Shown here: piece after piece, positions 1 through 64,000 of the stretch
Layout of the letters: each line of letters starts with the position of its first letter
Numbering within the stretch: position 1 is the first letter of the stretch
Assembly: GCA_963716145.1 (NCBI GenBank)
Contig: OY970292.1
Span: forward strand, 533,171-597,170
Reading direction: 5' to 3'
Source of the DNA: Candidatus Levyibacteriota bacterium
GTDB taxonomy: Bacteria > Patescibacteriota > Microgenomatia > Levybacterales > UBA12049
DNA length: 64,000 nt
Translations under genes and position numbers: made by a program
The notes under the pieces: model-generated
What the model was told of the DNA's origin: nothing
The model's database searches: none
What the model saw: the letters and a program-made list of their open reading frames with translations, nothing else

Positions 1-754
1 GAACTTGGGTATAATATGCAAATATGCCAACCGGAGAATTTCTAAGACAACTTCCAGCTGACCTAGCTGGAGGATTGGGAACTTGTACAGCAGTCACAGG
101 TGTATTAATTGGAGGCCAAATGTATCTTGAACGTGTAGCTTACGGTACGCGACCGCATAGGTCAACGCAAAATCCTGAATCAGCGCCCCAAGGTACTGCA
201 ACTCCTTCTCCCGCTAGACGAACCCGCCTCCGAAGGCGCTAAATCCCCACCTTGACTTTTCACAGGTATCTTCATATACTATCCTTGCTCTTTGATACTG
301 GATACTTGGTTGGATTTTTTTCTCTACAAGTTCACAAATCCTGAGGTATCCCGATGTAAATCGGGAGATGAGGCGAGTTCAGAGCACCGTGGTGCGATGA
401 GTAACCTTCCTAATTAATTTTAGCTCGGGAAAAAACCAATCAAACCCATATCATAGAGCAAAGAATTTATCTTTCTGAATTAGAGGTGTAAATCCGTTTA
501 TTTTATATATGCCTGAAGCAGAATCAGAGCAAGATCCAACAACTAATATATCTGAATCTGTTGAGCCTGTGGGAAAATTTAGAAATATTATTCTTCCTCC
601 AGATTTCGATATTAACCCAACAAGTAGAGTTACAGTTATTAGACATAAAGCAGCAAAAAGACCTAGGGGCAGAACTTCTCCAATCTACCACGAACACTAT
701 AAACCACCAAAAGAATAGCTTCCACTAATTTTCCAAAAGTAATATAATGCACTC

Positions 755-1394
755 ATGCATTTTGTGATTTTCACCGGCGGTACTCTGCAAAAAGGGCGGG
801 CTGTTGAGAACTCTTTGAAAAACTTTGACAAAATAATTGCTGTTGATAGCGGCGCTTCACACTGTACCCAACTCAAGCTAATCCCCGATTTTGTAGTTGG
901 CGACTTTGATTCTGTGGATAAAAGGATCCTTAAAAACTTTGAACAAAAAGGCTCCAAAATACTTAAATTCTCGCAGGAAAAAGACGCAACGGATACTGAA
1001 ATTGGAATTCAAACTGCCATTGAGCATGGCGCAACCAAAGTAAGCGTTCTTGGAGGACGCAGGAGATAGAATAGATCACATTCTCTCCAACATCCTGCTT
1101 CTTTTGAAAGAAAAATTCGCAAAAACGCGAATAAACTTCGTTAATGAAAATCAGCGAATTTTTATTGCAAGAAAAACCGTAAGCATTTCCGGCAAAAAGG
1201 GAGACACAGTATCTTTTATTCCAATTACGGGGAATGTGCCCGGCGTTGTCTCAACCGGCCTGAAATATAACCTTGCCAACTATCATCTCTCAATCCAAGG
1301 AAACCACGGAATAAGTAATGTGTTAACGCAGGATACAGCCACCGTAACCTGGAAAAAAGGCCCCTTCCTCATCGTCCACACTCAGCAAAGCTGA
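755..1394 (+). pseudogene. thiamine pyrophosphokinase (TPK/ThiN family), split by a +1 frameshift near 1055-1060
   Basis: ORF 755-1069 carries the TPK catalytic motifs (GDFDS, EKDATDTE). It ends in VLGGRRR*. ORF 1050-1394 in the next frame continues AGDRIDHILSNILLL and the thiamine-binding domain. Removing one base in ggaggaCgcagga restores the conserved LGGxGDRIDH motif. Confidence 0.6.
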
Positions 1395-1489
1395 CTTGTT
1401 ACTATTTGGTGAGGTTATTGTAGAGAAATTAGATAGCCGATAATATATACTGTTGTCAATATTGTGGAGATTATCTACAATAATTCTAT

Positions 1490-1993
1490 ATGGCAGAAAA
1501 CGATGGAGACAATCCAAAAGTAGTCCCGAAAGGGACTAACGAAGGACCCAAACTGGAGCAACCAAAGCATCTTGATCCTCCCGCGAGTAAAACAAGCGCA
1601 CTCCCCGGAGCTGATGCTCCAACTGTAAACCCTGCTGCTGATGCCGCAGAGATAAGAGAGCTAAGAGATGAACTCTTAGCGATGGCAAGATTCGGCAATG
1701 AAGAGGATGCACGAGTTATCAATGATGAACTTGACCGCTTCATAGGACAAAAACAAGCAGAAGGAGGAAACCCTATTGCCGAGGATACTTCGGCCGCCAA
1801 AGGTGAGGCCGCAGAAAATGGACTACACGATGACACAAGTTCTCCCCCTGAAAAAACAGACGATGTGCCTAATCCACCAGATCCAGACGCAGCTTCTACG
1901 CAGACACCTGCTTTGCTAACTGGCGATGCTGCTACAGCAAAAGGTCAACCCCGCAGCAGTGTAATAGTACATGCGGAAGCCACCCCGCGATGA
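1490..1993 (+). CDS. hypothetical acidic Ala/Asp/Pro-rich protein
   Basis: ORF with low-complexity acidic composition. It overlaps the next ORF out of frame. Confidence 0.3.
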   Translation: MAENDGDNPKVVPKGTNEGPKLEQPKHLDPPASKTSALPGADAPTVNPAADAAEIRELRDELLAMARFGNEEDARVINDELDRFIGQKQAEGGNPIAEDTSAAKGEAAENGLHDDTSSPPEKTDDVPNPPDPDAASTQTPALLTGDAATAKGQPRSSVIVHAEATPR

Positions 1994-2993
1994 ACCCACA
2001 AGGCCAACCGATGAAGGTATTTTACTTCCGCACACTGAGGTTTATCCGCATATTGAAATACCTAGTAATGCAACTATTCATATTCTTTTTGGCCGACACC
2101 ACACGGCAGCAGATATAGGTGATATTGATAGATTTACAGCTCTTGTTAGAGGAAGCGATATTGTTATTCCTGAGGTAGCAGGATGGGAAGAGTCGGGACA
2201 AAAACTATATAACAGAGTAGCGAAAGGAGACTATGATGCTCGACAAAGACTAATAGCTGCTTTTGAAGGCTTAGCTAGGCAGGGAATGCCTGGTGCTGAA
2301 TTTGAGATAGAAGTAGTTAAAGCTCTATATAGCAGCGGTGCTCAAATTGCTTACGTTGATCTGCCCAAATCACATCCTGATGCTACACTAGACCCTTATA
2401 AGTTTATTGGAAAATTCCCGATTATAGGAAGTTTTGAAGAAGGAATTACCCGTTTGGATTCCAATATGCGAAAAGGTGCAAAGCATCAAAGATCAAGAGA
2501 GATAACAATTATAAAAACCCTTGGCGAATTACTCCCTAAAGCTATATCAAAACATCCTAAGCTAAAAGATAAGCCGGATGCCAAGGTTTTAATGTGGCTT
2601 GGTAAAATTCATACTCCTGTATTTGATGCTTTGCACAGAGATCACGGAGCTCAAGTCAGTAGTGAGTTTTATAAAGAACCACAACCTGACAATATTAGGG
2701 AGTTAGTGCTTGATTATGCTACGGGAGAAATTGACAGCCTGCCGCAAGAGGAAAGAAGGCTTGCTCAAGGAAGAGTACTTGCTGAAGTTGCAGCATCCAC
2801 GGCATTTCGTGGACTAGGTATTGATCCCTCACGATATACACAGGATGAGGTTTCCGCCAGAACTGCCAGAGTGATTAAACCTCTCTCTCTTGAGCAACTA
2901 GCAGAACTTTATAATGCTATTGCAAATAATCAAAGAGATAATATGACAGCATTAGGTTTCCAGACCTCATTAATAAGAGAATTTGCCCGATAG
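1971..2993 (+). CDS. hypothetical protein
   Basis: 340-codon ORF with native-like codon usage. No recognisable motifs. Confidence 0.4.
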   Translation: MRKPPRDEPTRPTDEGILLPHTEVYPHIEIPSNATIHILFGRHHTAADIGDIDRFTALVRGSDIVIPEVAGWEESGQKLYNRVAKGDYDARQRLIAAFEGLARQGMPGAEFEIEVVKALYSSGAQIAYVDLPKSHPDATLDPYKFIGKFPIIGSFEEGITRLDSNMRKGAKHQRSREITIIKTLGELLPKAISKHPKLKDKPDAKVLMWLGKIHTPVFDALHRDHGAQVSSEFYKEPQPDNIRELVLDYATGEIDSLPQEERRLAQGRVLAEVAASTAFRGLGIDPSRYTQDEVSARTARVIKPLSLEQLAELYNAIANNQRDNMTALGFQTSLIREFAR

Positions 2994-3086
2994 CTTTTAT
3001 CTATCCCCATTGTCCCCATAGGTGCGATGTATTGGATAAATTTGTTCAGTATTGCCTAAATTCTCAAAGTATTGTATATTATTGTT

Positions 3087-3210
3087 CTGGGGAGCTCGTT
3101 GTTCGGGCTGAGAGTCCGCCGGTAGGCGGAGACCCATTGAACCTGACTTGCCCCGCGAAGTCCGCCAGTTGGCGGACGAAGTGGGTCCGGATAATGCCGG
3201 CGGAGGGAAA
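3087..3210 (+). promoter_or_regulatory. TPP (THI-box) riboswitch
   Basis: Conserved THI-box blocks are present: GGGGAGC...CUGAGA, a P3 hairpin, ACCCAUUGAACCUGA, then CGGAUAAUGCCGGCGGAGGGAA. These sit immediately 5' of the ThiY-like ATG at 3213. An extra hairpin (gtccgccagttggcggac) that nearly duplicates P3 is inserted before GGAUAAUGCC. Confidence 0.8.
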
Positions 3211-3212
3211 CT

Positions 3213-4226
3213 ATGAAAAAACTCATTCTTCTTTTTGTTATTCTAATAATTGTTCTTTTTGCCCTCTTTCCCTTTCAGAATCAATCTCCCAAGAACCAAG
3301 AACCAAAAACCAAGAACTTTACTATCGCTCTTGACTGGACCCCCAACACCAACCACACCGGTATATATGTAGCACTGCAAAAAGGTTGGTACAAAGAGCA
3401 AGGCCTTGATATAAAAATTCTCCCCTACTCGCAAGTATCAGCTGATACTCTGGTATCCACAGGTAAAGCTGACGCCGGTATCAGTTCAACCGAAAATATA
3501 GTAGCGGATGCAGCGACAGGAAATCCTGTCGTCTCAATTGCCGCGATAATTGCGCATAACACATCAGCACTTGTCGCCCTGTCTGACAGCGACATCAAAA
3601 GCCCCCGCGACTTGGACGGAAAAATCTATGGTGGATTCGGATTGCCTTATGAACAAGCTGTGGTTAGCGAAGTGATTAAGCATGATGGCGGAACAGGCGA
3701 ATTTAAAAATGTAACACTTACCACCTCTGCCATGCAGGCTTTGGAGAGTAAAAAAATTGATTTTGTCTGGATTTTTATGAGTTGGGAAGGAATTGAGGCA
3801 AACCGTGCCAAACTTGGTTTGAAAGTTTTCCCTATCCCGATGTTTGGTATCCCCGATTATTCAACACCAAATATAATAACTTCTAAAAAAACGCTTGAGG
3901 AGAAAAAATTGCTAATCAAAAAATTTATGAACGCAACAAAACGTGGATTTGAATATGCAAGGATTCATCCCAAAGAATCTGCTCAGATTCTTATTGATGC
4001 TACGCCAAAAGGCACTTTTCCTGACACTGGGCTGGTCACTGACAGTCAAATATTCCTAAGTCCGCTTTATGCTGACCCTGGGAAAGCTTGGGGACTGCAG
4101 GACAAAGCCATGTGGCATAATTATCCGAAGTTTATGCTCCAGGCAGGAGCTGTAACTGACGTAGAGGGTAAAAAAGTGACCAAGTTGGATTTAGAAAGTT
4201 TGTATACCAATGAATTTTTGCAATAA
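3213..4226 (+). CDS. ABC transporter substrate-binding protein, NMT1/THI5-like (ThiY-like HMP/thiamine-precursor binding)
   Basis: Signal/TM N-terminus. NMT1/THI5 domain pattern (ALDWTPNTNHTGIYVA...GKADAGISS...DLDGKIYGG). It is preceded by the TPP riboswitch. Confidence 0.8.
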   Translation: MKKLILLFVILIIVLFALFPFQNQSPKNQEPKTKNFTIALDWTPNTNHTGIYVALQKGWYKEQGLDIKILPYSQVSADTLVSTGKADAGISSTENIVADAATGNPVVSIAAIIAHNTSALVALSDSDIKSPRDLDGKIYGGFGLPYEQAVVSEVIKHDGGTGEFKNVTLTTSAMQALESKKIDFVWIFMSWEGIEANRAKLGLKVFPIPMFGIPDYSTPNIITSKKTLEEKKLLIKKFMNATKRGFEYARIHPKESAQILIDATPKGTFPDTGLVTDSQIFLSPLYADPGKAWGLQDKAMWHNYPKFMLQAGAVTDVEGKKVTKLDLESLYTNEFLQ

Positions 4227-4288
4227 ATTTTCATTTTTCAATTTAAAATTTGAAATGAAACTTAAATGTTTAAAAATTTAAATTTGAA

Positions 4289-4309
4289 CCTTGCCTGCCG
4301 GCAGGCAGG
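4289..4309. repeat. GC palindrome cctgcctgccggcaggcagg, copy 1
   Basis: Perfect 20-nt palindrome 60 nt after the thiY-like stop. A near-identical copy lies at 43253-43272. Confidence 0.6.
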
Positions 4310-4392
4310 AATTCATTGAAAATTGTCCATTCGACAAGCTCAGGATCCTGAGTGTATCGAAGGAAAAATTTCAAATTGAAAATTATATTAAT

Positions 4393-5154
4393 ATGTCGGA
4401 TGAAATTCTTCGTATCTCGCGCTTAAATAAAATATTCCCAAACAATCTACAAGCTCTCAGTGAGATCGCGTTTTCTGTCAAAAAGCAGGAATTTGTGAGC
4501 ATAATCGGCCCATCAGGATGCGGCAAAAGTACACTTTTTAATATCCTAGCGGGGGTTGAAAATCAAACAACCGGCGCGGTTGAATTAAATGGAAAAACTG
4601 TCGCAAAGCGAGCTGGATTATTTGGCTACATGCCCCAATCCCCTCTTCTTCTTCCCTGGAGAACAGTTCTTGAAAATGTAATACTGGGCCAGGATGTACT
4701 GCGCGTACCACGAAAAATCTCCAAACAAAAAGCAATGAAAATTCTGCAGCAATTTGGTCTGTCTGAATTTGCTGCTAACTATCCAAATACTCTATCAGGA
4801 GGAATGAAGCAGCGAATTGCGCTGATCCGTACAGTCCTTTTTCAAAAAGACTTCCTTTTGCTTGATGAACCTTTTGGGGCTCTGGACTCACTCACCCGAT
4901 TATCCTGCCAGCTGTGGCTACTGGAGCTACAGAAAAAGCTCAAACCGACAATTCTTTTCATAACTCACGACGTGCGGGAAGCCATCTTCTTATCAGACAC
5001 TATCTATGTACTAAGTCCACGACCCGGGAAAATTATTAAAAAATTTGAGGTAGGACTTCCCCGACCAAGACAAAAAGAACAACTAGCATCACAACTTGCT
5101 GTCAGGTTGGAGCAGAAAATTCTGTCGCACCTTTTTAACGAAAAAAGTCTATGA
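4393..5154 (+). CDS. ABC transporter ATP-binding protein (NitT/TauT family)
   Basis: Walker A GPSGCGKST, signature LSGGMKQR, Walker B LLLDEP. The start is moved to the ATG at 4393; the track start at 4291 lies inside a palindrome. Confidence 0.85.
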   Translation: MSDEILRISRLNKIFPNNLQALSEIAFSVKKQEFVSIIGPSGCGKSTLFNILAGVENQTTGAVELNGKTVAKRAGLFGYMPQSPLLLPWRTVLENVILGQDVLRVPRKISKQKAMKILQQFGLSEFAANYPNTLSGGMKQRIALIRTVLFQKDFLLLDEPFGALDSLTRLSCQLWLLELQKKLKPTILFITHDVREAIFLSDTIYVLSPRPGKIIKKFEVGLPRPRQKEQLASQLAVRLEQKILSHLFNEKSL

Positions 5155-5900
5155 AACTGAAAAAAATCGCGCAATTCGGACCAAGCATTATTTTTCTCTT
5201 CCTAATTTTTCTGGTATGGGAAATTTTTGCTGAGTCTAATCAAATAAATAGCCGCTTGCTTCCCGCCCCATCAAAAATTGTTGCTGCACTGGTTAATAAT
5301 TGGAGCATCATCGCTCCCCACGCTTTCCAAACAATTCTTGAAACTATTATCGGCTTTGTAATCGCAATAATTCTTGGCGTAATTGTAGCCCTACTTTTGG
5401 ATTTCTCCCCCTGGGTGAGACGGACACTCTATCCCCTTCTTGTCACTTCTCAAACAATTCCCATGATCGCGCTTGCTCCTCTGCTGCTTGTATGGTTCGG
5501 GTTTGACCTTTTACCCAAAGTGATTATGGTTATATTGTTTTGCTTTTTCCCGATCGCTATCGCGACAGCCGACGGACTTGCTTCAACTGATAGTGACCTT
5601 TTAAAACTTCTCAAAAGTATGAACGCATCCTATTTTCAAACATTAAGATACGTCAAATTTCCAGGAGCTCTTCCGCAATTTTTTGCAGGTACTAAAATCG
5701 CAGCGACATACAGCCTTACAGGCGCTATTGTTGGTGAATATGTGGGGGCCTACCGAGGACTTGGGATTTATATGCAAACGATGAGCAATTCCCAGGCAAC
5801 AGTTCTTGTCTTTGCCGCGATTGTGGTAACAACACTGCTTAGTTTGGCGTTATTTGGAGTTATTATGCTGATTGAAAAAATCTGCACACCTTGGAATTAA
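5151..5900 (+). CDS. ABC transporter permease (NitT/TauT family)
   Basis: Polytopic membrane protein. ATGA start/stop overlap with the ATPase gene. Confidence 0.8.
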   Translation: MKLKKIAQFGPSIIFLFLIFLVWEIFAESNQINSRLLPAPSKIVAALVNNWSIIAPHAFQTILETIIGFVIAIILGVIVALLLDFSPWVRRTLYPLLVTSQTIPMIALAPLLLVWFGFDLLPKVIMVILFCFFPIAIATADGLASTDSDLLKLLKSMNASYFQTLRYVKFPGALPQFFAGTKIAATYSLTGAIVGEYVGAYRGLGIYMQTMSNSQATVLVFAAIVVTTLLSLALFGVIMLIEKICTPWN

Positions 5901-6000
5901 ACCAGAAAACTATCATCAAATAATTTCTTGCTCCTTGCCCAAGCTCCCTTGGTTTGGTAAAATTGTGAATACCGTAATTTTTGGTTCTGCTTTGCAGAAT

Positions 6001-6072
6001 GCCGAGATAGCTCAGCGGTAGAGCAGCTGTTTTGTAAACAGCAGGTCCGGGGTCCGAATCCCCGTCTCGGCT
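6001..6072 (+). tRNA. tRNA-Thr (anticodon TGT)
   Basis: Cloverleaf folds by hand: acceptor gccgaga/tctcggc, D-stem gctc/gagc, anticodon stem gctgt/acagc with loop tttgtaa. T-loop reads tccgaat. Confidence 0.75.
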
Positions 6073-6170
6073 CTGTCTTCGTATAGCGAAGAACTTAGAA
6101 CAAAGAACTAAAAACAAAAAACGTTTTCTTAGTTCAAGGTTCATAGTTCTATGTTTTGCGTAGCAAACTA

Positions 6171-6254
6171 GCCAGATTCGCATAGCGGCAATTGCACCTC
6201 GCTGTAGACGAGGCGACCGTAAGGTCTACGGGGGTTCGAGTCCCTCATCTGGCA
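6171..6254 (+). tRNA. tRNA-Tyr (anticodon GTA), long variable arm
   Basis: Acceptor gccagat/atctggc, anticodon loop ctgtaga, 16-nt variable arm, T-loop ttcgagt. Confidence 0.75.
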
Positions 6255-6357
6255 CTCTATTCAGCTACGCTGAATACTAACGAACCAAGAACTGAAAACT
6301 CAGAAAGAAAATTTTCCTAGTCCTTGGTTTTTAGTTTTGAGTTCTGCTTTGCAGAAT

Positions 6358-6430
6358 GCCGAAGTGGCTCAGTGGTAGAGCAAGTCATTGGTAATGACTA
6401 GATCATGGGTTCCGATTCCCATCTTCGGCT
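6358..6430 (+). tRNA. tRNA-Thr (anticodon GGT)
   Basis: Acceptor gccgaag/cttcggc, anticodon stem agtca/tgact with loop ttggtaa. The T-loop appears to be 8 nt (ttccgatt). Confidence 0.7.
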
Positions 6431-6444
6431 CAATAATAATTCAT

Positions 6445-7650
6445 TTAACCTGCTATCTCAGCCCCATTAGGATGATTTCTCGTGTTTAGAATTAGAGTAA
6501 TGTAAAGAATGATTATCAAGCTAAAAGCTGCAATTTCAAAACTAATTTTAAAAATACTGACCAACAGTAACAACACTACGTATAATGGCGCGCGTAAAAG
6601 CATAGAGATTGTATTGCGGTGAGTCGAGGCAGCAAGTGAGCCTATCTTAAGACCTCTGGATGTTATATTTGTATCGATGGGAATTGCTACCAAAAGAGAA
6701 AATACTCCGACAATAAATACAGAGATATAGTATAGGAGCGTATCGGTAACTGTAAGACGAAGAATCCAAGTACAAGCAATTATCAGACTTCCTACGATTA
6801 TCATCCGCGTTCCGTATTTTTTTGTTAACTTGCCTGCTAAATAAGAAAAAGAGGCAGTGCTTAGGGAGACTATCACAGGAACTGCGGCAACCGAACCGAC
6901 AGTACCAATTACGGTAAATATAAAAAGCGGCCAGATAATCCCGTCGACCTCACTATGCAATCCCCATAAAGCAAGCGTCAGAAAATTTTTTCTTTCTTGC
7001 GGTGCCTCGAAAAATTCCCTGGAGGATAATTTTTTTTCATTTGGTAAATCGCGAACGTGACGCATTTTAAAAAGAGGAATGATAGACAATATGAAAATAA
7101 ATACGCTTGCAACAGACAAATAACCTTTACCCAATGTGATGAGTATAAGAGCGCCCACAATTGGCCCTGATATATTTGCCAACTGCCGAACTCCCTCCAG
7201 AGCACCGACTGTTTTTCCTGGATCAATCTCCTCCCTATTTATTTCAATAAAAAGGTATACATGAGATATCCAAAAAAGCGTATCATATACTGCGGCTAGA
7301 GTAGCTAAAAGCCATAAAAGAGGCCAGTTGTCAGAAGGTAACGCCCCAAGCAGTCCAAAAAATGCGATAGTCGCAACTGTCCCCCATATCATTACTTTTC
7401 GTGCTCCAATTTTCCGAACAACCCGCTCAACTACAAAATTCAGGGGAATATCAATTGCGTTGTATATAAGATAAAAAATAATTACCTCACTTAATGAATA
7501 TCCTGACTCAAGAAGGAGAATCGGCACAAAAATCGAGATAAGCGATCGGGCCAAGGTATGAAGCCATATAGCCAATTCAAAAAAGTGAAGGTCGGGGTGT
7601 TTGGAAAATCTATATAAATGGTGCCTGTTGTAAAAATGAGCAAGCTGCAT
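6445..7650 (-). CDS. MFS-type membrane transporter
   Basis: 401-aa polytopic hydrophobic protein with about 12 predicted helices. Confidence 0.55.
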   Translation of the reverse strand: MQLAHFYNRHHLYRFSKHPDLHFFELAIWLHTLARSLISIFVPILLLESGYSLSEVIIFYLIYNAIDIPLNFVVERVVRKIGARKVMIWGTVATIAFFGLLGALPSDNWPLLWLLATLAAVYDTLFWISHVYLFIEINREEIDPGKTVGALEGVRQLANISGPIVGALILITLGKGYLSVASVFIFILSIIPLFKMRHVRDLPNEKKLSSREFFEAPQERKNFLTLALWGLHSEVDGIIWPLFIFTVIGTVGSVAAVPVIVSLSTASFSYLAGKLTKKYGTRMIIVGSLIIACTWILRLTVTDTLLYYISVFIVGVFSLLVAIPIDTNITSRGLKIGSLAASTHRNTISMLLRAPLYVVLLLLVSIFKISFEIAAFSLIIILYITLILNTRNHPNGAEIAG

Positions 7651-7728
7651 TAATTTATGATATCACAACTTATGCCCCGCAATATCCTTGTGGCAGTTTA
7701 ATCAGAAATATTGTATAATACATAGATT

Positions 7729-7905
7729 ATGGCGAAAAAAGGAGAACACAGAATAAAAATTGGTCTGGTTTGTCAGATTTGCAAGAATAAAAACTATGTG
7801 TCACAGAAAAATAAGATGGAGACACCTGAAAAATTGGTGCTTCATAAATTTTGTAAGCATTGCAAAAAAGTGACAGACCACAAAGAAACTGAAAAACTTA
7901 AGTAA
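7729..7905 (+). CDS. rpmG: 50S ribosomal protein L33
   Basis: 58-aa ORF, not in the track because it is under 60 aa: MAKKGEHRIKIGLVCQICKNKNYVSQKNKMETPEKLVLHKFCKHCKKVTDHKETEKLK. It has the CxxC...CxxC zinc ribbon and length typical of L33. Confidence 0.8.
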   Translation: MAKKGEHRIKIGLVCQICKNKNYVSQKNKMETPEKLVLHKFCKHCKKVTDHKETEKLK

Positions 7906-7937
7906 GATTGCGTATAGCAAATAGCTTATGGCGTATG

Positions 7938-7968
7938 GTAAGAATCCTTTCTTACTCTACGCTTTTTT
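7938..7968 (+). terminator. rho-independent terminator after rpmG
   Basis: Hairpin gtaagaa-tcctt-ttcttac followed by a T6 run. Confidence 0.5.
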
Positions 7969-8025
7969 AGTATAATGGGCTAACTATTTGCTATTAGCTA
8001 TTAGCTATGCGCTGTTAGCCAATAT

Positions 8026-8097
8026 AGGGACGTGGTGAAATGGTTATCACAGCAGTCTCCAAAACTGCTTTTCCCAGTTCGAGTCTGGGCGTCCCTG
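8026..8097 (+). tRNA. tRNA-Trp (anticodon CCA)
   Basis: Acceptor agggacg/cgtccct, D-stem gtga/tcac, anticodon loop ctccaaa, T-loop ttcgagt. Confidence 0.85.
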
Positions 8098-8150
8098 CAC
8101 ATCACAAATTAATATCTTGCATTTTTTAAAAAAAGTATTAATATATTATT

Positions 8151-8531
8151 GTGGGACATGACGCGCATCACGAACATCTCATAAAAGAACTGACAGAACA
8201 GCTGGAGCCTGTTTTTTCAAACTCTCCTCAGGGCATTTATCTATAACTTGATGATGAGCACAAATCCTGCAATAAGAAATTTGCTGATCTTCTCGGATAC
8301 AAATCAACTCAGGAATGGGTAGATAATCAATTCCCCATCGAAGACGTCGCTGAAGAAGACCAGGAAAAAGGAATTGAGGCATATATAAATGCGTCAACAA
8401 AGCTAATCGCTTCAACGTTTACAGGAAGCTTAGTGAGAAAAGACGGAAAGAAAATAAAAGCAGAAGTCACCATGGCCCCAATAACCTACAAAGGCGAAAT
8501 ATTTGTCCTCCACTTTATCTCCGAGAAGTAA
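8151..8531 (+). pseudogene. PAS-domain protein interrupted by an in-frame TAA at 8244-8246
   Basis: The frame starting at GTG 8151 reads HHEHLIKELTEQLEPVFSNSPQGIYL*LDDEHKSCNKKFADLLGYKSTQEW...KGEIFVLHFISEK. This is the PAS sensory-box pattern (GIYLxD...N.aFadLlGY) with a stop at a conserved hydrophobic position. Confidence 0.5.
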
Positions 8532-8609
8532 TAAGTTCCAACATAATTATTTAACTCCTGCCACAATTTCCCCTCTTGCAATTCTGATTTTTTCAGATAT
8601 ATAATCAAG

Positions 8610-9218
8610 GTGGTGAAAAAATATATCGTTGAATTTATCGGCACATTTTTTCTGGTTCTGGTTATCGCACTTAGCGGAAATCCTCTGGCAATCGGTGTCG
8701 CACTGACCGCGCTTGTCTATATGGGAGGATATATCTCAGGAGCGCATTATAATCCGGCAGTGACTCTTGCTCTTTGGATGAGTAAAAAGGTCAAGTCGGA
8801 TACAGTCCTTCCCTACATGCTGACCCAACTTGTTGCCGCAATTGCCGCATCTAGTGTCTATTTTGTGGTTACCAATAAAATTTTTATTCCTCAACCAGGA
8901 GTAAACGTCAATATGCTTACAGCAGTAATAGTTGAAGTATTATTTACCTTTCTTTTGGCTTCAGTTGTTCTTCATACTGCTGCAACTGAAAAAACAAAAG
9001 GCAATGACTATTTTGGTCTCGCGATAGGTCTGACCGTGATGGCAGCTGCATTTGCAGGCGGGCCAATCTCAGGCGGAGCCTTTAATCCGGCAGTCGGTGT
9101 CGGACCGCTTCTTTTTGATATCGGAAACCTCAGCGCAAACACAACAAATATTATTCTCTACCTCGTCGGCCCGTTCCTCGGCGGAGCATTGGCAAGTGTT
9201 GTATATAAATTGAAATAA
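8610..9218 (+). CDS. aqpZ: aquaporin / MIP-family channel
   Basis: Two NPA motifs (HYNPAVT, AFNPAV) and six TM segments. Confidence 0.85.
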   Translation: MVKKYIVEFIGTFFLVLVIALSGNPLAIGVALTALVYMGGYISGAHYNPAVTLALWMSKKVKSDTVLPYMLTQLVAAIAASSVYFVVTNKIFIPQPGVNVNMLTAVIVEVLFTFLLASVVLHTAATEKTKGNDYFGLAIGLTVMAAAFAGGPISGGAFNPAVGVGPLLFDIGNLSANTTNIILYLVGPFLGGALASVVYKLK

Positions 9219-9266
9219 AGTAGTCTCCAAACATTTCCCCTGTTATAATTTGCTATAATACAATTT

Positions 9267-9644
9267 ATGAACGACTCAACCCACAAATTCGTCGCTGTGC
9301 TGAATAAAAAAGTGGAGACAGGACGCCTTATGAACGCGCTTGCTCACATGTCTGCCGGCTTTTCGGCAATGTACCCTGAAAAGGGAGAACTGAAGTTTGA
9401 TAACTATTTTGACAAAGACGGAGGTATGCACCCAAGCCTTTCTGACAATCCGTTTATTATTTTATCGGCTGATAACTCCAATCAAATCCGAACGTTTCGA
9501 AACGCGTTGAAGGAAAACAATATCTTATTTAATGACTTTACCAGCACCATGGTTGAGGAACCGCACAAGAACAAAAGGAACGGACGAGTAAAACACCTGA
9601 GCTGGAACTTGAATACTGGGGAATCTGTACTTTTGGAGAAATAG
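9267..9644 (+). CDS. DUF2000-like hypothetical protein
   Basis: The K.V.VLNK...NALAH pattern resembles the DUF2000 family. The match is weak. Confidence 0.35.
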   Translation: MNDSTHKFVAVLNKKVETGRLMNALAHMSAGFSAMYPEKGELKFDNYFDKDGGMHPSLSDNPFIILSADNSNQIRTFRNALKENNILFNDFTSTMVEEPHKNKRNGRVKHLSWNLNTGESVLLEK

Positions 9645-9763
9645 AAAAAATAAGCAATCTGACCAAAAAATTCTCTCTGTGGAGATAACGCCTAGTATAA
9701 GCTGTATATAGCATTCCCTTCTCCGTCAATCTAAACTGTTGACAACTCAGCTCGAAAGAGATT

Positions 9764-10510
9764 ATGATGTGCCCGATGACTAATACTGTAGAGGGTTCTA
9801 AGCCTAATTCTGGTGACACTGGGCAAAGATTTTTTGAAAGGTTAAGGAAAAAGAGACCCGAGCCCGAAGCGGTAGACTCTTGGTTTCATGCCTCACTGAG
9901 GGCAAATGCGTATTTACCTCAGACACATGCGGCAATAAGCATAGAACTCGGGAAAAAAGTAGTTGAATCTTTATCAGCAGGCAATGCTACATGGGATGAC
10001 TTCCGAGATACTCATTTAGGAGGCGAGAGGCTCCGAAAGACTCACGCAAAAGTAAAAGCTATCCATACAAACTTAGGCATCTCCAATAAATACGTTACTG
10101 AAGGAAGAATCAAGGGAATTTGGAATAAAGCAAAAAAGGATGTAACAGGTATGACAAAAGGGTACATGAAGATTATGAATCCAGATATCTATAAGGGGCG
10201 CATGGGATATGTAAATAGTGATCAGGTGAGCGATTTTTTTAGTGATCCTGAGCGCGAAGAAGAGGTTGCTATATTGGGTCGCTTATTTTCCGCATCGGTG
10301 CGGGGATTGCATACTCCGCTCAGTGTCGACATTATAGGGATTTACCGGGAAATGCTCAGGCAAGGCCATACATCGGTCAGAAGTATGCTCGGCGTGGTAA
10401 AAAAACAAATGGTAACTTCTATAACAAACGAACTGGAAGATATAAAACTTCAAACAGGAAGAGTTGTACCGCATGAGGTAGTAGGAATATTTACAAATTT
10501 CCAGACATAA
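9764..10510 (+). CDS. hypothetical protein
   Basis: 248-aa ORF with no recognisable motifs. Confidence 0.4.
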   Translation: MMCPMTNTVEGSKPNSGDTGQRFFERLRKKRPEPEAVDSWFHASLRANAYLPQTHAAISIELGKKVVESLSAGNATWDDFRDTHLGGERLRKTHAKVKAIHTNLGISNKYVTEGRIKGIWNKAKKDVTGMTKGYMKIMNPDIYKGRMGYVNSDQVSDFFSDPEREEEVAILGRLFSASVRGLHTPLSVDIIGIYREMLRQGHTSVRSMLGVVKKQMVTSITNELEDIKLQTGRVVPHEVVGIFTNFQT

Positions 10511-10567
10511 CTGCCTTATCCATTCTTAGATTTTGAATAGTTGCCTGATTTTTAGTAATATAAAACA

Positions 10568-11329
10568 GTGAAAATAATATTTTTAGGAACCAATGGCTGG
10601 TACTCATCCCCCACCGGAGACACACCTTGTATTTTAATTGACTCCGCCGACCACTATGTAATTCTCGATGCGGGAAATGGAATTTATAAAACAGATCAAT
10701 ATATAAAAGGGGGCAAACCTATTTCCTTGTTCATCTCCCATTTTCATCTTGATCACGTCTCAGGAATGCACATATTGAATAAATTTAGCTTTAAGCAAGG
10801 AATTGATGTCTATGTAGGAAAAGGACGAACTAAAGATTTTCAGACTCTTGTAAATCCCCCATTCACACTTGGATATCAGTCCAAACCCGGTAATAAACTC
10901 AACTTAAAAACAGAAATCAGGCTTCACGAACTGTCTGAGAAGGAAGAAAACATCCCATTTAAAGCACAAGCGCTCAAGCAAACCCATTTATTTGACGACC
11001 ATGGCTTCCGGATAGAGCTCGAAGGAAAAACTATCAGCTACACCGGAGACTGCGGGAGAACAGAGCAGGCAAGAAAACTTGCAAAAAACGCTGATCTTTT
11101 GATTTGCGACTGCACAAACAGGAAAAATTTAACTATTGATACCGGTCATATGGATCCTGTTGATGCGGCAACTCTGGCAAAAGAAGCTGGGGTTAAAAAA
11201 TTAATCCTCACCCATTTCCACCCTGTTACCTACTCAACTCTTGATGACCGTAAGTGGGCAGAGAATAAAGCAATGAAAATTTTCCCAGCGGCGACCGCCG
11301 CGACTGACGGGCTTGAAATAATTCTTTAG
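10568..11329 (+). CDS. MBL-fold metallo-hydrolase
   Basis: HxHxDH motif (HFHLDHVSG) with downstream His/Asp ligands. Short RNase Z / beta-lactamase fold. Confidence 0.7.
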   Translation: MKIIFLGTNGWYSSPTGDTPCILIDSADHYVILDAGNGIYKTDQYIKGGKPISLFISHFHLDHVSGMHILNKFSFKQGIDVYVGKGRTKDFQTLVNPPFTLGYQSKPGNKLNLKTEIRLHELSEKEENIPFKAQALKQTHLFDDHGFRIELEGKTISYTGDCGRTEQARKLAKNADLLICDCTNRKNLTIDTGHMDPVDAATLAKEAGVKKLILTHFHPVTYSTLDDRKWAENKAMKIFPAATAATDGLEIIL

Positions 11330-11369
11330 TCCTTGCAATTTATATAGCAAACATACTACAGTTATATTA

Positions 11370-12287
11370 ATGTCTATTCTAAATTGGATAAGAAACCACA
11401 AGCTTGCTACTATACTCCTTCTTATTGTCCTTTTTCTTCTCAGAAATTCTACCCCTGAACCACTGGGATCATCTTTAAGTTTTAGGGGAACACGGCAAAG
11501 CAGTTATGACGCAGTCTCCAATAATATGAGTGGCGCTACAACTGAAAAAGCTATGGCCCTTGAGATAGGAATGACTGCGCCATATCAACAGGTGAGTGAT
11601 AGCTCACAGCGCGTTGTTATAAAAGAATCAAGCCTCTCCCTTCTGGTCAAGAATGTCCGGGATACCGGTGACAAAATCATAAATACCGCAAAAGGAATGG
11701 GTGGGTATATGGTGAACGTGAGTTATAACAATCCCAGCGAGCAGGGCTTTGCAACTATAAGTGTCCGCGTACCGACTGACAAACTTGATGACGCGCTTAA
11801 TCAATTCCGCAGCTTTTCAGTAAAAGTTACAAATGAAAACTTGATAGGAACAGACGTTACGCAGGAATACCAGGATCTTGATCAGAGAACCGCTACTTTG
11901 AAGACAACCAAGGACAAATTTGATGAAATACTTAAAAAAGCAACAACTGTTAGTGAGATTCTTGAAGTTAACCGCGAGATCATAAGCCTTGAGCAGCAAA
12001 TTGACTCTGTAACCGGGCAAAAAATGGCAATAGCAGATAACGCCAAACTCACAAAAGTCACTCTCTATCTCTCAACCGATGAACTCGCTCTTCCCTACGC
12101 ACCGGACAAAGTCTTCCGGCCTGATGTAGTGCTCAAGCTCGCTGTACGCTCGCTTTTGGGAACAGTTCAATCGCTTGCGGAATTCTTGATCTGGTTTGGA
12201 GTCTACGCAATTATCTGGATACCACTTTTAATAATTATTATGATATTTAAAAACCGGAGAAAACGCTCAAAGGACCTAAGAAATTAA
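11370..12287 (+). CDS. membrane-anchored coiled-coil protein (DUF4349-like)
   Basis: N-terminal TM, central coiled-coil, C-terminal TM followed by a basic tail. Confidence 0.4.
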   Translation: MSILNWIRNHKLATILLLIVLFLLRNSTPEPLGSSLSFRGTRQSSYDAVSNNMSGATTEKAMALEIGMTAPYQQVSDSSQRVVIKESSLSLLVKNVRDTGDKIINTAKGMGGYMVNVSYNNPSEQGFATISVRVPTDKLDDALNQFRSFSVKVTNENLIGTDVTQEYQDLDQRTATLKTTKDKFDEILKKATTVSEILEVNREIISLEQQIDSVTGQKMAIADNAKLTKVTLYLSTDELALPYAPDKVFRPDVVLKLAVRSLLGTVQSLAEFLIWFGVYAIIWIPLLIIIMIFKNRRKRSKDLRN

Positions 12288-12355
12288 ATTTCCGCTCATC
12301 TCTCCTTTTGAAATTTATTTGCTAAACAAAAAGACATCTGCTATACCTAAGCTAT

Positions 12356-13150
12356 ATGCGCTTTCCTGAAAAAAACTTAATACTGGCATTCTCTGCTTGC
12401 ATATTGATTCTCGCACTCTGGTCCATTTTACTATTCATAGCAAATCAAAAAACTACGGATCTCAATTATATTTATAATGTAGCTGTCGGACTCATGTTTG
12501 CTTCGGGAGGCGGAATTGCGTTCTTAGGTATATGGGGTTTAGGTATAAAAAATGCTCTAAAAAAGGAACTTTTGACAGTTGGAATTGGAATGTCGTGCTT
12601 TGGCATGGGATACTTTGTATGGTCTTTTTACAACCTTGCATTAAGAATTGAGACTCCTTTCCCTTCTCTTGCGGATGCTTTTTTTGCTTTATACACTCCC
12701 TGCGTTACATATGGAGTTATAAATCTTTTGCGTGTTTTTGGCGTAATGATACCTAAAAAGATCTACCTACAATCTTTGGGCATTTATCTTGTTGCTGTGA
12801 TATTCATATTTTCAGTCGGAAATCCACCAGATCTCTCACCTAGCCTGCCAATCTTAACCAAAGCTGTTAATATGTACTATCTTTTAGGAGATTCCCTACT
12901 TATTACATTGAGTATTATGCTGATTCGGCTGACGAGAGGCAGAATTCATAACAGTTTTATATATTTCGTGTTTGCAATGCTCGCAATGGCCTCAGGAGAT
13001 TTTGTTTTTTCATACCGCACCGCAAGTGGAGCGTATTGGAATGGCGATATTTCCGATTTTCTTTTTGGATTAGGTGCATATCTTTTCTCAATAGGTATTA
13101 TTAAAATAATTGCAACCCAATACACAATCTCCAAATCCTTCTCAAGCTGA
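12356..13150 (+). CDS. hypothetical polytopic membrane protein
   Basis: Hydrophobic 264-aa ORF. Confidence 0.4.
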   Translation: MRFPEKNLILAFSACILILALWSILLFIANQKTTDLNYIYNVAVGLMFASGGGIAFLGIWGLGIKNALKKELLTVGIGMSCFGMGYFVWSFYNLALRIETPFPSLADAFFALYTPCVTYGVINLLRVFGVMIPKKIYLQSLGIYLVAVIFIFSVGNPPDLSPSLPILTKAVNMYYLLGDSLLITLSIMLIRLTRGRIHNSFIYFVFAMLAMASGDFVFSYRTASGAYWNGDISDFLFGLGAYLFSIGIIKIIATQYTISKSFSS

Positions 13151-13264
13151 TTTTAGAGGTTTGAAAATTTAATAAGTTGGGGTATTCCAACAATAGCTCG
13201 ACCAAATCTCTTCATATTAATCCCATAGTTGTTTTTACCTCAATTTTTATATAAAATACCCTTT

Positions 13265-13914
13265 ATGAATACAAACGTAGTTCTCATGCGCCACGGGCAC
13301 GTGAATCCAAAGTTTAACGAATTAAGACAACAAATTGTTTATGGTCCCTAACCAGACTTAGCGTGGAGGGCAGATTTGAGACCCGCCTCCTGGCTGCCAA
13401 TTTATACAACGTGAACTTTGATAAAATATACTCAAGTCCTACTTTACGAGCTCAGGAATCTATGGCTATATTATTTGGCGAATTAAATAGAAAAGGCAGA
13501 ACTCCTGCTCCGGCCTATAAAAGAGCTTTGCGTACTATTGATGCTCCCAGCAGAATCGGTTTGCCGGTCGCTGGATCTGTAAATGATAACGGATTTTATA
13601 AGACCTTTTATAGAACACAAGGAGATGAATCCCCGGAAGAGTATTTAAACCGTATATGGAGTGCATTTCAAGATATTGTAAAAAGAAACGAAGGAAAGAC
13701 AATTGGTATAATGGGCCACAGCGAAGGAATCGGACTGATTATGCATAGACTTCACCACCCGGAAGATCCAACCCCACGCATAGAAGGTGCAATTCCAACC
13801 GGTTCGGCAATAAAATTTGAGATTAATCCTGAAAGCCTTGAAATCAGAAACGAATCAAGAATACCTGAGAATGCTCATGATCCCGAAAGCTTTGATCGCA
13901 GTATGCGAAAATAA
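13265..13914 (+). pseudogene. histidine phosphatase (phosphoglycerate-mutase family), frameshifted
   Basis: ATG 13265 encodes MNTNVVLMRHGHVNPKFNELRQQIVYGP* in frame 2, with the catalytic RHG motif. The rest of the domain (EGRF...IYSSPTLRAQESM...GHSEG) continues in frame 1 from 13318-13363 onward. Confidence 0.5.
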
Positions 13915-13970
13915 TCCATATTTTATTCGTTTTGTGACCAAAAATTTAATTAAAATGCTACAATAACCAT

Positions 13971-15200
13971 ATGAAATCCTTTAATAAAACTGTTGTTCTC
14001 GGGATAACCAGCGGGATTGCTGCTTACAAGTCACTAGAGTTAATAAAATTGCTAAAACAGGAGGGACTTGAAGTTTTTGTAATCATGACCAAAAGCGCCG
14101 CCTTGATGGTATCCCCAGCTGAATTTAAAAAAGCCTCAGGAAATGATGTTGCCATTGAACTATTCAAGGATAAATTTGATTACAAAGATGTCTTAAAATC
14201 AAGAAAAGTTGATCATATCGAGCTAGCTGACAGAGCTGATGTCATGATTATTTGCCCGGCAACTGCCAACGTAATCGCGAAAATCGCTTACGGAATAGCT
14301 GATGATTTCCTGACTACCACAGCGCTTGCTATCACCTCCCCTCTTATTATTTGTCCCTCAATGAATGTAAATATGTGGAACAATCCTTCTGTTGTTGAGA
14401 ATCTGGCTAAACTGAAAACCCAAGGAATACAAATTATTGAACCCACAGAAGGCATGCTTGCATGTGGTTATGAGGGAAAAGGCAGACTTGAAAATATAGC
14501 TGTGATTAAACAGGAAGTAATGAAACAAATAAACCGTAGCAGTTCACTTGCGGGAAAAAAAGTGATTGTAACAGCAGGTGGAACTCAGGAAAAAATTGAT
14601 GAGGTAAGATTTATAACCAACAAAAGCTCAGGAAAAATGGGGGTCGCGATTGCTGAGGAATGCTATCTTCGCGGGGCTGATGTTTTACTTCTCCGGGCTG
14701 AAAGTTCGGTCAAGCCACGTTATTTGATTCCTGAAAAAACCTTTATTACGGCTGCTGAATTACAAACTTTGGTCAAAGAGTATACTCCAGAATATAATAT
14801 TCTTTTCCACGTCGCGGCGGTATCTGATTTTTTGCCTGAAAAAATAACTAAAGGAAAAATCTCAAGCAAAAATATTGTTGCTCTAAAACTTAAACCCGCT
14901 CCCAAAATAGCTGACCAAATCAAAAAAATCAACCCAAAGATTAAGCTAATTGCGTTCAAAGCCGAATATGCACTAAGCGAGAAAGAGCTAATACGAGCTG
15001 CGCAGCACAAATTAAAAGAATGTGATGCTGATGCAATTATTGCCAATGATATAAGTAAACCCGACCGCGGTTTTGAGGCTGACACAAACGAGCTACAGGT
15101 TATTATAAAAAATGGCAAACAGCAAAAAATCCCTCTTAACTCCAAAAGGCAAGTAGCATCAGTTGCAATGGATTTTATTACTGAAGAATTAAATATCTAA
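13971..15200 (+). CDS. coaBC: bifunctional phosphopantothenoylcysteine decarboxylase / phosphopantothenate-cysteine ligase
   Basis: N-terminal flavoprotein motifs (GITSGIAAYK, PATANVIAKIAYGIADD) and a C-terminal CoaB/DFP domain. Confidence 0.9.
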   Translation: MKSFNKTVVLGITSGIAAYKSLELIKLLKQEGLEVFVIMTKSAALMVSPAEFKKASGNDVAIELFKDKFDYKDVLKSRKVDHIELADRADVMIICPATANVIAKIAYGIADDFLTTTALAITSPLIICPSMNVNMWNNPSVVENLAKLKTQGIQIIEPTEGMLACGYEGKGRLENIAVIKQEVMKQINRSSSLAGKKVIVTAGGTQEKIDEVRFITNKSSGKMGVAIAEECYLRGADVLLLRAESSVKPRYLIPEKTFITAAELQTLVKEYTPEYNILFHVAAVSDFLPEKITKGKISSKNIVALKLKPAPKIADQIKKINPKIKLIAFKAEYALSEKELIRAAQHKLKECDADAIIANDISKPDRGFEADTNELQVIIKNGKQQKIPLNSKRQVASVAMDFITEELNI

Positions 15201-15201
15201 G

Positions 15202-16038
15202 ATGAGTAGTGCAAAAGCATTCGCGCCTGCAAATATCAGCTGCGCTTTTAAGATTTATGAGCACAAAAATCCACGCTGGGCAGGCTCACTCGGATTTGGA
15301 TTTACTCTTAAAGAAGGAATAACTGTGGAAGTTACCAAATCAAAAACAAGCAAAGTTTTTTTTAATAAAAAGCAGGTCGATTTCCCGACAATAAGACAAG
15401 TTATAAATTCTTTGACAAAAGAGAAAATAGTTGTGAATCTAACTTCTCCCCTGCCTCTTGGCTGTGGGTTTGGCTTGAGCGGAGCAAGCGCGCTGGCAGC
15501 GTCTTACGCCTTAAATAAATTGTTGAAACTTGGTAAATCCAAAAAGCAGCTGGCTATTATTGCACACGTCGCGGAGGTTGAAAATAAAACCGGTTTGGGC
15601 GATGTAACAAATCAATATTACGGAGGTTTTTTGGTGAAATTCAAGCCCAGCTCACATTTTGAAGTTATCAAAATTCCGCTTAAGGATGTTCCAATTTTCT
15701 GCCTGAGCTTTGATAAACTACCTAATAACTCCATCCTTAACAATACAAGATTAACAGCTGATATAAATAGAGAAGCAGCAGTTGCATTGGGTAAAATGCA
15801 GGACTTGCTAAAATCAGGAGAGAAAGTGGAACTTGGATATATTATCAAGCTTTCAAAAGAATTTGCAATAAAATCAGGACTGCTTACAGATAAAAAAGTA
15901 ATTGAAACTATAGAGGCTATCGAAAAAGATAGTGGTCAGGCTTCAATGATAATGCTCGGAGATGCTGTATTCAGCAATATCAATTTCCCCGGCGCAAAGA
16001 GATTAACAATATCAGACCAGGGAGCGTATGTAATATAA
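15202..16038 (+). CDS. GHMP-family small-molecule kinase (candidate pantoate kinase)
   Basis: GHMP motif II PLGCGFGLSGASALAASYA and an N-terminal APANISCAF motif. 278 aa, overlapping the coaBC stop. Confidence 0.5.
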   Translation: MSSAKAFAPANISCAFKIYEHKNPRWAGSLGFGFTLKEGITVEVTKSKTSKVFFNKKQVDFPTIRQVINSLTKEKIVVNLTSPLPLGCGFGLSGASALAASYALNKLLKLGKSKKQLAIIAHVAEVENKTGLGDVTNQYYGGFLVKFKPSSHFEVIKIPLKDVPIFCLSFDKLPNNSILNNTRLTADINREAAVALGKMQDLLKSGEKVELGYIIKLSKEFAIKSGLLTDKKVIETIEAIEKDSGQASMIMLGDAVFSNINFPGAKRLTISDQGAYVI

Positions 16039-16064
16039 AAGCTTATCTATTCGTAAATATAATT

Positions 16065-16263
16065 TTGTGTGAGCATTCAAACAAGCGCGTTTACCCCGCT
16101 AAGCGGGGTTAAGAAATTGTGAATGAATTGTCAGGGGGAATCCGGCTCGAAGCTGAAAGCTGAGTGGCCGAAGGGGGCGGACAATCCCCCGACAATGAAT
16201 GAAACAATTTTAGCGCGACTTTGCAGCTCACAAGCTTTTGGTTCTTTTGTCGACACAAAAGAA
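16065..16263 (+). repeat. copy A of a conserved structured element (candidate small RNA)
   Basis: About 80% identity to 53549-53711 with two indels, and a compensated terminal hairpin (gttcttttgt-cgac-acaaaagaac). A TATAAT box sits at 16056-16061 just upstream. A long-range helix pairs ttgtcaggggg with cccccgacaa. Confidence 0.55.
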
Positions 16264-16293
16264 CAACCACAATCTGCTATAATCCATCTATTC

Positions 16294-17802
16294 ATGAAAC
16301 GGCAAATTTCAGCAACCATGGCCACGCAGCATCCTGACCATGCAGGTGTACCTTACTGGCATGACCGGGAATTCATAAGAACCAGTTACGAGTCGCACGA
16401 AACATTTGAGGCATTTTCTGAGCTTGGAATTCGCGAGTATAAATGGGACTGGGAGGGCAAACTTGTTGATGAATCGGTGCTTGAAAGATTGTTTGGGGAG
16501 CATTTTGAATTCTTTAAAAAAAACCCCTTGGGACAAAAAACATTTTTGACATTCAGACTCCCAAATCCCAAAGTCGAGACCGAATTCCGAATAGGTCGTG
16601 CTTTTATGAACCTAGCAAGTGCCGCAAGTGTCGCAAAGCATTTCGGGCTCCCTACTCCCCCGCTTTTTGAAGTGATTCTCCCCATGACCACATCAGCTGA
16701 GGAGATCTTTGAGATTCAAGTTGCCTATCAGCAAATTCACGCACTCACCCATCCTTTGTATCGCTTGAATAGTATTCTGACCAATCCCCGCATCATCCCA
16801 TTGTTTGAAGATGTTGAGACAATAATTAACTCTGACAAAATAATCGAAAAGTACATAAATCTTTATAAAAAACGGTTTAAAAAGACACCTCCATATATCC
16901 GCCCGTACGTTGCACGGAGTGATCCGGCTTTGAATTTCGGAATGGTACCTACAGTCTTTGCCATAAAAATTGCGCTATCAAGGTACGCAAAGTTGTCTAA
17001 GAAACTCAGGATTCCTTTTTATCCGATCATCGGAGCAGCTGTTCTTCCCTTCCGTGGAGGGATAGATCCAACGCGTATTGAGAAATTCGCTGATGAATAC
17101 AGAGGAATCCGCACAACCACAATTCAAAGTGCTTTCAGGTATGATTTTCCCAAAAAAGACGTTATAAAAGCCATAAAATATCTTGAAAAGACCCTCCCAC
17201 AACAAAAAGCGGAAATCATCCCAGCTAGCGAAGAAAATGAAATGATCAAGCTCATACCTTACTTTGAAAGTTCGTATCGCGAAACAATCGAAAAAATTGC
17301 ACCAGTAATAAATACTATTTCGGGTTTTTTACCCAGGCGCCGCGAAAGAGTCCAGCACATCGGACTTTTTGGATATTCAAGAGGAGTTGGTAAAGTAAAG
17401 CTACCGCGAGCAATTGGATTCACCGCAGCCCTTTATTCAATCGGCGTGCCTCCTGAATTCATAGGGACAGGAAGAGGCATAAAGCAAGCTAAAAAACTAG
17501 GTAAATTGGCAATCGTAAAAAAATATTATAAATATGTTTCAGAAGATCTGGATCAAGCAGGCAGATATCTAAATACTGATAATTTGAATAAACTGAGCAA
17601 GAAATCAAACGCTTGGAAAAAAGTATTGGAAGACATAAAGGCGGTCGAAGAAACATTGGGGATAAAACTCAGACCCATAACAAAAGAGGAAAAAGAACAC
17701 AAAAAACTTACTGATAAAATTTATGCGCAGCTGGATTCAGGAGACGTAATGCTCACCGAGCTAATCACCAAAGCCGCAATTCTCCGGAAAAGTTTGGGAT
17801 AA
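16294..17802 (+). CDS. archaeal-type phosphoenolpyruvate carboxylase (PepcA family)
   Basis: N-terminal MATQHPDHAG motif, GYSRGVGK (analogue of the classical GYSDSGK), and a C-terminal Gly. The start is moved to an in-frame ATG downstream of the repeat element; the track start at 16123 lies inside that element. Confidence 0.7.
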   Translation: MKRQISATMATQHPDHAGVPYWHDREFIRTSYESHETFEAFSELGIREYKWDWEGKLVDESVLERLFGEHFEFFKKNPLGQKTFLTFRLPNPKVETEFRIGRAFMNLASAASVAKHFGLPTPPLFEVILPMTTSAEEIFEIQVAYQQIHALTHPLYRLNSILTNPRIIPLFEDVETIINSDKIIEKYINLYKKRFKKTPPYIRPYVARSDPALNFGMVPTVFAIKIALSRYAKLSKKLRIPFYPIIGAAVLPFRGGIDPTRIEKFADEYRGIRTTTIQSAFRYDFPKKDVIKAIKYLEKTLPQQKAEIIPASEENEMIKLIPYFESSYRETIEKIAPVINTISGFLPRRRERVQHIGLFGYSRGVGKVKLPRAIGFTAALYSIGVPPEFIGTGRGIKQAKKLGKLAIVKKYYKYVSEDLDQAGRYLNTDNLNKLSKKSNAWKKVLEDIKAVEETLGIKLRPITKEEKEHKKLTDKIYAQLDSGDVMLTELITKAAILRKSLG

Positions 17803-17803
17803 A

Positions 17804-18376
17804 TTATTTTGTTTTCTTTGACCTTCTAAGTAAAATTAAGCCCACAACTGAAGTATTGGCTGCAAAAACAAATAAAGGATAAGAAACTAATATTGGATCC
17901 AACTTTCCTACAGATAACGCTCCTAAAAGTCCGGCCATTGCAAAGCATACCCACGCGCTGATTGTTTCACTTTTTGGAGATTCAAAAACTTTAATGTAAA
18001 TCAGCTGATATCCAACCGCATCAATAAGAATTGTTATATAAAGCGATATGTACGCATGCTGAGTTAGATACCATAAGTACAGCCCAATTCCAGATGCCAC
18101 AAGAGCAATAATATCTCTCTTTCGGAATCCTCCAATTCCGTATTTGATTGATAAAGCAAAAATTATAAAGTCCCCTAAGATAAAAGCTACTGTAAGCCAA
18201 AGGGACCAAGTAGCTCCTTCTGCACTCTGCGCGAAAAAAGATATTATTCCAAGCATAGTCCATATGAACCAAGGTGCACATTCGGGTACTGTGGTTTTGC
18301 GAAAAATATCACGTACATATGGAGCACACCCCGCCAAAAATACAACTCCTGAGGCAATTCCCAAAAATTCCAGCAT
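17804..18376 (-). CDS. hypothetical membrane protein
   Basis: 190-aa ORF with about 6 TM segments. Confidence 0.4.
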   Translation of the reverse strand: MLEFLGIASGVVFLAGCAPYVRDIFRKTTVPECAPWFIWTMLGIISFFAQSAEGATWSLWLTVAFILGDFIIFALSIKYGIGGFRKRDIIALVASGIGLYLWYLTQHAYISLYITILIDAVGYQLIYIKVFESPKSETISAWVCFAMAGLLGALSVGKLDPILVSYPLFVFAANTSVVGLILLRRSKKTK

Positions 18377-18456
18377 AATTACATTATATCAGCTGGGCTT
18401 TGTCTCGTGAGTTTTAAGCTCTTGTAATTTCATTTTTTCTTTGCAATACTTGACTT

Positions 18457-19347
18457 ATGGACGCGCAAACGCCAACTACCCAACCGGTTAATCAGCCTAA
18501 TTCCGGTGCTTCTTCGAAAAAGACTAGTAACTTTTTTTCCTTATTTGGGAAAATCATGCTTGGACTACTGATTGTTGGACTAGTGCTTTTTGGAGGATAT
18601 TATCTAGGTGCAAATAAAGCAAAACCAGCGTCTGTCTCCCCCACTCCCTCCTTATCCTCAGCCAAACCTACCACAATTACACCCATAGGGACTACCTCTA
18701 CCCCCACTGATAGCGGCATTCCTATAAAAGCAAATACCGTGAGCTTCACAAGAGTTAATGGTGAAGTATTCATGCGCTACAAAGGAAAAGTTTACAACGA
18801 AGAGGCTGCAAGCAAAAATGATTCTTCGCTTACCAAACTAGCTGATCCCGACAGCCACACTTGGTACGGCCTGGTAGACGCACCGGCAATTGGCGAGCCG
18901 GCCGGATTTGATGAACTTTTTGATTTTAAAGTCTTCCCAAATAAGCAAAATTTTGTTTTTGTTATGCGCTGGCCAACAACAGGAAACGTAATTGATTATA
19001 AAGTATTTTACTATGATGTCTATGCCACAGAAACCAAAGTATCCAATATGCTATCCCTCCAAGACGGCGTGGATGGTAGTGACCAAAATGTTCCCCGCGT
19101 AAAACAAATAAACCCTGAAGGGAAATATGTCGCATTTAATATGTTCTCTTGTTGGAACTGCGGAGGACACGCGCCTGATACTCTTTTGTTAAAAATTGAT
19201 ACCAAAGCCACAAAACGGATCGGAAAAGTTTCCTATTTTAATTGGAAAGAAAACGGGAATTATGAATATAAAGCATATAAAGTAATCCCCTGCGAAGTTG
19301 ATGGACCTGGCGAATGCTCAGAAGACCCAAAAACCTGCCAATGCTAA
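18457..19347 (+). CDS. secreted or membrane-anchored hypothetical protein
   Basis: N-terminal TM or signal sequence, Ser/Thr/Pro-rich linker, Cys-rich C-terminus. Confidence 0.4.
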   Translation: MDAQTPTTQPVNQPNSGASSKKTSNFFSLFGKIMLGLLIVGLVLFGGYYLGANKAKPASVSPTPSLSSAKPTTITPIGTTSTPTDSGIPIKANTVSFTRVNGEVFMRYKGKVYNEEAASKNDSSLTKLADPDSHTWYGLVDAPAIGEPAGFDELFDFKVFPNKQNFVFVMRWPTTGNVIDYKVFYYDVYATETKVSNMLSLQDGVDGSDQNVPRVKQINPEGKYVAFNMFSCWNCGGHAPDTLLLKIDTKATKRIGKVSYFNWKENGNYEYKAYKVIPCEVDGPGECSEDPKTCQC

Positions 19348-19362
19348 CCGGCACCATGTAGC

Positions 19363-21162
19363 TTATCCCCACAAACCAGCCTTTGCCGGTTTGAGATTTT
19401 TGAAATTCAGTTTTGAAGCCTCTCTAATAGTTTTTGTATCAAACCTGTATTTAATCAGCTTCGCCGGTACTCCTCCGACAATTGAATAAGGCTCTACATC
19501 TTTTGTAACCACTGCTCCGGCCGCGACAACTGCGCCCCTGCCAATAGTTACGCCCCCCAGAACTGTTACTTTTGCACCAATCCAAACATCATCTTTTATG
19601 ATAATGCTGCGCACTTCAGGTTTTTGAAAAAACATCGGCAATTTGTAATCATCAAATTTATGGTGAACCGATGCAAACAGACAATAAGGCCCGATCATCA
19701 CATAGTTACCTATCTTCATACCATATGGTGTTGAAAAATTGGTGTGATGATTTATAAAAACCCATTTACCAATCTCCGTATTGCGATAATTTTCAAAAAT
19801 CACGTCTTTCATAACGAAAATATGTCTATTGAAATTCTGAAGCTTTAATCCAAACATGGTTGACCTTAATCTTGCTGTAAAGTATTTTAATTTAATGTAA
19901 AAAGTCAGCATTTTAGGCACAATTGTAAATAACGAATACAAAACATTTTTTATGATATGTCCGACCAGCCAGGCAAAACCTATTCCGACAAGCCCCATTG
20001 ATCGGAAATAATAACTTAAAAACAAAATTGCAACTGTTCCAAGTAAATTAATTACCAACAGAGCTTTAATTTTATGCTTGACGTTTAGAACGGTTAAGCC
20101 GAGATAGTTGAGTGAAACCGGAATACCGGAAACTGCCAGGATCTGGAGAAATATTATCCCTTCGGATGAATACTCAGTCCCAAAAAATGAAAGAATAAAA
20201 TTACCAAAAAACAAAACAACCACAATTGAGGGAACCAGTATCATCCATATAAATTTAATTGCTTTTTTTATATCTTTTGAGAAATTACGGATATCATTTG
20301 ATCCCTCGGCAAAAAGTGATTGAGTTGTGGCATATGGAATTGTGTAGAGAAGCTGGGCAATCATCATGGAGATATAAAAATACGCGGTAGTCTCTGGATT
20401 TATATAATTCGTGATAAGAATAGGCAGAATTAAAGCCGGTGCTATTCCCAAAAGCCCAACCAAATAATTAATAAACGAAAAAGAAATCATACCTTTTAGG
20501 GATTCTTTATTAAATTTTGAACTCAACTTAAAATTAAATTTTTTCCTGAGTACATAAAATGCAACTATCAACCCGCTTGATAAGGCGAGTGCCCAGGCAA
20601 TAAATATTCCTATTGCTCCGTATCCTACGAAAAATACAGGTAAAGATATTTTTAGCATTGAGACAAGTACATTTTTCAAAAAAATGTACTTTGCTGATCT
20701 CATAGCAATGAAGATACTTTCCATCAAAAAATCAATTGACGCTGTAATTGTAAAAAGGAGAAAGATAAAAGAAGTCAAATAATTTGTATTTACAAACGTC
20801 AGTTTTGGAGAAAATATAGGTAAAAATATTAGGAAAATCGCACCCGCTATTGCCGCAGCTGAGGCAACTACCGCAAAACTGCTTGTCAGGAGATTATTGC
20901 GCTTTTTTGAAGTTGGAAGAAAACGAACAATGCTGTAATTAAGACCAAGAATACTTAAGTTCATCAAAAAAAGAAGTACTGAAATTAGAGCGGTTGCCAA
21001 CCCTACTTCGGAACTTTTATAGAGATTGGTCGCTATCAGCCAAAATAAAAAGCCGCAACCTGAGACAATCAGAGTACTTGCCATCATGTAGATAGAATTC
21101 ATGTAAAGTGGGTCCCTGTGAACAGCCGGTGTATTTTTAATCAATGACTTAATTTTTTTCAT
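19363..21162 (-). CDS. polysaccharide flippase (Wzx/MOP-like) fused to a hexapeptide-repeat sugar O-acetyltransferase
   Basis: The N-terminal roughly 420 aa are polytopic and flippase-like. The C-terminal roughly 170 aa carry left-handed beta-helix hexapeptide repeats (IGAKVTVLGGVTIGRGAVVAAGAVVTKDV). Confidence 0.65.
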   Translation of the reverse strand: MKKIKSLIKNTPAVHRDPLYMNSIYMMASTLIVSGCGFLFWLIATNLYKSSEVGLATALISVLLFLMNLSILGLNYSIVRFLPTSKKRNNLLTSSFAVVASAAAIAGAIFLIFLPIFSPKLTFVNTNYLTSFIFLLFTITASIDFLMESIFIAMRSAKYIFLKNVLVSMLKISLPVFFVGYGAIGIFIAWALALSSGLIVAFYVLRKKFNFKLSSKFNKESLKGMISFSFINYLVGLLGIAPALILPILITNYINPETTAYFYISMMIAQLLYTIPYATTQSLFAEGSNDIRNFSKDIKKAIKFIWMILVPSIVVVLFFGNFILSFFGTEYSSEGIIFLQILAVSGIPVSLNYLGLTVLNVKHKIKALLVINLLGTVAILFLSYYFRSMGLVGIGFAWLVGHIIKNVLYSLFTIVPKMLTFYIKLKYFTARLRSTMFGLKLQNFNRHIFVMKDVIFENYRNTEIGKWVFINHHTNFSTPYGMKIGNYVMIGPYCLFASVHHKFDDYKLPMFFQKPEVRSIIIKDDVWIGAKVTVLGGVTIGRGAVVAAGAVVTKDVEPYSIVGGVPAKLIKYRFDTKTIREASKLNFKNLKPAKAGLWG

Positions 21163-21276
21163 TAATAAATTACAAACTATCCTATATTATAACATATACT
21201 GCTTAAATTGCAATTCCTTTCACTATAGTTTTGCCACTTGCAGAGTAAAAATTACGCGCTATAATATCTTTAACTT

Positions 21277-22440
21277 ATGGATCAGGCTGAAAAGACAATC
21301 AAAGATTTGCTAAAGCTCGCGGATATAAAAATTAACGGCAAAAGACCCTGGGATATTCAGATTCATGACAATAGGTTTTACAAACGTATTTTGAATGATG
21401 GCTCACTTGGGCTTGGTGAATCATACATGGATGGCTGGTGGGACAGTAAACAAATTGAGGAAGCAATTGCCAGAATGATAAGGGCGCAACTCGACCGCAA
21501 GATCAAAAAAAGCCTCTCCTTAATTCTTTTCCTTGCCCGTAACAAATTCTTCAACAATGCAACCATCAAAAGATCCTACAAAGTAGGAAAAATACATTAT
21601 GACGTCGGCAACGAACTGTATGAAAAAATGCTAGATAGCGAGATGAACTATACTTGCGGGTATTGGAAAGGACTTGGCGACCCGCTGACTGCCTGGAAAG
21701 ATCCCAAGAACTTAGATAAAGCGCAAACTGCCAAAATGGATTTAATTTGCCGAAAACTTGGTCTTAAGAAAGGAATGAATGTCCTTGATACCGGCTGCGG
21801 CTTTGGAAATTTCGCAAGATACGCCGCAGCCAACTATGGCGTAAGCGTTGTCGGTTGTACTGTGTCCAAAGAGCAGGCAATAAAAGCGCAGGAGAGATGT
21901 AAGGGTCTGCCGGTTAAAATTTATCACAAAGACTACCGCGAGCTGAAATTGGACAAAAGCTTTGACCGCGTTGCCTCAATCGGAATTATGGAGCATATCA
22001 CATACAAAAATTATGATAATTATCTCAGGATCACTTGCGGGGCCCTCAAGGACGACGGACTTATGCTTCTTCACACCATAGGTTATGAAATATCAGTAAC
22101 CGCAGGCGAACCATGGGAGGAAAAATATATTTTCCCAAATTCTCATCTGCCTTCAATTGCCCAGATGGCAAAAGCTGCCGAGAGTAAATTTATTATCGAA
22201 GACCTCCAAAATTTTGGGCTTTACTACTACCCTACCCTTATGAGCTGGTGGACCAATTTCGATAAATCCTGGAAGGAACTTTCCAAAAAATATCCTGAAA
22301 AATACGATGAACGGTTCTATAGAATGTGGAAATATTATCTCCTATCCTTTGCCGGTTCCTTTAAAGCAAAAAATCTTCAGCTTTTTCAAATTGTTCTTTC
22401 AAAAAACAAAAAGGCCGAAGTCTATGAGGCAGTACGCTAA
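21277..22440 (+). CDS. cyclopropane-fatty-acyl-phospholipid synthase family SAM-dependent methyltransferase
   Basis: SAM-binding motif LDTGCGFGNFARYAA and CFA-synthase-family length and pattern. Confidence 0.75.
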   Translation: MDQAEKTIKDLLKLADIKINGKRPWDIQIHDNRFYKRILNDGSLGLGESYMDGWWDSKQIEEAIARMIRAQLDRKIKKSLSLILFLARNKFFNNATIKRSYKVGKIHYDVGNELYEKMLDSEMNYTCGYWKGLGDPLTAWKDPKNLDKAQTAKMDLICRKLGLKKGMNVLDTGCGFGNFARYAAANYGVSVVGCTVSKEQAIKAQERCKGLPVKIYHKDYRELKLDKSFDRVASIGIMEHITYKNYDNYLRITCGALKDDGLMLLHTIGYEISVTAGEPWEEKYIFPNSHLPSIAQMAKAAESKFIIEDLQNFGLYYYPTLMSWWTNFDKSWKELSKKYPEKYDERFYRMWKYYLLSFAGSFKAKNLQLFQIVLSKNKKAEVYEAVR

Positions 22441-22442
22441 TA

Positions 22443-23819
22443 ATGGATTCAAAAAGTGATTACAATAAAAAACAGAGAGGTATTGTTCGTCAATTAAAAC
22501 TGATAAATAATATCAAAGGCGTAGATGGCCTTGGTCTATCCAAACAAAACTCAAATCTATTCCGCAACCGCAAAAAGGGCGCAAAACCAAAACTCGATGT
22601 AAGAAGCCTCAATAAGGTTATACATGTCGACAAGAAAAAACTGATTGCGGAAGTTGAAGGAATGACCACGTATCAGGATTTGGTAGATGCCACTCTTGCA
22701 TTTTCCCTTTTGCCCCCTGTCGTTCCCCAACTGGCCACTATCACAATCGGCGGTGCTATAAGCGGTGGAGGAATTGAGGCATCATCTTTTAAATTTGGGC
22801 TTGTTCATGAAACAGTTGAGGAAATGACAATACTACTAAGTAACGGAGAAGTAATAACCGCAACAGCTAAAAATAAACACCGCGATATTTTTGCAGGAAT
22901 TGTCAATTCTTACGGCACGCTTGGATATATTCTAAAACTAAAAGTAAAACTTGTAAAAGCCTCCCCTTTTGTTCAACTTAGACATTTCAGTTTTACCAAT
23001 TCAAAAGATTACTTTGCCGCGGTTGATGAAGTATTTAAATATAAAAAATACAAAGGAGAAAGAGTAGATTTCATGGACGGCATGGTTATTGATTCCAAAA
23101 AACTTTATCTTTTACTTGCAAGATTTACAGAAAAAGCCCCATATCTCAGTAATTATAAATATATGAATATTTACTTTCGGTCAATCGCAAAAAGATCTGA
23201 GGATTTTTTGACTGTCCGAGATTTTATCTGGAGATGGGATACAGACTGGTTCTGGTGCTCAAAGGGATTTGGCCTTCAAAACCCATTATTGCGCTTAATT
23301 GTGGGAAAGTTTTTGCTTAACTCCAAAGCTTATTGGAAAATTACAAAACTTGATGGGCGCTTTGGACTGGTCGAAAAGTGGGAAAGTCTTAAGGGAAAAA
23401 ATAAATCCAGAGAAAGGATTGTTCAGGATGTGGAAATTCCAATTGATAATTCAGGTAAATTTTTGGATTTTTTTATAAAACGGATAGGAATCTCCCCCAT
23501 TTGGATTTGTCCCTTAAAAACATATAAATCAAGCACCAACTTTCCTTTTTTTCCTTTTGATCCCAAAAAAGAATATATTAATTTTGGCTTTTGGGACAGC
23601 GTTCCCGCAAATAAAAATTCTCAAAGCTACTTCAACCGCTTAATAGAGCGCACGGTTATAGATCTTAAAGGACATAAAAGTCTATATTCTGACTCATTTC
23701 ATACTGAATCTCAATTTTGGAATATATACGATAAAAAACTCTACAATAAATTAAAAAGTATTTATGATCCGGACTCTAGATTAAAAAATTTATATCAAAA
23801 ATGCGTAACTGCTATTTAG
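22443..23819 (+). CDS. FAD-binding oxidoreductase (PCMH-type FAD domain)
   Basis: ATITIGGAISGGGIEASSFKFGLVHE pattern of the FAD-binding PCMH domain. Starts 3 nt after the methyltransferase stop. Confidence 0.65.
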   Translation: MDSKSDYNKKQRGIVRQLKLINNIKGVDGLGLSKQNSNLFRNRKKGAKPKLDVRSLNKVIHVDKKKLIAEVEGMTTYQDLVDATLAFSLLPPVVPQLATITIGGAISGGGIEASSFKFGLVHETVEEMTILLSNGEVITATAKNKHRDIFAGIVNSYGTLGYILKLKVKLVKASPFVQLRHFSFTNSKDYFAAVDEVFKYKKYKGERVDFMDGMVIDSKKLYLLLARFTEKAPYLSNYKYMNIYFRSIAKRSEDFLTVRDFIWRWDTDWFWCSKGFGLQNPLLRLIVGKFLLNSKAYWKITKLDGRFGLVEKWESLKGKNKSRERIVQDVEIPIDNSGKFLDFFIKRIGISPIWICPLKTYKSSTNFPFFPFDPKKEYINFGFWDSVPANKNSQSYFNRLIERTVIDLKGHKSLYSDSFHTESQFWNIYDKKLYNKLKSIYDPDSRLKNLYQKCVTAI

Positions 23820-23894
23820 CAAATATACTTAAACCCTTTCTCTGTTGTTGACAGATTGTACAAAATGTTGTACATTATAGATATGAGCAACTTT

Positions 23895-24134
23895 ATGTCC
23901 ATATCTGATGCCCGCTCTCAACTCCCCAAGCTTGTTAACAAGGTTAGCGAAGGCATGGAGAGTGTAACAATTACAGTAAACGGCCAGCCAAAAGTTACTT
24001 TAATAAACACCGAAGAGTTGGAGTCAATCAAGGAAACTGCCGGTATACTTTCTGTGCCTGGCGCGAAAAAAGAATTGAGGGAGGGCTTAAAACAAGCCAA
24101 AAAAGGCCTCGGCATTCCCCTTTCTGAACTTTAA
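23895..24134 (+). CDS. Phd/YefM-family antitoxin
   Basis: MSISDARSQLPKLV...VTITVNGQPKVTLIN pattern. The start is moved to an internal ATG. Confidence 0.7.
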   Translation: MSISDARSQLPKLVNKVSEGMESVTITVNGQPKVTLINTEELESIKETAGILSVPGAKKELREGLKQAKKGLGIPLSEL

Positions 24135-24135
24135 T

Positions 24136-24384
24136 ATGCAAATCATCGTCACTCCCAAGGCGCAAAAGCATTTCAAAAAATTACCAAAACCTGAGCAAGC
24201 AAAAGTTAAAAGAAAATTTAAGCTTTTAGAAGATGCTCCCCTGTCAGGTAAAAAACTGGACGGAGAATTTATAGAATTAAGATCAATACGAGCCTGGCCT
24301 TACAGAATATTTTATTATCTGAGTACAAAAGAAAACAAGATATTTATTACCTCAATCCTCCACCGCCAAGGAGCTTACAAATAA
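24136..24384 (+). CDS. RelE/ParE-family toxin
   Basis: 82 aa with ...AWPYRIFYY...ILHRQGAY motifs. Starts 2 nt after the antitoxin stop. Confidence 0.7.
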   Translation: MQIIVTPKAQKHFKKLPKPEQAKVKRKFKLLEDAPLSGKKLDGEFIELRSIRAWPYRIFYYLSTKENKIFITSILHRQGAYK

Positions 24385-24409
24385 ATATTTCCTGTGCTAA
24401 AATACATTT

Positions 24410-25960
24410 ATGATCCTCATCGTTGACTTCGGCTCACAGACTGCCCACCTAATCGGAAGACGATTAAGACAACTCGGCGTAGAAACAGAATACACGCACC
24501 CCGAAGAAGCTCTTTCAATAGTTGAGAAAACTAAACCAAAAGGAATTATTTTGTCAGGAGGACCATCGGATATTAGCCATGATGATTCCCTAACTATTCC
24601 TAAAAGTATTTTAGAAATGGGTATTCCTGTTCTTGGGATTTGTTACGGTTGGCAGCTGACTGCCCATCTTTTGGGAGGCATGATCAAGCACTCCAAAAAA
24701 GAATACGGACCAGAGACTTTAATAATGGCAGATGGTAAATGGCCAATAACAAATGGAATTTTTAAAAACCTCCCTCAAAAATTCTCAGTCATTATGTCCC
24801 ATGGCGATACCGTGACCAAGCTGCCTGAGGGATTTGAAGTCTTGGCCAAAACAAAACAAGTAGATTATGCTACTGTGAGTAATGATGGTAGCAAAATTTA
24901 CGGAGTACAGTTCCATCCTGAAGCTGCGCACACAGAACATGGGCAGAAAATACTTGAGAATTTCGTTGAGATTTGTGATGAAAAATTAAACCCGATTATT
25001 CTTGACCCGCAAAAAATAATTGCTGATATTAAAAAGACGGTTGGAAATAATAAAGTAATTTGTGCAGTTTCGGGAGGGGTTGATTCCACCGTTGCCGCTT
25101 TCCTGATAGGAAAAGCAATTGGTCTAAATCTGATCCCTGTTTATGTTGATTCAGGACTTATGAGAGTCGGTACCGACAAACTTGTAGCATACATATTCAA
25201 AGATCTAATACATGCTAATTTAGTGATCATTGATGCTCGAAAACGCTTTCTTGAGAGGCTAAACGGAATAACAGATCCTGAGACAAAAAGGAAAACAATC
25301 GGCAAACTTTACATTGATATTTTCCAAGAGGTTGCGGAGCAGCATGGTTCGGCAAGCTCACCACAAAGTAAGGTCGCATTCCTCGGACAGGGCACAATTT
25401 ATTCAGACGTCATAGAAAGTAAGGGCTCCAAACACGCCAGTCATATCAAATCTCATCACAACGTCGGAGGCCTTCCCGCAGATTTGAAGTTCAAATTAAT
25501 TGAACCGGTCAGAAATTTTTACAAAGACGAGGTGCGGGAAATTGGAAGAATTGTGGGTCTTCCTGAGGATGTTGTAATGCAGCAACCTTTCCCCGGACCT
25601 GGATATGCCGTCAGAATCCGGGGTGAGGTCACCGAAAAAAGACTTAAGCAGATAATAACTGCTGATAAAATAGTCGTTGAGGAAATAAAAAATGCCGGTA
25701 TTTACGAAAAGCTTTTTCAATGCTTTGCAATTATGACTGGTGCTTACAGCACAGCAGTTAAAGGCGATGGAAGAGTTTTTGCCGAAGTTGTAGCCATAAA
25801 AGCATATGAATCCGCAGACGTGATGACGCTCAAATGGGCCGATCTTCCTTATGAACTTTTGCAAAAAATCGCCTCCAGAATTGTAAATGAAGTACCTGAT
25901 ATTTCCCGGGTTGTGTATGATATTACCAACAAGCCCCCGGCCACAATGGAGTGGGAGTAA
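24410..25960 (+). CDS. guaA: GMP synthase (glutamine-hydrolysing)
   Basis: N-terminal class-I glutamine amidotransferase (GICYGWQL, HPE), ATP-PPase P-loop SGGVDSTV, and a C-terminal dimerisation domain. Confidence 0.9.
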   Translation: MILIVDFGSQTAHLIGRRLRQLGVETEYTHPEEALSIVEKTKPKGIILSGGPSDISHDDSLTIPKSILEMGIPVLGICYGWQLTAHLLGGMIKHSKKEYGPETLIMADGKWPITNGIFKNLPQKFSVIMSHGDTVTKLPEGFEVLAKTKQVDYATVSNDGSKIYGVQFHPEAAHTEHGQKILENFVEICDEKLNPIILDPQKIIADIKKTVGNNKVICAVSGGVDSTVAAFLIGKAIGLNLIPVYVDSGLMRVGTDKLVAYIFKDLIHANLVIIDARKRFLERLNGITDPETKRKTIGKLYIDIFQEVAEQHGSASSPQSKVAFLGQGTIYSDVIESKGSKHASHIKSHHNVGGLPADLKFKLIEPVRNFYKDEVREIGRIVGLPEDVVMQQPFPGPGYAVRIRGEVTEKRLKQIITADKIVVEEIKNAGIYEKLFQCFAIMTGAYSTAVKGDGRVFAEVVAIKAYESADVMTLKWADLPYELLQKIASRIVNEVPDISRVVYDITNKPPATMEWE

Positions 25961-25965
25961 GTATA

Positions 25966-26649
25966 ATGAAAAGAAGACTGATTCTTGCTCATTGGATAAT
26001 TGATTACGCCTACCGGGTAAGAGGTGAGGTACAAATGTACCGCTACCGCAAAGTTCCTACACACTTCCCTATAAGCAAACAACGTAAATCCCCCATTATA
26101 TTTCTCTCCGGTTTTACTCTAAGATGGGGATTTCTCAAACATCTTGCAGACCAGCTTTCACTTGACGATTATCCTGTTTACGTTGTTCAGGAACTTAAAA
26201 ATAACATTGGCGATATCCCAAAGTCCGCAGCAAAAGTCAAGACTATTATGGATATAAATAATCTTAAAAACGTGATAATTATTGGCCACAGTAAAGGAGG
26301 ATTAATTGGAAAATACCTACTTATTCACCACAATCAAGACAATCAAATCAAAACAGTAATTGCAATTGCGAGCCCATTCTCTGGTACTACTCTTGCCCGC
26401 AAAATTCCCTTCCCATCATTTAAAGAAGTGGCTGACAAAAGCAAAATGATAAAAGAAATGGCAACAAATAATAAAGTTAATTCAAAAATTATATCAGTTT
26501 TCCCTGCTTTCGATAACCATGTCTGGCCTCAGGGAAGCAGCTTTCTGCAAGGCGCAAAAAATGTAGAATTGAAAGTAAAGGGCCACCACCGAATTGTTTT
26601 TGATAAAGGTACTCAACAGGTAATAATAGATTGTATTAAAAATTTATGA
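25966..26649 (+). CDS. alpha/beta-hydrolase (lipase/esterase-like)
   Basis: GHSKGG nucleophile-elbow motif. The start is moved to an internal ATG. Confidence 0.5.
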   Translation: MKRRLILAHWIIDYAYRVRGEVQMYRYRKVPTHFPISKQRKSPIIFLSGFTLRWGFLKHLADQLSLDDYPVYVVQELKNNIGDIPKSAAKVKTIMDINNLKNVIIIGHSKGGLIGKYLLIHHNQDNQIKTVIAIASPFSGTTLARKIPFPSFKEVADKSKMIKEMATNNKVNSKIISVFPAFDNHVWPQGSSFLQGAKNVELKVKGHHRIVFDKGTQQVIIDCIKNL

Positions 26650-26972
26650 GTATGAAATGCGGAGTTGACATCATCTACATTCCGGGTATTGCCAAAATAC
26701 GAAATGATGCCAGTCTGCTGGAAAAGTTTTTCCATACAAACGAGATTGAGAATCCAACTCCTGAACATCTAGCAGGACTAATTGCCGCCAAAGAAGCCTT
26801 TTTTAAAGCACTTGGTAGGCCTCCGAAATTTCTGGAAATCCAAATCCGACACAAAGAGTCCGGCAAGCCTGAAATAATAGTCTCTCCTGAATTTAAAAAG
26901 TATAAATCAATTGATGTCTCAATAAGCCATGATGGAGATTACGCAATTGCTTTTGTTATACTTGAGGTATGA
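26646..26972 (+). CDS. acpS: holo-ACP synthase (4'-phosphopantetheinyl transferase)
   Basis: GVDIIYI...AAKEAFFKALG...SISHDGDYAIAFV, the AcpS-family pattern. 108 aa. Confidence 0.7.
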   Translation: MSMKCGVDIIYIPGIAKIRNDASLLEKFFHTNEIENPTPEHLAGLIAAKEAFFKALGRPPKFLEIQIRHKESGKPEIIVSPEFKKYKSIDVSISHDGDYAIAFVILEV

Positions 26973-29464
26973 TCAGAACCATCCCCGACCTAATTGAAAC
27001 CTTCAAAACTCGTGATAAAACCGCCATCATCCAAAAAACCGGCGTTCGTACTTTTACCTATACATACAAGCAATTTTATAAAAATATTCTAAAAACCCAG
27101 ACTATGCTTGACAGACTTGGCCTCAAAAAAGGAGATAAGATTCTTCTCTGGGGATTCAACGGCCCATCATGGGGCACTCTTTTTCTTGCAGCTGCCCGAT
27201 CCGGAATCATCATAGTTCCTGTTGATTTTTTGAGCCTGCCTGAATTTGTTAAAAGTCTAAAGGAGATTGTCGGCGCAAAAGCGATCTTTCACTCTGAATT
27301 TAAAATCCCGCCTGAAATGGGAATCAAAAAAGTAATTATTGAGAATCTGGATTTTTATATTAAAGACCTTCCCCAAAAAACGGAAAAGACAGAAATCTCA
27401 GAAAATGATTTACTGGAAATCGTCTTCACATCAGGAACAACGGGTGACCCCAAAGGCGTGATGCTGACTCATAAAAATCTTGTTTCAAATATAGAAGGTG
27501 TCTTAAAAGTTATAAAAATAAATCCCGAGCAAACCTTTTTGTCTCTTCTTCCGATGAGCCACTTATTTGAGCAAAACCCCGGTTTTTTGGCTCCGTTAAG
27601 CGCGGGCTGTACTATCGTTTACATGAAGGGGCTCAGGCCAAATCTCATTTTCAAGACACTCTCGGAAGTCAAAATAACCAATATCGCGCTTGTCCCCAGG
27701 CTCTTAAAATTGTTTTATGACGGCATTATGCGCGAAGTTGAAGCAACAGGAAAGACAAAAACATTTAATAAATTGCTCAACTTAGATCTCCCAAAACCAG
27801 TCCGGAAAATTTTATTTTCAAAAGTTCATAAAAAATTCGGGACTCATTTTCAGTATTTTATCTCAGGCGGCGCGCCGCTTAGCGAGGAACTCGATACCTT
27901 CTGGAAAAAGTTAGGATTTACAATTGTTGAGGGTTACGGCCTGTCGGAATGCTCCCCCATACTTACTGCCAATACTCCTCAGAAACAAGTTCCCAGATCA
28001 GTGGGTAAACCTATCCCGGGCGTAACTCTTAAGATCAATAATAGCGGTGAAGTTCTGGTCAAGGGCGACAACATAACTCAGGGTTATTTTCAGAAAAAGG
28101 AACAAACAAAAGCACTGTTTGATGGCAAATGGATGAAGACAGGCGACATCGGATCATTGGACAAAGACAACTATCTTTTCCTAAAAGGAAGGGCAAAAGA
28201 TATAATTGTGACAGGGGCTGGTGTCAATGTTTATCCTGAGGATATTGAAAAGGTCCTCATGAAAAATAACGATGTCAAAGATGTCTGTGTCTTGGGAGTT
28301 CCAACTGACGCGGGCGAAGAGGTGCATGCAGAAATAATTTTGAAGGATCCCAAAACAAACCTCAAATCAATCATCGATTCTACCAATAAAGAATTAAATG
28401 AAGCCCAGCAAATTCTCTCTTTTGCCCTCTGGAATACAGACGATTTCCCCCGGACGACCACAATGAAGATCAAAAAGCGCTTTGTTTTGAGCGAGATTAA
28501 CGAGCGCGAGAAGAAAGACACCACACTAAAAGCTGAGAATAAATCCAAACTTCACGAAATAATTGCCAAGATAAATGACATTGATCCGCGGACAATCAAA
28601 CCATCATCCAACCTTTCACTTGATCTGAAACTCACTTCAGTAAATAAAATTGAATTAATTTCAATAATAGAGCAAGAATTCAATCTTGATATTGATGAAG
28701 ATGAAATTAACAACAAAACAACAGTCGTAGATCTTGAGAAGATAATTAAAGACCGCCGCCGTTTCAGCAAAAAAGATGTATTCAGGCGATGGACGCTTGC
28801 GATGCCAATCAGGATACTTAGATTTGTTTGGAATCTTATAATTGGTGACAATCTGATTTATCTCTTTTGCAGACGCGAGGTTGTGGGGCTTGAGAACTTA
28901 AAAGATCTAAATCAACCGGCTATCTTCATCGCGAACCACATCGGGTATTTTGACGCGCCAAATGTGCTGATGTCGCTTCCATTCGGCATCCGCAATAAAA
29001 TAGCAACCGCTGCCTGGAAGGAGTATTTCACAACTGATGGAGATCCCCTCTTTAAAAATAAAGTTCTTGATCATCTTCTCTGGAAATTCTACTACCAATA
29101 CACAACTATTTTTGTAAACGTCTATATGTTCCCCAAAAAAACCGGTTTTAAGGAAAGTCTTGAGTACACGGGAGAGCTCTTGGATAAAAATTGGAATATT
29201 TTATTTTTTCCTGAAGGCGAACACTCGCCCGATGGAACTCTTCAGCCTTTCCGCTCGGGAATCGGCTGGATTGCCAAGGAAATGAGAGTACCAATTGTCC
29301 CCATTAAGCATTTTGGTCTTTCGAAAATCATGGCAGGTGATCCGCACCAATTCCCCAGATTTGGAAAAGTTACGATCAAAATCGGCAAACCGGTGATGCT
29401 TGATTACACCAAATCAATTCCGGAAATAACTAATCAACTCCACGATATAATTGCGAAGATGTAA
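26969..29464 (+). CDS. tri-domain acyl-ACP synthetase - ACP - 1-acylglycerol-3-phosphate acyltransferase fusion (Aas-like, reversed domain order)
   Basis: N-terminal AMP-binding enzyme (TSGTTGDPKGV, GYGLSE). Central ACP-like segment (LSLDLKLTSVNKIELISIIEQEFNLDIDEDE). C-terminal PlsC motifs (NHIGYFDAP, FPEGEHSPDG). Confidence 0.7.
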   Translation: MIRTIPDLIETFKTRDKTAIIQKTGVRTFTYTYKQFYKNILKTQTMLDRLGLKKGDKILLWGFNGPSWGTLFLAAARSGIIIVPVDFLSLPEFVKSLKEIVGAKAIFHSEFKIPPEMGIKKVIIENLDFYIKDLPQKTEKTEISENDLLEIVFTSGTTGDPKGVMLTHKNLVSNIEGVLKVIKINPEQTFLSLLPMSHLFEQNPGFLAPLSAGCTIVYMKGLRPNLIFKTLSEVKITNIALVPRLLKLFYDGIMREVEATGKTKTFNKLLNLDLPKPVRKILFSKVHKKFGTHFQYFISGGAPLSEELDTFWKKLGFTIVEGYGLSECSPILTANTPQKQVPRSVGKPIPGVTLKINNSGEVLVKGDNITQGYFQKKEQTKALFDGKWMKTGDIGSLDKDNYLFLKGRAKDIIVTGAGVNVYPEDIEKVLMKNNDVKDVCVLGVPTDAGEEVHAEIILKDPKTNLKSIIDSTNKELNEAQQILSFALWNTDDFPRTTTMKIKKRFVLSEINEREKKDTTLKAENKSKLHEIIAKINDIDPRTIKPSSNLSLDLKLTSVNKIELISIIEQEFNLDIDEDEINNKTTVVDLEKIIKDRRRFSKKDVFRRWTLAMPIRILRFVWNLIIGDNLIYLFCRREVVGLENLKDLNQPAIFIANHIGYFDAPNVLMSLPFGIRNKIATAAWKEYFTTDGDPLFKNKVLDHLLWKFYYQYTTIFVNVYMFPKKTGFKESLEYTGELLDKNWNILFFPEGEHSPDGTLQPFRSGIGWIAKEMRVPIVPIKHFGLSKIMAGDPHQFPRFGKVTIKIGKPVMLDYTKSIPEITNQLHDIIAKM

Positions 29465-29526
29465 TCAGAAACTAAGTTCTGTATACTGCTTGTCTTCACT
29501 TGGTTCATACAGTATAATCTTGCTCT

Positions 29527-30198
29527 ATGTTCGGTAGATTTGAAAGAGCTGCTGTCTTAGCTGGAGCACCGTATGCTCCGGGATTGGCTCCGCACGTTGC
29601 TGAGGCCATGGATAGAAGATCTGAATTAGAAAGATTTAACCCAGCGATGTTTCAAGCAGGAGTTGAGTTAAGAGGCTTACTTGGAGAATGGGATGGAGTA
29701 TCACCAAGAGAAAAGGGAAACAATCTTTCTTTCCTGGACAGTGTAGGCAATATTTTCTTAGAAACTATATCAAAACAACCCTTCCTGCATGAAACAAAGC
29801 CAATAAGGAGAAAAACCAGGAAGAGACAACCTTGGCAGGTATTTAAAGCTGTAATTCTAAGAGGAAGTGCTCCCGAAGACCAAAATGCGTATCGCATATA
29901 TGACCACCTACATTTCCGTATGCGAGCAGGTGCATTAGTGCTAGAGCATAAACAAAAATCACCTGAAATATCCAACCTTCCTGGAGGAGTAAGTCAGAGG
30001 ATTGAATTCAGACCTTCTGAAATTAAAGATCGGTTTGGAAGATATTCGGGCGAATTCATTACAAATCCAACTTACACTACCCAAGGTAGTACTAATGGAT
30101 ATTCGTTTGGGAGACACTCTGTAAGTGGTCAAGAAGCGCAAAGAGCTGCTGGGCTTGCATATAGACTTGTCGAATCAGTTGCAGAAATTATCAAATAA
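29527..30198 (+). CDS. hypothetical protein
   Basis: 223-aa ORF with slightly elevated GC. Confidence 0.35.
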   Translation: MFGRFERAAVLAGAPYAPGLAPHVAEAMDRRSELERFNPAMFQAGVELRGLLGEWDGVSPREKGNNLSFLDSVGNIFLETISKQPFLHETKPIRRKTRKRQPWQVFKAVILRGSAPEDQNAYRIYDHLHFRMRAGALVLEHKQKSPEISNLPGGVSQRIEFRPSEIKDRFGRYSGEFITNPTYTTQGSTNGYSFGRHSVSGQEAQRAAGLAYRLVESVAEIIK

Positions 30199-30204
30199 TT
30201 TATT

Positions 30205-30771
30205 TTAGTGATAAATTCCTTTCAAATTCTCCCTTCCCCACTTCAGTGCTTTGGCCATCCAGATCAGTTCAGTATATGCTCTTTCAATCCGCTTAACATA
30301 AGCTTCGTCCAATAATTTTCCTTTCTCATCAAAAGTATTCTGAACTTGCGGAAAATAAACATCAGAAAAAGTAGATACTAGACCCATCTCCCTTACCGTT
30401 CTGACAAGCGCCTCAATCGCCCGGGCCCCTCCGAAAATCCCGTCCGATACTCCGGCGAAAGCAACCGGCTTATGGATGTAGTTTTTCAATTCCGAGTCAA
30501 GCATCCGTTTCAAAGTCCCCGGAAAACTGTGGTTGTATTCGGGCGTTACGATAAAAAATGCGTCAGCTTTTGCGGTAATGTCTGTGTAGCGGGGATCCTT
30601 GTTCTCAGGGTCATTGCCGTCAAAAGGGAATTTGTAATCCAGCGGATCAACTAATTGTACCTCAATCTCATCAATAGTTTTTCCCACTTTTTCAACAAGC
30701 TTTGCAGCATTAAAAGATCGGCGCTTGGGACGGGTCGTTCCAAGAAGAATCGGGATAAATAGCTTCTGCAT
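30205..30771 (-). CDS. NADPH-dependent FMN reductase family flavoprotein
   Basis: Flavodoxin-like fold pattern (LLGTTRP...FFIVTPEYNHSFPGTLKRMLD). Confidence 0.65.
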   Translation of the reverse strand: MQKLFIPILLGTTRPKRRSFNAAKLVEKVGKTIDEIEVQLVDPLDYKFPFDGNDPENKDPRYTDITAKADAFFIVTPEYNHSFPGTLKRMLDSELKNYIHKPVAFAGVSDGIFGGARAIEALVRTVREMGLVSTFSDVYFPQVQNTFDEKGKLLDEAYVKRIERAYTELIWMAKALKWGRENLKGIYH

Positions 30772-31019
30772 TATTTTTTGCGCTTCTTATTTCTTGCTTT
30801 TGAGGCTCCTGCTATAAAAGAAGACGCTATGTCAAAAACTTTTCTTGCGGGTCTGATCGCTACATCATTAATATCATCAAGCTTTGCCTGAATGTCATCG
30901 TGAATACTGGTGACCTTTTTCTTTATATAAAAAACGAGAACAATGAGACCTATCAAAAGAAGTAGGCTAAGCGACATAAAAATTATACCCAACAGATAAT
31001 ATGTGTCCTGCAAATTCAT
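30771..31019 (-). CDS. small membrane protein
   Basis: 82 aa with a single TM and a basic C-terminus. Confidence 0.3.
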   Translation of the reverse strand: MNLQDTYYLLGIIFMSLSLLLLIGLIVLVFYIKKKVTSIHDDIQAKLDDINDVAIRPARKVFDIASSFIAGASKARNKKRKK

Positions 31020-31058
31020 ATCGTTAGATTAACATAAAATTTAGCATTTGTCACCACT

Positions 31059-31733
31059 TTATTTAGACCGTACTTGAGATTTGAAATTTGAAATTGGTAA
31101 TTTCAGTATCAATCCCCCGCTTATCAGGCCCAATCCCGCCCCCAAAATTGCACCCCCTACCACATCCGTTGTCCAATGTTCACCCAGGTAAACACGGGAG
31201 ACAAACATCACAATGTTATAACATGTTATAACGCCGATGAATGTAAATTTTAAGATTGTGCTTAATTTTTTACTCTGAAATATTAACACAACCAAGATTA
31301 TTGAAATAAAAGCTGTCCTTCCAGCATGTCCTGAGGGATAAGAATTCTCAAGTCGCACATGAAATTGGGGGAAATCAATAATATGCTTTGTTCTTAACAT
31401 AAATTGTGGAGGGGGCGCATGATCGACAAAAAATTTTCCGTATATTTCAATCAAATGAAAACCAACGTATAATCCCAAACTAACAAATCCTGCCACTATT
31501 TTCCTTGCAAAAATCAATATCACAAGTAACGCAATCGTCATCACCTCAATTTTCCCAACATCGCTAAATGTTGAAAATATATTGTCCAGCCGCCTTGGAG
31601 TTTTGTCCTGAAGACGCACTGTTGTATTGAAATCAATCGCTGTAAAGTGATTTTTGTGGACTAAGTAAGAGAATAAAATAAAGAGGAAAAAAAGGGCAAC
31701 TCCTGCCAAAATCAAAATATACTTCCTGGACAT
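31059..31733 (-). CDS. PAP2-family phosphatase
   Basis: PSGH and SRVYLGEHWTTDVVGG motifs in a polytopic protein. Confidence 0.7.
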   Translation of the reverse strand: MSRKYILILAGVALFFLFILFSYLVHKNHFTAIDFNTTVRLQDKTPRRLDNIFSTFSDVGKIEVMTIALLVILIFARKIVAGFVSLGLYVGFHLIEIYGKFFVDHAPPPQFMLRTKHIIDFPQFHVRLENSYPSGHAGRTAFISIILVVLIFQSKKLSTILKFTFIGVITCYNIVMFVSRVYLGEHWTTDVVGGAILGAGLGLISGGLILKLPISNFKSQVRSK

Positions 31734-31803
31734 TTAATTAGTATAACAAAAATTCTTTAATTTAATTGTTCTTTGTGCGCACACAGAACGGAGAAAATAA
31801 ATA

Positions 31804-32685
31804 CTAGATCTTTAACTCTTTGAGGAATTTGCGAAAATCCGTACTGATATCTTCATGCTCCAGAGCAAACTGAACAACAGTCTTCATGTATTCCAATTTA
31901 TTCCCCGTATCATAATACTGACCATTTTCAATCTCACACGCATAGACCGGATAGCCTGTTTTGATAAGCTGATCAATTGCCTCAGGTAAATAAATTTCTC
32001 CACCTGTCCCCGGCTTTTGATTCTTCAGGATTCCAAAAATATCAGGAGGAAGAATGTATGCTCCGTGTGTCGCTAGATTGGACGGCGCCTTGTCAGGATG
32101 CGGTTTCTCAACTATTTTTTTGATTTTAAAAACATTCCCCTCGACCTCCTCAACCTCAGCAATTCCGTATCTTTTTAGATCCTCTTTATTCTCAATCCGA
32201 ACGCCGGATATCACAGCGCCGCCGAATTTTTCATGAACTTCCATCATCTGGGCAAGCCTGGGAGGAGTACTGTATATAAACTCATCTCCCCAAAGTACCG
32301 CAAAAAACTCATTATCAATAACGGGCTCTGCTGAAAGAACCGGAGTGCCGTTACCATACATTCCCTTTTGACGGATATAGATAAAATTGGCCATTTCGGA
32401 AATGGCTCTAGTATGAGCAAGAAGTTTGTCTTTGCCTCCGGCTTGCAGATTTTTGATAAGATCAGCATTGGGCGCGTCAAAATGATCTTCAATCGCCCGC
32501 TTAAGAGATCCGGTCACGATAATAATGTCTTCTACCCCTGAAGCAACTGCCTCTTCAACCACATATTGGATGACAGGCTTATCAACAATCGGGAGCATTT
32601 CCTTGGGCATCGCCTTTGTCTGAGGCAGGAACCGTGTCCCAAACCCGGCAGCGGGAATAACAGCTTTGCGGATCTTTTTTCGCAT
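31804..32685 (-). CDS. galU: UTP--glucose-1-phosphate uridylyltransferase
   Basis: AVIPAAGFGTRFLP.TKAMPKEMLPIVDKP motif. 293 aa. Confidence 0.85.
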   Translation of the reverse strand: MRKKIRKAVIPAAGFGTRFLPQTKAMPKEMLPIVDKPVIQYVVEEAVASGVEDIIIVTGSLKRAIEDHFDAPNADLIKNLQAGGKDKLLAHTRAISEMANFIYIRQKGMYGNGTPVLSAEPVIDNEFFAVLWGDEFIYSTPPRLAQMMEVHEKFGGAVISGVRIENKEDLKRYGIAEVEEVEGNVFKIKKIVEKPHPDKAPSNLATHGAYILPPDIFGILKNQKPGTGGEIYLPEAIDQLIKTGYPVYACEIENGQYYDTGNKLEYMKTVVQFALEHEDISTDFRKFLKELKI

Positions 32686-32731
32686 TATGCAGATATTATA
32701 ATATTAAATTTGGGGCTTTACAAGGACAATA

Positions 32732-33400
32732 TTATAGTATTGGTCTTCTTCTCTCTCTTTCCATTCTTCTTCGCACTTCTTCTCCTTCACCCCTACGTAA
32801 TCGTGTAACTGCTAGTCGTCCTCTCCGAACTGTGGGTATAACATCCGGTATTACAATGTCTGACAGTGTAATGGTGACTACTCTTGAATCTGACCCTCCG
32901 TTTCTTTCTGGTGAGATAGGCGATGTTTGCTCAGGAACTGCTGCTATTGCAGGTTTTACTTCCGATGGTTGGGTAACTCCTAAAGGCTTGTCTGCAATAG
33001 ATATAGTTGACATTTTTCCTCCCAAAACAACAGCTTCTGCAGGCCTCATATGCCTTTCTGCTGTAGGCTCTGGAACGGATAAATCAAGCTGTTTTGCTCG
33101 TGAAGAGGCGGCTCTTGCACGCCTTCTCCTTCTTTCCTCGCGGGCTGTTTCCCTAGCGGCGACTCTTGCACGCATTTCGGCACCCTCCATTGGGAGAACC
33201 ACTGCCGAGTTTGTTCGAACAGACGCAACGGTTTGTTTTGCGCGCCAAGCTGCTTCATCTCTAACTGAACGAGGCATAGGAGACGTAACAGTACCGCCTT
33301 CTACAGATAACCCTTGCCTTTTTCTAACCCGCGCCAGTGGCTCAATAGATGTTTCATCCGGAACGGGAACTCTTGATCTTCTTTCAACAAATAATGCCAT
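32732..33400 (-). CDS. Arg-rich low-complexity hypothetical protein
   Basis: 222-aa ORF (Arg/Ala/Glu-rich, RRRRRARAASSRAK) with AT-biased codons. The region is about 47% GC and open on both strands. Confidence 0.3.
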   Translation of the reverse strand: MALFVERRSRVPVPDETSIEPLARVRKRQGLSVEGGTVTSPMPRSVRDEAAWRAKQTVASVRTNSAVVLPMEGAEMRARVAARETAREERRRRRARAASSRAKQLDLSVPEPTAERHMRPAEAVVLGGKMSTISIADKPLGVTQPSEVKPAIAAVPEQTSPISPERNGGSDSRVVTITLSDIVIPDVIPTVRRGRLAVTRLRRGEGEEVRRRMERERRRPIL

Positions 33401-33815
33401 ATTTATTTTTAGTTACTTTTATTACCCTCTACCAGCATTTTAATACAAACTTTCATTTTGTCAAGAGATTAACGTGCCAACCACAACTATCGTGTAAGAA
33501 TTACAAATTAATTTCCTACCCTTATTCTAACTGCGGGACGACTTAAACGCCTTCTAACTTGATTTTCATACCTATTGTGATCCTGCTTTCCTCCCCTTTT
33601 CGTCCTCTCCGATTCCGCTGTTGGCGGAAGATAACCTCGATCTCTTATCCCTAAAGGTGTCCTTGCAAATCGTCTTTCTACCATACTTATTGTTACTTCT
33701 GATTTTGATTATATTTAAAAATTATTTTCAAATCAATATGCTTCTTTACACACTTGTGCAAGTTTGGTACAATTGCAATTAGTGTATCCGCTCGTTTGGG
33801 CGGATATTTGATAGA

Positions 33816-33998
33816 ATGAGTTCACCTGTTAAATTTTTACGAGAAACATATAGTGAGTTACGGCAGGTTATCTGGCCAACCAGAGATGAAGTTATAAGGC
33901 TTACTTTGGTCGTAATCACCATCAGCGTTCTTGTAGGACTATATATTGGAGCACTTGATTACGCATTTACTAGTTTGATGGGAATAATACTTAAGTAA
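33816..33998 (+). CDS. secE: preprotein translocase subunit SecE
   Basis: 60 aa with a single C-terminal TM and the ETYSELRQVIWPTRDEV motif. Directly upstream of nusG. Confidence 0.7.
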   Translation: MSSPVKFLRETYSELRQVIWPTRDEVIRLTLVVITISVLVGLYIGALDYAFTSLMGIILK

Positions 33999-34089
33999 TT
34001 TTCAATCAAATTACAATTACACAATTTTAAAATTGAAACATTGAAAATTCAATGAAAATTGAGAACTGAAAATTAAAAATTTAAAAACT

Positions 34090-34773
34090 ATGGATACAAC
34101 ACAAACAACCGATCCAAAAGAGAAAGAAGACAAGAAAGTTGAAGAAAAAGCAGAAGACGCAAAACCTGATGTTATTGATACATCCGGTATTGCAGGCGAT
34201 GCTTCGGCAGGCTCAGCACAAGGTGACAAAAAAATTGTAACTGTTCCTGATAACGCCAAGTGGTACATTCTACACACTTATGCAGGACATGAAAATAAAG
34301 TCGCGCGTTCCCTGAAGCAGAGAGCCGAGGCGATGAAGTTTGATGACAGGATTTTTGATATCATTGTCCCGACAAGAAATACCATCAAAGTCTCACAAGG
34401 CAAAAAAGAGACTATTCAGGAAAAGATCTTCCCTGGATATGTTCTGGTCCGTATGATTCTGGATGATGAATCATGGTTCATGGTAAGAAGCACTCAGGGA
34501 GTAACCAGTTTTATAGGAGCAGGAAATAAACCAACTCCTATTTCAGAAAAGGAAGTTGAGGCGATTCAGAAATTTATGAACCTTGATGAGCCTCTTTACA
34601 AAGTAGCCTTCGTGGTCGGTGAAGCAGTCAAAATCACAGACGGACCATTCGCGGAATTCCTGGGAACAATTGACAATATAGATGAAACAAGGGGAAAGTT
34701 GAAGGTGCTGGTAAGTATCTTTGGACGCGAAACACCGGTTGAATTAGACTTTTTACAGGTGAAGAAAATATAG
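34090..34773 (+). CDS. nusG: transcription termination/antitermination factor NusG (acidic N-terminal extension)
   Basis: NGN domain ([15 protein letters not shown]) and a C-terminal KOW. About 55 extra acidic residues at the N-terminus. Confidence 0.85.
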
Positions 34774-34775
34774 CT

Positions 34776-35060
34776 ATGAATTATACAAAAGAAATGCCTT
34801 CAAGAGCAGGTTCTAAGCAAGGAGTAATTAGAGCGTCTAGAGATAACCCTGGAAGCAAGGTTATTATAGAATGGAGTGTGGCCTTTGGAGGGGTTAGAAA
34901 AGCAGTAGGAGCAACAACTTTTAACCCTCGAGTATACACCGCAACAAGATCTTTGGATGGGACAATACCGGAAATAAGGGTAGTTGCTATTAACCCTGAT
35001 CACGCGCTTAAAAGGATTTCTTCTAAAAAATCAGCAGCAAGAAAAGTGGCATACGCATAG
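34776..35060 (+). CDS. small basic hypothetical protein inserted between nusG and rplK
   Basis: 94 aa with native codon usage. Starts 2 nt after the nusG stop. Confidence 0.45.
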
Positions 35061-35065
35061 AAGAT

Positions 35066-35488
35066 ATGGCTAAGAAAATAAAAACACTTATAAAAATCGC
35101 ACTACCAGCAGGAGGGGCAACACCAGCGCCACCTGTCGGAACGGCATTGGGTCCGCACGGACTCAATATCATGGAATTTGTTAAAGCTTACAATGACAAA
35201 ACAGCCGAGCTTAAAGGCAATGTCATTCCGGTTGTGATAACAGTATATGAAGACAGGACATTTTCCTTCATCACCAAAAAACCCCCTGTTGCTGAGATGA
35301 TCAAAAAAGCAATGAGCGTTGAAAAAGGATCCCAGAAGCCGGGACGTGAAAAAATCGGCAAACTTACTATGGATCAGGCAAGGAAAATCGCAGAGGACAA
35401 AATGGAAGATCTCAACACAACAGATGTCGAAATGGGAGCAAGAATAGTCGCCGGAACAGCAAGAAGTATGGGGATTGATGTTAATTAA
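35066..35488 (+). CDS. rplK: 50S ribosomal protein L11
   Basis: [34 protein letters not shown], the canonical L11 sequence. Confidence 0.9.
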
Positions 35489-35557
35489 AAATGAAAACTA
35501 ATAACTTATTACTTATAACTTATAACTTGTCACTGTCGCGACTGAAGGGAGCGAACC

Positions 35558-36481
35558 GTGGGTAAAATAAGAGTTAAAACAATCGGAATTGAAGAAGACG
35601 AAAAAGATCAGAAGAAAAAGGCCAAAGCCAAAGCTGAAGCCAAGCGAATTGAAGCTGCAAAAAAACTCGGGGCAGATACAAAGGCGCAAGAGAGCAAAAG
35701 CGAAGAGGCGCAAAAACTTGCAAACACTGATACCGCAGATAAGTCCGCAAAAACACACGAAAGCAGTGACAGCGTAGTTCCGCGTTCGGTTTCGCGTAGT
35801 TCCGCGGACGAGAGCGAGGCGAAGTCTGCAAAAAAGCAGAGCAAATATAAAGCCAAAACCTCCAAAAAATCAAAACCTCATTCTAGCAATTACTTAACAA
35901 TGTCCAAACTTGTAGATAAAAATAAAAAGTACACAATTGACGAGGCATTGAAAATCCTAAATTCCGCCAACAAACTTAAATTCGATGAGACAATTGAGCT
36001 ACATATAAATACCAACGAAAAAGGCGTATCAGGGAATCTCACACTCCCCCACGGCACCGGCAAAAAAGCCAAAATTGAGATAGCAGATCATGCAACTGAC
36101 CCCAAACATCTTGAAGAACTAATCAAAAAAATCGAGGGCGGAAGTATTGATTTTGACATTCTCATCGCGACCCCTGATACGATGAGTCACTTGGCAAGAG
36201 TCGCGAGATTCCTAGGACCCAAGGGCTTGATGCCAAATCCCAAAAACGGAACGATAAGTCCCAAGCCTAAAGAAGCAATTAAAAAGTTTGAAGGCGGACA
36301 GATAAATTTCAAAACAGAAGCAAAAGCTCCTATCATCCATTTGAGCGTAGGTAAGCTTTCTTTTGGTGAAAAAGATCTGAATGCCAATATCACAACTGTT
36401 CTTCAAGCAGTCCAGACAAAAAATATAAAAAATGTAACTCTTAAATCAACAATGTCACCAGGTATTAAAATTTCTATTTAA
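35558..36481 (+). CDS. rplA: 50S ribosomal protein L1 with an approximately 114-aa Lys/Ala/Glu-rich N-terminal extension
   Basis: The canonical L1 domain begins at the in-frame Met at 35900 (MSKLVDKNKKYTIDEALKIL...GLMPNPKNGT). No stop lies between 35558 and 35900. Confidence 0.8.
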   Translation: MGKIRVKTIGIEEDEKDQKKKAKAKAEAKRIEAAKKLGADTKAQESKSEEAQKLANTDTADKSAKTHESSDSVVPRSVSRSSADESEAKSAKKQSKYKAKTSKKSKPHSSNYLTMSKLVDKNKKYTIDEALKILNSANKLKFDETIELHINTNEKGVSGNLTLPHGTGKKAKIEIADHATDPKHLEELIKKIEGGSIDFDILIATPDTMSHLARVARFLGPKGLMPNPKNGTISPKPKEAIKKFEGGQINFKTEAKAPIIHLSVGKLSFGEKDLNANITTVLQAVQTKNIKNVTLKSTMSPGIKISI

Positions 36482-36540
36482 TCTCTCCAAAATCCTCCAA
36501 CTTATTGACAACTCTTAGCTTTCTACGATAGAGTATTAAT

Positions 36541-36945
36541 GTGACTAATGGTAAAAAAATTATAATTGGCGGAATTTCTATCATCGCGCTGGTTATGCTT
36601 TTTGTCATTTTCGCGCCTTCATCATGGAAATTGCAAAAAAACAAACCATCCCTCAGCCCAACCCCCAACAATTGGCAGACCAATCCTTCAATTATTCCTG
36701 AATCAATGCAAGGCAAGGTTACTGCGTCTCTTTCAGCTGAATTAAAGGAGGTAGATAATTCAAATATTACAGGCGTTACAACATTTAAAGAAATTAATGG
36801 CAAGGTTTTTGTGGGGGTCGTACTTAAAGACGCATCGGCTGATACTGAATATCCGGCATATATCCATTACGGAACCTGTACTGAGCAAAAAGGTCCAAAT
36901 ATTCCCTCAGCCCGGTTGTCAAAGGAAAAACAGACAATTATATAA
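36541..36945 (+). CDS. small secreted protein, function unknown
   Basis: N-terminal TM or signal sequence. Faint beta-sandwich, SOD-like pattern (weak, not relied on). Confidence 0.35.
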   Translation: MTNGKKIIIGGISIIALVMLFVIFAPSSWKLQKNKPSLSPTPNNWQTNPSIIPESMQGKVTASLSAELKEVDNSNITGVTTFKEINGKVFVGVVLKDASADTEYPAYIHYGTCTEQKGPNIPSARLSKEKQTII

Positions 36946-37169
36946 ATACGACAGTTGCAGAATTTAAAAAAGAATTCCCGCTCTCTGTTAAAATCCACAA
37001 ATCTTCAGATGAGCAAGACGGATTGCTCAGCTGCGCTGATCTTAAATAATTCTGCGAAACCGCGTAGGCGGAAAAGCAGAACATCATTCGTATAAATGCT
37101 TTTTTCATTGATTTCCCGCTTTTTAAAATTTTGCTATACACCTAGCCTCAACAATCTGCATTGTGATAC

Positions 37170-37198
37170 TTGACATCTTATAGGGTATTTAATATACT
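37170..37198 (+). promoter_or_regulatory. near-consensus sigma70 promoter
   Basis: TTGACA, 17 nt, TATACT. Confidence 0.4.
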
Positions 37199-37750
37199 GT
37201 GTGGGATTCTTTGGAAGGTAAAGCTGAGAGTGCTTTTTTCGCGCTTTCACCCCAACCTTTTCCTGAAGAACGAAATCGGTAACTGAGATATGAAGGTCCA
37301 AACGCTGGACCAAATCATAACTCTTTTGCACTTTAAAAAACTAGGGATGTATTTTTTGCGTCCCGTAAGGATCATGAAATACTATGGACATCATCTATTA
37401 GCAGTTAAATGCTTTCAAATTTTTGTTGCGACCCATGCTCGCTTCTTCTCTTGTCCCGCGAAGCCTTTTGGCGAAGCGGGAAATCTCTCCGGTTATTTTC
37501 CTAAACTTTAAGCACTACTGTAATTTTGCTTATTTTTATAGGATAATTTATCGGAGAATTACATTCGGGATTGACATCCTACATTGGAGATAAATTATTT
37601 GTCTCCAGCGTTGGATGTCACATCCACCTAATTAGGGCAATTCTCACGGCGACCGCCGGCCCTAGCTTCCCCTAAAGGAGAGACTCGTCCTTACGACAAG
37701 GAGAGACTTTTTCGCAGGGAAAGTATGAGAGACAGACAAGGAGCAACACC

Positions 37751-38385
37751 ATGCAACGTCCATCCATCCGCCGAGGATTCGTGGCCGCTTTGGTCGCAAT
37801 TGGGATCGGTCTTACCACCGCCCCCGCCCCGGCGCTCGCCGACAACACCGACGTCAACGCCATCGTCGCCCAGGCCCGTGCCGACGCCACCACCCGTGTG
37901 GAAGCCGCTCTCGCAGCAGCCAACGCTCGTGTCGCAACCGTCGCCGCCCCGGCCCAGGCCGCCGACAACAACATCACGGCCACCCCGGCCAGCACCACCT
38001 CGGAGGCAACCGCCACCGAGTCCACCTACCAGGCACCCGCCGACACCGGCAACGCCAACAGCGGCACCGTCGAGGTCGCACCTGACCCCGTCGTCGCTTC
38101 GGCACCCGTCGTCGTCGAGGCAGCAGCTGTCGCTGTGGAGGCGCCGCCCCCGCCCCGGCCCTTGCCGTTTCGGCGCCTGTCGCACCCCTGGACTTCAACA
38201 TCCAGAACCCTGCCCAACCGGGGCAGAGGGTGCGCTTCGTGCGTTCCGAGGACGGGTCGTTCAGCGTGATCGCCACCAACAGGACCGGTTCGAACCAGTC
38301 CGCCCGCGTGTTCGCAGACCCCGTCTCGATCGGGATCGGCGTCCGCAACGGGAGCAAGAACTTCACCGGCGTCTTCAGCAGGTAG
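37751..38385 (+). pseudogene. high-GC (about 70%) Actinobacteria-like Ala/Pro-rich secreted protein gene, frameshifted
   Basis: AAGGAG ribosome-binding site 7 nt before the ATG. Signal peptide MQRPSIRRGFVAALVAIGIGLTTAPAPALA. GCC/GAC/ACC/GTC codon usage. The frame breaks in a C-run at about 38140-38165 and continues in another frame (DFNIQNPAQPGQRVRFVRSEDGSFSVIATN...) to the TAG at 38383-38385. Confidence 0.5.
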
Positions 38386-38958
38386 TCGCTTCACCAGGTG
38401 ATGCATCAAGGAAGGTTGACGGAATTTCTGTCTCAGGCCTCGGCTTGACTCAAGAGCTCGTCAGCTCCCCGCGATGCATCGCCTTTAGCTTTTAGCTTGC
38501 AAGGATGATCGTCCTCCTCCCTAGTTGGGAACTTTTTATGTGCCTAAAAAGCGCTAGTTCCCAACAGGGAGGGTGGATTCACTGATGTGGATTTTTCCTC
38601 GTAGAGGAGACATTTTCACATTTGTGATATTTTATTTTTTACGCGTTGCGGCTAAGCTGTTTCTGAGCAATTCGCGCTCCTTTTCACCGCTTACCGCGTA
38701 CCGTTACCCTATCCACCCTCCCTACTTCTATTTTGAGCCCCAATCAGACTTGGCGAAGCCTCGTTTGACGCGGGACTTAGAATAAAAGTATTTCATTATC
38801 TCAAAAATTACTCCTAAGCTCTGATTTATAACCACCATCTACTATCAGTACTTTGTTCCCGTTTGTAATTATTCTTATTTGCTTCTTAGCTGAAGATTTT
38901 TGACGTAGAAAAAACACCTTCATTGACATATAAGCTCCCCTATTTGTATAGTTAAATT

Positions 38959-39816
38959 GTGAGCAAAAAGTTTCTTCTAAACATTCTTACTGTTTCCATT
39001 TTATTTGTATCTGGTACCTTTTTGGTCTGGGCAGCAGCTAGCCCGAATGGGTGCGGAGGTAATGGCGGTACAGCCGGAGGCGTAGGCACCAAAGGATGCG
39101 ATAGCAGCTTCACAGGTTATAAAGGCGGCAACCCAGGCTCAGCAGGAGGAGGAAATGGGAATCCCGGTGGTAATGGATCTAATTTATCTGGGGATGCTGG
39201 TCAATATGGTGCTGGTGGGGGTGGGGGTGGAGGCGGAAGTGCTGGCGTTCGCGGTGGAAATGGAGGAATTGGTGGAAATTTTAATAACTTAGACGGTTTG
39301 GAGAGCGCTTCAGGCAACGGAGGACACGGAGGCTCGGGCGGTGCCTCTACTACCAATAGCGTCAGCGGTGGTGATGGTGGAACTGGAGGATTGGGAGGCA
39401 TTCTACAAAACGATAGCAACACCGGTAGCATAGGCGGAACGGGGGGTAATGGAGGGAAGGGAGGAGATACAGGCACAAGCGGGAGCGGAGCGGGTGTTGC
39501 CGGTGGTGCTGGAGGCGCCGGGGGAAATGGAGGAAATGTGTCAAAAGATACAGGGTTTGGTGTTACTACTTGGGGTAAGGGAGGAACTGGTGGCGTTGGG
39601 GGAAATGGAGGCGCTGGAGGCGATGCAAATGTGTCTGGGAACGGTGGTAATGGTGGTATAGGGGGAAAAGGAGGAAATGGTGGGAACGGAAAGACAAGTG
39701 GAGTTGGCTCCAACGGTGGGGTGGGGGGAAGTGGAGGAGATAGTTTTAGAGGGATTGGAGGAAACGGAGGAACCGGTGGAAATGGTGGCACTGGCTCAAC
39801 TGCAGGTACCCGGTAG
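38959..39816 (+). CDS. N-terminal segment of a giant surface protein: signal peptide plus Gly-rich (GGNGG/GGAGG) repeats
   Basis: TM or signal sequence MSKKFLLNILTVSILFVSGTFLVWA, then about 260 aa of GGxGG repeats. The Gly tract continues in other frames to about 40600. Confidence 0.5.
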   Translation: MSKKFLLNILTVSILFVSGTFLVWAAASPNGCGGNGGTAGGVGTKGCDSSFTGYKGGNPGSAGGGNGNPGGNGSNLSGDAGQYGAGGGGGGGGSAGVRGGNGGIGGNFNNLDGLESASGNGGHGGSGGASTTNSVSGGDGGTGGLGGILQNDSNTGSIGGTGGNGGKGGDTGTSGSGAGVAGGAGGAGGNGGNVSKDTGFGVTTWGKGGTGGVGGNGGAGGDANVSGNGGNGGIGGKGGNGGNGKTSGVGSNGGVGGSGGDSFRGIGGNGGTGGNGGTGSTAGTR

Positions 39817-40640
39817 CCCTGGCGGTGCCGGAGGAGAAGGTTGCGGTGGGCCCGGAGCAGTTGGTTCTCCCGCCTCAGGAAGTACCGGCGGTGCCGGAGG
39901 AGCTGGAGGACCAGTGTGTCTAAGCGGTGGTGCAGGTGGCACGGGTGGTATAAATGGCGGTGCCAGGAGGAGCTGGAGGACCAAAAAACGGCGCTGCCGG
40001 TGGCGCGGGTGGTACAGCCGGTGGAGGCGGTGGAGGCACGGGTCAACTTATAATTATGGGCGGAGGAGGTTCTACAAATTATGCTTATGGAGGAGGAGGT
40101 GGTGGAGGAGGCGCAGGGTACCAATGGTCTAGCTGGCGGTAAGGGTGGAAATGGTGGAGGTATGATAGTAGGTGGAGGAAGTTCTCTCAATTATATGGCA
40201 ACCGGGTCGGGTGGAGATGGAGGAGATGGAGGACATAATTCCAATGGTCCCGGTGGCAAAGGTGGAGACGGCGGGAGTGGTGGAGGTATAATAGGAGGTG
40301 GAGGAGGTTCTGTAAATCATGTATATCGTGGAGATGGGGGTAATGGCGGAAAAGGCGGGAACGGCACAGCCGGTCAGCCGGGTGGTGCTGGAGGAAATGG
40401 TGGATTTAGAAGTGGATACATTGTCGGCGGTGGAGGTAGCTCAAACTATTTTCATGTGGATGGAACTGATGGTGTAGGTGGTGCGGGAGGTGCTGGGTGC
40501 GGTGGCTTTGGTCAGCCTGCATCAGGCTCAACAGGTGGGGCTGGTGGCCCAGGATGCGAGGCGACCAACAGCAGCTTGCAGCAGCGGAAATGTCACCTGG
40601 AGTTGGACCGCCAGTACGAGTAGTCCCTCAACCCCAAATG
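39817..40640 (+). pseudogene. Gly-repeat region of the same gene, broken by at least 3 single-nt frameshifts
   Basis: Gly-rich translation hops between frames, for example ggtgccGgaggagct versus ggtgccAggaggagct at about 39965. The motif SPASGSTGGAGG(A)GGP(V)C recurs. Confidence 0.45.
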
Positions 40641-42265
40641 CACGACTTCAAGTTTTTGATAGCGCTGGAACAACTCTGTTATATGACAGTAACTCTGCTA
40701 TTGGTTCACCAAGAACCACCATTGGATTACCAGGAACTACCTTTAAAGGTCAAGTTAGCTACAACGGAACCAATCTTTACTCCGCACAAACCACTATTAC
40801 TTGCGCCGCAACACCAACATACTCCCTAACAGGCAGTATTTTTATCGATAGCAATGGAAATAATCTGAAAGATCCCGGAGAAAACCCTTACAATAGCTCC
40901 CAATTAAATGTCAGATTACGCAGTGGAGGCTCTACCTGGGATCAGGGCAACACTCCCGCTAACTATAATTATACCGGCCGTTCAGCCGGCGCGTATACCT
41001 TTGAGTTTTTATCGGCTATTCCGGCAGGATACACGCTGGGTCACCCCCCTGGTCCTCCATACCAGTATTCAGTTACTCTAGGTGCGGGATGCACGGCAAG
41101 CCCGCTGCCTCCCGGCAGTCCTGCCATCTGTGACGGATCAAATAACATAGTTGGTCTTAACTTTCCTCTTCAGGTTGTAGTCAGTCGTGTAACCACCACA
41201 ACTCTTTCTTCCTCACTCAATCCATCAACTGTCGGGCAAAATGTCACATTTACTTCAAATGTCAGTGGGGCTTGCGGGCCTACAGGAAATGTAGAATTTC
41301 TTGATGGGGCAGCAGTTATGGCAACAAGAGCATTGGCCGGAGCAACAGCCACATACTCAACTACCACCTTAACTGTCGGAAGTCACAATATTACGGCACG
41401 ATATACTGGCAATGCAGCTTGTGATCCAAGCACTTCCCCGGTTGTGGTCCAAACAATAAATCCCCCACCAAATCAAGCACCTACCATAAGCAACGCGACT
41501 ATTTCGCCCAAACCAATAACCGCAAATGGTTCAACACAATACGCAATAACCCTCACAGCAACCGACCCGAATGGCGGAAATGATATTGGAGCAGAATACA
41601 CAATCATCAACTATCAGGGCCCAAACGCAGGAGCTGGAAACTACCGAGGATATCTTGGATGGTCCACTCTGGGAGCTTCTCCGCCTCCTTATTCTTATCC
41701 CTACTGGACCTCTTCCATTTCTCCAAAACCCTGCGCGCCAGGTGGTGGCCAAGCGGCTGTCAATACCAGCGATGGCGCCACATGGGGACATCAATACATT
41801 AATTTGATAAGCTGTTCTACCGCAGTCGCGGGCAACATCAGGACAGTAACTTTTATTGTGACATTTAATAGTAACTTTACTGCGCCTACTAACAACAATA
41901 CTCTTTCCGGATATGTCCGGGATTGGGGAGGATTGGAAGATACTCCTATTATGAAACCATTTGACACGTTCAATTTGGCGCCGCCTGCAACTTACACAAT
42001 TTCAGGCAGTGTTTTTACTGATATAAGCGGAAATAAGATTAAAGATGGCAGTGAAATAGACTATCCAAGCTCTCCGGGCATAACAAAAAGCCCTGCCGGC
42101 GGAACTGTTACCAATAATGCAAACGGAACTTATAGCATTACTGGATTGTCTGCCGGAACTTACACTGTCTCCTATGGATCTGTCCCCGCAGGATACAATA
42201 TTGTTCATCCCCAAACAGGTCCGCCTCCCCAATTCTCAGTTACGGTTGGCCCGGATGCAGCGTGA
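40560..42265 (+). CDS. central part of the giant surface protein: SdrD-B / Cna-B-like and bacterial Ig-like (Big_3-like) domains
   Basis: Two SGS(I/V)F(I/T)D.NGN.IKD.GE motifs. Ig-like pattern TTTLSSSLNPSTVGQNVTFTSNVSG...GSHNITARYTGNAACDPSTS. The frame ends at the TGA at 42263. Confidence 0.55.
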
Positions 42266-43215
42266 ACCCCACTCCCCCAACAGCGGCCATAGCCTGTGAT
42301 GCTTCGCAAAACATTTCCGGCCTTAACTTCGCGATCAGTAATTCGTCTCCTTGGATACAGGGCTATGACTTGGATATGCGCTTTGATTATGGCTTTAATG
42401 ATGCTATCCCAGGCGGGACTCCATATACTCCCTACGCCTCAGTATTTGACACTTTTAGCAATACTCCTGGAGTTATTTTTTCAGGAGATAGCTCTTACAG
42501 CTTTGGATCGGGCCAAGCATCAATTACTAGGAGTGTTGTTGGGGGCACAACCTATCCTGAAGTTTTTAACTTCCCATCAGGCAACCCTCTGCACACAAGT
42601 TATGGATACTTATCAGGCAATGCCGCGAGTGCCGGAATAACTCCCAGAGATATGGCAGGAAATGATACTTCGGGAAATTCGGTCTGCAGCGGCGGCGGCA
42701 TTGGTAATTGCACTATCCATCCGAATTTACTAAAAGGTGTTTACGGCGCAAATGGAAATGTAAAAATAAACACATCTTCTCTAAAGGCTGCCAGCAATTA
42801 TATTTTCCTCATAAACGGAACTCTAACTATAAATGGAAATATAACTATTCCTACAACCTCAACAGCTCTTTTTACATCAAGCAGCAACATCATAATTGAC
42901 AAGTCCGTTGGAGCAGCAAGTAATTCATTCCCCCGTCCCACGGGACAATTGCAGGGATTCTATAGCGCTGACAATTCTTTTACTATCCAGGGAAACAATA
43001 ATTGCTCTCTCGGAATTGATAAAATGTTAAACATTGAAGGTTCTGTAGTTGTGAATGCCAACGGCACGGGAGGATCTGTTGTGAATCAGCGCAATCTTTG
43101 CGGTGATAATGCCACTATTCCTTCTCTTACGATCGCTCCCCGTCTTGATTTTATTCTCAATGCTCCATCATTTCTGATGGTACCTGATGTTATCTCCAAT
43201 GAAGTCGCACCATAG
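42262..43215 (+). CDS. C-terminal part of the giant surface protein (beta-helix-like repeats)
   Basis: Starts by repeating the PxxPxAAIACDxSxNIxGLNF motif seen upstream. Separated from the previous segment by a -1 frame shift. Confidence 0.45.
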   Translation: MNPTPPTAAIACDASQNISGLNFAISNSSPWIQGYDLDMRFDYGFNDAIPGGTPYTPYASVFDTFSNTPGVIFSGDSSYSFGSGQASITRSVVGGTTYPEVFNFPSGNPLHTSYGYLSGNAASAGITPRDMAGNDTSGNSVCSGGGIGNCTIHPNLLKGVYGANGNVKINTSSLKAASNYIFLINGTLTINGNITIPTTSTALFTSSSNIIIDKSVGAASNSFPRPTGQLQGFYSADNSFTIQGNNNCSLGIDKMLNIEGSVVVNANGTGGSVVNQRNLCGDNATIPSLTIAPRLDFILNAPSFLMVPDVISNEVAP

Positions 43216-43252
43216 TTCAGGATTAAAGATATACGATTAAAGATTAAAGAAT

Positions 43253-43272
43253 CCTGCCTGCCGGCAGGCAAG
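43253..43272. repeat. GC palindrome, copy 2
   Basis: cctgcctgccggcaggcaag, 38 nt after the giant surface-protein gene stop. Confidence 0.6.
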
Positions 43273-43446
43273 TCTTAAATCTTAAATCCCCCAACGTTCC
43301 TCTTTACAATACCTAACTCCCCTGTTATAATCTTCTTATCCTAAGAAATGGTCCTGCAAAGCAGAATTCGAAAGAATCTAGCAGCAGATAAAACATCAAA
43401 GCAGAATCATAAAGTATTCTTCTTTGAAGAACCCATGGAGGATCAT

Positions 43447-43992
43447 ATGCAAGACACATCAACTAAAGTCAGTTCAAACCGCCTCAAAAAAGAAGCTGTT
43501 GTTACAGAACTTTTGCAAAAGGTTGAAAAGGCGCAAGGATTGGTTTTTACAAACTACCAGGGCCTCACACATCAGCAAATCGAATCGCTCAAAAAAGCGC
43601 TAAAGTCGCTTGATGCTGAATATGTAAATACCAAGAACACTCTACTGCTCAGAGCCCTCAAAGATAAGCTTGACACTGAGGCGGAAAAAGATAAATTTCA
43701 GCAGCCTACAGCTACTCTTTTTATGTACAATGACATAGTTGAGCCTCTTAAGCAGCTTGCCAAAACACTTAAAGAGCTAGGTCTTCCAACAATCAAGTTC
43801 GGATTCCTGGAAGGAAAAGTTATGACTGATCAGGAAGTTGTAAAAATCTCCACTCTCCCTCCCCTTCCCGTACTTCGCGCTCAATTACTTGGCAATATGA
43901 AAGGGCCTATTTCAGGGCTGCACATAGCACTGTCGTGGAATATCAATAAACTTGTACTTACATTGAGGGCAATCGAAACTAAAAGGGGATAA
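43447..43992 (+). CDS. rplJ: 50S ribosomal protein L10
   Basis: L10 pattern (KAQGLVFTNYQGLT...LKDKL...). The start is moved to an internal ATG; the track ORF starts at 43348. Confidence 0.8.
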   Translation: MQDTSTKVSSNRLKKEAVVTELLQKVEKAQGLVFTNYQGLTHQQIESLKKALKSLDAEYVNTKNTLLLRALKDKLDTEAEKDKFQQPTATLFMYNDIVEPLKQLAKTLKELGLPTIKFGFLEGKVMTDQEVVKISTLPPLPVLRAQLLGNMKGPISGLHIALSWNINKLVLTLRAIETKRG

Positions 43993-44112
43993 TTGTCCAT
44001 TTTCCAGGCTTCATTTTCCATTGATTGATCAATTTACAAATTTTTTCAATCGAAAATAAATGGACAATGGCAAATGATAAATGGAAGATTACCTACTGGA
44101 AGGAGGTGTATT

Positions 44113-44505
44113 ATGGCAAAAATGAATAAAGACGATTTAATGAAATCAATCGAAGAGATGACGGTTCTTGAACTTTCAGATCTGGTTAAAGCACTTGAAG
44201 AAAAATTCGGAGTTTCAGCAGCAGCAATGGCTGTAGCAGCACCGGCCGCAGGAGCCGCTCCAGCAGGAGACAGCGCACCAGCTGAGGAGCAAACAGTCTT
44301 CAACGTTGTAATTGCGCAGTCAGGAGCACAAAAAATCGCTGTTATTAAAGCACTTCGTGAATTAGTCCCAACTCTTGGGCTTAAAGATGCGAAAGATTTA
44401 GTTGACGCAGCTCCAAAAGAAATAATGAACGGCGTAAACAAAAAAACAGCTGATGAGGCAAAAGAAAAGTTAACAGCAGCAGGCGCTACTGTTGAGTTAA
44501 AATAA
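44113..44505 (+). CDS. rplL: 50S ribosomal protein L7/L12
   Basis: [34 protein letters not shown]...AAGATVELK. Perfect AGGAGGTG ribosome-binding site. Confidence 0.9.
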
Positions 44506-44509
44506 CACT

Positions 44510-44563
44510 AAATAGTATCTAGTATCTGCACTTTTTGAAGTCTCATGCTAGATACTATTTTTG
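44510..44563 (+). terminator. rho-independent terminator after rplL
   Basis: 13-bp inverted repeat aaatagtatctag/ctagatactattt followed by TTTTT. Confidence 0.55.
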
Positions 44564-44580
44564 CGAATGCTTGTTTTATT

Positions 44581-45660
44581 ATGAAAAGACCTAAAAACCT
44601 AAGAATCCCAGGGCCCACAACGCTTTATCCTCAAGTCAGGAAAAAGATGGGCGAACCGGCGTTTAACCACCGTGGTCCGGAGTTTGAAGAAATAATTATT
44701 CAAGCCACCAAAAAACTGCAGGAAGTCTTTCATACCAAAGAAGATGTACTTATTCTGACTACTTCGGGAACCGGCGGACTTGAAGCTGCTATCGTAAACA
44801 CTCTCTCCCCCGGAGACAAAGTGATTGCTGTTTCTATCGGCACATTTGGAGACCGTTTCTCACAAATTGCTGCGTCTTATGGCGCAAATCTTATCGACCT
44901 TGCTTACGCATACGGTACAGCTGCAAATCCGGATGATATCCAAAAAATATTAAAAGCAAACCCTGACGCAAAAGCAATCCTCATAACTCATAACGAAACA
45001 TCAACCGGCGTGACAAATGATCTGAAAACAATCGCAAAAATTGTCAAGGATAATTCCAAAGCTCTTCTTATTGTTGACGGCGTCAGTAGTGTCGCGGCAA
45101 TACCTCTGCGGACTGATGATTGGGGATGTGATATTGTAATTACAGCTTCACAAAAAGGCTTCGGCACGCCGCCCGGAATTGCGATGATCAGCATGAATAA
45201 AAGAGCGTGGATTGCTTATGAAACATCAAAGATGCCAAAATTTTACCTTGATTTAGGTAAGGCCAAAAAATCGCTTGCCAATAAGCAAACCCCCTTCACT
45301 CCGGCAACTCATCAAATTGACGCACTCAATACCGGCCTTACTATTATGCTCAAAGAGACTCTTCCCGTAATTATCAAAAGGCATTCCAATGCAACCAAAA
45401 AAATAAGAAAAGCAGTCAGAGAAATGGGGCTCGAGCTTCTGGCAGACGATAAACATGCCTCAACTGTCCTGACCTCCGTAAAAACAGACCGAGCTTCAGA
45501 AATTGTAAAAGCTATGCGTACAAAAGGAATAGAAATTGCAGGCGGTTATGGTCCTTTAAGCGGAAAAGTTTTCCGCATCGGCCACCTCGGCTTTTTCACC
45601 GAAGCGGAAATTGATGAAACCTTGAAAGCTCTAAAAGTGTGTATAGCGGGCCTCAAATAA
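44581..45660 (+). CDS. class-V PLP-dependent aminotransferase (serine-pyruvate / alanine-glyoxylate family)
   Basis: TTSGTGGLEAAIVN...DGVSSVAAIP...SQKGFGTPPG with the PLP lysine. The start is moved past the terminator hairpin. Confidence 0.7.
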   Translation: MKRPKNLRIPGPTTLYPQVRKKMGEPAFNHRGPEFEEIIIQATKKLQEVFHTKEDVLILTTSGTGGLEAAIVNTLSPGDKVIAVSIGTFGDRFSQIAASYGANLIDLAYAYGTAANPDDIQKILKANPDAKAILITHNETSTGVTNDLKTIAKIVKDNSKALLIVDGVSSVAAIPLRTDDWGCDIVITASQKGFGTPPGIAMISMNKRAWIAYETSKMPKFYLDLGKAKKSLANKQTPFTPATHQIDALNTGLTIMLKETLPVIIKRHSNATKKIRKAVREMGLELLADDKHASTVLTSVKTDRASEIVKAMRTKGIEIAGGYGPLSGKVFRIGHLGFFTEAEIDETLKALKVCIAGLK

Positions 45661-45665
45661 AATCT

Positions 45666-46379
45666 TTATGCAGCCGCAGGCATAGGCACAAGATAATCTG
45701 TATTAAATGTTGTCCAATACCATCCCCCATCATAACCGCCCAAACCGCTCCTGAGCACTTGTTCATCAAGTTCGGCAGCTTCTCTACGATTTAAGCCCCG
45801 GACATTTCTATATACTCTTTGTGCATCTCTCCTCCACCCATCTGGAGGATTAATTGGAAAAACAACGCGGAATTGAGTATCGGGCGGATTAGTATATTTA
45901 AGCGTATTAAGAGATGCTAAGTCATCGGGCATATATCCGGAAAATGAAAGCCAAAATTTAGGACCATTTTCATCACCAGGTAGTTTTAACTCTAGATATT
46001 TTTGTCCCACAGCTGCCTCTCCATCTATATTAGTTTCTCCAGGATAACTACTAACAACTCTATTGACAACCAAAGGACCAACAAGCGCAAATGATGGCTC
46101 TTTCCTCTTTTTGTCATTTGGAGGGTAATCAAAAGTGACATTCAATTCTGGTGGCAAAACAGCTTCAATCTCCGCAGCTGTTCTCATTTTTAGAGGATTA
46201 ACAGGAGCAAGAATATCTCTTAGGTTTTGTCGTGGTTGTGATGCTCCCGCATTTCCTTCAGCGCTCAATCCGGAACCACCTATAGCTCTCCTATTCGAAA
46301 GCGCAATGGCACCACCAATTGTAACTGCGCCACGTATTAATAACTCTCTTCGACTTAAGTCCCCCTCTTGACCACGCAT
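45666..46379 (-). CDS. Tat-signal hypothetical secreted protein
   Basis: Twin-arginine N-terminus MRGQEGDLSRRELLIRGAVTIGGAIAL. Slightly elevated GC. Confidence 0.45.
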   Translation of the reverse strand: MRGQEGDLSRRELLIRGAVTIGGAIALSNRRAIGGSGLSAEGNAGASQPRQNLRDILAPVNPLKMRTAAEIEAVLPPELNVTFDYPPNDKKRKEPSFALVGPLVVNRVVSSYPGETNIDGEAAVGQKYLELKLPGDENGPKFWLSFSGYMPDDLASLNTLKYTNPPDTQFRVVFPINPPDGWRRDAQRVYRNVRGLNRREAAELDEQVLRSGLGGYDGGWYWTTFNTDYLVPMPAAA

Positions 46380-46516
46380 ACTAAATGATTATGAAAAAAA
46401 TCGTTTAAGATGTCAAGATTTAATAATCTTCCCTCTTGACAAAAGGTGTACTAGTTTGTTACTTTAGAGATAGCTCTGAATCATAAGAATAGTACATTAG
46501 TATAGTTAACACTAGT

Positions 46517-46726
46517 ATGAATAATCAAAAGCTATCAATAGATAACCTTCCAGATCTACTTACAGTCCGTGAAGTTGCTGAAGTTCTCCGTGTCTCCCCT
46601 CTTACTATCAAAAGATGGGGTAAAAGAGGAAAGCTTCCGGCAATAAGAATAAACTCACGAGGAGATAGAAGATACAAAAAAGAAGCAGTCCTCTGGCTCC
46701 TCGGCATCCAACCAAAAACTGAATAA
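46517..46726 (+). CDS. excisionase-family / MerR-like helix-turn-helix DNA-binding protein
   Basis: LLTVREVAEVLRVSPLTIKRWGKRGKLPAIRI..GDRRYKKEAV. Confidence 0.6.
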   Translation: MNNQKLSIDNLPDLLTVREVAEVLRVSPLTIKRWGKRGKLPAIRINSRGDRRYKKEAVLWLLGIQPKTE

Positions 46727-46741
46727 AGTCCTCCTATTTAC

Positions 46742-48196
46742 ATGATGACTCATGAATTTGCCAGAAGACATGCCCCTCAAGAACCTCACGACTCGGAGAC
46801 ACTGAGGAAAAAAACCTTCCATATCGAGTCAGGAAATCGACTGCGTGGAGAAGTTAATCCCGGAGGATCAAAAAATGGAGCTATTCCTATCATGTGGGCA
46901 GCTACGCTCTGCAATACTCCTTCAACTATTAGAGGATTGCCTGCGCTTGGAGATACCACAATAAACATGAAGTTGCTCAGGGCATTTGGCGTAAATGTAA
47001 TCCCAGACGGAGATGTTACAACCATCGACCCGCAAAATGTCACAACCGGAACTGCCATAAGAAAAAATATCGAATCTTCAAGAAATAGTATTCTGACAGT
47101 TGGAGCTATGTTAGGGCGTCTCGGGCATGTTACCATCCCTCACCCAGGCGGTGATGCACTGGGACCCAGACCAATTGATTATCACATAAAAGTAATGGAG
47201 GCCCTAGGAGCAAAATTCAAAGAAGATGCTGACGGCATGCAGTTTGAAGCGCTTGATGGATTAAAAGGAGGCTATTATAAATTCCCCCAACCTAGCCATT
47301 TGGGAACAATAAACGGCTTGCTTGCGGCAGTAAATGCAGACGGCTCAACCACGCTTAAAAACTGCGCATTAGAACCTGAAGTTGAAGAATTTATCGATTT
47401 TTTGACAAAGGCAGGAGCAAGAATTAAAAGAGATGGTTTGGACCCCCGAACTATCTTGATTGAGGGAGTACGCGAATTGAATGGTGTTGAGGATTTTGAA
47501 ATATTGCCCGATAGAAATGCGATAGTTACCTACGCAGTTGCTGCTATAGCTACCGAATCTGAGGAAGGAGTCACTGTAAAAGGAGCGAAAAAGGTGCATT
47601 TGAAATCATTTCTATCTTTGCTTGATGAAATGGGAGGCGGATACAAAATTCCAGATGACGAGAACGAGGACTGGATAAGATTTTTCTATAAAGGAGAATT
47701 GACTGCACCAAAACGCACTATAGTAACTTGCCCGTATCCCAATGACCAATTTGGTAATGAAAATTACCTTGGCATAATGACTGACTGGCAGCCGCTTGTA
47801 AGCTTATTACTCTTAAAAGCAAAAGGTACTTCAAGAATTATCGAAGCAGTACATCCTGATCGGTTCCAACACTTAAATAGTGCTTCTTCTGCAGGAGCAA
47901 ATATAGAATTTTTTGATCCAAAAATAGAAGATCCTGAATTGGGGTACTTTTTTAGAGATGAATTCGACAAAAAAAATCACGGAGCGGTCATTACCGGTGG
48001 AACGCTTTTCAGTAAGGAAATTCCAACCTCTGAAAGTGATGATGTAAGGCTAAGCGCGTTTAATATGATTGCGGGACTTTCGCTGACCCAACCGGGAGTA
48101 ACCACTATCATGCACAGCCCGCTGCACCTGGAAAGAGGCTATGAAGATCTTACTGGAAAACTCCAATCTCTCGGCGCTAATATTTTAGCGGCTTAA
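46742..48196 (+). CDS. murA: UDP-N-acetylglucosamine 1-carboxyvinyltransferase-like enzyme (MurA/EPT family) with Asp at the fosfomycin-target position
   Basis: Aligns with E. coli MurA end to end (KNGAIPIMWAATL... HLERGYEDLTGKLQSLGANI). The active-site loop reads PGGDALGPRPIDYH where E. coli has PGGCTIGARPVDLH. Confidence 0.8.
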   Translation: MMTHEFARRHAPQEPHDSETLRKKTFHIESGNRLRGEVNPGGSKNGAIPIMWAATLCNTPSTIRGLPALGDTTINMKLLRAFGVNVIPDGDVTTIDPQNVTTGTAIRKNIESSRNSILTVGAMLGRLGHVTIPHPGGDALGPRPIDYHIKVMEALGAKFKEDADGMQFEALDGLKGGYYKFPQPSHLGTINGLLAAVNADGSTTLKNCALEPEVEEFIDFLTKAGARIKRDGLDPRTILIEGVRELNGVEDFEILPDRNAIVTYAVAAIATESEEGVTVKGAKKVHLKSFLSLLDEMGGGYKIPDDENEDWIRFFYKGELTAPKRTIVTCPYPNDQFGNENYLGIMTDWQPLVSLLLLKAKGTSRIIEAVHPDRFQHLNSASSAGANIEFFDPKIEDPELGYFFRDEFDKKNHGAVITGGTLFSKEIPTSESDDVRLSAFNMIAGLSLTQPGVTTIMHSPLHLERGYEDLTGKLQSLGANILAA

Positions 48197-48318
48197 ATAT
48201 ATAACGCCACGAAGAAAATAAAACATTAAATTACTACGTTGGGTTAAATTCGTCTTTGAAAGCTAAGGTAGGTGTACCACATTATTGAAAATGATTGCAG
48301 AGTGGTATAATTAGATTC

Positions 48319-48579
48319 ATGAATAGCGACTACATTTCTCTGATAGGTTTTGCGGCGGCGACTTTGACTACTGCCTCTTTTTTACCACAGGTGGTTCAAA
48401 CTCTGAAAACCCGTAAAACAAAAGACATTTCACTGGGTATGTATATCGCTTTCACGATTGGGATTACTCTCTGGGGAATTTACGGTTTTCTTATCGGGTC
48501 CCCACCTATTATCATCGCCAACATCATAACTTTTGTTCTGACTTGCATTATTCTATATCTCAAAATCAAACATGGCTGA
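48319..48579 (+). CDS. SemiSWEET (MtN3/PQ-loop) sugar transporter
   Basis: 86 aa, three TM segments, PQ motif (SFLPQVVQTLKTRKTKDISLGMY). TATAAT at 48305-48310 suggests a near-leaderless transcript. Confidence 0.6.
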   Translation: MNSDYISLIGFAAATLTTASFLPQVVQTLKTRKTKDISLGMYIAFTIGITLWGIYGFLIGSPPIIIANIITFVLTCIILYLKIKHG

Positions 48580-49648
48580 TGACTATCAACAAGTAAAGCA
48601 AAACTTTTTTTCAGAGCTCAAAGCCGCCTCAAACAATAAAAAAAGCAGTCTCTCATACATAAAAAATGACCTTTCTCAAAAACCTCTTGTAGAAAATGGT
48701 ATTGTTCAGGTGATAGTAGTGGGCGGGACAAATTATATTTCCTCATTAGTCAAAGTGGTAAACGGAAAAAATCAGAGTCTGAGTATTGAAAAAGGTAAGT
48801 TGCCTATCTTCAAAACACGTAAAGATTTTTCTCTATTTCTGGATAAAACTCTAAGCAAAGATGCTGAGGCTTTAGGAATCAATTTCGCCTTTCCGCTCTT
48901 GCCCACTACCGGACTTCTGGGAGCGCTTGACGGGATACTTATAAAAGTCACCAAGGAGCACAAATTTATTGGACTTATCGGAAAGCGTGTCGGGGAATTT
49001 GCCGGAAAACAGTATTTTAAAAAATATAAAAACTTTATACCCGTTACAGTTGCCAACGATACAGTCTGCCTCACTCTTTCGGACCAAGGAGAAGCGGATG
49101 GCGGAATGGTCTTGGGGACTGGATTTAACATGAGTTTGAAAACAAGCGGAAAAGCCAAAAAAACGATAATCAATTTAGAAGCCGGCAATTTTAATGGTTT
49201 TGAGATATCCGATACTCTTAAAAAAATTGATGAGATATCTGAAAAACCGGGAAATATGCTGTTTGAAAAAGCTGTTGCCGGTAAATACCTTGTGGAGGAT
49301 TTTAATGAGCAGGCAAAAGCGTTAGGGACAAACTTCGCTTTAAAAACAACCGAAGATTTGTCCCATCTTGCGAAAACAAACCATAAGGCTGAGGGTGATT
49401 TGGCGCAATCAGTTCTGAAAAGGTCAGCATTTTTTATCGCAGGGGCCCTTGCCGGAGTTTATGAATTCAGAAACCGTCCCACCAAACTTGAATTCGTTAC
49501 AGAAGGTAGTTTGTTCTGGAAAGGATATAAATATCAAGAAAATGTACAGAAACAATTAATCGGGCTAGGAGTGCCCAAAAACGCAATAAGATTTAAATAC
49601 GTAGAAGACAGCAGCCTAAAAGGCGCGGTAGGTTTATTGATTAAATAA
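48572..49648 (+). CDS. hexokinase-family sugar kinase
   Basis: VIVVGGTNYISSLV (matches LDLGGTNFRV), LGINFAFPLLPT, VTVANDTV. These follow the order of the hexokinase signature motifs. Confidence 0.55.
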   Translation: MADDYQQVKQNFFSELKAASNNKKSSLSYIKNDLSQKPLVENGIVQVIVVGGTNYISSLVKVVNGKNQSLSIEKGKLPIFKTRKDFSLFLDKTLSKDAEALGINFAFPLLPTTGLLGALDGILIKVTKEHKFIGLIGKRVGEFAGKQYFKKYKNFIPVTVANDTVCLTLSDQGEADGGMVLGTGFNMSLKTSGKAKKTIINLEAGNFNGFEISDTLKKIDEISEKPGNMLFEKAVAGKYLVEDFNEQAKALGTNFALKTTEDLSHLAKTNHKAEGDLAQSVLKRSAFFIAGALAGVYEFRNRPTKLEFVTEGSLFWKGYKYQENVQKQLIGLGVPKNAIRFKYVEDSSLKGAVGLLIK

Positions 49649-49683
49649 TTTCCAATTTTAAATTTCAAATTACAAATTTCTAA

Positions 49684-50058
49684 TTATTTTCTTTCTTTGC
49701 CGTTTATGCCTGCGTTTTTGATAATTGTGCTGACAATCGCAACGATCTCGCTTCCCTCTTTAACTAACAATTTAACCTCAGGCATATAAATTTCCGCATT
49801 TGTGCTTTCTATCAAACGCAGCCAAAAAATTGTTTCTTTTCCTTCTTTTCTTACTATTGTAAAGCCATGAATAAAATCCTTCCTGGTTAATGCACCATCG
49901 GCTTCTTGATCATTTGCGCCCATTGAGGTTACTGAGCGAGTCAATTGATTAATAAATACTAAATTGGTTGCTGTTTTTGGAAGTTTATTTAAAAACTTAA
50001 TAACCGATACTATAAATTTAAAAATCCGTTCGTGAATATCGTAGTTTTTTGCAATCAT
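49684..50058 (-). CDS. four-helix-bundle protein (23S-rRNA-IVS-protein family)
   Basis: SVTSMGANDQEADGALTRKDFIHGFTIVRKEGKETIFWLRLI matches the family pattern S.GAN..EA.G..S.KDFI...IA.KEA.ET.YWL.L. Confidence 0.6.
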   Translation of the reverse strand: MIAKNYDIHERIFKFIVSVIKFLNKLPKTATNLVFINQLTRSVTSMGANDQEADGALTRKDFIHGFTIVRKEGKETIFWLRLIESTNAEIYMPEVKLLVKEGSEIVAIVSTIIKNAGINGKERK

Positions 50059-50133
50059 TGGGTATTTGAAATTTGAAATTATAAATTTGAAATTCCTATG
50101 CTCTCTTCCGGTACTCTGCCTGGTGTTCTTTTT

Positions 50134-51165
50134 TTATCTTCTCATGATCCGGCTCCAGAAATGTTCCTTGATAAACCCAAACGTTTCCGCAGGGTCTTGC
50201 GTATTAACAATAATATTTGTACCCAATTCAAATCCGCCGATGATTTTAACTCTTGGAATCAAGCGCAAATACCAGTTTTTGCCGGGATAAATATAGAAAT
50301 TAAATGGAAATTCATGACCGTGACGCAGATCAAAAATTTGTATCAATCGAGACAAAACAAAGCTCAAATCGGTAATTTCTTCATCTTTGATGAATCCAAA
50401 CCCTCCACCGTTCTGCTTTGGTGCTATCCATGCTTCGTCCGGCCAATCACTCGTTGCGGGGCAGAAGATCAGGAAATGCTCCGTTTCCAATTTTCCATCG
50501 TCCATGTTCCACTTTCCATTTATTTCTTTATTGGACAATTTGGAAATTGAAGATTGCAAATCATTGGAAAATGGTAAATGGGAAATGGAAGATCTATTTG
50601 CTGAATCTTTTTCATAAATAGCCTGATCCAACGGAGTTATATCCAACTTAATATTGTGCGGAATCACCACCAGTTGCGTATGCGGATGTCCAAGGCTTGC
50701 GCCCGCGGATGAGCCCGAATTGTGAAAAATATAAACCCGCCCGCCCTTTTTGTGAGTATTAAACCTCTGCTTGTAAGTTTGCAGTATCAACTCAACAGCT
50801 GATAAAGGCAATTCATCAAAGCTCTTGTGATGATCCGGGGAATGAATTACAACCTCATGATTCGGAGCAAAAGGAAATTTGTTGGCTACTACTCTAACAA
50901 GCCAATTTGAGTCTTTCGGAAAACTCTGAACACTCGGTTCGCCGGATGTATCTGACGGTCTGACAATCTGAACGTCTGACCCTCCGGCTTTCTGAGGATT
51001 CTGAGTATTCTGAATTCTATAAAGTTCTTCCTCGGCAATTTCATTTCCCGGACAAAAAGGGCAAATATCCACGGCTTTTTCAACATTTGTACGATGCGAG
51101 CGCCTGGGAGCAGAAACCACCCATTTGCCGTTAATTTTATTCTGTAAAAATTTGAAATCAGCCAT
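50134..51165 (-). CDS. galT: galactose-1-phosphate uridylyltransferase (HIT family)
   Basis: Zn-binding CPFCPGNE and HPH motif (GHPHTQLVVIPH). Confidence 0.75.
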   Translation of the reverse strand: MADFKFLQNKINGKWVVSAPRRSHRTNVEKAVDICPFCPGNEIAEEELYRIQNTQNPQKAGGSDVQIVRPSDTSGEPSVQSFPKDSNWLVRVVANKFPFAPNHEVVIHSPDHHKSFDELPLSAVELILQTYKQRFNTHKKGGRVYIFHNSGSSAGASLGHPHTQLVVIPHNIKLDITPLDQAIYEKDSANRSSISHLPFSNDLQSSISKLSNKEINGKWNMDDGKLETEHFLIFCPATSDWPDEAWIAPKQNGGGFGFIKDEEITDLSFVLSRLIQIFDLRHGHEFPFNFYIYPGKNWYLRLIPRVKIIGGFELGTNIIVNTQDPAETFGFIKEHFWSRIMRR

Positions 51166-51251
51166 ATTCGAAATTAAAAACTTTATCTTTTTACAGTATA
51201 ACGCAACTATCTGAACTTGACAAAAATGTCTGTTTATAAGAAGATAATTGT

Positions 51252-53525
51252 ATGCCTGACTTGCCCACAGACAAAGACAATAAGGCAGTAGATACTGCTT
51301 TCTCCTATCCTTTTCTGAAAAGGTTTTCCAAAAAAACTCTTATTCTTATTGCGGGCTTCTTAATTCTAATTGTTATGGTAATACTTGGAGTTCTTTTATC
51401 AAAGGATTCATCTGACCAAGCCAAGCAAGCGCAAATTGATGAGCAAAACGCCAAGCTTGAAAATATAAAAAAACAAACAAATCTGCCCTCCTCCAAAGAA
51501 TCAACCAGTACAATTGTCTATGGCGCATGGACCGGCCAACAATCAGTAATAAAATCTGTTGATCTGTTATCCGGAAAATCGGTATCGATTGCTGCACTCC
51601 CGATAAATATTAAAAAAGTAAGTATCCTTTCACCAAAACAATTTGTCTATATTGACCAAACCAACGCCCAGGATCATGGAAAACAGATTGTACGCTTTGG
51701 GATAAAAGAAAAAACCTCAGAAGTTATAATTGTCTCAGATGAAGGATATGGAATTGATGATTATGTTATTTCTCCCAATAAAAGGTACATGGCTGTGTGG
51801 GAAATAGCGCTTGCACCATCATCACAAATACTTTTTGGCGGACGATCACGCGTATACGCAGTGGATCTTTTAAATCCCACCAGTAAACACCTCATATATA
51901 ATGAACTTGCCACAAGCCCGATTCACTATCCAAGAGCAATTCTCAACAATGGAAGACTCTTTACCGATAAATTTCTACCCAATGACCCAAATGGTGGAGC
52001 GGGCTGGTCATACGGAATGGGCGTTTCTGATTTTGAAGGGAAGGATAAGAAAGATCTTTCTCAAATGGAAAACGGTACATATGGTACCCAGCCTTCTATT
52101 TCCTCAAATGGAAAATTCCTTGTATTTGCAGGTTACGATGGAACTCTGGGAGATGGAAAAGCCGCAAAAGACGGTTACCGCCAAGCGATATTAAAGCCAA
52201 ACACAGTTGAACTGCTTGATACGGATACTCTCGAAAGGACAAAATTGCCAAATCTTCCCAATACCAGTACATATATCAGCGCGGACTGGGACAACATCAC
52301 AGGAAATATTCTCCTGACAATTATTCCGACAGACCCTGAAAAAACAGGTCTTTACTTTTATGACCTAACATCTCACAACACAAAGCAGATTAATATCCCT
52401 GGAAACGATCAAGCCACATACTCTTACGTTTCCACGCTATCAAACGGCAAATTTCTTATTGGAAAAGCGGATGAATCTGCCTCCAGCCTGGGAAACTTGG
52501 GAGACGGATATGCTCCATCTCTGAGTCAGCTTTTCAGCTTTGATCCCTCCGCCAATACCGCCGGAGAAATACCGATTGATAATATCTTTGTGCAGTACAT
52601 AACCACTCTTCCCCAAAACTATTTTGCAAATGTTCTAGGATTTACAGCCTACGCGGCGGCAACAACGCCGATTCCCCAACCAACATTTATTGATTTGTAT
52701 TCAGACAAAAACGCAACCAAGCAAAACCTCCAGCTTTACACTTTCCTCTTCAAACAGGATCTTACTCAAACAAGAGAAACTCAGCAGAGTACTCCTGTAG
52801 CCACGCCCACACCTACATCTGCGCCCACAATCCCTCCTCGCGGGGATGCTCCAACACGAGAGCCTTTTAAATTTCCCGAAACAATAAATTGCTGGGATCT
52901 AGCCCAGGCGCAGTGCCACACCACCAAACGCAACACCTGCGTAAAGAATGCTAGAATAAAGCTAAAAGAGCAGGGGAAATGCAACCAGTCCCCTCTTTAT
53001 CTTTACGGACAAGCCGGACAACAGGTGAAAGTTGTGATTCAAACTCCGGTACAAAATGCTATCCCCTCCTACGGAAATGGCTACGATGTGACTATTCAAG
53101 ATGCAGGTAAAATGGAAATAAAAGGACAAATTTACAATGCCATAACTTATGATTATAAATCAAACTTAAGGAGAGTCGCGGCGCCTAGGACAGGAACTAT
53201 TTCCAAATTATCAGAGGTGAGTAAAGTGCTTCAGGAGTATGCGAAAAAGCTGGGATTAAACGAGAAAGAAACAGCTGATCTAGTAAATTCCGCTAAACAA
53301 AAACTGGCCAGCCCATATATACTTATCTCCTTTTACGATCAGGCAACATCTGAGCAAATCCTTCCCTTATCGTTCTATCCGGAACCTGATAATTATCTAA
53401 ATGTTGTCTTTTACTTCAAAGAGCTTGATGAAAAACCAAACTACACCCCTATTCCGCCGGTTTTCCCGGCTCTGCTAAACCGCACCGGCCTCACAGCCGT
53501 TGAGGTGAGTGAGATTGTGGAATAA
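51252..53525 (+). CDS. large membrane-anchored / secreted hypothetical protein with beta-propeller-like repeats
   Basis: N-terminal TM anchor and TolB-like repeat patterns. 757 aa. Confidence 0.4.
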   Translation: MPDLPTDKDNKAVDTAFSYPFLKRFSKKTLILIAGFLILIVMVILGVLLSKDSSDQAKQAQIDEQNAKLENIKKQTNLPSSKESTSTIVYGAWTGQQSVIKSVDLLSGKSVSIAALPINIKKVSILSPKQFVYIDQTNAQDHGKQIVRFGIKEKTSEVIIVSDEGYGIDDYVISPNKRYMAVWEIALAPSSQILFGGRSRVYAVDLLNPTSKHLIYNELATSPIHYPRAILNNGRLFTDKFLPNDPNGGAGWSYGMGVSDFEGKDKKDLSQMENGTYGTQPSISSNGKFLVFAGYDGTLGDGKAAKDGYRQAILKPNTVELLDTDTLERTKLPNLPNTSTYISADWDNITGNILLTIIPTDPEKTGLYFYDLTSHNTKQINIPGNDQATYSYVSTLSNGKFLIGKADESASSLGNLGDGYAPSLSQLFSFDPSANTAGEIPIDNIFVQYITTLPQNYFANVLGFTAYAAATTPIPQPTFIDLYSDKNATKQNLQLYTFLFKQDLTQTRETQQSTPVATPTPTSAPTIPPRGDAPTREPFKFPETINCWDLAQAQCHTTKRNTCVKNARIKLKEQGKCNQSPLYLYGQAGQQVKVVIQTPVQNAIPSYGNGYDVTIQDAGKMEIKGQIYNAITYDYKSNLRRVAAPRTGTISKLSEVSKVLQEYAKKLGLNEKETADLVNSAKQKLASPYILISFYDQATSEQILPLSFYPEPDNYLNVVFYFKELDEKPNYTPIPPVFPALLNRTGLTAVEVSEIVE

Positions 53526-53548
53526 AAATATTTCTCTTCTTACGTTCT

Positions 53549-53711
53549 ATTGTGAGCATTCAAACAAAGCGCGTAAAGAAATTGTGAAATGAGTTGTCAG
53601 GGGGAAACTGGCCGAATGAGCCGAGGGGGTGTTATCACCCGACAACGAATGAACAATTTTAGCGTGACTTTGCGCGAACGAGTTTTTGGTTCTTTTGTCG
53701 GCACAAAAGAA
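53549..53711 (+). repeat. copy B of the conserved structured element
   Basis: Aligns to 16065-16263 with two deletions, the same long-range helix and terminal hairpin (ttcttttgt-cggc-acaaaagaa). Sits at the left boundary of a GC-richer segment. Confidence 0.55.
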
Positions 53712-54046
53712 TGAAGAAAAGTATTTTCCCCAATCTATCAATTAAAATTGGTAAATTAAAGAAAACAGGCATACAAGGACAAAAGGGTCTCCAACGGGAG
53801 GACAAACGGCGTAAAAACGCAGAAAAGTACTCGATCCGGGGGAGGATCACTCAATTGTAAAAAGACGGGAGACCGCCAAGTCCTTGTTTCCCACCGCTTG
53901 TGGTGAGTAAGTTTCCATGATGGAACGCCCTTCTTTCAAAGCTTAGAAAGCTATATCCACCTTGGGAGTCAGAAGTTCACTACACTTCCATATGAGCGTC
54001 CGATCGACACTCGACTCCCACCTCACTACTTCATTCTCAGAAGTAG

Positions 54047-54355
54047 CTATTCAGTTTTGGGCTTCGGCCTCCTCCAGAATGTCATGCTCTCGTCAAACGG
54101 CCGAGTGAGACCGTCAGAAGCTGTGGTGACGTGAGCGCGAGCGGGATCGTGCGCAAACTCCACCTTGGAGACCTGCAGGAGGTCTTCCCCGACTTTGACG
54201 TAGTCTTCTGCCTGGGCATCTTTAAGATCAACCTGGACCATTCCATACATCTGAATCATTCCTCTCGTAGTCTGGTATGCGTAGTACCCTACCTGGGAGT
54301 CCGAGAACTCATGTCTCGACAGATATGGCGACTCCCGCCGCGAATGTAACTGCAC
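54047..54355 (-). CDS. hypothetical protein (GC-rich island)
   Basis: 102-aa ORF, co-directional with and contiguous to two other small minus-strand ORFs. Confidence 0.3.
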   Translation of the reverse strand: MQLHSRRESPYLSRHEFSDSQVGYYAYQTTRGMIQMYGMVQVDLKDAQAEDYVKVGEDLLQVSKVEFAHDPARAHVTTASDGLTRPFDESMTFWRRPKPKTE

Positions 54356-54381
54356 CAGGAACCCACGATGGGGCTACCTAG

Positions 54382-54609
54382 TTAAAGCCAGGGCGGATAT
54401 ACTTCCACTATTAAGATGAAGCTTGTGGAGTCGTCTCGCCTGTAGCAGGACGTTTTCTCCGACAGTGTGAGTTGCCCGGAACAGGTGGTGACGATGGTTT
54501 CTCCACCGCTTCGATCTATCGATGTGACCTTTTCGAGCCAGCCACCGCCGACTGCGATGTAGTCACCCTTCTGGCACTCGGTCCAGGGAATAGGTTGTAG
54601 AACCAACAT
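54382..54609 (-). CDS. hypothetical protein (GC-rich island)
   Basis: 75-aa ORF. Confidence 0.3.
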   Translation of the reverse strand: MLVLQPIPWTECQKGDYIAVGGGWLEKVTSIDRSGGETIVTTCSGQLTLSEKTSCYRRDDSTSFILIVEVYPPWL

Positions 54610-54636
54610 TGCTGCTTCTCCTCTCTCAGCGCGGAT

Positions 54637-54852
54637 CTACCGCTTCGGGTGGCACTGCGGGCATCGCCCGTCATGCCATATTTTGTGTTGACGACACTTG
54701 TACAGAGGGTTCTTCTTCGTTACCACTTTGGCCGTGCGCGTCCTTTCAGACGACGGCGTTGTAGAAACAGAGGCTTGCCGAGCCTTTTCTGCGGCTGCTT
54801 TTAGAGCTGCCGCTGATGGCCTCTGGTTTTTACGAGCATTCCTGTCAGGCAT
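54637..54852 (-). CDS. small basic protein with C-terminal zinc ribbon (CRQH...CPQC)
   Basis: 71-aa ORF. GGAGG ribosome-binding site upstream. Confidence 0.35.
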   Translation of the reverse strand: MPDRNARKNQRPSAAALKAAAEKARQASVSTTPSSERTRTAKVVTKKNPLYKCRQHKIWHDGRCPQCHPKR

Positions 54853-54873
54853 CTGTACGTTTCCTCCGTTTCG

Positions 54874-54999
54874 TTATGCAAGGACAAAGACGACCAGCAC
54901 CACGACCACTACGATCGCAGCGATTATGAGCAAGATGGCCCGCATGAGCCACTTGGGCACCTCTGCAAAACCCATCTCGTCAGGATCAGAAATGAACAT
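54874..54999 (-). CDS. 41-aa single-TM peptide (holin-like)
   Basis: Not in the track (under 60 aa). MFISDPDEMGFAEVPKWLMRAILLIIAAIVVVVVLVVFVLA. AAGGGGG ribosome-binding site. Directly precedes the zinc-ribbon gene on the minus strand. Confidence 0.3.
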   Translation of the reverse strand: MFISDPDEMGFAEVPKWLMRAILLIIAAIVVVVVLVVFVLA

Positions 55000-55555
55000 T
55001 TTCACCCCCTTTCCGAGGCTAGTAGATTGCCGAACTACATCCGGCTCCTACCTTCACTTGTTTTCCCCGCAGCCTACGAATAGGTACACAAAGTATCCAA
55101 AGCCGAGGCATAGAAGGACCACGATGGTTACCGCGATCCCTTGCATTACTGCTGTTCCAATCACTGTGCTCACCTCCTCTCTTTCCCAATCTGGGATTCC
55201 AGGGGGCAAATTTTGCCCGCTCGAAACCCAAATTGGGAATTTGAAGAGAATAAATTTCTAAGCTAAAATCTTGTATGCCTTGTTAAAGAACATCTGCTTA
55301 CTAAATTACGGTATAGCAAAACAGATTTTGCAGCAAAAGATAAAATTCAGACCGCATTTGGCCTCAATTTTTCCTGTTTGCAAGAGTGGAGTCTAGCAGA
55401 AAAAGCAGTTTTTATCAATACTATGAGGCGCAAATTGACCTAACTATTTGAGCTTTGTGAGCGTAGTATAAAAAGCAGTTGAGGTAAGTAAGATTGTTGA
55501 GTAAAGCTTTCCTGGCGTCTTAGCTATTTTTGAGACTGGGGAATTAATGGTCTGC

Positions 55556-55942
55556 CTAAGCTCTTCTGCGTACTTGCAATCGCGGTGTCTCCACGACCTC
55601 AATTCCTGCTTCTGCAAGAGCACGCCGAAGTGGATCGTCAGGATCACTTCCCAAAATTCGGGCAAAACCGGGACGTAGCTCAACGACTTTTGGTGTAGGC
55701 CGACGAGGATCATAACGGGTGGGGTCGGTTGAACCCGCCACTACAAATTCAGGTCCTATGAGGCCATTTCTTCCCCGAGAAACATACGTGGTAACACTTA
55801 CCACAACCTTGGGATCGTCAAGTGTAGTTGGTTCTGCTGTATATGGATAATTAGTTACTACTTTCTCAACATCTACTGCTCTCACCTCTGTTCCAACAGG
55901 CACCACTCCGTCTGGACCAATGAAACTCTCTAGCCTTGCCAT
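55556..55942 (-). CDS. hypothetical protein (GC-rich island)
   Basis: 128-aa ORF. Confidence 0.3.
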   Translation of the reverse strand: MARLESFIGPDGVVPVGTEVRAVDVEKVVTNYPYTAEPTTLDDPKVVVSVTTYVSRGRNGLIGPEFVVAGSTDPTRYDPRRPTPKVVELRPGFARILGSDPDDPLRRALAEAGIEVVETPRLQVRRRA

Positions 55943-56133
55943 ATGAATCAGATAATATTCGAATTTCCCTTACTTATCAACAATTAAAAGTATTAAATCG
56001 CGCTGCGCTAATTTTTGCATACTCAAATCTTTACTTAACCACTAATTTCACAAAATCAGTCAAGGATAAAGAAAATTTATTTATTACTTTCTGCTTGCGA
56101 AAATATATCAAAACAACTATAATCCCAATTATT

Positions 56134-57453
56134 ATGGGGCGAAGAGGTAATGAAGGAGATTTGATTAGTCCAATAAATCCAGGGGGTGGTTTCTCGCGCA
56201 GGCGATTCTTGGAGGGTGCTGGAGCATTGGTGGCTTCTGCTGCCGGTCTCGGGGCTTTGGGTTCTCAGGATTCGGGCCGGCAAGACACCCAATGGGCATT
56301 AGAAAGAATGTTCCAGGTGGATCCAAAGGAATGGCGTGTGACTTTAAACCCACCTCTCAAAAGACCATCAACCTTTGTACTTGCTGCTGGAGAGGGAAAC
56401 CAATTAACCTCCGCTCCCCTTGCGCATACACGATTGACCAGCTCTTTTAATCAGCCCGATGATACTTACCCCGGGGCACCTGTTATTACTGAGAGGGATG
56501 TTGAGATACTGGCACCTCTTTATCCGGCTAACAAACCAACAATTACTGTCAAAACTGATGGACCGCCTATTGTGAAAGAAATCGCATTAGAAGCATACAG
56601 ATATGATGAGTATGGGAGACGGCTTATGGGAGAAGACATTGGAGTTAATGTGTATGGCTCAAGGCCTGTCCTCGTTAGTCCTGTGGAACTGGAGAGAGAA
56701 TCTGGCATGGTTTTAAGACAAGTTCTTAATACAACGCAGGAAGTATTCCGACCATTTAAGGGTTTATGGAATTCTGGACGTGGGGCTTTTGATACATATG
56801 TAGTTCCGGGATCTAATCAAGTTCACACGGGAGCCGACGGCGATGTAATATTTTTGGGTCTTAAGACTATCACGGAACCAGCGTACGAACAGCAAGCTGA
56901 GATTGAAACATTTGCAGCAACTTCAGAGGCAGTTTTTTCTTCACAATTTGAGGCTATGAATCTAAAACCTGCTACCGCTGAACTTGTGACAAAAGTAACC
57001 TCACAGTGGAAGGGAGTAAGGGCGGATAGTGTCGGCAAAAGAGATTTGTCAGCTATAGAGAAGCTATTTGCAAAAGGAACTTATACAGGGGGAGCAGTTT
57101 TAGGAGGTGACTCCGCCCACTTTGCTGATAGTTATAACTATAATGCCTCTAATACAAGACTCTTTGCTGACGCACTGACAATAATGCGTTTTTTTCCTTC
57201 TCAATTAGCACGCGGTGTAGAAGCTCTACCAACGGAGTTGGATAAAAGCATAGCGCGGGACAGACTTAATGCGACCCTCTTGGTATTAGCCGATGGCTAT
57301 AATTACCCGGATAAACATATTTTGTTGGGTCATTTGAAATCTCTAATTTATAATATACAACCCCTGGAAGAAAGACTCGGACTGATACCAGTAAGTAAAA
57401 GCAATCAAGATAATCTAAGCCTTAATCAAACTAGACACCATCCTACAGCTTAG
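56134..57453 (+). CDS. Tat-signal hypothetical secreted protein
   Basis: MGRRGNEGDLISPINPGGGFSRRRFLEGAGALVASAAGLGAL twin-arginine signal. TATAAT at 56118-56123. The start is moved to an internal ATG. Confidence 0.45.
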   Translation: MGRRGNEGDLISPINPGGGFSRRRFLEGAGALVASAAGLGALGSQDSGRQDTQWALERMFQVDPKEWRVTLNPPLKRPSTFVLAAGEGNQLTSAPLAHTRLTSSFNQPDDTYPGAPVITERDVEILAPLYPANKPTITVKTDGPPIVKEIALEAYRYDEYGRRLMGEDIGVNVYGSRPVLVSPVELERESGMVLRQVLNTTQEVFRPFKGLWNSGRGAFDTYVVPGSNQVHTGADGDVIFLGLKTITEPAYEQQAEIETFAATSEAVFSSQFEAMNLKPATAELVTKVTSQWKGVRADSVGKRDLSAIEKLFAKGTYTGGAVLGGDSAHFADSYNYNASNTRLFADALTIMRFFPSQLARGVEALPTELDKSIARDRLNATLLVLADGYNYPDKHILLGHLKSLIYNIQPLEERLGLIPVSKSNQDNLSLNQTRHHPTA

Positions 57454-57459
57454 GCTTAC

Positions 57460-58257
57460 TCAGTGAGGCTTTTGAAAACGTTCCCTGAATACTAATCTAA
57501 CAAACTCAATCAAGGCTAGTTGGCGTTTCCAGCGCCATGGTTCCTTTACTAGGCGGAACAGCCATTCAAATCCAATTGCTCTTATTATAAATGGTGCACG
57601 CGTAGCTTCACCGCTGATATAATCAAACGCCCCACCGACCCCCATTGCCGCTTTCACCGGCAGCTTTTCCAGATTTTTGTAAATCCACTCCTCTTGCTTT
57701 GGATGACCAAAGGCAACGAAAAGCAAATCAATAGATTTATGATTTAAGAAATAAGATTTAGGATCTCTAGAAATGCTATTATTCTTTAATCTTAAATCTT
57801 TAATCTTATCTCTCTCATTTAAATTAGCTGAGTCTTCCCCCCACTCCTCGGCAACATACACAATATTCAAGTTGGGATACTTCCGCAGCAAGCGCTCGGC
57901 TGTTTTATCTGCCACTCCTCTTCTTCCTCCGAGAATGCCTATGGATGCGCCCATTCTTACACTTTTCTTACAAAGAATTTCCATAAAATCTATACCCGGA
58001 ATACGCTCTTTAAAGGGTGTTAGCATCAAAATACTGGCCAAAAATAGCCCAGTTCCGTCAGGAATCGCGATTTCAGCCTCATTCAAAATCTTTTTATACG
58101 CGGGATTTTTTGCGGAATATACCAGAATTTCGGGGTTTGGTGTAGCAATAAAAAGCTTTTTTTTGCTATTTTTTAGGGATTGCAGTATGTACTCTGAGAT
58201 TTCCTCTTCCGTTTCGTTGGTAATTCCAACTCCAAGAATATTACTTTTTTTTAACAT
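57460..58257 (-). CDS. WecB/TagA/CpsF-family glycosyltransferase
   Basis: Family pattern (ILGVGITN...KKKLFIATPNPEILVYS...IPDGTGL). Confidence 0.65.
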   Translation of the reverse strand: MLKKSNILGVGITNETEEEISEYILQSLKNSKKKLFIATPNPEILVYSAKNPAYKKILNEAEIAIPDGTGLFLASILMLTPFKERIPGIDFMEILCKKSVRMGASIGILGGRRGVADKTAERLLRKYPNLNIVYVAEEWGEDSANLNERDKIKDLRLKNNSISRDPKSYFLNHKSIDLLFVAFGHPKQEEWIYKNLEKLPVKAAMGVGGAFDYISGEATRAPFIIRAIGFEWLFRLVKEPWRWKRQLALIEFVRLVFRERFQKPH

Positions 58258-58589
58258 ATTTCACAAATGACTATAAACATAAAATTTAAAATGTAAAACT
58301 CAAAAAATGATTCATTTGTATACAAATCATATGCAAAAATTAGCTACAAAATTTGCGCTCTAGCTTGAAAAATATGTAAAAAATTGTGATAATTCATTTT
58401 TAGTATTATATCACCTTATAACTTGTGAAATCTACTTTATATTTTTGATTACAAACAATTTAATAGTCAACTCTTGCTCCAACTACAAGCCTTATTTTCC
58501 ATTTACCACTTTCCATCTGTCATTAATTGTCAATTTTAAAATTTCCCGATCGATAAATAAATGGAAAATGATAAATGGTCAATGGAAAA

Positions 58590-59615
58590 TTATTTCTTAT
58601 TTATCGACCGTTTGTACAGTTCTATATTTTCCATAGCTACGCCAGTCCCCCGCGCTACGCACAACAAGGCATCCTCAGCCACATGGCACGGGACTCCTGT
58701 TAGCTCAGTCATGAGCTTATCAAGGTTGGTTAAAAGCGAACTTCCTCCTGACATCACAATTCCTTTATCAATTATGTCACTTGCCAATTCCGGCGGGCAT
58801 TGCTCAAGAACTTCTTTGACCCCTTTTACCACTTCAAGAAGCGTCGGCTTAATGGCTTCATTTATTTGCGTCTCATCCAGAATAATCGTCCTTGGCAATC
58901 CGGTAATATTATCCCGTCCCCGGACCTCCATTGACTTGGGCTTATGAGCAGTAGACACAACAGCATTTCCTATTTCTATCTTTATGGTTTCAGCTGTTGT
59001 CTCCCCAATCAGCAAATTAAATTTCTTTTTTGTATATCCTGCAATAGCTTCATCAATCTTGTTGCCTGCGACTCGTACTGAGCTATGCACGACCACTCCG
59101 CCAAGTGAAATAACAGCTGACTCGGTAGAACCGCCTCCTATATTGACAATCATGTGTCCCGCAGCCTGAGCGATTGGTATCTTGGCTCCAATCGCAGCTG
59201 CCAGAGGCTCATCAATCAGATAAGCGATCTTGGCTCCTGCCGACATAGTCGCGTCCAACACAGCACGCCGCTCAACCTGAGTAACGCCTGAGGGTATGCA
59301 GACCATAACTTCAGGCTTGAAAAAGCGGGCTCTGCCGCAAACTTTGTCTATAAAGTAGGAAAGCATTGCCTCTGTTATCGTATAATCAGCAATCACACCG
59401 TCTCTTAACGGACGCAAGGCCGTTACATTGCCGGGGGTCCTGCCCAGCATTTCTTTGGCCTCATGCCCCACAGCAACCACCCTATTTTCCTCAGCTGTGA
59501 CAGCAACCACAGTCGGCTCATTCAAGATAATCCCTTCGCCAACTACATAAACTAATGTATTAGCTGTACCGAGATCTATTCCTATTCTTTTTGTTGTTGG
59601 TAGCTTAAACTGCAT
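58590..59615 (-). CDS. mreB: rod-shape-determining protein MreB
   Basis: IGIDLGTANTLVYV actin-fold motifs. 341 aa. Confidence 0.9.
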   Translation of the reverse strand: MQFKLPTTKRIGIDLGTANTLVYVVGEGIILNEPTVVAVTAEENRVVAVGHEAKEMLGRTPGNVTALRPLRDGVIADYTITEAMLSYFIDKVCGRARFFKPEVMVCIPSGVTQVERRAVLDATMSAGAKIAYLIDEPLAAAIGAKIPIAQAAGHMIVNIGGGSTESAVISLGGVVVHSSVRVAGNKIDEAIAGYTKKKFNLLIGETTAETIKIEIGNAVVSTAHKPKSMEVRGRDNITGLPRTIILDETQINEAIKPTLLEVVKGVKEVLEQCPPELASDIIDKGIVMSGGSSLLTNLDKLMTELTGVPCHVAEDALLCVARGTGVAMENIELYKRSINKK

Positions 59616-59642
59616 AAAAAATTCAGAAAACTCAGATTAAAC

Positions 59643-59987
59643 TCAGTAAACCAGATATTCAGACGGTCTGACTATCTGACATTTCAGAAACTCTGGTAAA
59701 CTGAGTGTTCCGAGAGTTCTGAAATCTATATCAAACCACTGTATTTCTATATCATTTCTGACTACAGGCGTATCTAGCTTTATTATACCAATACCCGAAT
59801 TAGTTGCAAGGGTTAGTTTGAAAGGGTATGCCACTCCGCTATTCAATATCTGTTTGGCATACCTCCGAAGCTTTAGGTAATAAATTCGACCCAAAGTATT
59901 ACTTAAAATCAAAGCTACGTAGGCATTACCCCTTTTAATTTTGTAAGCGTAGGGGTATAATTGCAAAACAGCCAAATGAAAAAACAA
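59643..59987 (-). CDS. hypothetical protein
   Basis: 114-aa ORF upstream of mreB. Confidence 0.2.
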   Translation of the reverse strand: MFFHLAVLQLYPYAYKIKRGNAYVALILSNTLGRIYYLKLRRYAKQILNSGVAYPFKLTLATNSGIGIIKLDTPVVRNDIEIQWFDIDFRTLGTLSLPEFLKCQIVRPSEYLVY

Positions 59988-61364
59988 ACTAAATCACCCA
60001 AGGCGCAATCCAAGCGACTTAAATCGAATAAAAACCAGGATACTAATTCAACCTCTTCTTCAGCTAAAAGACAATTATTTGTTTCCTCAGCGATTTTACT
60101 TTTTTTGATCCTTGGAACTATTCTTACTGTATTCTATGCTCGCGGATATAGATTTGTTTTTGGCGGGGGTGAGCCCAAACTTTCAAAAACAGGCATTCTG
60201 AACGTCACAAGTGTGCCCCAAGGAGCTCAGGTTTCCCTGGATAATCACCCAACCACGGCCACAGATAACTCAATTAATCTTGCTCCCAATAAATACACCG
60301 TAAGGATTAGCAAAGACGGCTACAATGATTGGCAAAAAGATGTTGATATAAGACAGGAAGAAGTTACCAATATAGATGCGCGGCTCTTTCCAAAAGCCCC
60401 AACGCTTCAAAGTATCTCAACTTTTGGAGTTGAACAGGCACTGGTAGATCCAACAGGCACTAAGTTGGCCTTCAAAATCGCCTCTCAATCCGCAAAGAAA
60501 AACGATGGGATATATATTTTTGATATGACCCAACGCCCCCTACCCATTCTTCAAGGCCAAAGCAGCTCCAATCAGCTAGCTGATGACAGCATTGATAGAT
60601 TCTCGAAGGCTTCGCTTTCCTTTTCGCCTGATGGTAAACAGCTTCTCGCCAGTATTTCAGCAGTTACGGAAGCTGCCAATCCTGAAGATCCCCTAGCTGA
60701 ACCTATCTTACAGCCTGAACTCTCCACTTACTACCTTCTTAAAACTGACGGATTTAATGATGTTCCGCAGGATACAACTGCGATAATTGATACGGTTTTT
60801 GAAACGTGGAAGGCCCAGCGCGCAGCCAAGGAAAAAGCAAGACTAAAGTCACTCAAACCAAAGATTGCCGAATTTAGTAAAAAGAATTTCAATATTCTTT
60901 CCTGGTCACCTGACGAAAAAAAGATCCTCTACCAGGCATCCTCCTCGGCCCAGATGCCGGTATTTATCAACCCCCGAAGAATCGGAAATAATTGGCGATA
61001 CGAGAGGCGTGACCTTAAAAAAGGAGCAATTTATGTCTATAATATTACGGAAGATCTCAATACAAGAATTGTTGACAGCATTGATGCAATTTGTACTGAT
61101 GAAGAATCAAGTTGCATTGGCGAAAATTCTACTCTGGGAAAGAATCCTTTTAGCTGGTTTCCTGATTCAGAGCACCTTATATATGTGCGGGATCGCAAGA
61201 TTAACCTTGTTGAGATAGATGGTTCCAATATGACGACTGTTTACGCCGGACCGTTTGTTGATCCTTATGTTTTTCCCTGGCCTGATGAATCTAAAATCGT
61301 AATACTTACAAATCTCGGAAACCCAACGGTGTCTCCTACCCTATACACAATAGGACTAAAATAG
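59961..61364 (+). CDS. PEGA-domain membrane-anchored protein with beta-propeller-like C-terminus
   Basis: TM anchor. PEGA pattern (ILNVTSVPQGAQVSLDN...YTVRISKDGYNDWQKDV). Confidence 0.5.
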   Translation: MQNSQMKKQTKSPKAQSKRLKSNKNQDTNSTSSSAKRQLFVSSAILLFLILGTILTVFYARGYRFVFGGGEPKLSKTGILNVTSVPQGAQVSLDNHPTTATDNSINLAPNKYTVRISKDGYNDWQKDVDIRQEEVTNIDARLFPKAPTLQSISTFGVEQALVDPTGTKLAFKIASQSAKKNDGIYIFDMTQRPLPILQGQSSSNQLADDSIDRFSKASLSFSPDGKQLLASISAVTEAANPEDPLAEPILQPELSTYYLLKTDGFNDVPQDTTAIIDTVFETWKAQRAAKEKARLKSLKPKIAEFSKKNFNILSWSPDEKKILYQASSSAQMPVFINPRRIGNNWRYERRDLKKGAIYVYNITEDLNTRIVDSIDAICTDEESSCIGENSTLGKNPFSWFPDSEHLIYVRDRKINLVEIDGSNMTTVYAGPFVDPYVFPWPDESKIVILTNLGNPTVSPTLYTIGLK

Positions 61365-61894
61365 ATCAAAAGGTAAATAAAGATATCAACAAATCTTATT
61401 CTATAAACCAGAAATATAAAAGATTAAATCCGCAAATAATCCGCTTTTAATTCTCCTCATCTGTCTTATTGATTTTTACAGTAAAGGTTCTTTGTTTGAT
61501 AATATAAAATTTTAATTTTAATAAAAATTAAATTCCTCAAATTTACAATCTTTTGTGAAAAAACGGTTGTGAAAAATAGAAAAAACACGGCATTTTTTCA
61601 TCAAAAATCCCAAACGTATTTGCCTGATTCTTATTATTAATTACTTCACAGGGGCAAAATTTGAATAATTGAGGCTAAAATACGTGAAAATAATTGAAAA
61701 CATAATGTGAACAAAAAATCAATTTATGTCTTGACAAACTTATTAATATATGTAGTAATTAATATATAGACAAAGTTGGACATCAAAGTTGGACTAGTAC
61801 AACTTTACAAAGAGCTAAGAACAGTGAACAAATAATTAAGATTTTCTCAGCTTTAAGTTCAAAATTTTAAGTATTTTAAAAATTCCTGCCCATT

Positions 61895-64000
61895 ATGACT
61901 ACCGATAAAAAGAAAGTAAAAAATTCTAAAGAGATAGTTGAGAAAGAGACGATGCCACTTGCGAGTAAATCATCTGATTCCTCTTTCAAAAAAAAGACTG
62001 ATAAAAATAAACAACGAGAGACTTCCCAAAAGGAAAACGCACAAGAGGCAGTTACGTTTACTATCCAGCAGGCCGCAGATCAATTGGGACTTTCCACCAA
62101 AACCCTCAGGCGCTGGGAAGAAAAAGGGATCATAAAAGCTCAAAGAACAGCGGGAAATCAGAGACGCTATACCTTATTGGACGTTGAAAGATTACAACCA
62201 AGAGTAAAAAAACTCTCTTCTCAACAATTTTCAAACATAGCTGAAATCCGAAACCCAAATAGCCAATTGTATCTAGAAAGCTCTTTTTCAAATGAATCTA
62301 ATCCAATAAACTCTAATGTAGAAAGAGTTAATTCACCTCCATTCAGTAAAAACACGACACGGCGTACTTTTGGTGCTGACCCAAAGGTTGGTACTAATAA
62401 TAGTTATGTCCAAGTTTCAAGAGTTGGACAAGATGATAATGTCCAAGATTTGAAAATTTCGCATAAGAGTAAGTTCAAACAAAGTACGGCACTTCTTGGG
62501 GTATTCGCAATCGTAATAATCAGCATGATTTTTTTATCCTCCCCCCACATCGCGGGAGAAACGAACAGGAGAATATTTTCTGTCCTGATTGGCAGTCTCA
62601 ATAAAGAACAGGGCGATTACCAATCAAATGTGCTATCTCCTGGAGTTCTCTCGGATACTATAAAGCTCAAAGGAATGAAGGGAGAGATAAGTTTTAACAT
62701 CCCCGCGATCTTCAATAGCAACTTAAGAGTAAACGGAGACACACTTCTCAATGGCAATGCAACAGTCTCAGGAACATTGACTGCTCCAAATATAGTTTAT
62801 AGTGTCATACCAGGTCAAAATATATCAATTTCCGGTGATCCCCAGAATCCGACAATCTCTACAGGCCCAATTGTCACCTCCTTTGCCGGCAAAACAGGAG
62901 ATCTTAAGCTGTCTGCGGGAACCGGAATAAATGTAAGTGATCTTGAAATAAGTATGAAAAATACTTCTCTGACTGTCGAGGCGGGAAGTGGCCTTTCCGG
63001 CGGAGGAAAAGTTGAGCTTGGCGGCTCAATATCGCTTGAGAATGCTGGTGTTATTTCATTGGCAGGGACGGCAAATCAAGTTCTTGTTTCGGTATCAACA
63101 GGAGACGTAACTCTTTCGCTTCCACAGGATATTGATTTGAGCTCATCCCCTACTTTTTCCAGTATTAATCTGACCAGCAATACTAATCAACTGGTTCTGG
63201 GAAGTGGCAATACCGGGACACTTACTCTCGGCACACTTACAGCAGATCGGACTTATACTTTACCAGATCTTAATGCATCAAATGACACTATTTGTTTGGC
63301 TGCTCTAGCCAATTGTTCAGGCGGGTCAGGAGGTATTGGAGGCGCGGGCACAATCAATCGGGTAGCAAAGTTCACTGCTTCCAATTTGATTGGCAACTCA
63401 AGCATAAACGACCTTGGCTCAGCAGTCGCAATGACTATAGATGCATCAGGCAACGTGGGGATTGGCACCACTACACCAACATCCTTTAAACTCGAAGTCG
63501 CAGGCAATGTAGGTCCTGAAGCTGATAACACCAGGGACTTGGGATCAGCAAGCAAAAGATGGGCAAATATTTATGGTACAAATGTCATCGCAAGCAATCT
63601 AAGTGGTGCAATCACTCCAACCGGCTTTACTCCAGGTTCCGTAGTGTTCGCAGGCTCAGGTGGTACTCTGACGCAGGACAATGCCAACTTCTTCTGGGAT
63701 GATACTAATAACAGGCTTGGGATAGGAATAACCACTCCGACCTCATCGCTGGTTGTCCAGGGTATTACTGGTAATTCCACAGCTGAATTTATAACAACTG
63801 AAAATGCCAATAGAAGACTTGTTGAGATCAGAAATTATAGCAATGGTACGGCGGGGGCGACCCGGCTGGGCATAATTAACGATGCTGGGACCGGCATGGA
63901 CATTACAGCATATGGAAGTGGCAATACCGGAACTTTTGCAGGCCTTTCTCTTGCCAACACGGTTCGTGTCAGTTCTAGTACTGCCCTTGTTCTTTATGCC
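61895..64000 (+). CDS. membrane-anchored MerR-type HTH protein with extracellular tail-fibre-like repeats (3' partial, runs off the window)
   Basis: Not in the track because there is no stop in the window. The frame is open for more than 700 codons. N-terminal MerR HTH (FTIQQAADQLGLSTKTLRRWEEKGIIKAQRTAGNQRRYTLLDVERL). TM ALLGVFAIVIISMIFL. Then repeated GNVGIGTTTPTS...L.V.G motifs. Confidence 0.55.
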   Translation, partial: MTTDKKKVKNSKEIVEKETMPLASKSSDSSFKKKTDKNKQRETSQKENAQEAVTFTIQQAADQLGLSTKTLRRWEEKGIIKAQRTAGNQRRYTLLDVERLQPRVKKLSSQQFSNIAEIRNPNSQLYLESSFSNESNPINSNVERVNSPPFSKNTTRRTFGADPKVGTNNSYVQVSRVGQDDNVQDLKISHKSKFKQSTALLGVFAIVIISMIFLSSPHIAGETNRRIFSVLIGSLNKEQGDYQSNVLSPGVLSDTIKLKGMKGEISFNIPAIFNSNLRVNGDTLLNGNATVSGTLTAPNIVYSVIPGQNISISGDPQNPTISTGPIVTSFAGKTGDLKLSAGTGINVSDLEISMKNTSLTVEAGSGLSGGGKVELGGSISLENAGVISLAGTANQVLVSVSTGDVTLSLPQDIDLSSSPTFSSINLTSNTNQLVLGSGNTGTLTLGTLTADRTYTLPDLNASNDTICLAALANCSGGSGGIGGAGTINRVAKFTASNLIGNSSINDLGSAVAMTIDASGNVGIGTTTPTSFKLEVAGNVGPEADNTRDLGSASKRWANIYGTNVIASNLSGAITPTGFTPGSVVFAGSGGTLTQDNANFFWDDTNNRLGIGITTPTSSLVVQGITGNSTAEFITTENANRRLVEIRNYSNGTAGATRLGIINDAGTGMDITAYGSGNTGTFAGLSLANTVRVSSSTALVLYA

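What the first reader, a model, noticed from the sequence alone, without database searches (positions are those of the whole stretch)
3087..5900. Atypical TPP riboswitch with a duplicated P3-like hairpin controlling a ThiY-type ABC importer
All conserved THI-box blocks are present. An extra hairpin (gtccgccagttggcggac), nearly identical to the P3 hairpin (gtccgccggtaggcggag), is inserted between ACCUGA and GGAUAAUGCC, a position normally invariant in length. The riboswitch also overlaps the start codon region at 3213, so regulation is probably translational. Together with the adjacent TPK, this marks a thiamine-salvage module, as expected in a reduced genome.
Basis: partly seen in the sequence, partly recalled or inferred. 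Interest (0 to 1): 0.55.

Follow-up and report, generated by a model that had tools for sequence, protein, structure and literature searches.

The report
TPP riboswitch with extra inserted hairpin
This is a genuine vitamin-B1 (TPP) riboswitch controlling a thiamine-type ABC importer in a small CPR bacterial genome; it carries an extra hairpin at a solvent-exposed spot next to the pyrophosphate pocket, a variant found in many bacterial lineages that makes standard Rfam annotation miss these switches.

Summary
Window 3088-3208 (+) holds a complete TPP aptamer, with a 39-40 nt hairpin (3147-3186) inserted between ACCUGA and P5. The hairpin's tip (3159-3176) matches the hairpin after CUGAGA at 16 of 18 positions. 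That hairpin is P3a, not P3.

RF00059 scores 44.0 bits, below the gathering score of 54.3. This is an insertion penalty. Near-identical sister leaders without an insert score 70-73 bits, and the sister with the same insert scores 44.2.

The site is not invariant. A truncated scan of one genome per species gave at least 93 true TPP aptamers with 20-47 nt inserts here, in 10 or more lineages, upstream of thiamine genes. All 17 tested miss the Rfam threshold. The site corresponds to the bulge holding U62, which flips into solvent in the thiM structure.

The insert is older than the duplication: sister L201 shares its base but not the P3a-like tip. Control is most likely translational, because the SD (GGAGGG, 3202-3207) lies inside the aptamer core, the ATG is at 3213, and there is no terminator.

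The binding protein is closest to a thiamin-bound SBP (4NMY). The TPK is syntenic but frameshifted here.

Verdict: a real structural variant of a known riboswitch, of moderate interest.

The parts
3052..3080 (+). Sigma-70-type promoter: -35 TTGCCT (3052-3057), 17-nt spacer, -10 TATATT (3075-3080). The implied transcription start is about 3086-3089, at or just before P2.
   Evidence: consensus scan. TTGCNT, exactly 17 nt, TAnnnT, then 6-8 nt to GGGGAGC is conserved in the window, L201, L202, L203, L204, L206 and L207, while the spacer sequences vary. The TSS itself is inferred.
3088..3136 (+). Pyrimidine-sensor arm: P2 (3088-3091/3133-3136), P3 (3093-3098/3104-3109), CUGAGA box (3108-3113), P3a hairpin (3114-3131; stem 3115-3120/3125-3130).
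   Evidence: Rfam alignment. MFE fold. Covariation in 14 sister leaders, with 11 of 19 pairs compensatory.
3137..3146 (+). J2/4 (UUGAA), the P4 5' strand CCU (3142-3144), and G3145 and A3146, the equivalents of thiM G60 and A61.
   Evidence: The numbering follows the thiM aptamer by alignment to the consensus (my inference). The G-G pair and GCG pyrophosphate contacts are described in PMC5882874.
3147..3186 (+). J4/5 insertion: base helix 3152-3156/3181-3185, symmetric GAA/GAA internal loop 3157-3159/3178-3180, distal P3a-like hairpin 3160-3177. U3186 is the U62 equivalent.
   Evidence: the insert alone folds at -24.4 kcal/mol. (a clean indel relative to sister leaders). (L201 shares the base helix and GAA/GAA loop). 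(identity to P3a).
3187..3208 (+). P5 (3187-3190/3197-3200) with L5 AUAAUG; J5/4 C3201 G3202 (pyrophosphate contacts); G3203; P4 3' strand AGG (3204-3206); G3207 A3208.
   Evidence: In an insert-deleted variant, P4 and P5 are predicted in the MFE.
3202..3215 (+). Shine-Dalgarno GGAGGG (3202-3207) embedded in the aptamer core, a 5-nt spacer, and the start codon ATG at 3213-3215.
   Evidence: The same AGGGAAAnnAUGAAAAAA layout occurs in L201-L204, L206 and L207. No terminator is present.
3213..4226 (+). NMT1/THI5-family periplasmic binding protein (ThiY family; probably thiamine-binding).
   Evidence: Pfam PF09084, E 7.7e-64. PDB 4NMY E 5.6e-61 and 3IX1 E 3.1e-24. 4NMY is described as 'with thiamin-bound' in PMC10586155.
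4291..5154 (+). ABC transporter ATPase. This is the ORF as listed; the true start is probably later, because sister genes are 254-258 aa.
   Evidence: Pfam ABC_tran. NCBIfam taurine/nitrate/sulfonate-type ATPases. Sister gene calls.
5151..5900 (+). ABC transporter permease, overlapping the ATPase stop codon.
   Evidence: Pfam BPD_transp_1. NCBIfam TauC/SsuC-type.
755..1394 (+). Thiamine pyrophosphokinase gene, split into two ORFs (755-1069 and 1050-1394) by a 1-nt frameshift near 1061.
   Evidence: Pfam TPK_catalytic plus TPK_B1_binding on separate ORFs. Sequence reading. The intact 213-aa TPK of L201 aligns to the window in two frames. TPK is intact in L201, L202 and L204.

Best explanation
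This is a functional TPP riboswitch of the OFF type that represses translation of a thiamine-type ABC importer operon directly.

The aptamer core is canonical. The Shine-Dalgarno sequence GGAGGG (3202-3207) is itself made of the J5/4 pyrophosphate-contact nucleotides, the P4 3' strand and the junction purines, and the AUG follows 5 nt later. When TPP clamps the two sensor arms together, P4 and the junction form, the SD is buried, and the 30S subunit cannot load. Without TPP, the 3-bp P4 opens and the SD is free. This step is inferred.

The 39-40 nt element between ACCUGA and P5 is a peripheral 'variable insertion'. It leaves the core at the A61/U62 bulge, whose U62 points into solvent in the thiM structure, and it folds on its own into a stable two-tier hairpin. 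It turns the P4/P5 arm into a three-way junction without touching the ligand contacts. It is most likely tolerated rather than required. At most it weakens ligand-free P4 and so tunes the switch.

The insert arose before the split from sister L201. Later, in the window's lineage, its tip was replaced or extended by a copy of the neighbouring P3a hairpin.
For: Core identity: full-length RF00059 match, 44.0 bits, E 1.3e-7 locally, with every conserved box present.

With/without-insert comparison in near-identical leaders: L203 73.0 and L202 69.6 bits (no insert), L204 55.1 (20-nt insert on the other strand), L201 44.2 and window 44.0 (J4/5 insert).

Covariation: P2, P3, P3a and P5 show compensatory changes at 11 of 19 pairs in 14 sister leaders.

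Insert is modular: it folds at -24.4 kcal/mol alone. P2, P3, P3a and P5 all form around it in the MFE. Strand-swapped or anti-SD alternatives are 16-32 kcal/mol worse.

They come from Thermoleophilia/Actinomycetota, cyanobacteria, several Bacillota lineages, Sumerlaeota, Omnitrophota, Anaerolineae and others. They lie upstream of ThiC, ThiD, ThiM, ThiS, Thi4, YuaJ and an SBP gene, and many are followed by terminators. In 52 Thermoleophilia-class aptamers the two inserted hairpins covary (A-U 31 / G-C 20; C-G 35 / U-A 12), and P4 is predicted to enclose them.

Dispensability: seven sister leaders of the same operon, six of them with the same SD-in-core platform, lack any insert.

Translational control: no terminator, the SD sits inside the core, and the layout is conserved. 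'Direct translation attenuation' is a recognised riboswitch mechanism (PMC2258182).

Order of events: L201 shares the base CUUGCCCCGCGAAG...CGAAGUGGGG but has a 2-bp distal stem and a different P3a. L205 has no insert but has P3a GUCCGCCAGUAGGCGGAG, 17/18 identical to the window's P3a and 16/18 to the insert tip.
Against: No experiment has been done; ligand binding and regulation are inferred. No convincing P1 helix exists. RNAalifold finds none in 14 leaders, and Rfam's P1 has 2 of 5 non-pairs. The conserved promoter puts the transcript start at or just before P2, whereas a thiM aptamer without P1 hardly binds TPP in vitro (PMC2018614). The way the two arms are held together here is therefore not explained. 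Nearest-neighbour energies say that closing P4 around the insert costs energy: the canonical fold is -52.9 kcal/mol against -53.7 without P1/P4 and -57.8 for the MFE. The insert could therefore weaken binding. The near-identity of P3a and the insert tip has no functional explanation under this reading. It is treated as a historical accident.
Confidence: 0.8

Rival explanations
1. The insert is a functional tuning element. By turning P4/P5 into a three-way junction next to the pyrophosphate pocket, it destabilises ligand-free P4, so the SD is more open without TPP. It could also change ligand affinity, Mg2+ dependence or kinetics, and so shift the response threshold or dynamic range of the importer switch.
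For: Deleting the insert in silico lets P4 and P5 appear in the MFE, whereas the natural sequence does not predict P4. Inserts at this site are conserved and covary within large clades. Within the CPR ThiY leaders, hairpins have been acquired at both flipped-out positions flanking the pocket: the U62 side in the window and L201, and the U79 side in L204. These two inserts resemble each other beyond chance (p about 0.0005).
Against: Sequence and length of the inserts are unrelated between lineages, which is the pattern expected of neutral variable insertions. Seven sister leaders regulate the same operon, six of them through the same platform, without any insert. Computed SD accessibility with and without the insert is mixed rather than clearly shifted.
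Confidence: 0.15
2. The twin hairpins (P3a and the insert tip) act together. They could be two copies of a binding site for a protein or other trans factor, packed helices that stabilise the closed aptamer, or partners in a strand exchange that forms an alternative ligand-free fold.
For: The identity is 16/18 and far above the empirical background: own P3a 15/17 against a maximum of 11/17 for 106 others. L103 (Omnitrophota) also has a P3a and two J4/5 hairpins sharing UCCGC/GCGGA arms. The arms GGCGGA(G) also match the J5/4-P4 3' strand at 3199-3205, and an 8-nt complement exists between 3115-3122 and 3197-3204.
Against: Strand-swapped and anti-SD folds are 16-32 kcal/mol less stable than the modular fold. 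P3a-insert similarity is absent in the other insert classes, and cyanobacterial examples have no P3a at all. Closest sister L201 has the insert without the similarity. The two loops are not complementary on inspection of the sequences (my reading of GGUA and AGUU, not a tool result).
Confidence: 0.04
3. The element is a decayed or non-functional aptamer, or the insert is an assembly artefact, so the sub-threshold Rfam score is a true negative.
For: The score is below the gathering threshold. The assembly has at least one frameshift, in the TPK. An independent short-read contig, L001, stops exactly at the 3' edge of the insert, so it does not confirm the insert.
Against: All ligand-contact boxes are intact. 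The same insert base occurs in an independent metagenome assembly, L201. The score deficit equals the insertion penalty seen in sisters. L001 confirms 3187-4312 at 100% identity. The downstream operon is intact.
Confidence: 0.02

Closest known systems
TPP riboswitch / THI element (Rfam RF00059), e.g. E. coli thiM and thiC, B. subtilis tenA
   Same: The architecture is the same: P2-P3-(P3a) pyrimidine arm with CUGAGA, J2/4, and a P4-P5 pyrophosphate arm with GAUAAUGCC and GCGnAGGGA. It sits upstream of thiamine genes, and OFF logic is expected.
   Different: A 39-40 nt hairpin sits in J4/5, making a three-way junction in the pyrophosphate arm. The score is below the family gathering threshold. 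There is no convincing P1, and a promoter lies 8 nt upstream of P2. The SD is built from core nucleotides rather than sitting in a separate expression platform as in thiM.
'Variable insertions' and the optional P3a stem of riboswitch aptamers (Barrick & Breaker 2007, PMC2258182)
   Same: A non-conserved stable stem-loop is tolerated at a specific solvent-facing site. [quoted passage not shown]
   Different: The documented optional element in TPP aptamers is P3a, present in 552 of 907 sequences. I found no paper naming a J4/5 (U62) or J5/4 (U79) insertion site. Rodionov et al. 2002 could not be read.
Direct translation attenuation riboswitches (SD inside the aptamer), as in preQ1, AdoCbl and SAM-I examples; category of Barrick & Breaker 2007
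   Same: Purine-rich conserved 3' nucleotides of the aptamer double as the ribosome-binding site. There is no separate anti-SD hairpin or terminator.
   Different: That paper says it is unclear why this mode is not more common in classes other than AdoCbl, preQ1 and SAM-I. Here it is the conserved design of a whole CPR ThiY-leader family.
ThiXYZ / ThiY pyrimidine (FAMP/HMP) ABC importer of Bacillus halodurans (PDB 3IX1), and the thiamin-bound C. difficile SBP 4NMY
   Same: An NMT1/THI5-fold binding protein with a TauB/TauC-type ATPase and permease, under TPP riboswitch control.
   Different: The protein is much closer to 4NMY (thiamin-bound) than to FAMP-binding ThiY. It is genetically linked to TPK rather than to ThiD/ThiE, which points to import of intact thiamine.

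Membership tests
TPP riboswitch (RF00059) | Covariance-model score at or above the curated gathering score (54.3 bits) | tested here: not met
   The window scores 44.0 bits and is not listed at gathering. The deficit is explained by the insertion: insert-free sisters with the same core score 69.6-73.0 bits, and L201 with the same insert scores 44.2. The match is full length (model 1-105) with E 1.3e-7 in the local search.
TPP riboswitch (RF00059) | Conserved ligand-contact boxes: CUGAGA (pyrimidine pocket), ACCUG-A, G-AUAAUGCC (L5), GCG-AGGGA (pyrophosphate pocket and P4) | tested here: met
   All are present at 3108-3113, 3141-3146, 3189-3198 and 3200-3208.
TPP riboswitch (RF00059) | Helices P2, P3, (P3a), P4 and P5 supported by base pairing and covariation | tested here: met
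   P2, P3, P3a and P5 appear in the MFE and covary in 14 sister leaders, with 11 of 19 pairs compensatory. P4 (CCU/AGG) is invariant, so it cannot be tested by covariation. It is predicted in the insert-deleted variant and in the Thermoleophilia consensus.
TPP riboswitch (RF00059) | A P1 helix closing the three-way junction | tested here: inconclusive
   Rfam's P1 has 2 of 5 non-standard pairs. No P1 appears in the family consensus fold. The conserved promoter places the 5' end at or near P2. An alternative 3+3 bp P1 that includes the AUG is possible only if transcription starts further upstream.
TPP riboswitch (RF00059) | Location in the 5' leader of thiamine biosynthesis or transport genes | tested here: met
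   It lies immediately upstream of the NMT1/THI5-family SBP-ATPase-permease operon, whose SBP is closest to a thiamin-bound SBP. TPK synteny is conserved.
TPP riboswitch (RF00059) | Selective binding of TPP and ligand-dependent gene control | not testable with these tools
   This needs in-line probing or ITC, and reporter assays.
ThiY-type (ThiXYZ) pyrimidine-precursor importer | The binding protein is homologous to FAMP-binding ThiY (3IX1), with the NMT1/THI5 fold | tested here: met
   PF09084 at E 7.7e-64; 3IX1 at E 3.1e-24.
ThiY-type (ThiXYZ) pyrimidine-precursor importer | The substrate is HMP/FAMP rather than thiamine | tested here: inconclusive
   The best solved homologue, 4NMY (E 5.6e-61), was crystallised with thiamin bound. 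No ThiD, ThiE or TenA was seen among the neighbours examined, only TPK. This favours thiamine, but the ligand-contact residues were not compared.
Direct translation attenuation | The SD and start codon lie within or abut the aptamer, with no terminator or separate anti-SD stem | tested here: met
   The SD is at 3202-3207 inside J5/4-P4, the ATG is at 3213, and no terminator-like site is present. The layout is conserved in sisters.

The most novel reading that the evidence does not exclude
Hairpin insertions at the two flipped-out nucleotides flanking the pyrophosphate pocket (the U62 side in the window, L201 and at least 93 other species; the U79 side in L204) define an unrecognised, widespread structural subclass of TPP riboswitches in which the pyrophosphate-sensor helix is a three-way junction. 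In the CPR ThiY leaders this is combined with a P1-less, promoter-proximal aptamer whose core nucleotides are the ribosome-binding site. In this reading the inserts are functional: they would compensate for the missing P1 or tune affinity or kinetics. The window's P3a-copy tip would record intramolecular hairpin copying as a way in which riboswitch peripheral elements evolve.
Probability: 0.12. Interest if true: 0.6.

Novelty: new variant of a known kind. Interest (0 to 1): 0.4.

Why it matters
Practical: TPP aptamers with a J4/5 hairpin fall below Rfam's gathering score. None of the 17 tested was listed at the gathering threshold. Seven re-scored at the permissive threshold gave 33.6-49.5 bits, and an eighth (L103) gave no match at E <= 0.1. 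Thiamine regulons are therefore under-annotated in whole clades, including Thermoleophilia, some cyanobacterial thiC leaders, several Bacillota and CPR. A model that allows an insertion at this site would recover them.

Structural: the result maps a second tolerated insertion site, after P3a, onto the TPP aptamer, right beside the pyrophosphate pocket. It matches the extrahelical U62 (and perhaps U79) seen in crystal structures. This is useful for engineering, for example for grafting tags or scaffolds.

Biological: it documents a compact TPK plus thiamine-importer salvage module in CPR bacteria, controlled by a minimal riboswitch whose core is also its ribosome-binding site and which seems to lack P1. 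If that is confirmed, it questions how essential P1 is.

Tried and rejected
(1) Dispersed repeat or mobile element: there are no other copies of the hairpin in the 64 kb, so this was rejected for the window. It could not be tested genome-wide.

(2) CRISPR repeat: the weak CRISPR-DR28 hit (19.6 bits, E 0.49) is just the hairpin. Rejected.

(3) Simple tandem duplication of a 46-nt unit: the sequence after the two hairpins is unrelated (my reading). Rejected.

(4) Strand exchange between P3a and the insert, or anti-SD pairing, as an expression platform: these folds are 16-32 kcal/mol worse than the modular fold. Rejected as the main mechanism.

(5) P3a-insert similarity as a general rule of J4/5-insert aptamers: it is not seen outside the window, apart from a partial case in L103.

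(6) Transcription termination: no terminator is present.

(7) First regex screen of ThiY leaders: it was too strict and was replaced by an nhmmer profile.

(8) Literature: eight searches found no description of a J4/5 insertion. Rodionov 2002 (PMID 12376536) is not held, so prior description cannot be excluded.

(9) Independent assembly support for the insert: the upstream-ORF look-up was not on record. L001 starts just after the insert.

(10) The two ORFs between the TPK and the riboswitch (1490-1993, 1971-2993): no Pfam or NCBIfam hit and no similarity to L201's 447-aa ORF at the same position.
Full report
OBSERVATION. Window 3078-3225 (+) matches the TPP riboswitch model RF00059 over its full length at 44.0 bits, with E 1.3e-7 in a local scan. 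It is not reported at the curated gathering score of 54.3 bits. All conserved boxes are present: CUGAGA 3108-3113, ACCC 3132-3135, GAACCUGA 3139-3146, GGAUAAUGCC 3189-3198 and CGGAGGGA 3201-3208. Between ACCUGA and the P5 hairpin lie 39-40 extra nucleotides (3147-3185/6). The model absorbs them as a 47-nt stretch where it expects 8. The insert contains AGUCCGCCAGUUGGCGGA (3159-3176), which matches AGUCCGCCGGUAGGCGGA (3113-3130) at 16 of 18 positions. No other copy exists in the 64 kb. The true P3 is 3093-3109.

IS THE SUB-THRESHOLD SCORE A REFUTATION? No. I recovered the leaders of the closest ThiY operons from public assemblies. They align with the window base for base, from the promoter to the first codons, except for clean indels. 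Rfam scores are 73.0 bits for L203 and 69.6 for L202, which have no insert. [quoted passage not shown] L201, with a 32-nt J4/5 insert, scores 44.2, and the window, with 40 nt, scores 44.0. The 26-29 bit deficit is therefore the insertion penalty and not core decay. Across 14 leaders of this family, P2, P3, P3a and P5 covary, with 11 of 19 predicted pairs showing compensatory changes.

IS THE SITE 'NORMALLY INVARIANT'? In the Rfam consensus it is, but not in nature. I scanned one genome per bacterial or archaeal species for the pattern GAACCTGA-N(20-50)-GGNTAATRCC-N(1-6)-CGNAGGGA. About one hit is expected by chance on my own rough estimate. After removing 25 cases in which the first box is really the P3 3' arm plus CUGAGA, 93 remain. 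These are genuine TPP aptamers, nearly all with a (C)UGAGA box upstream, and they carry a true 20-47 nt insert at this position.

The 93 fall into unrelated sequence classes:
- about 52 distinct Thermoleophilia/Actinomycetota aptamers with two tandem hairpins;
- Synechococcales and Alkalinema thiC leaders with one long hairpin and no P3a;
- Thermincola and Phosphitispora, Desulfotruncus, Aquicultor, Sumerlaeota, Syntrophomonadaceae and Dethiobacter, Hydrogenibacillus, Omnitrophota, Anaerolineae and Cytophagales.

The first ORFs downstream of representatives are ThiD, ThiC (twice), YuaJ/ThiT, ThiM, ThiS, Thi4 and a solute-binding protein. Many aptamers are followed by obvious intrinsic terminators. 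In the Thermoleophilia class the consensus fold recovers P2, P3, P3a, P4 and P5 with both inserted hairpins nested inside P4, and both hairpins show compensatory changes: A-U 31 / G-C 20, and C-G 35 / U-A 12. None of 17 representatives reaches the Rfam gathering score. Seven of eight re-scored ones give 33.6-49.5 bits, and L103 is not detected at all.

WHY THIS SITE? By alignment to the thiM aptamer, G3145 corresponds to G60 and A3146 to A61. The insert follows, then U3186 corresponds to U62 and P5 starts at C3187. [quoted passage not shown] A helix leaving the backbone at this bulge can point away from the pocket. The pyrophosphate contacts (G60; the GCG motif with C77 and G78; PMC5882874) are intact here as G3145, C3201 and G3202. 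Strikingly, L204 carries its hairpin at the U79 position.

Thermodynamic folding agrees with a modular insert. Alone it forms a two-tier hairpin at -24.4 kcal/mol, made of base helix 3152-3156/3181-3185, a symmetric GAA/GAA loop and distal stem 3160-3166/3171-3177. P2, P3, P3a and P5 form around it in the MFE. Folds in which the twin hairpins swap strands, or in which their UCCGCC arms pair with the GGCGGA of J5/4, are 16-32 kcal/mol worse. The only predicted cost is that the 3-bp P4 must now close a three-way junction. P4 appears in the MFE of an insert-deleted variant but not of the natural sequence.

HISTORY OF THE INSERT AND THE 'DUPLICATION'. L201 is the closest relative available. Its GuaA homologue is 76% identical, and it has the same gene order: two small ORFs, TPK, an unknown ORF, the riboswitch, ThiY, the ATPase, the permease and tRNAs. 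It has the same insert base, CUUGCCCCGCGAAG...CGAAGUGGGGU, and the same GAA/GAA loop. Its distal stem is only 2 bp (GCCUUGUGC), and its P3a is different (GUUCCGGUCUAACCGGAUA). The insert therefore predates the split, and the P3a-like tip is specific to the window's lineage. L205 has no insert, but its P3a is GUCCGCCAGUAGGCGGAG, which is 17/18 identical to the window's P3a and 16/18 to the insert tip, sharing the first loop base A with the tip. P3a is therefore the ancestral source and the insert tip is the copy. The similarity is not hairpin background: the window's own P3a matches the tip at 15/17, and the best of 106 other P3a segments reaches 11/17. It is also not a general property of J4/5-insert aptamers. 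Only L103 (Omnitrophota) shows something comparable, with a P3a and two inserted hairpins sharing UCCGC/GCGGA arms. I have no functional explanation for it and treat it as a local copying event. One further unexplained resemblance: the window's insert (CCCG-CGAAG-hairpin-CGAAG-UGGG) aligns with L204's opposite-strand segment (CCGG-CGAAG-hairpin-CGAAG-GGA) better than 1,999 of 2,000 shuffles. This hints that the two insertions share an origin, or were both built from the core CCGG-CGAAG sequence.

EXPRESSION PLATFORM. There is no terminator-like site. The SD GGAGGG (3202-3207) consists of G78, the U79-equivalent, the P4 3' strand and the first junction purine, and the AUG follows at 3213. The same AGGGAAAnnAUGAAAAAA layout is conserved in L201-L204, L206 and L207. 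This is the 'direct translation attenuation' category of Barrick & Breaker, who describe it for AdoCbl, preQ1 and SAM-I and say it is unclear why it is not more common in other classes with purine-rich 3' ends (PMC2258182). The mechanism I infer is that TPP-induced closure of the arms forms P4 and the junction and buries the SD, while without TPP the 3-bp P4 opens. L205 instead has a terminator platform in front of a Thiamine_BP gene.

AN OPEN PROBLEM: P1. In the window and six sisters, a -35 TTGCNT, a spacer of exactly 17 nt and a -10 TAnnnT are conserved while the spacers vary. The -10 ends only 6-8 nt before GGGGAGC. The transcript should therefore begin at or just before P2. Consistent with this, Rfam's P1 has 2 of 5 mismatches, and the family consensus fold has no P1. 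A thiM aptamer lacking P1 hardly binds TPP in vitro (PMC2018614). Either these aptamers manage without P1, or a second upstream start provides a 5' strand. A 3+3 bp helix UAU-U-GUU / AAC-U-AUG that includes the start codon is possible on paper. I could not resolve this.

THE OPERON AND THE 'SALVAGE MODULE'. The operon consists of ORF 3213-4226 (NMT1/THI5-like SBP), 4291-5154 (ABC ATPase) and 5151-5900 (permease). The components are of the TauABC/SsuABC type by NCBIfam. The closest solved structure is 4NMY (E 5.6e-61), a C. difficile SBP deposited 'with thiamin-bound' (PMC10586155). The FAMP-binding ThiY 3IX1 is far more distant (E 3.1e-24), followed by THI5/THI13. Together with the conserved TPK-ThiY linkage and the lack of other thiamine genes among those I examined, the likely cargo is thiamine itself, which TPK then converts to TPP. 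In this assembly the TPK is split by a 1-nt frameshift near 1061. Reading VLGGR and then skipping one base gives GDRIDHILSN, and L201's intact TPK aligns in two frames. This is either an assembly error or a pseudogene. The organism is a Patescibacteria (CPR) bacterium: the contig is 1.14 Mb and the best GuaA relatives are Saccharimonadales, Gottesmanbacteria and 'Patescibacteria group'.

COMPARISON WITH THE KNOWN, AND VERDICT. Functionally and structurally this is a TPP riboswitch. It fails only the curated score criterion, for an understood reason, and its P1 is doubtful. The element departs from textbook TPP riboswitches in three ways: the J4/5 hairpin, the SD-in-core platform and the promoter-proximal, P1-poor 5' end. 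Riboswitch 'variable insertions' are a known phenomenon. I found no paper that names this site, but I could not read Rodionov et al. 2002, and Barrick & Breaker's alignments may contain examples. I therefore rate it a new variant of a known kind, with moderate interest. A specialist would not find it very surprising, but the variant is widespread, systematically missed by annotation, and structurally informative.

Noticed in passing
window 755-1394: The thiamine pyrophosphokinase gene is split into two overlapping ORFs (755-1069 with the catalytic domain, 1050-1394 with the B1-binding domain) by a single-base frameshift near 1061. Relatives have one intact ORF of 212-214 aa. This is either an assembly error or a pseudogene.
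   Followed up: partly
window 3052-3089; L201-L204, L206, L207 leaders: A conserved promoter (TTGCNT, 17 nt, TAnnnT) ends only 6-8 nt upstream of P2, and no P1 helix is supported. This family of TPP aptamers may be naturally P1-less.
   Followed up: partly
L204:2888-3007: A sister leader has a canonical J4/5 but carries a 20-nt hairpin (UCGCGUUUAACGCGA flanked by CGAAG repeats) on the opposite strand, at the position of the other flipped-out nucleotide, U79. It resembles the window's insert (p about 0.0005), and Rfam scores it at 55.1 bits, barely above threshold.
   Followed up: partly
L002-L120 (genome scan): At least 93 TPP aptamers with J4/5 inserts occur in about 10 lineages. All 17 tested miss the Rfam gathering score. 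The Thermoleophilia class has two covarying inserted hairpins and an unusual P2 (GCG/CGC, with 'ACGC' in place of ACCC).
   Followed up: partly
L141:524-673, L143:281-430, L145:305-454: In these soil-metagenome ThiY-operon leaders, a full TPP aptamer is followed about 60 nt later by a second P4/P5-only half (GGGAACCUGAUCUGGGUAAUACCAGCGGAGGGA) with no visible 5' half.
   Followed up: no
L103:6486-6658 (-): An Omnitrophota thi4 leader has a TPP aptamer with two tandem J4/5 hairpins and a P3a that all share UCCGC/GCGGA arms, followed by a terminator. Rfam does not detect it even at E <= 0.1.
   Followed up: partly
L001 (Logan ERR11593400) = window 3187-4312: An independent short-read contig is 100% identical to the window but begins exactly at the first base after the insert. 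This may reflect an assembly-graph break at the hairpin or strain heterogeneity in the insert.
   Followed up: no
L205:394-696: In the relative whose ThiY is most similar, the riboswitch uses a terminator platform and precedes an extra Thiamine_BP (PF01910, YkoF-like) gene placed before ThiY.
   Followed up: no
window 1490-2993: Two ORFs (167 and 340 aa) between the TPK and the riboswitch have no Pfam or NCBIfam match and no similarity to the 447-aa ORF at the same position in L201. This slot in the module is variable.
   Followed up: partly
window 6001-6430, 8026-8097: A cluster of four tRNA genes lies directly downstream of the importer operon. The tRNA cluster is syntenic in L201, L202 and L203.
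   Followed up: no

Follow-up and report, generated by a model that had tools for sequence, protein, structure and literature searches.

In the locus of the E. coli/Vibrio type, the canonical row tufB-secE-nusG-rplKAJL-rpoBC is organized in separate secE-nusG, rplKA and rplJL-rpoBC transcription units. The locus has been termed "universally conserved" (10.1101/2025.04.14.645983). The stretch of DNA analyzed here, in the following called the window (64 kb), keeps the same genes, gene order and strand as the E. coli/Vibrio-type locus; the pairs secE-nusG, rplK-rplA and rplJ-rplL are tightly linked, and a promoter-like site with a leader lies ahead of rplJ. In contrast to that locus, tuf and rpoBC are missing, tRNA-Trp and secE are 25.7 kb apart, rplJ lies 7 kb away from rplA, and nusG is followed by an additional ORF before rplK.

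All named genes of the rpmG-secE-nusG-rplKAJL row were identified with Pfam, ARAGORN and Rfam on the plus strand in canonical order (Table 1). The preliminary description had noted that this row is pulled apart, and the gene identities together with the measured gaps confirm this observation. Between tRNA-Trp and secE we measured 25,717 bp, in agreement with the ~25.7 kb by which rpmG and tRNA-Trp were said to be removed from secE-nusG, and between rplA and rplJ 6,965 bp. As had also been stated, rplL is followed not by rpoB but by an aminotransferase gene, which starts 39 nt downstream. The extra small gene reported between nusG and rplK is present as a single ORF of 94 aa (orf94), but with spacers of only 2 nt to nusG and 5 nt to rplK it does not physically separate the two genes. 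Neither rpoB nor tuf was found within the 64 kb window. The absence of tuf constitutes an additional break beyond those described before, since between tRNA-Thr(GGU) and rpmG there is a minus-strand MFS gene instead.

Table 1. Features of the split gene row in the window
Feature	Position	Strand	Basis
tRNA-Thr(UGU), tRNA-Tyr(GUA), tRNA-Thr(GGU)	6001..6431	+	ARAGORN, Rfam
MFS transporter gene in the tuf slot of the outgroups	6445..7650	-	Pfam MFS_1 3.5e-20
rpmG (ribosomal protein L33)	7729..7905	+	Pfam Ribosomal_L33 1.4e-16
tRNA-Trp(CCA), final element of the left piece	8026..8098	+	ARAGORN, Rfam
25.7-kb block, ~25 unrelated genes	8099..33744	both	Pfam
Promoter-like site TTTACA-17-TACAAT with TG, 42 nt upstream of secE	33745..33773	+	10/12 consensus match only
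secE	33816-33998	+	Pfam SecE 2.1e-19
nusG	34090-34773	+	Pfam NusG 5.1e-30 plus KOW
orf94, lineage-specific small ORF (94 aa)	34776..35060	+	ORF
rplK	35066..35488	+	Pfam Ribosomal_L11_N and L11
rplA (307 aa)	35558-36481	+	Pfam Ribosomal_L1 on residues 137-301
Promoter-like site of the small ORF after rplA	36505-36534		consensus scan
Small membrane-anchored or secreted ORF	36541..37049	+	L003 homolog; intact copy in L001
Window-specific 1.9-kb stretch	37050..38918		blastn of L003 against window
High-GC orphan gene (~210 aa)	37751..38385	+	composition, SD
Promoter-like site of the surface-protein gene, conserved with L003	38923-38952		consensus scan
Large surface-protein gene	38959..43215	+	tblastn of the L003 963-aa ORF; Pfam
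Perfect G+C-rich palindromic hairpin, terminator-like, between surface-protein gene and rplJ promoter	43253..43272		scan
rplJ promoter-like site TTTACA-17-TATAAT with TG	43303-43331	+	11/12 consensus matches
rplJ promoter and leader	43303..43446	+	leader ~115 nt
rplJ (ORF 43348-43992), likely start 43447 with SD GGAGG	43447-43992	+	Pfam Ribosomal_L10
rplL, likely start 44113	44113-44505	+	Pfam Ribosomal_L12_N and L12
Class-V aminotransferase gene in the rpoB position of other phyla	44545..45660	+	Pfam Aminotran_5 1.4e-26

The organism behind the window belongs to the candidate phyla radiation (CPR, Microgenomates) and is Levybacteria-like. By rplA, the GTDB genomes closest to the window are Levyibacteriota MAGs (L002 69%, L003 66%, L005 63%), and the 70 homologs of rpmG are mostly annotated as Levybacteria or Patescibacteria. 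Four non-CPR outgroups (L007, L009, L011 and L013) show the canonical secE-nusG-rplKAJL-rpoBC row, and the window indeed departs from one of the most conserved gene orders of bacteria, as had been said. At the head of the row three of the four outgroups each carry tRNAs, tuf, and rpmG with tRNA-Trp; in L009, L011 and L013 tuf, recognized by the EF-Tu G1 motif, occupies the spot between tRNA-Thr and rpmG. Beyond the Levybacteria-like clade the CPR is sparsely represented, by L006, L008 and L010 only. Three breaks in one window had been considered unusual, a view that did not hold: the synteny comparison found relatives with the same interruptions, the very observation that the preliminary description had named beforehand as speaking against it. 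The four main junction contexts of the window are common to relatives with 39-76% rplJ identity, and because relatives show the same interruptions the breaks are old and lineage-typical. We therefore regard it as probable that the split cluster is an inherited trait of the lineage with recurrent insertion spots, in which the units are kept intact and rplJL is autonomous.

The tRNA-Thr/Tyr/Thr set at the left end is what remains of the head of an ancestral tRNA-tuf-rpmG cluster. The arrangement of this head, with tRNA-Trp after rpmG, is that of the outgroups L009, L011 and L013. The same tRNA set adjoins rpmG in the relatives L016 and L018 and in L009 and L011; it is reduced to Tyr and Thr(GGU) in the relative L019 and in L013, and rearranged in L015. 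The EF-Tu G1 motif is absent from the window and from the Levybacteria-like rpmG loci. The block that follows tRNA-Trp encodes MIP, DUF2000, MBL and DUF4349 proteins, coaBC, a GHMP kinase, an archaeal-type PEP carboxylase and CMAS, then a Phd/ParE toxin-antitoxin pair, guaA, ACPS and an AMP-binding/ACP/acyltransferase fusion, and ends ahead of secE with three minus-strand genes, for FMN reductase, PAP2 and NTP transferase. The synteny of these three genes with secE extends to L002 and L003. More distant Levybacteria-like loci still have a PAP2 gene, an NTP-transferase gene or both upstream of secE, and the NTP-transferase gene precedes secE in L057, L060, L065, L068 and L078 as well. In L057, L078 and L085, rpmG and secE are separated by 2.8-5.4 kb of other genes, among them PAP2 and the NTP-transferase in L057 and L085 and the NTP-transferase without PAP2 in L078. 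In L015, MIP, CMAS and FAD_binding_4 genes adjoin rpmG. No secE was found within 10 kb downstream of rpmG in six loci anchored on rpmG (L015, L016, L018, L019, L084, L086), and rpmG is directly joined to secE in no relative sampled.

The break between rplL and rpoB is equally widespread. All 30 clade loci that extend at least 1.5 kb beyond rplL lack rpoB there, as do all 20 that extend at least 4 kb; the same rpoB and rpoC queries match all four outgroups. In L003 an ortholog of the aminotransferase gene follows rplL at a distance of 4.2 kb, and the hexokinase, GalT, WecG and PEGA genes farther downstream are syntenic in many relatives. In the Berkelbacteria locus L010 and in the unclassified MAG L008, rplL is followed by tgt.

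Compared with an interruption known at exactly the rplA/rplJ boundary, the distance here varies across the whole clade, from 182 to 7,810 bp in 27 loci, and the clade carries surface or secreted-protein genes at this boundary in combination with the lost linkage to rpoBC and rpmG. The gaps within the units stay tight (secE-nusG 65-188 nt in 16 relatives, rplJ-rplL 13-281 nt in 60 relatives). The insert of the window had been described as 6.8 kb of foreign or repetitive DNA. Only ~0.85 kb of it (37651-38500) is compositionally foreign; the rest is mostly native and consists of a small ORF and one large gene for a Gly-rich surface protein with an Ig domain. The small ORF has native codon usage, and a 164-aa homolog directly follows rplA in L003. 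The surface-protein gene is found upstream of rplJ also in the nearest relatives L003 and L021, of which L003 has the small-ORF homolog as well. It encodes a signal peptide, Gly-rich GGxGG repeats, a Big_3_5 Ig domain (Pfam, 1e-18), an SdrD_B-like domain (5.9e-9) and a conserved C-terminal domain, whose 317 aa are 54-57% identical to L003 and L021; the gene contains the repeat families D1-D7 and its GC3 of 0.35-0.37 is native. A single orthologous ORF of 963 aa in L003 tiles the entire interval. The promoter-like sites ahead of these genes are consensus matches only, as all promoter calls made here (29 found, 16.4 expected).

In the window the surface-protein gene changes frame five times (1>2>3>1>2>1) within 4.3 kb, the GC-island gene once, and the small ORF is truncated to 134 aa by a 1-base deletion near 36895. 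These genes could thus be true pseudogenes or phase-variable contingency genes and the insert decaying cargo; the GC-island gene is out of frame in both available assemblies, and slippage is possible in the G-rich repeats. We nevertheless find this rather doubtful. The second assembly L001 has the small ORF intact with 169 aa, and all differences between L001 and the window are 1-base run-length differences or adjoin one. Such differences are typical of long-read consensus error. Furthermore, there are no in-frame stops except those which the shifts create, and the similarity to L003 runs through all segments. The frame changes of the surface-protein gene are probably indel errors, and we infer sequencing indels as the cause of most frame changes.

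Between the two native genes there is a stretch of 1.9 kb without match in plasmid or phage collections. L003 lacks this stretch; the two genes that flank it in the window are only ~180 bp apart there, with ~140 bp lacking a counterpart in the window (blastn: L003 11162-11387 corresponds to window 36780-37004, L003 11571-11621 to window 38918-38969). The small ORFs of the stretch that lie beyond the GC island score like non-coding sequence. The island itself reaches 72% GC with a GC3 of 0.78-0.89, compared with 0.27-0.45 in host genes. Its orphan gene (GC 60-72% versus 41.5% for the window) is preceded by the SD AAGGAG and a promoter-like site at 37571-37598 and would code for a signal-peptide-like N-terminus, an Ala/Thr/Pro-rich middle part and a C-terminal domain of ~70 aa; the GC3 phase (0.77-0.93) switches once, and there is one frame change near 38140-38200. 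No homolog was detected among 5.8 billion proteins, no Pfam domain matched, and the gene is absent from the 83 fetched loci. With both junctions it is present in L001.

Genomic islets can integrate at the 3' end of a conserved gene and duplicate their target, as in integration of the tRNA/tmRNA type. In L002 an AbiEii cassette (AbiEii and a small ORF) is surrounded by a direct repeat of the rplA 3' end (144 bp, 95% identical), which is direct evidence for integration at the rplA/rplJ site. This toxin-antitoxin-like cassette between duplicated rplA ends resembles the tRNA/tmRNA-type islets, as does the GC island of the window in being compositionally foreign and absent from relatives. Unlike these islets, the window shows neither an integrase nor flanking repeats, and its rplA end is not duplicated.

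A further private feature of the window is orf94. No Pfam domain matched, and a search of 1.8 billion representatives retrieved, besides orf94 itself, only three large repeat proteins with weak matches (4e-7 to 3e-4); the top match (P0072) is composed of Big_1/Invasin_D3 repeats, and another (P0074) is fn3-rich. The codon log-odds of 0.27 equals the mean of confident host genes, with a GC3 of 0.26. The spacer between nusG and rplK holds a PD-(D/E)XK GxxExxY gene in L002 and an unrelated 72-aa ORF in L003, and there is no DNA similarity among the three spacer ORFs. In close relatives nusG abuts rplK (~10 nt apart, no leader), and therefore this site was not a pre-existing unit boundary in the sub-lineage of the window; a rule of insertions only at unit boundaries does not cover orf94. 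Downstream, rplA has a Lys/Glu-rich N-terminal extension of ~135 aa which is common to L002-L005 and L010.

The interruptions as a whole might instead be recent events of this genome, i.e., mobile-element insertions or rearrangements in this strain which were not inherited. Consistent with this, orf94 and the 37050-38918 stretch are unique to the window among the loci and databases searched, the 25.7-kb block includes the Phd/ParE pair, and the contents of the nusG-rplK and rplA-rplJ spacers vary among close relatives. We consider such an origin unlikely, however, in view of the four main junction contexts common to relatives, the native codon usage of the cargo genes, and the absence of transposases, integrases and flanking direct repeats from the inserts of the window. 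Therefore the strain-specific layer amounts only to the ~1.9 kb and orf94. Finally, the abrupt jump in GC from ~40% to 72% at 37.65-38.5 kb and the homopolymer-type indels relative to L001, which along with the many frame changes suggest noisy long-read data, could point to a chimeric contig, or to a false join, at 36.5-37.6 kb and/or 43.2 kb with a contaminating high-GC piece, but such an artefact is extremely improbable, since L001 (Logan contig, ERR11593400; possibly from the same sample and thus not fully independent) matches 35144-39344 at 99.88% identity across rplK, rplA, the small ORF, the GC island and its two flanks and into the beginning of the Gly-rich gene, the left junction (rplA to small ORF) recurs in L003 and the right one (surface-protein C-terminal domain to rplJ promoter and leader) identically in L003 and L021, the cargo genes have native codon usage, and a 0.85-kb foreign piece between native flanks is unlike the product of a chimeric join.

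What the inherited breaks leave together at the right end is rplJL with its upstream region; the starts of both genes were picked by alignment to L003. Two-strand matches to miRNA models in this region are spurious and explained by the palindromic hairpin. The leader carries the 5' motif UCCUAAGAAAUGG, and CCAUGGAGG is fused to the SD; promoter and 5' motif are identically spaced in the window, L003, L020 and L021. With a custom model (R1) the leader core was detected directly upstream of rplJ in 54 relatives, with or without an insertion. Compensatory changes are seen in four of its five stem pairs, and 99% of the cells are paired compared with 27-56% when slid. The Rfam model L10_leader (RF00557) scores above gathering directly upstream of rplJ in L028, L029, L034 and L038. 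The core helix of the relatives agrees with RF00557, and promoter and 5' motif are shared by the window as well; different from RF00557, ~81 nt replace the short variable hairpin in the window, a terminator stem is missing and the 3' strand is fused to the SD. The leader of the window falls below threshold with both R1 and RF00557 and is recognizable by eye only, from the promoter, the 5' 13-mer and a complementary 3' segment of 4 bp. From the sequence we infer promoter use and a putative L10/L12 autoregulation in the window organism, the latter only tentatively because the leader scores with neither model.

An ancestral row tRNA-tuf-rpmG-tRNATrp-secE-nusG-rplKAJL-rpoBC would have been stretched by gene insertion in this lineage, with tuf and rpoBC lost or relocated. 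The breaks would have occurred at boundaries between units, leaving rpmG with the tRNAs, secE-nusG-rplK-rplA and rplJ-rplL intact in their original order on one strand. Those at rpmG/secE and rplL/rpoB are presumably older than the divergence of all sampled relatives. The rplA/rplJ boundary appears to be a recurrently used insertion site whose content varies by sub-lineage, the cargo of the window (small secreted ORF and Gly-rich Ig-domain surface protein) being common to the closest relatives, and the 1.9-kb stretch with its 70% GC orphan gene and the private 94-aa ORF at nusG/rplK would be recent gains. Insertions between rplA and rplJ may be tolerated because rplJL forms an autonomous expression module, with its own promoter and a putative L10-binding leader directly upstream, whatever lies farther upstream. 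In slow-growing CPR cells, selection for linkage to rpoBC may be relaxed.

The genes tRNA-Trp, rpmG, secE, nusG, rplK, rplA, rplJ and rplL were all found in the window by ORF listing, Pfam, ARAGORN and Rfam (see the table), and the split row noticed in the preliminary description is real. From secE to rplL the six genes lie on one strand (+) and, judged from the Pfam matches and the coordinates, in canonical order. Measured against the conserved cluster, however, rplKA is not contiguous with rplJL, rplL is not directly followed by rpoB-rpoC, and tuf, rpmG and tRNA-Trp do not directly precede secE. The 64-kb window contains neither rpoB, rpoC nor tuf; the usual tuf slot between tRNA-Thr and rpmG is without it and the EF-Tu motif has no match in the window.

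Genes of the split ribosomal protein row and its surroundings in the window
Feature	Position	Strand	Basis or remark
tRNA-Thr(UGU), tRNA-Tyr, tRNA-Thr(GGU)	6001-6431	+	ARAGORN, Rfam
MFS gene	6445-7650	-	Pfam
rpmG	7729-7905	+	Pfam
tRNA-Trp	8026-8098	+	ARAGORN, Rfam
About 25 unrelated genes	between tRNA-Trp and secE		25,717 bp
secE	33816-33998	+	Pfam
nusG	34090-34773	+	Pfam
orf94	34776-35060	+	ORF listing
rplK	35066-35488	+	Pfam
rplA	35558-36481	+	Pfam
Other sequence, three genes	between rplA and rplJ		6,965 bp
rplJ	43447 (most likely start)-43992	+	Pfam
rplL	44113-44505	+	Pfam
Class-V aminotransferase	44545-45660	+	first base 39 nt past rplL

The rplKAJL-rpoBC locus has been called universally conserved in a 2025 preprint (10.1101/2025.04.14.645983), which also describes genes between rplKA and rplJL in Bradyrhizobium diazoefficiens and Actinomyces israelii. 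We searched for relatives with the L1 protein against one genome per GTDB species. The nearest are Levyibacteriota MAGs (L002, 69%; L003, 66%; L005, 63%), followed by a Shapirobacteria MAG (L006) and then by more distant CPR and non-CPR genomes; an exact look-up of the rpmG product of the window matched no record. The order secE-nusG-rplK-rplA-rplJ-rplL-rpoB-rpoC is common to all four non-CPR outgroups (L007, L009, L011 and L013), and the last three also carry the textbook head with the tRNAs, tuf, rpmG and tRNA-Trp before secE. The premise of a conserved ancestral order is therefore upheld. The breaks, which had been called unusual, are so relative to bacteria at large and are ordinary within this lineage, where relatives share them. 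No description of such a rplKAJL/rpoB-rplL gene order in CPR or Patescibacteria was found in the full-text library searched.

That the breaks arise from a chimeric contig is unsupported, because the junctions recur elsewhere. A second assembly of part of the window, the 4.2 kb Logan contig L001 (ERR11593400), is 99.88% identical to positions 35144-39344 and reproduces the junction between rplA and the insert as well as both edges of the high-GC island described below; the rplA-to-small-ORF junction is also present in L003, and the junction leading from the surface-protein gene to rplJ is common to L003 and the metagenome contig L021. L001 and the window differ only by three one-base indels, two of them in homopolymer length, and by two substitutions beside the third indel. 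This indel pattern, together with the length of the source contig (over 1 Mb), suggests that the window is a long-read assembly with residual indel errors. One of the L001 indels, at the frame change near 36.89 kb, brings the small ORF (36541-37049) back to 169 aa, matching its L003 homolog to the end. The gene in the high-GC island is out of frame in both assemblies.

Downstream of rplL, rpoB is absent from all 30 clade loci whose sequence extends at least 1.5 kb past this gene (in 20 of these it reaches at least 4 kb), and the rpoB/rpoC queries gave no match in the window-related loci, whereas the same queries matched all four outgroups as a positive control. The gene after rplL is WecG in Shapirobacteria L006 and tgt in Berkelbacteria L010 and the unclassified MAG L008, while the hexokinase, GalT, WecG and PEGA genes downstream in the window recur past rplL in many relatives. 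Further downstream in the window, at 54047-54852 (-), three small ORFs of 71-102 aa lie in a patch of 54-56% GC with a third-position GC (GC3) of 0.56-0.64 versus 0.27-0.45 in host genes; this may be a second foreign islet, further ameliorated than the one between rplA and rplJ.

The interruption between rpmG and secE is old in the clade, since relatives share both the genes upstream of secE and the separation itself; small at first, it has reached its present length in the window genome. A minus-strand FMN-reductase gene, a small ORF, PAP2 and an NTP-transferase gene precede secE in L002 and L003 just as they do at 30.2-32.7 kb in the window, and the NTP-transferase gene is found upstream of secE also in the more distant L057, L060, L065, L068 and L078. 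The distance from rpmG to secE is just 2.8-5.4 kb in L057, L078 and L085, where the NTP-transferase gene lies in between, in L057 and L085 along with PAP2. Six further loci anchored on rpmG homologs 63-90% identical to that of the window (L015, L016, L018, L019, L084 and L086) keep rpmG together with tRNA-Trp and a Thr/Tyr tRNA set; tuf is absent from these loci and secE is not found within 10 kb downstream of rpmG. The flanks of L015 match those of the window: an ABC transporter borders the cluster at one end, and MIP, CMAS and FAD_binding_4 border it at the other.

In L015, whose rpmG is the closest (90%), the tRNA/rpmG cluster at 9625-10409 is rearranged and inverted relative to these common flanks: the order is tRNA-Trp, tRNA-Thr(GGU), rpmG, tRNA-Thr(UGU), tRNA-Tyr; MIP and the ABC transporter are encoded on the opposite strand. 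Within the block between rpmG and secE of the window there is a stretch of archaeal-flavoured metabolic genes (13971-17802), namely coaBC, directly followed by a GHMP-family kinase gene (15202-16038), and an archaeal-type PEP carboxylase gene (PEPcase_2, 7e-141). The same block holds a Phd/YefM-ParE type II toxin-antitoxin pair at 23856-24384, in the interval from the FAD-binding gene to guaA.

Between nusG and rplK an extra small gene is indeed present, as described preliminarily, but it causes no physical separation: orf94 starts 2 nt past the nusG stop and ends 5 nt short of the rplK start, and given this packing it is a small ORF inside a secE-nusG-rplKA operon. Its codon usage resembles that of the host: the log-odds of 0.27 equals the mean over 26 confident genes, and GC3 is 0.26. 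The 94-aa product has no Pfam match, and an exhaustive HMMER search of 1.8 billion representatives returned only the protein itself and, weakly, three large repeat proteins, of which the best match (P0072) consists of Big_1/Invasin_D3 Ig-like repeats and another (P0074) is rich in fn3. The single-sequence AlphaFold2 model is unusable (mean pLDDT 42). The same spacer holds a PD-(D/E)XK (GxxExxY) gene in L002 and an unrelated 72-aa ORF in L003, which gave no BLASTP alignment with orf94. The proteins on either side of the spacer are 85-91% identical, yet the spacers of the window, L002 and L003 are not similar to one another at the DNA level. In slightly more distant relatives nusG is about 10 nt from rplK, and in the next clade out inserts of 1.1-3.9 kb are found, with a promoter-like box upstream of rplK that is followed by a conserved GAGGGAGAAAC(N6-13)GUUUCGAA motif. 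This motif, seen in L059, L060, L068, L070 and L078, where nusG and rplK are 1-4 kb apart, is a candidate for an L1-binding rplK leader.

Two of the proteins encoded here are extended at the N-terminus. NusG has an acidic extension of about 55 aa. The rplA product starts with a Lys/Glu/Ala-rich extension of about 100-135 aa (35558-35960), and the Pfam L1 domain spans only residues 137-301; an extension is also present in L002-L005 and L010. Its start is conserved in the Levybacteria-like loci (MGKIRVKT.G.E..E), while the acidic/Lys-rich extension of Berkelbacteria L010 starts differently.

The gap between rplA and rplJ varies widely in length. Among the 27 clade loci holding both genes it ranges from 182 to 7,810 bp, with 182-345 bp in L006, L024, L045, L057, L081 and L083, and its cargo varies; in the six loci whose inserts were listed it was often a signal-peptide protein. 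Within the units the distances in the relatives are small, 65-188 nt for secE-nusG and 13-281 nt for rplJ-rplL, and rplK-rplA is also tight. In L003 the interval consists of two genes, a 164-aa homolog of the small ORF and an uninterrupted 963-aa ORF with a signal peptide, GGxGG repeats, a Pro/Thr linker, a Big_3_5 domain and a C-terminal domain, the last being 54% identical to window 42262-43215. Since this ORF tiles window 38959-43212 in tblastn through the successive frames 1, 2, 3, 1, 2 and 1, the Gly-rich surface-protein gene of the window is a single L003-orthologous gene, about 1,420 codons long, whose frame changes five times (near 39.81, 39.96, 40.12, 40.57 and 42.26 kb). These changes probably reflect residual indel errors; pseudogenisation or phase variation is the less likely explanation. 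In L021, the closest relative by rplJ (76%), this same surface-protein gene immediately precedes rplJ.

In L002 an AbiEii cassette lies between two copies of the 3′ end of rplA, 144 bp long and 95% identical, a duplication that directly records integration at this site. The repeat copies are located at 10743-10886 and 11772-11915, and the cassette of about 0.9 kb comprises an AbiEii-family toxin gene and a small upstream ORF. In the 9 kb of this contig past the cassette and repeat there is no rplJ or rplL.

The sequence between rplA and rplJ had been described as foreign or repetitive. Foreign holds for about 0.85 kb only; the small ORF and the surface-protein gene have a host-like GC3 of 0.35-0.37. 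High GC content at 39.0-40.6 kb was considered as a sign of foreign DNA and this reading was rejected, as GC3 there is host-like and the GC is due to GGN glycine codons. A stretch of about 1.9 kb (37050-38918) is additional to what L003 carries; there the two flanking genes are about 180 bp apart, and about 140 bp of that spacer has no counterpart in the window. Inside this stretch the island at 37651-38500 reaches 72% GC against 41.5% for the window. Its third-position GC is 0.77-0.93 with one phase switch near 38140-38200, and this clear signal marks the gene as a genuine coding sequence that comes from a high-GC background and contains a single frame change. With a GC3 of 0.78-0.89 as compared to 0.27-0.45 in host genes, the island lies far outside the host range in composition, as a horizontally acquired islet would, and it is absent from the relatives, giving no tblastn match in the first 83 loci fetched. 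The reconstructed product of the orphan gene (37751-38385) has about 210 aa, with a signal-peptide-like N-terminus, an Ala/Thr/Pro-rich region and a C-terminal domain of about 70 aa. Neither this protein nor its C-terminal 72 aa alone has a homolog among 5.8 billion proteins, it belongs to no Pfam family, and neither plasmid nor phage sequences matched 37050-38958 in blastn. Mobility genes and significant flanking repeats were not found either. An 18-nt inverted repeat at 36996/38885 bracketing the window-specific stretch (15 of 18 positions complementary) does not exceed what chance would give and was set aside. About 130 nt past the stop of the island gene lies another, imperfect inverted repeat (38512-38577; 22 nt, 77% complementary, with a loop of 22 nt), which may act as a terminator or delimit the inserted stretch.

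Upstream of rplJ the Rfam L10_leader (RF00557) scores above its gathering threshold in L028, L029, L034 and L038, in each case directly before the gene and in L034 and L038 downstream of inserts of about 2.5-2.9 kb. With a strict regular expression the leader was caught in just 9 of 56 loci; a looser motif scan and a clade-specific covariance model, R1, took its place. The core model comprises 47 positions from 20 relatives; its main stem shows compensatory double changes in four of five pairs, 99% of the cells are paired (27-56% after sliding the partner strand), and none of 500 shuffles reached the observed score. R1 matches directly upstream of rplJ in 54 loci, and a TTTACA-17-TATAAT-type box is typically situated about 10 nt upstream of the leader element in the upstream sequences listed. 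With promoter box and leader directly upstream of rplJ across the relatives, rplJL is a self-contained promoter-leader-gene module throughout the clade, whether or not there is an insertion upstream. Such autonomy would explain why pieces of the row can exist apart.

In the window a promoter match of 11/12 at 43303-43331 is followed by the 5′ motif UCCUAAGAAAUGG, with the same spacing as in L003, L020 and L021, whose leaders do score with R1. The variable hairpin has grown to about 81 nt and the 3′ strand is down to 4 bp (CCAU) beside GGAGG (SD). RF00557 gave no match at E<=10 on 43200-43480, thus remaining below its gathering threshold, nor did R1 match the window's own leader at E<=10; as neither model scores it, we rejected filing it as an L10 leader. 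From its sequence it is a probable but unproven derived version of the L10 leader, with putative L10-(L12)n binding and feedback repression. Promoter-like sites, which are consensus matches only, also precede secE, the small ORF, the island gene and the surface-protein gene. Between the last of these genes and the rplJ promoter lies a perfect palindromic hairpin (43253-43272), and the sole match of a relaxed Rfam search over 33.3-44.6 kb was a spurious miRNA model on this palindrome (43238-43285). In L058 two rplJ-rplL copies, convergent and inverted, are present at 1872-4543, each with its own R1 match (1872-1916, +; 4499-4543, -).

The locus is best filed as a lineage-wide variant of the known cluster, in which the units are kept, the higher-order linkage is lost and two sites are recurrently used for insertion; what remains novel is the hot-spot behaviour of the site between rplA and rplJ and the orphan high-GC gene. 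It is conceivable, though we consider it unlikely, that this site, and more weakly the one between nusG and rplK, is a dedicated landing pad near strong ribosomal-protein promoters for repeated integration of secreted or surface-protein genes and defence cassettes, and that the un-ameliorated orphan of 70% GC, a gene for a secreted protein, was acquired very recently from a high-GC partner or host. If this were true, the orphan gene would provide a sequence-based lead to the host of this episymbiont lineage; the islet is a candidate clue to inter-phylum transfer. Gaps in the cluster are unfit as a misassembly flag for Patescibacteria MAGs, and the rplA-rplJ spacer can serve as a hypervariable marker in the clade. 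The whole CPR clade keeps the small units and has dropped the higher-order linkage, including that to rpoBC. The real constraint thus appears to lie on the pairs secE-nusG, rplKA and rplJL and on the rplJ promoter and leader, the remainder of the row being dispensable in small, presumably slow-growing cells.

What the first reader, a model, noticed from the sequence alone, without database searches (positions are those of the whole stretch)
13971..17802. coaBC - GHMP kinase - archaeal-type PEP carboxylase cluster
A 278-aa GHMP kinase overlaps the coaBC stop. In archaea, CoA synthesis runs through a GHMP-family pantoate kinase next to coaBC (established). This would be an archaeal-type phosphopantothenate route in a bacterium. 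It is followed by an archaeal-type PEPC (TQHPD motif, GYSRGVGK, C-terminal Gly).
Basis: inference. Interest (0 to 1): 0.55.

Follow-up and report, generated by a model that had tools for sequence, protein, structure and literature searches.

The report
Archaeal-type pantoate kinase without its partner
A tiny symbiotic bacterium (Saccharimonadales) carries the archaeal-style kinase for making the vitamin-B5 part of coenzyme A next to coaBC, but the partner enzyme that every relative keeps beside it is missing, so the kinase may work directly on scavenged vitamin B5.

Summary
All three genes are real: coaBC (13971-15200), a 278-aa GHMP kinase (15202-16038) and an archaeal-type PEPC (true start 16294, to 17802). 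The kinase abuts the coaBC stop with a 1-nt gap; it does not overlap it. By HMM, sequence and predicted fold it belongs to the pantoate kinase (PoK) family, not to homoserine, shikimate or mevalonate kinases. The window is bacterial (Saccharimonadales, CPR). The bacterial relatives fetched and Woesearchaeota-type archaea mostly carry coaBC-PoK-PPS operons. The window's clade (three lineages) is nested among the bacterial copies and has no PPS beside PoK. No PPS or remnant occurs in 64 kb, and none from this genome's 1.14-Mb contig appeared in two database searches. Yet the kinase is under purifying selection and looks like an orthodox PoK. The rest of the genome could not be read. Best guess (0.4): it phosphorylates salvaged pantothenate for CoaBC. 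Main rival (0.3): an unlinked PPS exists. PEPC has its own conserved promoter and is only a neighbour. An archaeal PoK/PPS route in bacteria was already reported for Poribacteria; the PPS-less arrangement is the new part.

The parts
13956..13964 (+). Extended -10 promoter box TGCTACAAT, ending 6 nt before the coaBC ATG (probably a leaderless transcript)
   Evidence: pattern scan: 29 boxes against 15.7 +/- 3.1 in shuffles. The box is conserved upstream of coaBC in L002 and L003.
13971..15200 (+). coaBC: bifunctional phosphopantothenoylcysteine synthetase/decarboxylase, 409 aa
   Evidence: TIGR00521 391 bits (cut-off 219.7), with PF02441 and PF04127. Best PDB hit is CoaBC 6tgv at 3e-57. dN/dS 0.10-0.12.
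15202..16038 (+). Pantoate kinase (PoK) family GHMP kinase, 278 aa, starting 1 nt after the coaBC stop
   Evidence: NF040725 at 1.2e-44. PDB 6jbc at 8.6e-17 by sequence and TM 0.82, E 2.4e-22 by fold. Functional residues kept except Asn175. dN/dS 0.12-0.17.
16093..16109 (+). G+C-rich hairpin ACCCCGC-TAA-GCGGGGT after the kinase stop; a possible terminator without a T-run
   Evidence: Read from the sequence. It is part of the stable fold of the spacer. The terminator scan, which requires a T-run, did not call it.
16039..16293 (+). 256-nt spacer with unusually stable predicted structure; separates the coaBC-kinase unit from PEPC
   Evidence: MFE -81.5 kcal/mol, z = -3.86. No Rfam match at E <= 1. 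Sequence not conserved in L002 or L003 except the promoter end.
16275..16283 (+). Extended -10 box TGCTATAAT, 10 nt before the PEPC ATG: PEPC's own promoter
   Evidence: The box is conserved before PEPC in L002 and L003.
16294..17802 (+). Archaeal-type phosphoenolpyruvate carboxylase (PepcA), 502 aa; an independent neighbour
   Evidence: TIGR02751 500.7 bits (cut-off 146) and PF14010 470.6 bits. PDB 3odm at 8e-49. 88.8% and 83.5% identical to the L002 and L003 copies.

Best explanation
coaBC and the 278-aa gene form a two-gene, probably leaderless, operon. It is what remains of a coaBC-PoK-PPS operon that a group of bacteria (at least some of them CPR) shares with Woesearchaeota-type archaea. 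The kinase is a true member of the pantoate kinase family. In this Saccharimonadales clade the third gene, PPS, was lost from the operon and probably from the genome. The kinase is nevertheless kept under purifying selection next to CoaBC, whose substrate is 4'-phosphopantothenate. So the kinase most likely supplies that compound directly, by phosphorylating pantothenate taken from the host or environment. In effect it would be a GHMP-fold pantothenate kinase, using the side activity reported for the Thermococcus enzyme. PEPC is a separately transcribed neighbour with no demonstrated role. Shown: family membership, gene order, absence of PPS from 64 kb and from the sister loci, the derived position in the trees, and purifying selection. 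Inferred: co-transcription, absence of PPS from the rest of the genome, and the substrate.
For: PoK membership. Bacterial host: NusG-L11-L1-L10-L7/L12, MreB and WecG; the L11 cluster is named Saccharimonadales. Gene order: PPS lies directly after PoK in 31 of 44 loci, including bacterial contigs L018-L021 and L060. No PPS by tblastn or by profile HMM with --max in the window, L002 or L003, while the control scored 430 bits. Derived state: the window clade is nested in a bacterial group in both the PoK and CoaBC trees. Genome-wide hint: two PPS searches listed 120 hits each, and none came from a 1,142,061-bp or 105,658-bp contig. A co-evolving PPS is predicted at 66 +/- 3% identity, inside the listed range, and the PPS of a lineage with a more divergent kinase (L061) ranks 15th. 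Selection: dN/dS 0.12-0.17. Demand for CoA: ACPS and a carrier-domain acyl ligase at 26.6-29.5 kb. Cultured Saccharibacteria are reported to lack pantothenate and CoA synthesis (PMC11659515), which fits salvage. From my own recollection of Yokooji et al. 2009 (J Biol Chem 284:28137; the paper is not held): Thermococcus PoK has low pantothenate kinase activity, with Vmax about 7-fold lower than with pantoate.
Against: The kinase shows no sign of a changed substrate pocket. No clade-wide substitution occurs at any column that is at least 90% conserved in PPS-linked relatives. Deviations at conserved columns (5-10 of 108) equal those of PPS-linked bacterial copies (5-13). Only seven clade-diagnostic residues exist, none beside the functional positions. 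The kinase-to-CoaBC rate ratio is not clearly raised. PPS is retained in nearly all relatives, which suggests that kinases of this subfamily do not normally suffice as pantothenate kinases. PoK and PPS can be separated without loss (L061, L044, L045, L055). The rest of the 1.14-Mb genome could not be read, so a relocated or divergent PPS, or a CoaA/CoaX, is not excluded. The database argument depends on a top-120 list.
Confidence: 0.4

Rival explanations
1. Orthodox archaeal-type route: the kinase phosphorylates pantoate, and a PPS encoded elsewhere in the genome (relocated, or divergent enough to miss the listed hits) ligates beta-alanine to give 4'-phosphopantothenate for CoaBC.
For: By sequence the kinase cannot be told apart from PPS-linked PoKs: the residues I recall as reported for pantoate recognition are kept across the clade, with no shared change. 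Unlinked or interrupted PoK/PPS arrangements exist (L061 with one inserted gene; L044, L045 and L055 with PPS 2-2.5 kb away; L017 with none within 10 kb). Only 64 kb of 1.14 Mb was examined.
Against: No PPS from the 1,142,061-bp or 105,658-bp contigs appears among the best 120 hits of two searches, although about 66% identity was predicted and the lists reach down to about 61%. No PPS lies within -15/+48 kb of the kinase in the window, or within +/-10 kb (L002) and -10/+4 kb (L003).
Confidence: 0.3
2. PPS is gone but is replaced by an unrelated ligase, or the kinase-CoaBC pair acts on another hydroxy-acid or amide taken from the host.
For: Purifying selection without PPS. Several unannotated ORFs flank the cluster in the three genomes.
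Against: No flanking unknown ORF is conserved across the three genomes, and none matches any family. CoaBC is a standard bifunctional enzyme scoring above its equivalog cut-off. There is no positive evidence for this reading.
Confidence: 0.12
3. coaBC, the kinase and PEPC form one functional three-gene module, for example with PEPC feeding oxaloacetate to aspartate to beta-alanine for the pathway.
For: PEPC lies downstream of the kinase in all three lineages of the clade.
Against: PEPC has its own conserved extended -10 promoter and is separated from the kinase by a hairpin and a 256-nt spacer. Two unrelated genes lie between them in L003. No PEPC lies near PoK in the other bacterial or archaeal loci. 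With PPS missing, beta-alanine is not needed.
Confidence: 0.05
4. The kinase is a different GHMP kinase (homoserine, archaeal shikimate or mevalonate kinase), or a decaying relic.
For: It scores below NCBIfam's curated pantoate kinase cut-off (152 against 380 bits).
Against: Other kinase models score only 15-39 bits. Subfamily members with an adjacent PPS, including one that NCBI names pantoate kinase, score the same 141-164 bits. The fold match to 6jbc is seven orders of magnitude better than to any other GHMP kinase. The ORF is intact in three lineages with dN/dS 0.12-0.17.
Confidence: 0.03

Closest known systems
Archaeal pantoate kinase (PoK; Thermococcus kodakarensis TK2141, PDB 6jbc/6jbd; NCBIfam NF040725/NF041122)
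   Same: Same family by HMM, sequence and predicted fold. GHMP motif present. Ser, Ser, His, Glu and Asp at the positions I recall as reported functional. Sits directly after coaBC, as in Methanocellales and Woesearchaeota-type loci.
   Different: Only 26% identical to the solved enzyme. Lys replaces Arg155 (throughout the subfamily) and, in the window's copy only, Asn replaces Thr186. The host is a bacterium. No PPS partner nearby.
PoK/PPS route in sponge-symbiotic Poribacteria (Thomes and Lescure 2020, PMC7883664)
   Same: Archaeal-type phosphopantothenate enzymes in a symbiotic bacterium, explained by horizontal transfer. Combined with a bacterial-style bifunctional CoaBC.
   Different: Poribacteria have both PoK and PPS, and their copies group with Euryarchaeota. 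Here the lineage is CPR, the nearest archaeal relatives are Woesearchaeota-type, and PPS is missing.
coaBC-PoK-PPS operons of other bacterial contigs found here (L020, L021, L060; PoK-PPS in L018, L019, L061; one PPS named Candidatus Levybacteria by NCBI)
   Same: Same bacterial clade in the PoK and CoaBC trees (PoK 51-63% identical, CoaBC 55-63%). Same coaBC-PoK junction.
   Different: All of them keep PPS directly, or one gene, downstream of PoK. The window's clade has PEPC or other genes there.
Bacterial and eukaryotic pantothenate kinases, types I-III (CoaA, eukaryotic-type, CoaX)
   Same: Would carry out the same step (pantothenate to 4'-phosphopantothenate upstream of CoaBC) if the best explanation is right.
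   Different: No sequence or fold relationship: P-loop or ASKHA folds against a GHMP fold.
Archaeal-type PEPC in bacteria (Clostridium perfringens PepcA, PDB 3odm)
   Same: Same family (TIGR02751/PF14010), about 500-560 aa, conserved motifs and C-terminal Gly.
   Different: An ordinary member. Its link to the CoA genes here is only synteny within one clade.

Membership tests
Pantoate kinase (PoK) | GHMP kinase N-terminal domain with the phosphate-binding motif | tested here: met
   PF00288 at 1.6e-12, residues 69-142. PLGCGFGLSGAS is visible in the translation.
Pantoate kinase (PoK) | Scores best on PoK models and reaches NCBIfam's curated equivalog cut-off | tested here: inconclusive
   NF040725 scores 152.4 bits and is the best hit by more than 110 bits, but the cut-off is 380. 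Control: PPS-linked members, one of them named pantoate kinase by NCBI, score 141-164 bits, and Methanocellales 178. The models are narrow.
Pantoate kinase (PoK) | Closest solved structure is PoK, by sequence and by fold | tested here: met
   6jbc at 8.6e-17 against homoserine kinase at 1e-7. AF2 model pLDDT 93.1; Foldseek 6jbc TM 0.82, E 2.4e-22, with the next hit at 1e-15.
Pantoate kinase (PoK) | Seven conserved functional residues of TkPoK (S28, S104, H131, E134, D143, R155, T186; Tomita et al. 2012, recalled from memory) | tested here: inconclusive
   S29, S93, H122, E125 and D134 are identical. K146 replaces R155 in the whole subfamily. N175 replaces T186 in the window only; L002, L003 and all 22 PPS-linked sequences keep Thr.
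Pantoate kinase (PoK) | Phosphorylates pantoate | not testable with these tools
   Needs an enzyme assay.
Archaeal-type PoK/PPS phosphopantothenate route | PPS (PF02006) present, usually adjacent to PoK | tested here: not met
   No PPS in the 64-kb window, L002 or L003 by tblastn and profile HMM. Adjacent in 31 of 44 other loci. None from this genome's contig among the listed database hits. The rest of the genome was not readable.
Archaeal-type PoK/PPS phosphopantothenate route | Absence of conventional PanK (CoaA/CoaX) and pantothenate synthetase (PanC) | tested here: inconclusive
   None in the 64-kb window by Pfam or NCBIfam. The remaining approximately 1.08 Mb could not be examined.
CoaBC (TIGR00521) | Both flavoprotein decarboxylase and DFP ligase domains, above the equivalog cut-off | tested here: met
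   391 bits against a cut-off of 219.7, with PF02441 and PF04127.
Archaeal-type PEPC (PepcA, TIGR02751/PF14010) | Full-length match above cut-off, conserved motifs, C-terminal Gly | tested here: met
   500.7 bits against a cut-off of 146. TQHPD, GYSRGVGK and a terminal G. 3odm at 8e-49.
Homoserine, shikimate (archaeal) or mevalonate kinase | Reaches the family's curated cut-off | tested here: not met
   39.3 bits (cut-off 194) and 32.8 (168) for homoserine kinase; 20 (127) for shikimate kinase; 34 (403) for mevalonate kinase.
Pantothenate kinase types I-III | Sequence membership in the CoaA, CoaX or eukaryotic PanK families | tested here: not met
   No such model among the NCBIfam or Pfam hits of the kinase. 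Any PanK role would be by analogy, not homology.

The most novel reading that the evidence does not exclude
In this Saccharimonadales clade a pantoate-kinase-family (GHMP-fold) enzyme has become the organism's only pantothenate kinase after loss of PPS. That would be a fourth, non-homologous type of PanK. It would let an ultra-small epibiont make 4'-phosphopantothenate from scavenged vitamin B5 with an enzyme of archaeal origin.
Probability: 0.35. Interest if true: 0.7.

Novelty: new variant of a known kind. Interest (0 to 1): 0.5.

Why it matters
The order of the two steps from pantoate to phosphopantothenate was proposed as a marker separating archaea from bacteria, and Poribacteria were the published exception. 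These data show the archaeal genes in several further bacterial lineages, at least some of them CPR, that share them with Woesearchaeota-type archaea. No paper in the searched library mentions pantoate kinase together with CPR or Patescibacteria. The PPS-less clade is a natural experiment. Either the pair can be split across the genome, or a pantoate kinase can take over the pantothenate kinase role, which would add a new analogous enzyme to CoA biosynthesis. It would also change how CoA capacity is scored in CPR genomes, where such genes are labelled 'GHMP kinase' or 'hypothetical'. Cultured Saccharibacteria are described as lacking CoA synthesis, so a lineage with CoaBC plus a kinase bears on how dependent these epibionts are on their hosts.

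Tried and rejected
1. Homoserine, shikimate or mevalonate kinase: rejected by HMM scores, PDB sequence search and fold search.
2. A sub-cut-off NCBIfam score as evidence against PoK membership: rejected, because PPS-linked members score the same.
3. A PPS pseudogene or remnant after the kinase: none found by tblastn at E <= 10 or by profile HMM with --max on six-frame translations of the window, L002 and L003.
4. A relocated PPS on the same contig: two protein searches, one with a single bacterial PPS and one with a profile of five, found none from the 1,142,061-bp contig. The lists stop at 120 hits, so this is not proof.
5. Reading the 1.14-Mb record: failed; only short Logan contigs were returned.
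6. The GTDB scan did not contain the window genome. It gave nine loci, one of them bacterial.
7. The metagenome scan gave 38 loci, none from the window's clade.
8. Signs of neofunctionalisation or relaxed selection (clade-specific substitutions, deviation counts, rate ratio against CoaBC): none found.
9. A riboswitch or known RNA in the structured spacer: no Rfam hit, and the sequence is not conserved.
10. Flanking unknown ORFs as a PPS substitute or pantothenate transporter: no family hits.
11. My own error: the PEPC identities came from a slice one base out of frame. One search exposed this and one search gives the corrected values.
12. The Tomita 2012 and Yokooji 2009 papers are not held, so residue roles and the PanK side activity are from memory.
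13. Organism names for L018-L021 could not be obtained.
Full report
OBSERVATION. The ORF listing shows three consecutive plus-strand ORFs at the stated coordinates. coaBC (13971-15200, 409 aa) passes its equivalog cut-off: TIGR00521 scores 391 bits against 219.7. The 278-aa ORF (15202-16038) has a GHMP kinase N-terminal domain. The third ORF is an archaeal-type PEPC: TIGR02751 scores 500.7 bits against 146, and PF14010 scores 470.6 bits. It has TQHPD, GYSRGVGK and a C-terminal Gly, and its closest solved structure is Clostridium perfringens PepcA, 3odm.

Two details of the finding are wrong. First, the kinase ATG (15202) follows the coaBC stop (TAA, 15198-15200) after one base, so the genes abut and do not overlap. 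Second, the 559-aa ORF over-extends PEPC. The family models begin at residue 62, relatives are 502 aa, and the true ATG is at 16294.

ORGANISM. The window is bacterial. It holds NusG-L11-L1-L10-L7/L12, MreB, WecG/TagA and a GMP synthase, plus four tRNA genes. Its L11 falls in a 90% cluster with a protein named Candidatus Saccharimonadales bacterium. The 68%-identical kinase P0003 comes from MAGs with the same label. The exact kinase, CoaBC and L11 sequences are on record from one contig of 1,142,061 bp, whose DNA I could not retrieve.

WHAT THE KINASE IS. Its best NCBIfam hit is pantoate kinase: NF040725 at 1.2e-44 and 152 bits, and NF041122 at 86 bits. Homoserine kinase reaches 39 bits, mevalonate kinase 34 and archaeal shikimate kinase 20. 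The score is below the curated cut-off of 380, but that is a property of the model. Members of the same subfamily with a PPS gene next door, including one NCBI names pantoate kinase, score 141-164 bits, and a Methanocellales PoK scores 178. The best PDB sequence hit is Thermococcus kodakarensis pantoate kinase 6jbc at 8.6e-17, with homoserine kinase next at 1e-7. An AlphaFold model (pLDDT 93.1) matches 6jbc at TM 0.82 and E 2.4e-22, against 1e-15 for the next GHMP kinase. From my recollection of Tomita et al. 2012 (the reference is listed but the paper is not held), seven residues matter in TkPoK. Ser28, Ser104, His131, Glu134 and Asp143 are identical here. Arg155 is Lys in the whole subfamily. 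Thr186 is Asn175 in the window's copy only.

RELATIVES AND GENE ORDER. The homologue search gave 1784 hits. The nearest are P0002 (72%) and P0003 (68%). All others listed are 54-63% identical, and those carrying a source name are labelled Woesearchaeota or Nanoarchaeia.

In loci with archaeal labels the order is coaBC-PoK-PPS, often with 4-nt overlaps. This covers the Woesearchaeota- and Nanoarchaeia-labelled loci, Methanocellales and Methanolliviera; one of these, L006, also carries an archaeal-type helicase.

The kinases closest to the window's clade sit on bacterial contigs:
- L019 has PheS, L20, L35, IF3, ThrRS and trigger factor.
- L020 has a class A PBP.
- L021 has HrcA-GrpE-DnaK, then coaBC-PoK-PPS, then DnaJ.
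- L060 has OmpR-type two-component systems.
- L061 has DnaB.
- L018 has MacB/FtsX, NadD and NadE.
All of them keep PPS directly after PoK, except L061, where one gene is inserted between the two. NCBI names one such PPS as Candidatus Levybacteria.

Neighbour-joining trees of both PoK and CoaBC put all bacterial copies in one group. That group is sister to the Woesearchaeota-type group and is nested within archaeal diversity, and the window's clade lies inside it. These trees have no support values. The simplest history is one archaeon-to-bacterium transfer of the whole coaBC-PoK-PPS operon, followed by spread among bacteria.

THE ANOMALY. In the window, L002 and L003 (with L004, L005 and L009) the order is coaBC-PoK with no PPS. 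PEPC follows directly in the window and L002, and after two unrelated genes in L003. Of 44 loci with at least 400 nt downstream of the kinase, 31 have PPS adjacent. Three others have it about 2-2.5 kb upstream, and one has it 269 nt downstream. A PPS profile run with --max against six-frame translations found nothing in the window (best E 1.5), L002 or L003, while the control locus scored 430 bits. The PPS-less state is real, derived, and left no remnant.

IS PPS ELSEWHERE? I could not read the rest of the genome. As an indirect test I searched the protein collection with the PPS of the sister lineage and with a profile of five bacterial PPSs. Neither top-120 list, with identities down to about 61%, holds a protein from a 1,142,061-bp or 105,658-bp contig. 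Across 45 locus pairs, PPS identity tracks PoK identity (r = 0.96), which predicts 66 +/- 3% for a co-evolving PPS of the window genome. The PPS of L061, whose kinase is more divergent from the window's (51%), ranks 15th in the profile search. I read this as moderate evidence that this genome has no typical PPS. A divergent or uncalled gene remains possible.

IS THE KINASE STILL USED, AND HAS IT CHANGED? dN/dS among the three lineages is 0.12-0.17, close to CoaBC at 0.10-0.12, with dS near or beyond 1. The gene has therefore been maintained for a long time without an adjacent PPS. Against a change of function:
- No column that is at least 90% conserved in PPS-linked relatives is changed in all three clade members.
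- Deviations at conserved columns (5-10 of 108) match those of the bacterial PPS-linked copies (5-13).
- Only seven residues are diagnostic of the clade, and none is beside the functional positions.
- The kinase-to-CoaBC rate ratio (1.25-1.81) overlaps that of comparably close PPS-linked pairs (1.08-1.49).

TRANSCRIPTION UNITS. An extended -10 box, TGCTACAAT, ends 6 nt before the coaBC ATG. TGCTATAAT ends 10 nt before the PEPC ATG. Both are conserved in L002 and L003. The kinase ATG lies one base after the coaBC stop in both the window and L002. After the kinase come a G+C-rich hairpin (16093-16109) and a 256-nt spacer that folds stably. I infer a leaderless coaBC-kinase bicistron and a separate PEPC transcript. 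PEPC lies near PoK only in this clade.

MECHANISM. CoaBC needs 4'-phosphopantothenate. With PPS apparently gone and the kinase conserved beside CoaBC, the most economical reading is that the kinase phosphorylates pantothenate taken up from outside. As I recall from Yokooji et al. 2009 (not held), the Thermococcus enzyme does this at a lower rate than with pantoate. Cultured Saccharibacteria are reported to lack pantothenate and CoA synthesis (PMC11659515), which makes salvage plausible. The window also encodes CoA consumers: ACPS and a carrier-domain acyl ligase/acyltransferase. I give this reading 0.4. The main rival is an orthodox PoK with an unlinked PPS (0.3). It is favoured by the unchanged sequence and by examples of separated PoK and PPS, and disfavoured by the negative database searches. 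The remaining probability goes to an unrelated replacement ligase or another substrate (0.12), a functional tie to PEPC (0.05) and a different kinase or a relic (0.03).

COMPARISON WITH WHAT IS KNOWN. PoK and PPS were defined in Thermococcus and are widespread in archaea (PMC6650551). Their presence in bacteria was published for sponge-associated Poribacteria, which have both genes (PMC7883664). No paper in the library combines 'pantoate kinase' with Patescibacteria or candidate phyla radiation. The two papers that combine it with DPANN mention DPANN only once each. Archaeal-type PEPC in bacteria is already known (3odm). So the bare claim of an archaeal-type enzyme in a bacterium is a new member of a known kind. 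The PPS-less coaBC-PoK unit is a new variant. If the kinase serves as a pantothenate kinase, it would be a new analogous enzyme for that step.

LIMITS. The substrate is inferred. The absence of PPS, CoaA or CoaX from the remaining approximately 1.08 Mb is not established. The trees are simple NJ trees without support values. Residue roles and the PanK side activity are recalled, not read. One of my own numbers (the PEPC identities) was wrong and is corrected.

Noticed in passing
window 9251-9259, 13956-13964, 16275-16283, 24395-24403, 48303-48311, 18391-18383 (minus strand): Extended -10 boxes (TGnTAnAAT) end only 6-10 nt before the ATG of several genes: DUF2000, coaBC, PEPC, guaA, a PQ-loop ORF and a membrane ORF. 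There are 29 boxes against 15.7 +/- 3.1 in shuffles. Leaderless or near-leaderless mRNAs seem common in this genome.
   Followed up: partly
window 16039-16293: The 256-nt spacer between the kinase and PEPC folds at -81.5 kcal/mol (z = -3.86) with a long GTCAGGGGGA...TCCCCCGAC stem. It has no Rfam match, and its sequence is not conserved in the two sister genomes apart from the promoter end.
   Followed up: partly
window 37700-43215: A G+C-rich island (50-55% against about 40%) with proline-rich ORFs on both strands and a large surface-type protein pair (Big_3_5 and SdrD_B domains, 40478-43215). It is inserted between rplA and rplJ of the ribosomal protein cluster.
   Followed up: no
window 1490-2993, 32732-33400 (-), 45666-46379 (-), 54000-57453: Further ORFs of higher G+C content with no Pfam match, some rich in Arg, Ala and Pro. 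They may be foreign DNA or non-coding stretches read as ORFs.
   Followed up: no
window 755-1394: Thiamine diphosphokinase is split into two overlapping ORFs: 755-1069 matches TIGR01378 positions 2-98 and 1050-1394 matches positions 99-205. This is a frameshift, pseudogene or sequencing error. It lies about 1.8 kb upstream of an NMT1/THI5-type ABC transporter (3213-5900).
   Followed up: partly
window 26646-29464: A holo-ACP synthase (ACPS) overlaps the start of an 831-aa AMP-binding / carrier (PP-binding) / acyltransferase protein (Aas-like). Both consume CoA-derived phosphopantetheine, so the cell needs CoA.
   Followed up: partly
window 15724-15726 (codon 175 of the kinase): The window's kinase has Asn where all 22 PPS-linked relatives, both sister lineages and TkPoK (Thr186) have Thr. 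It is its only deviation at the 62 columns that are invariant among PPS-linked sequences.
   Followed up: partly
L061 7785-10804; L044, L045 and L055: In some lineages PoK and PPS are separated. In L061, a bacterial contig with DnaB, a 439-aa gene on the opposite strand lies between them. In L044, L045 and L055, PPS lies about 2-2.5 kb upstream. The pair is not always a tight operon.
   Followed up: partly
L010 and L011 (GTDB records): Two MAGs titled 'uncultured Methanosarcinales archaeon' carry PoK, PPS and CoaBC that group with Woesearchaeota-type sequences (74-81% identical to L006), which suggests the label is imprecise.
   Followed up: no
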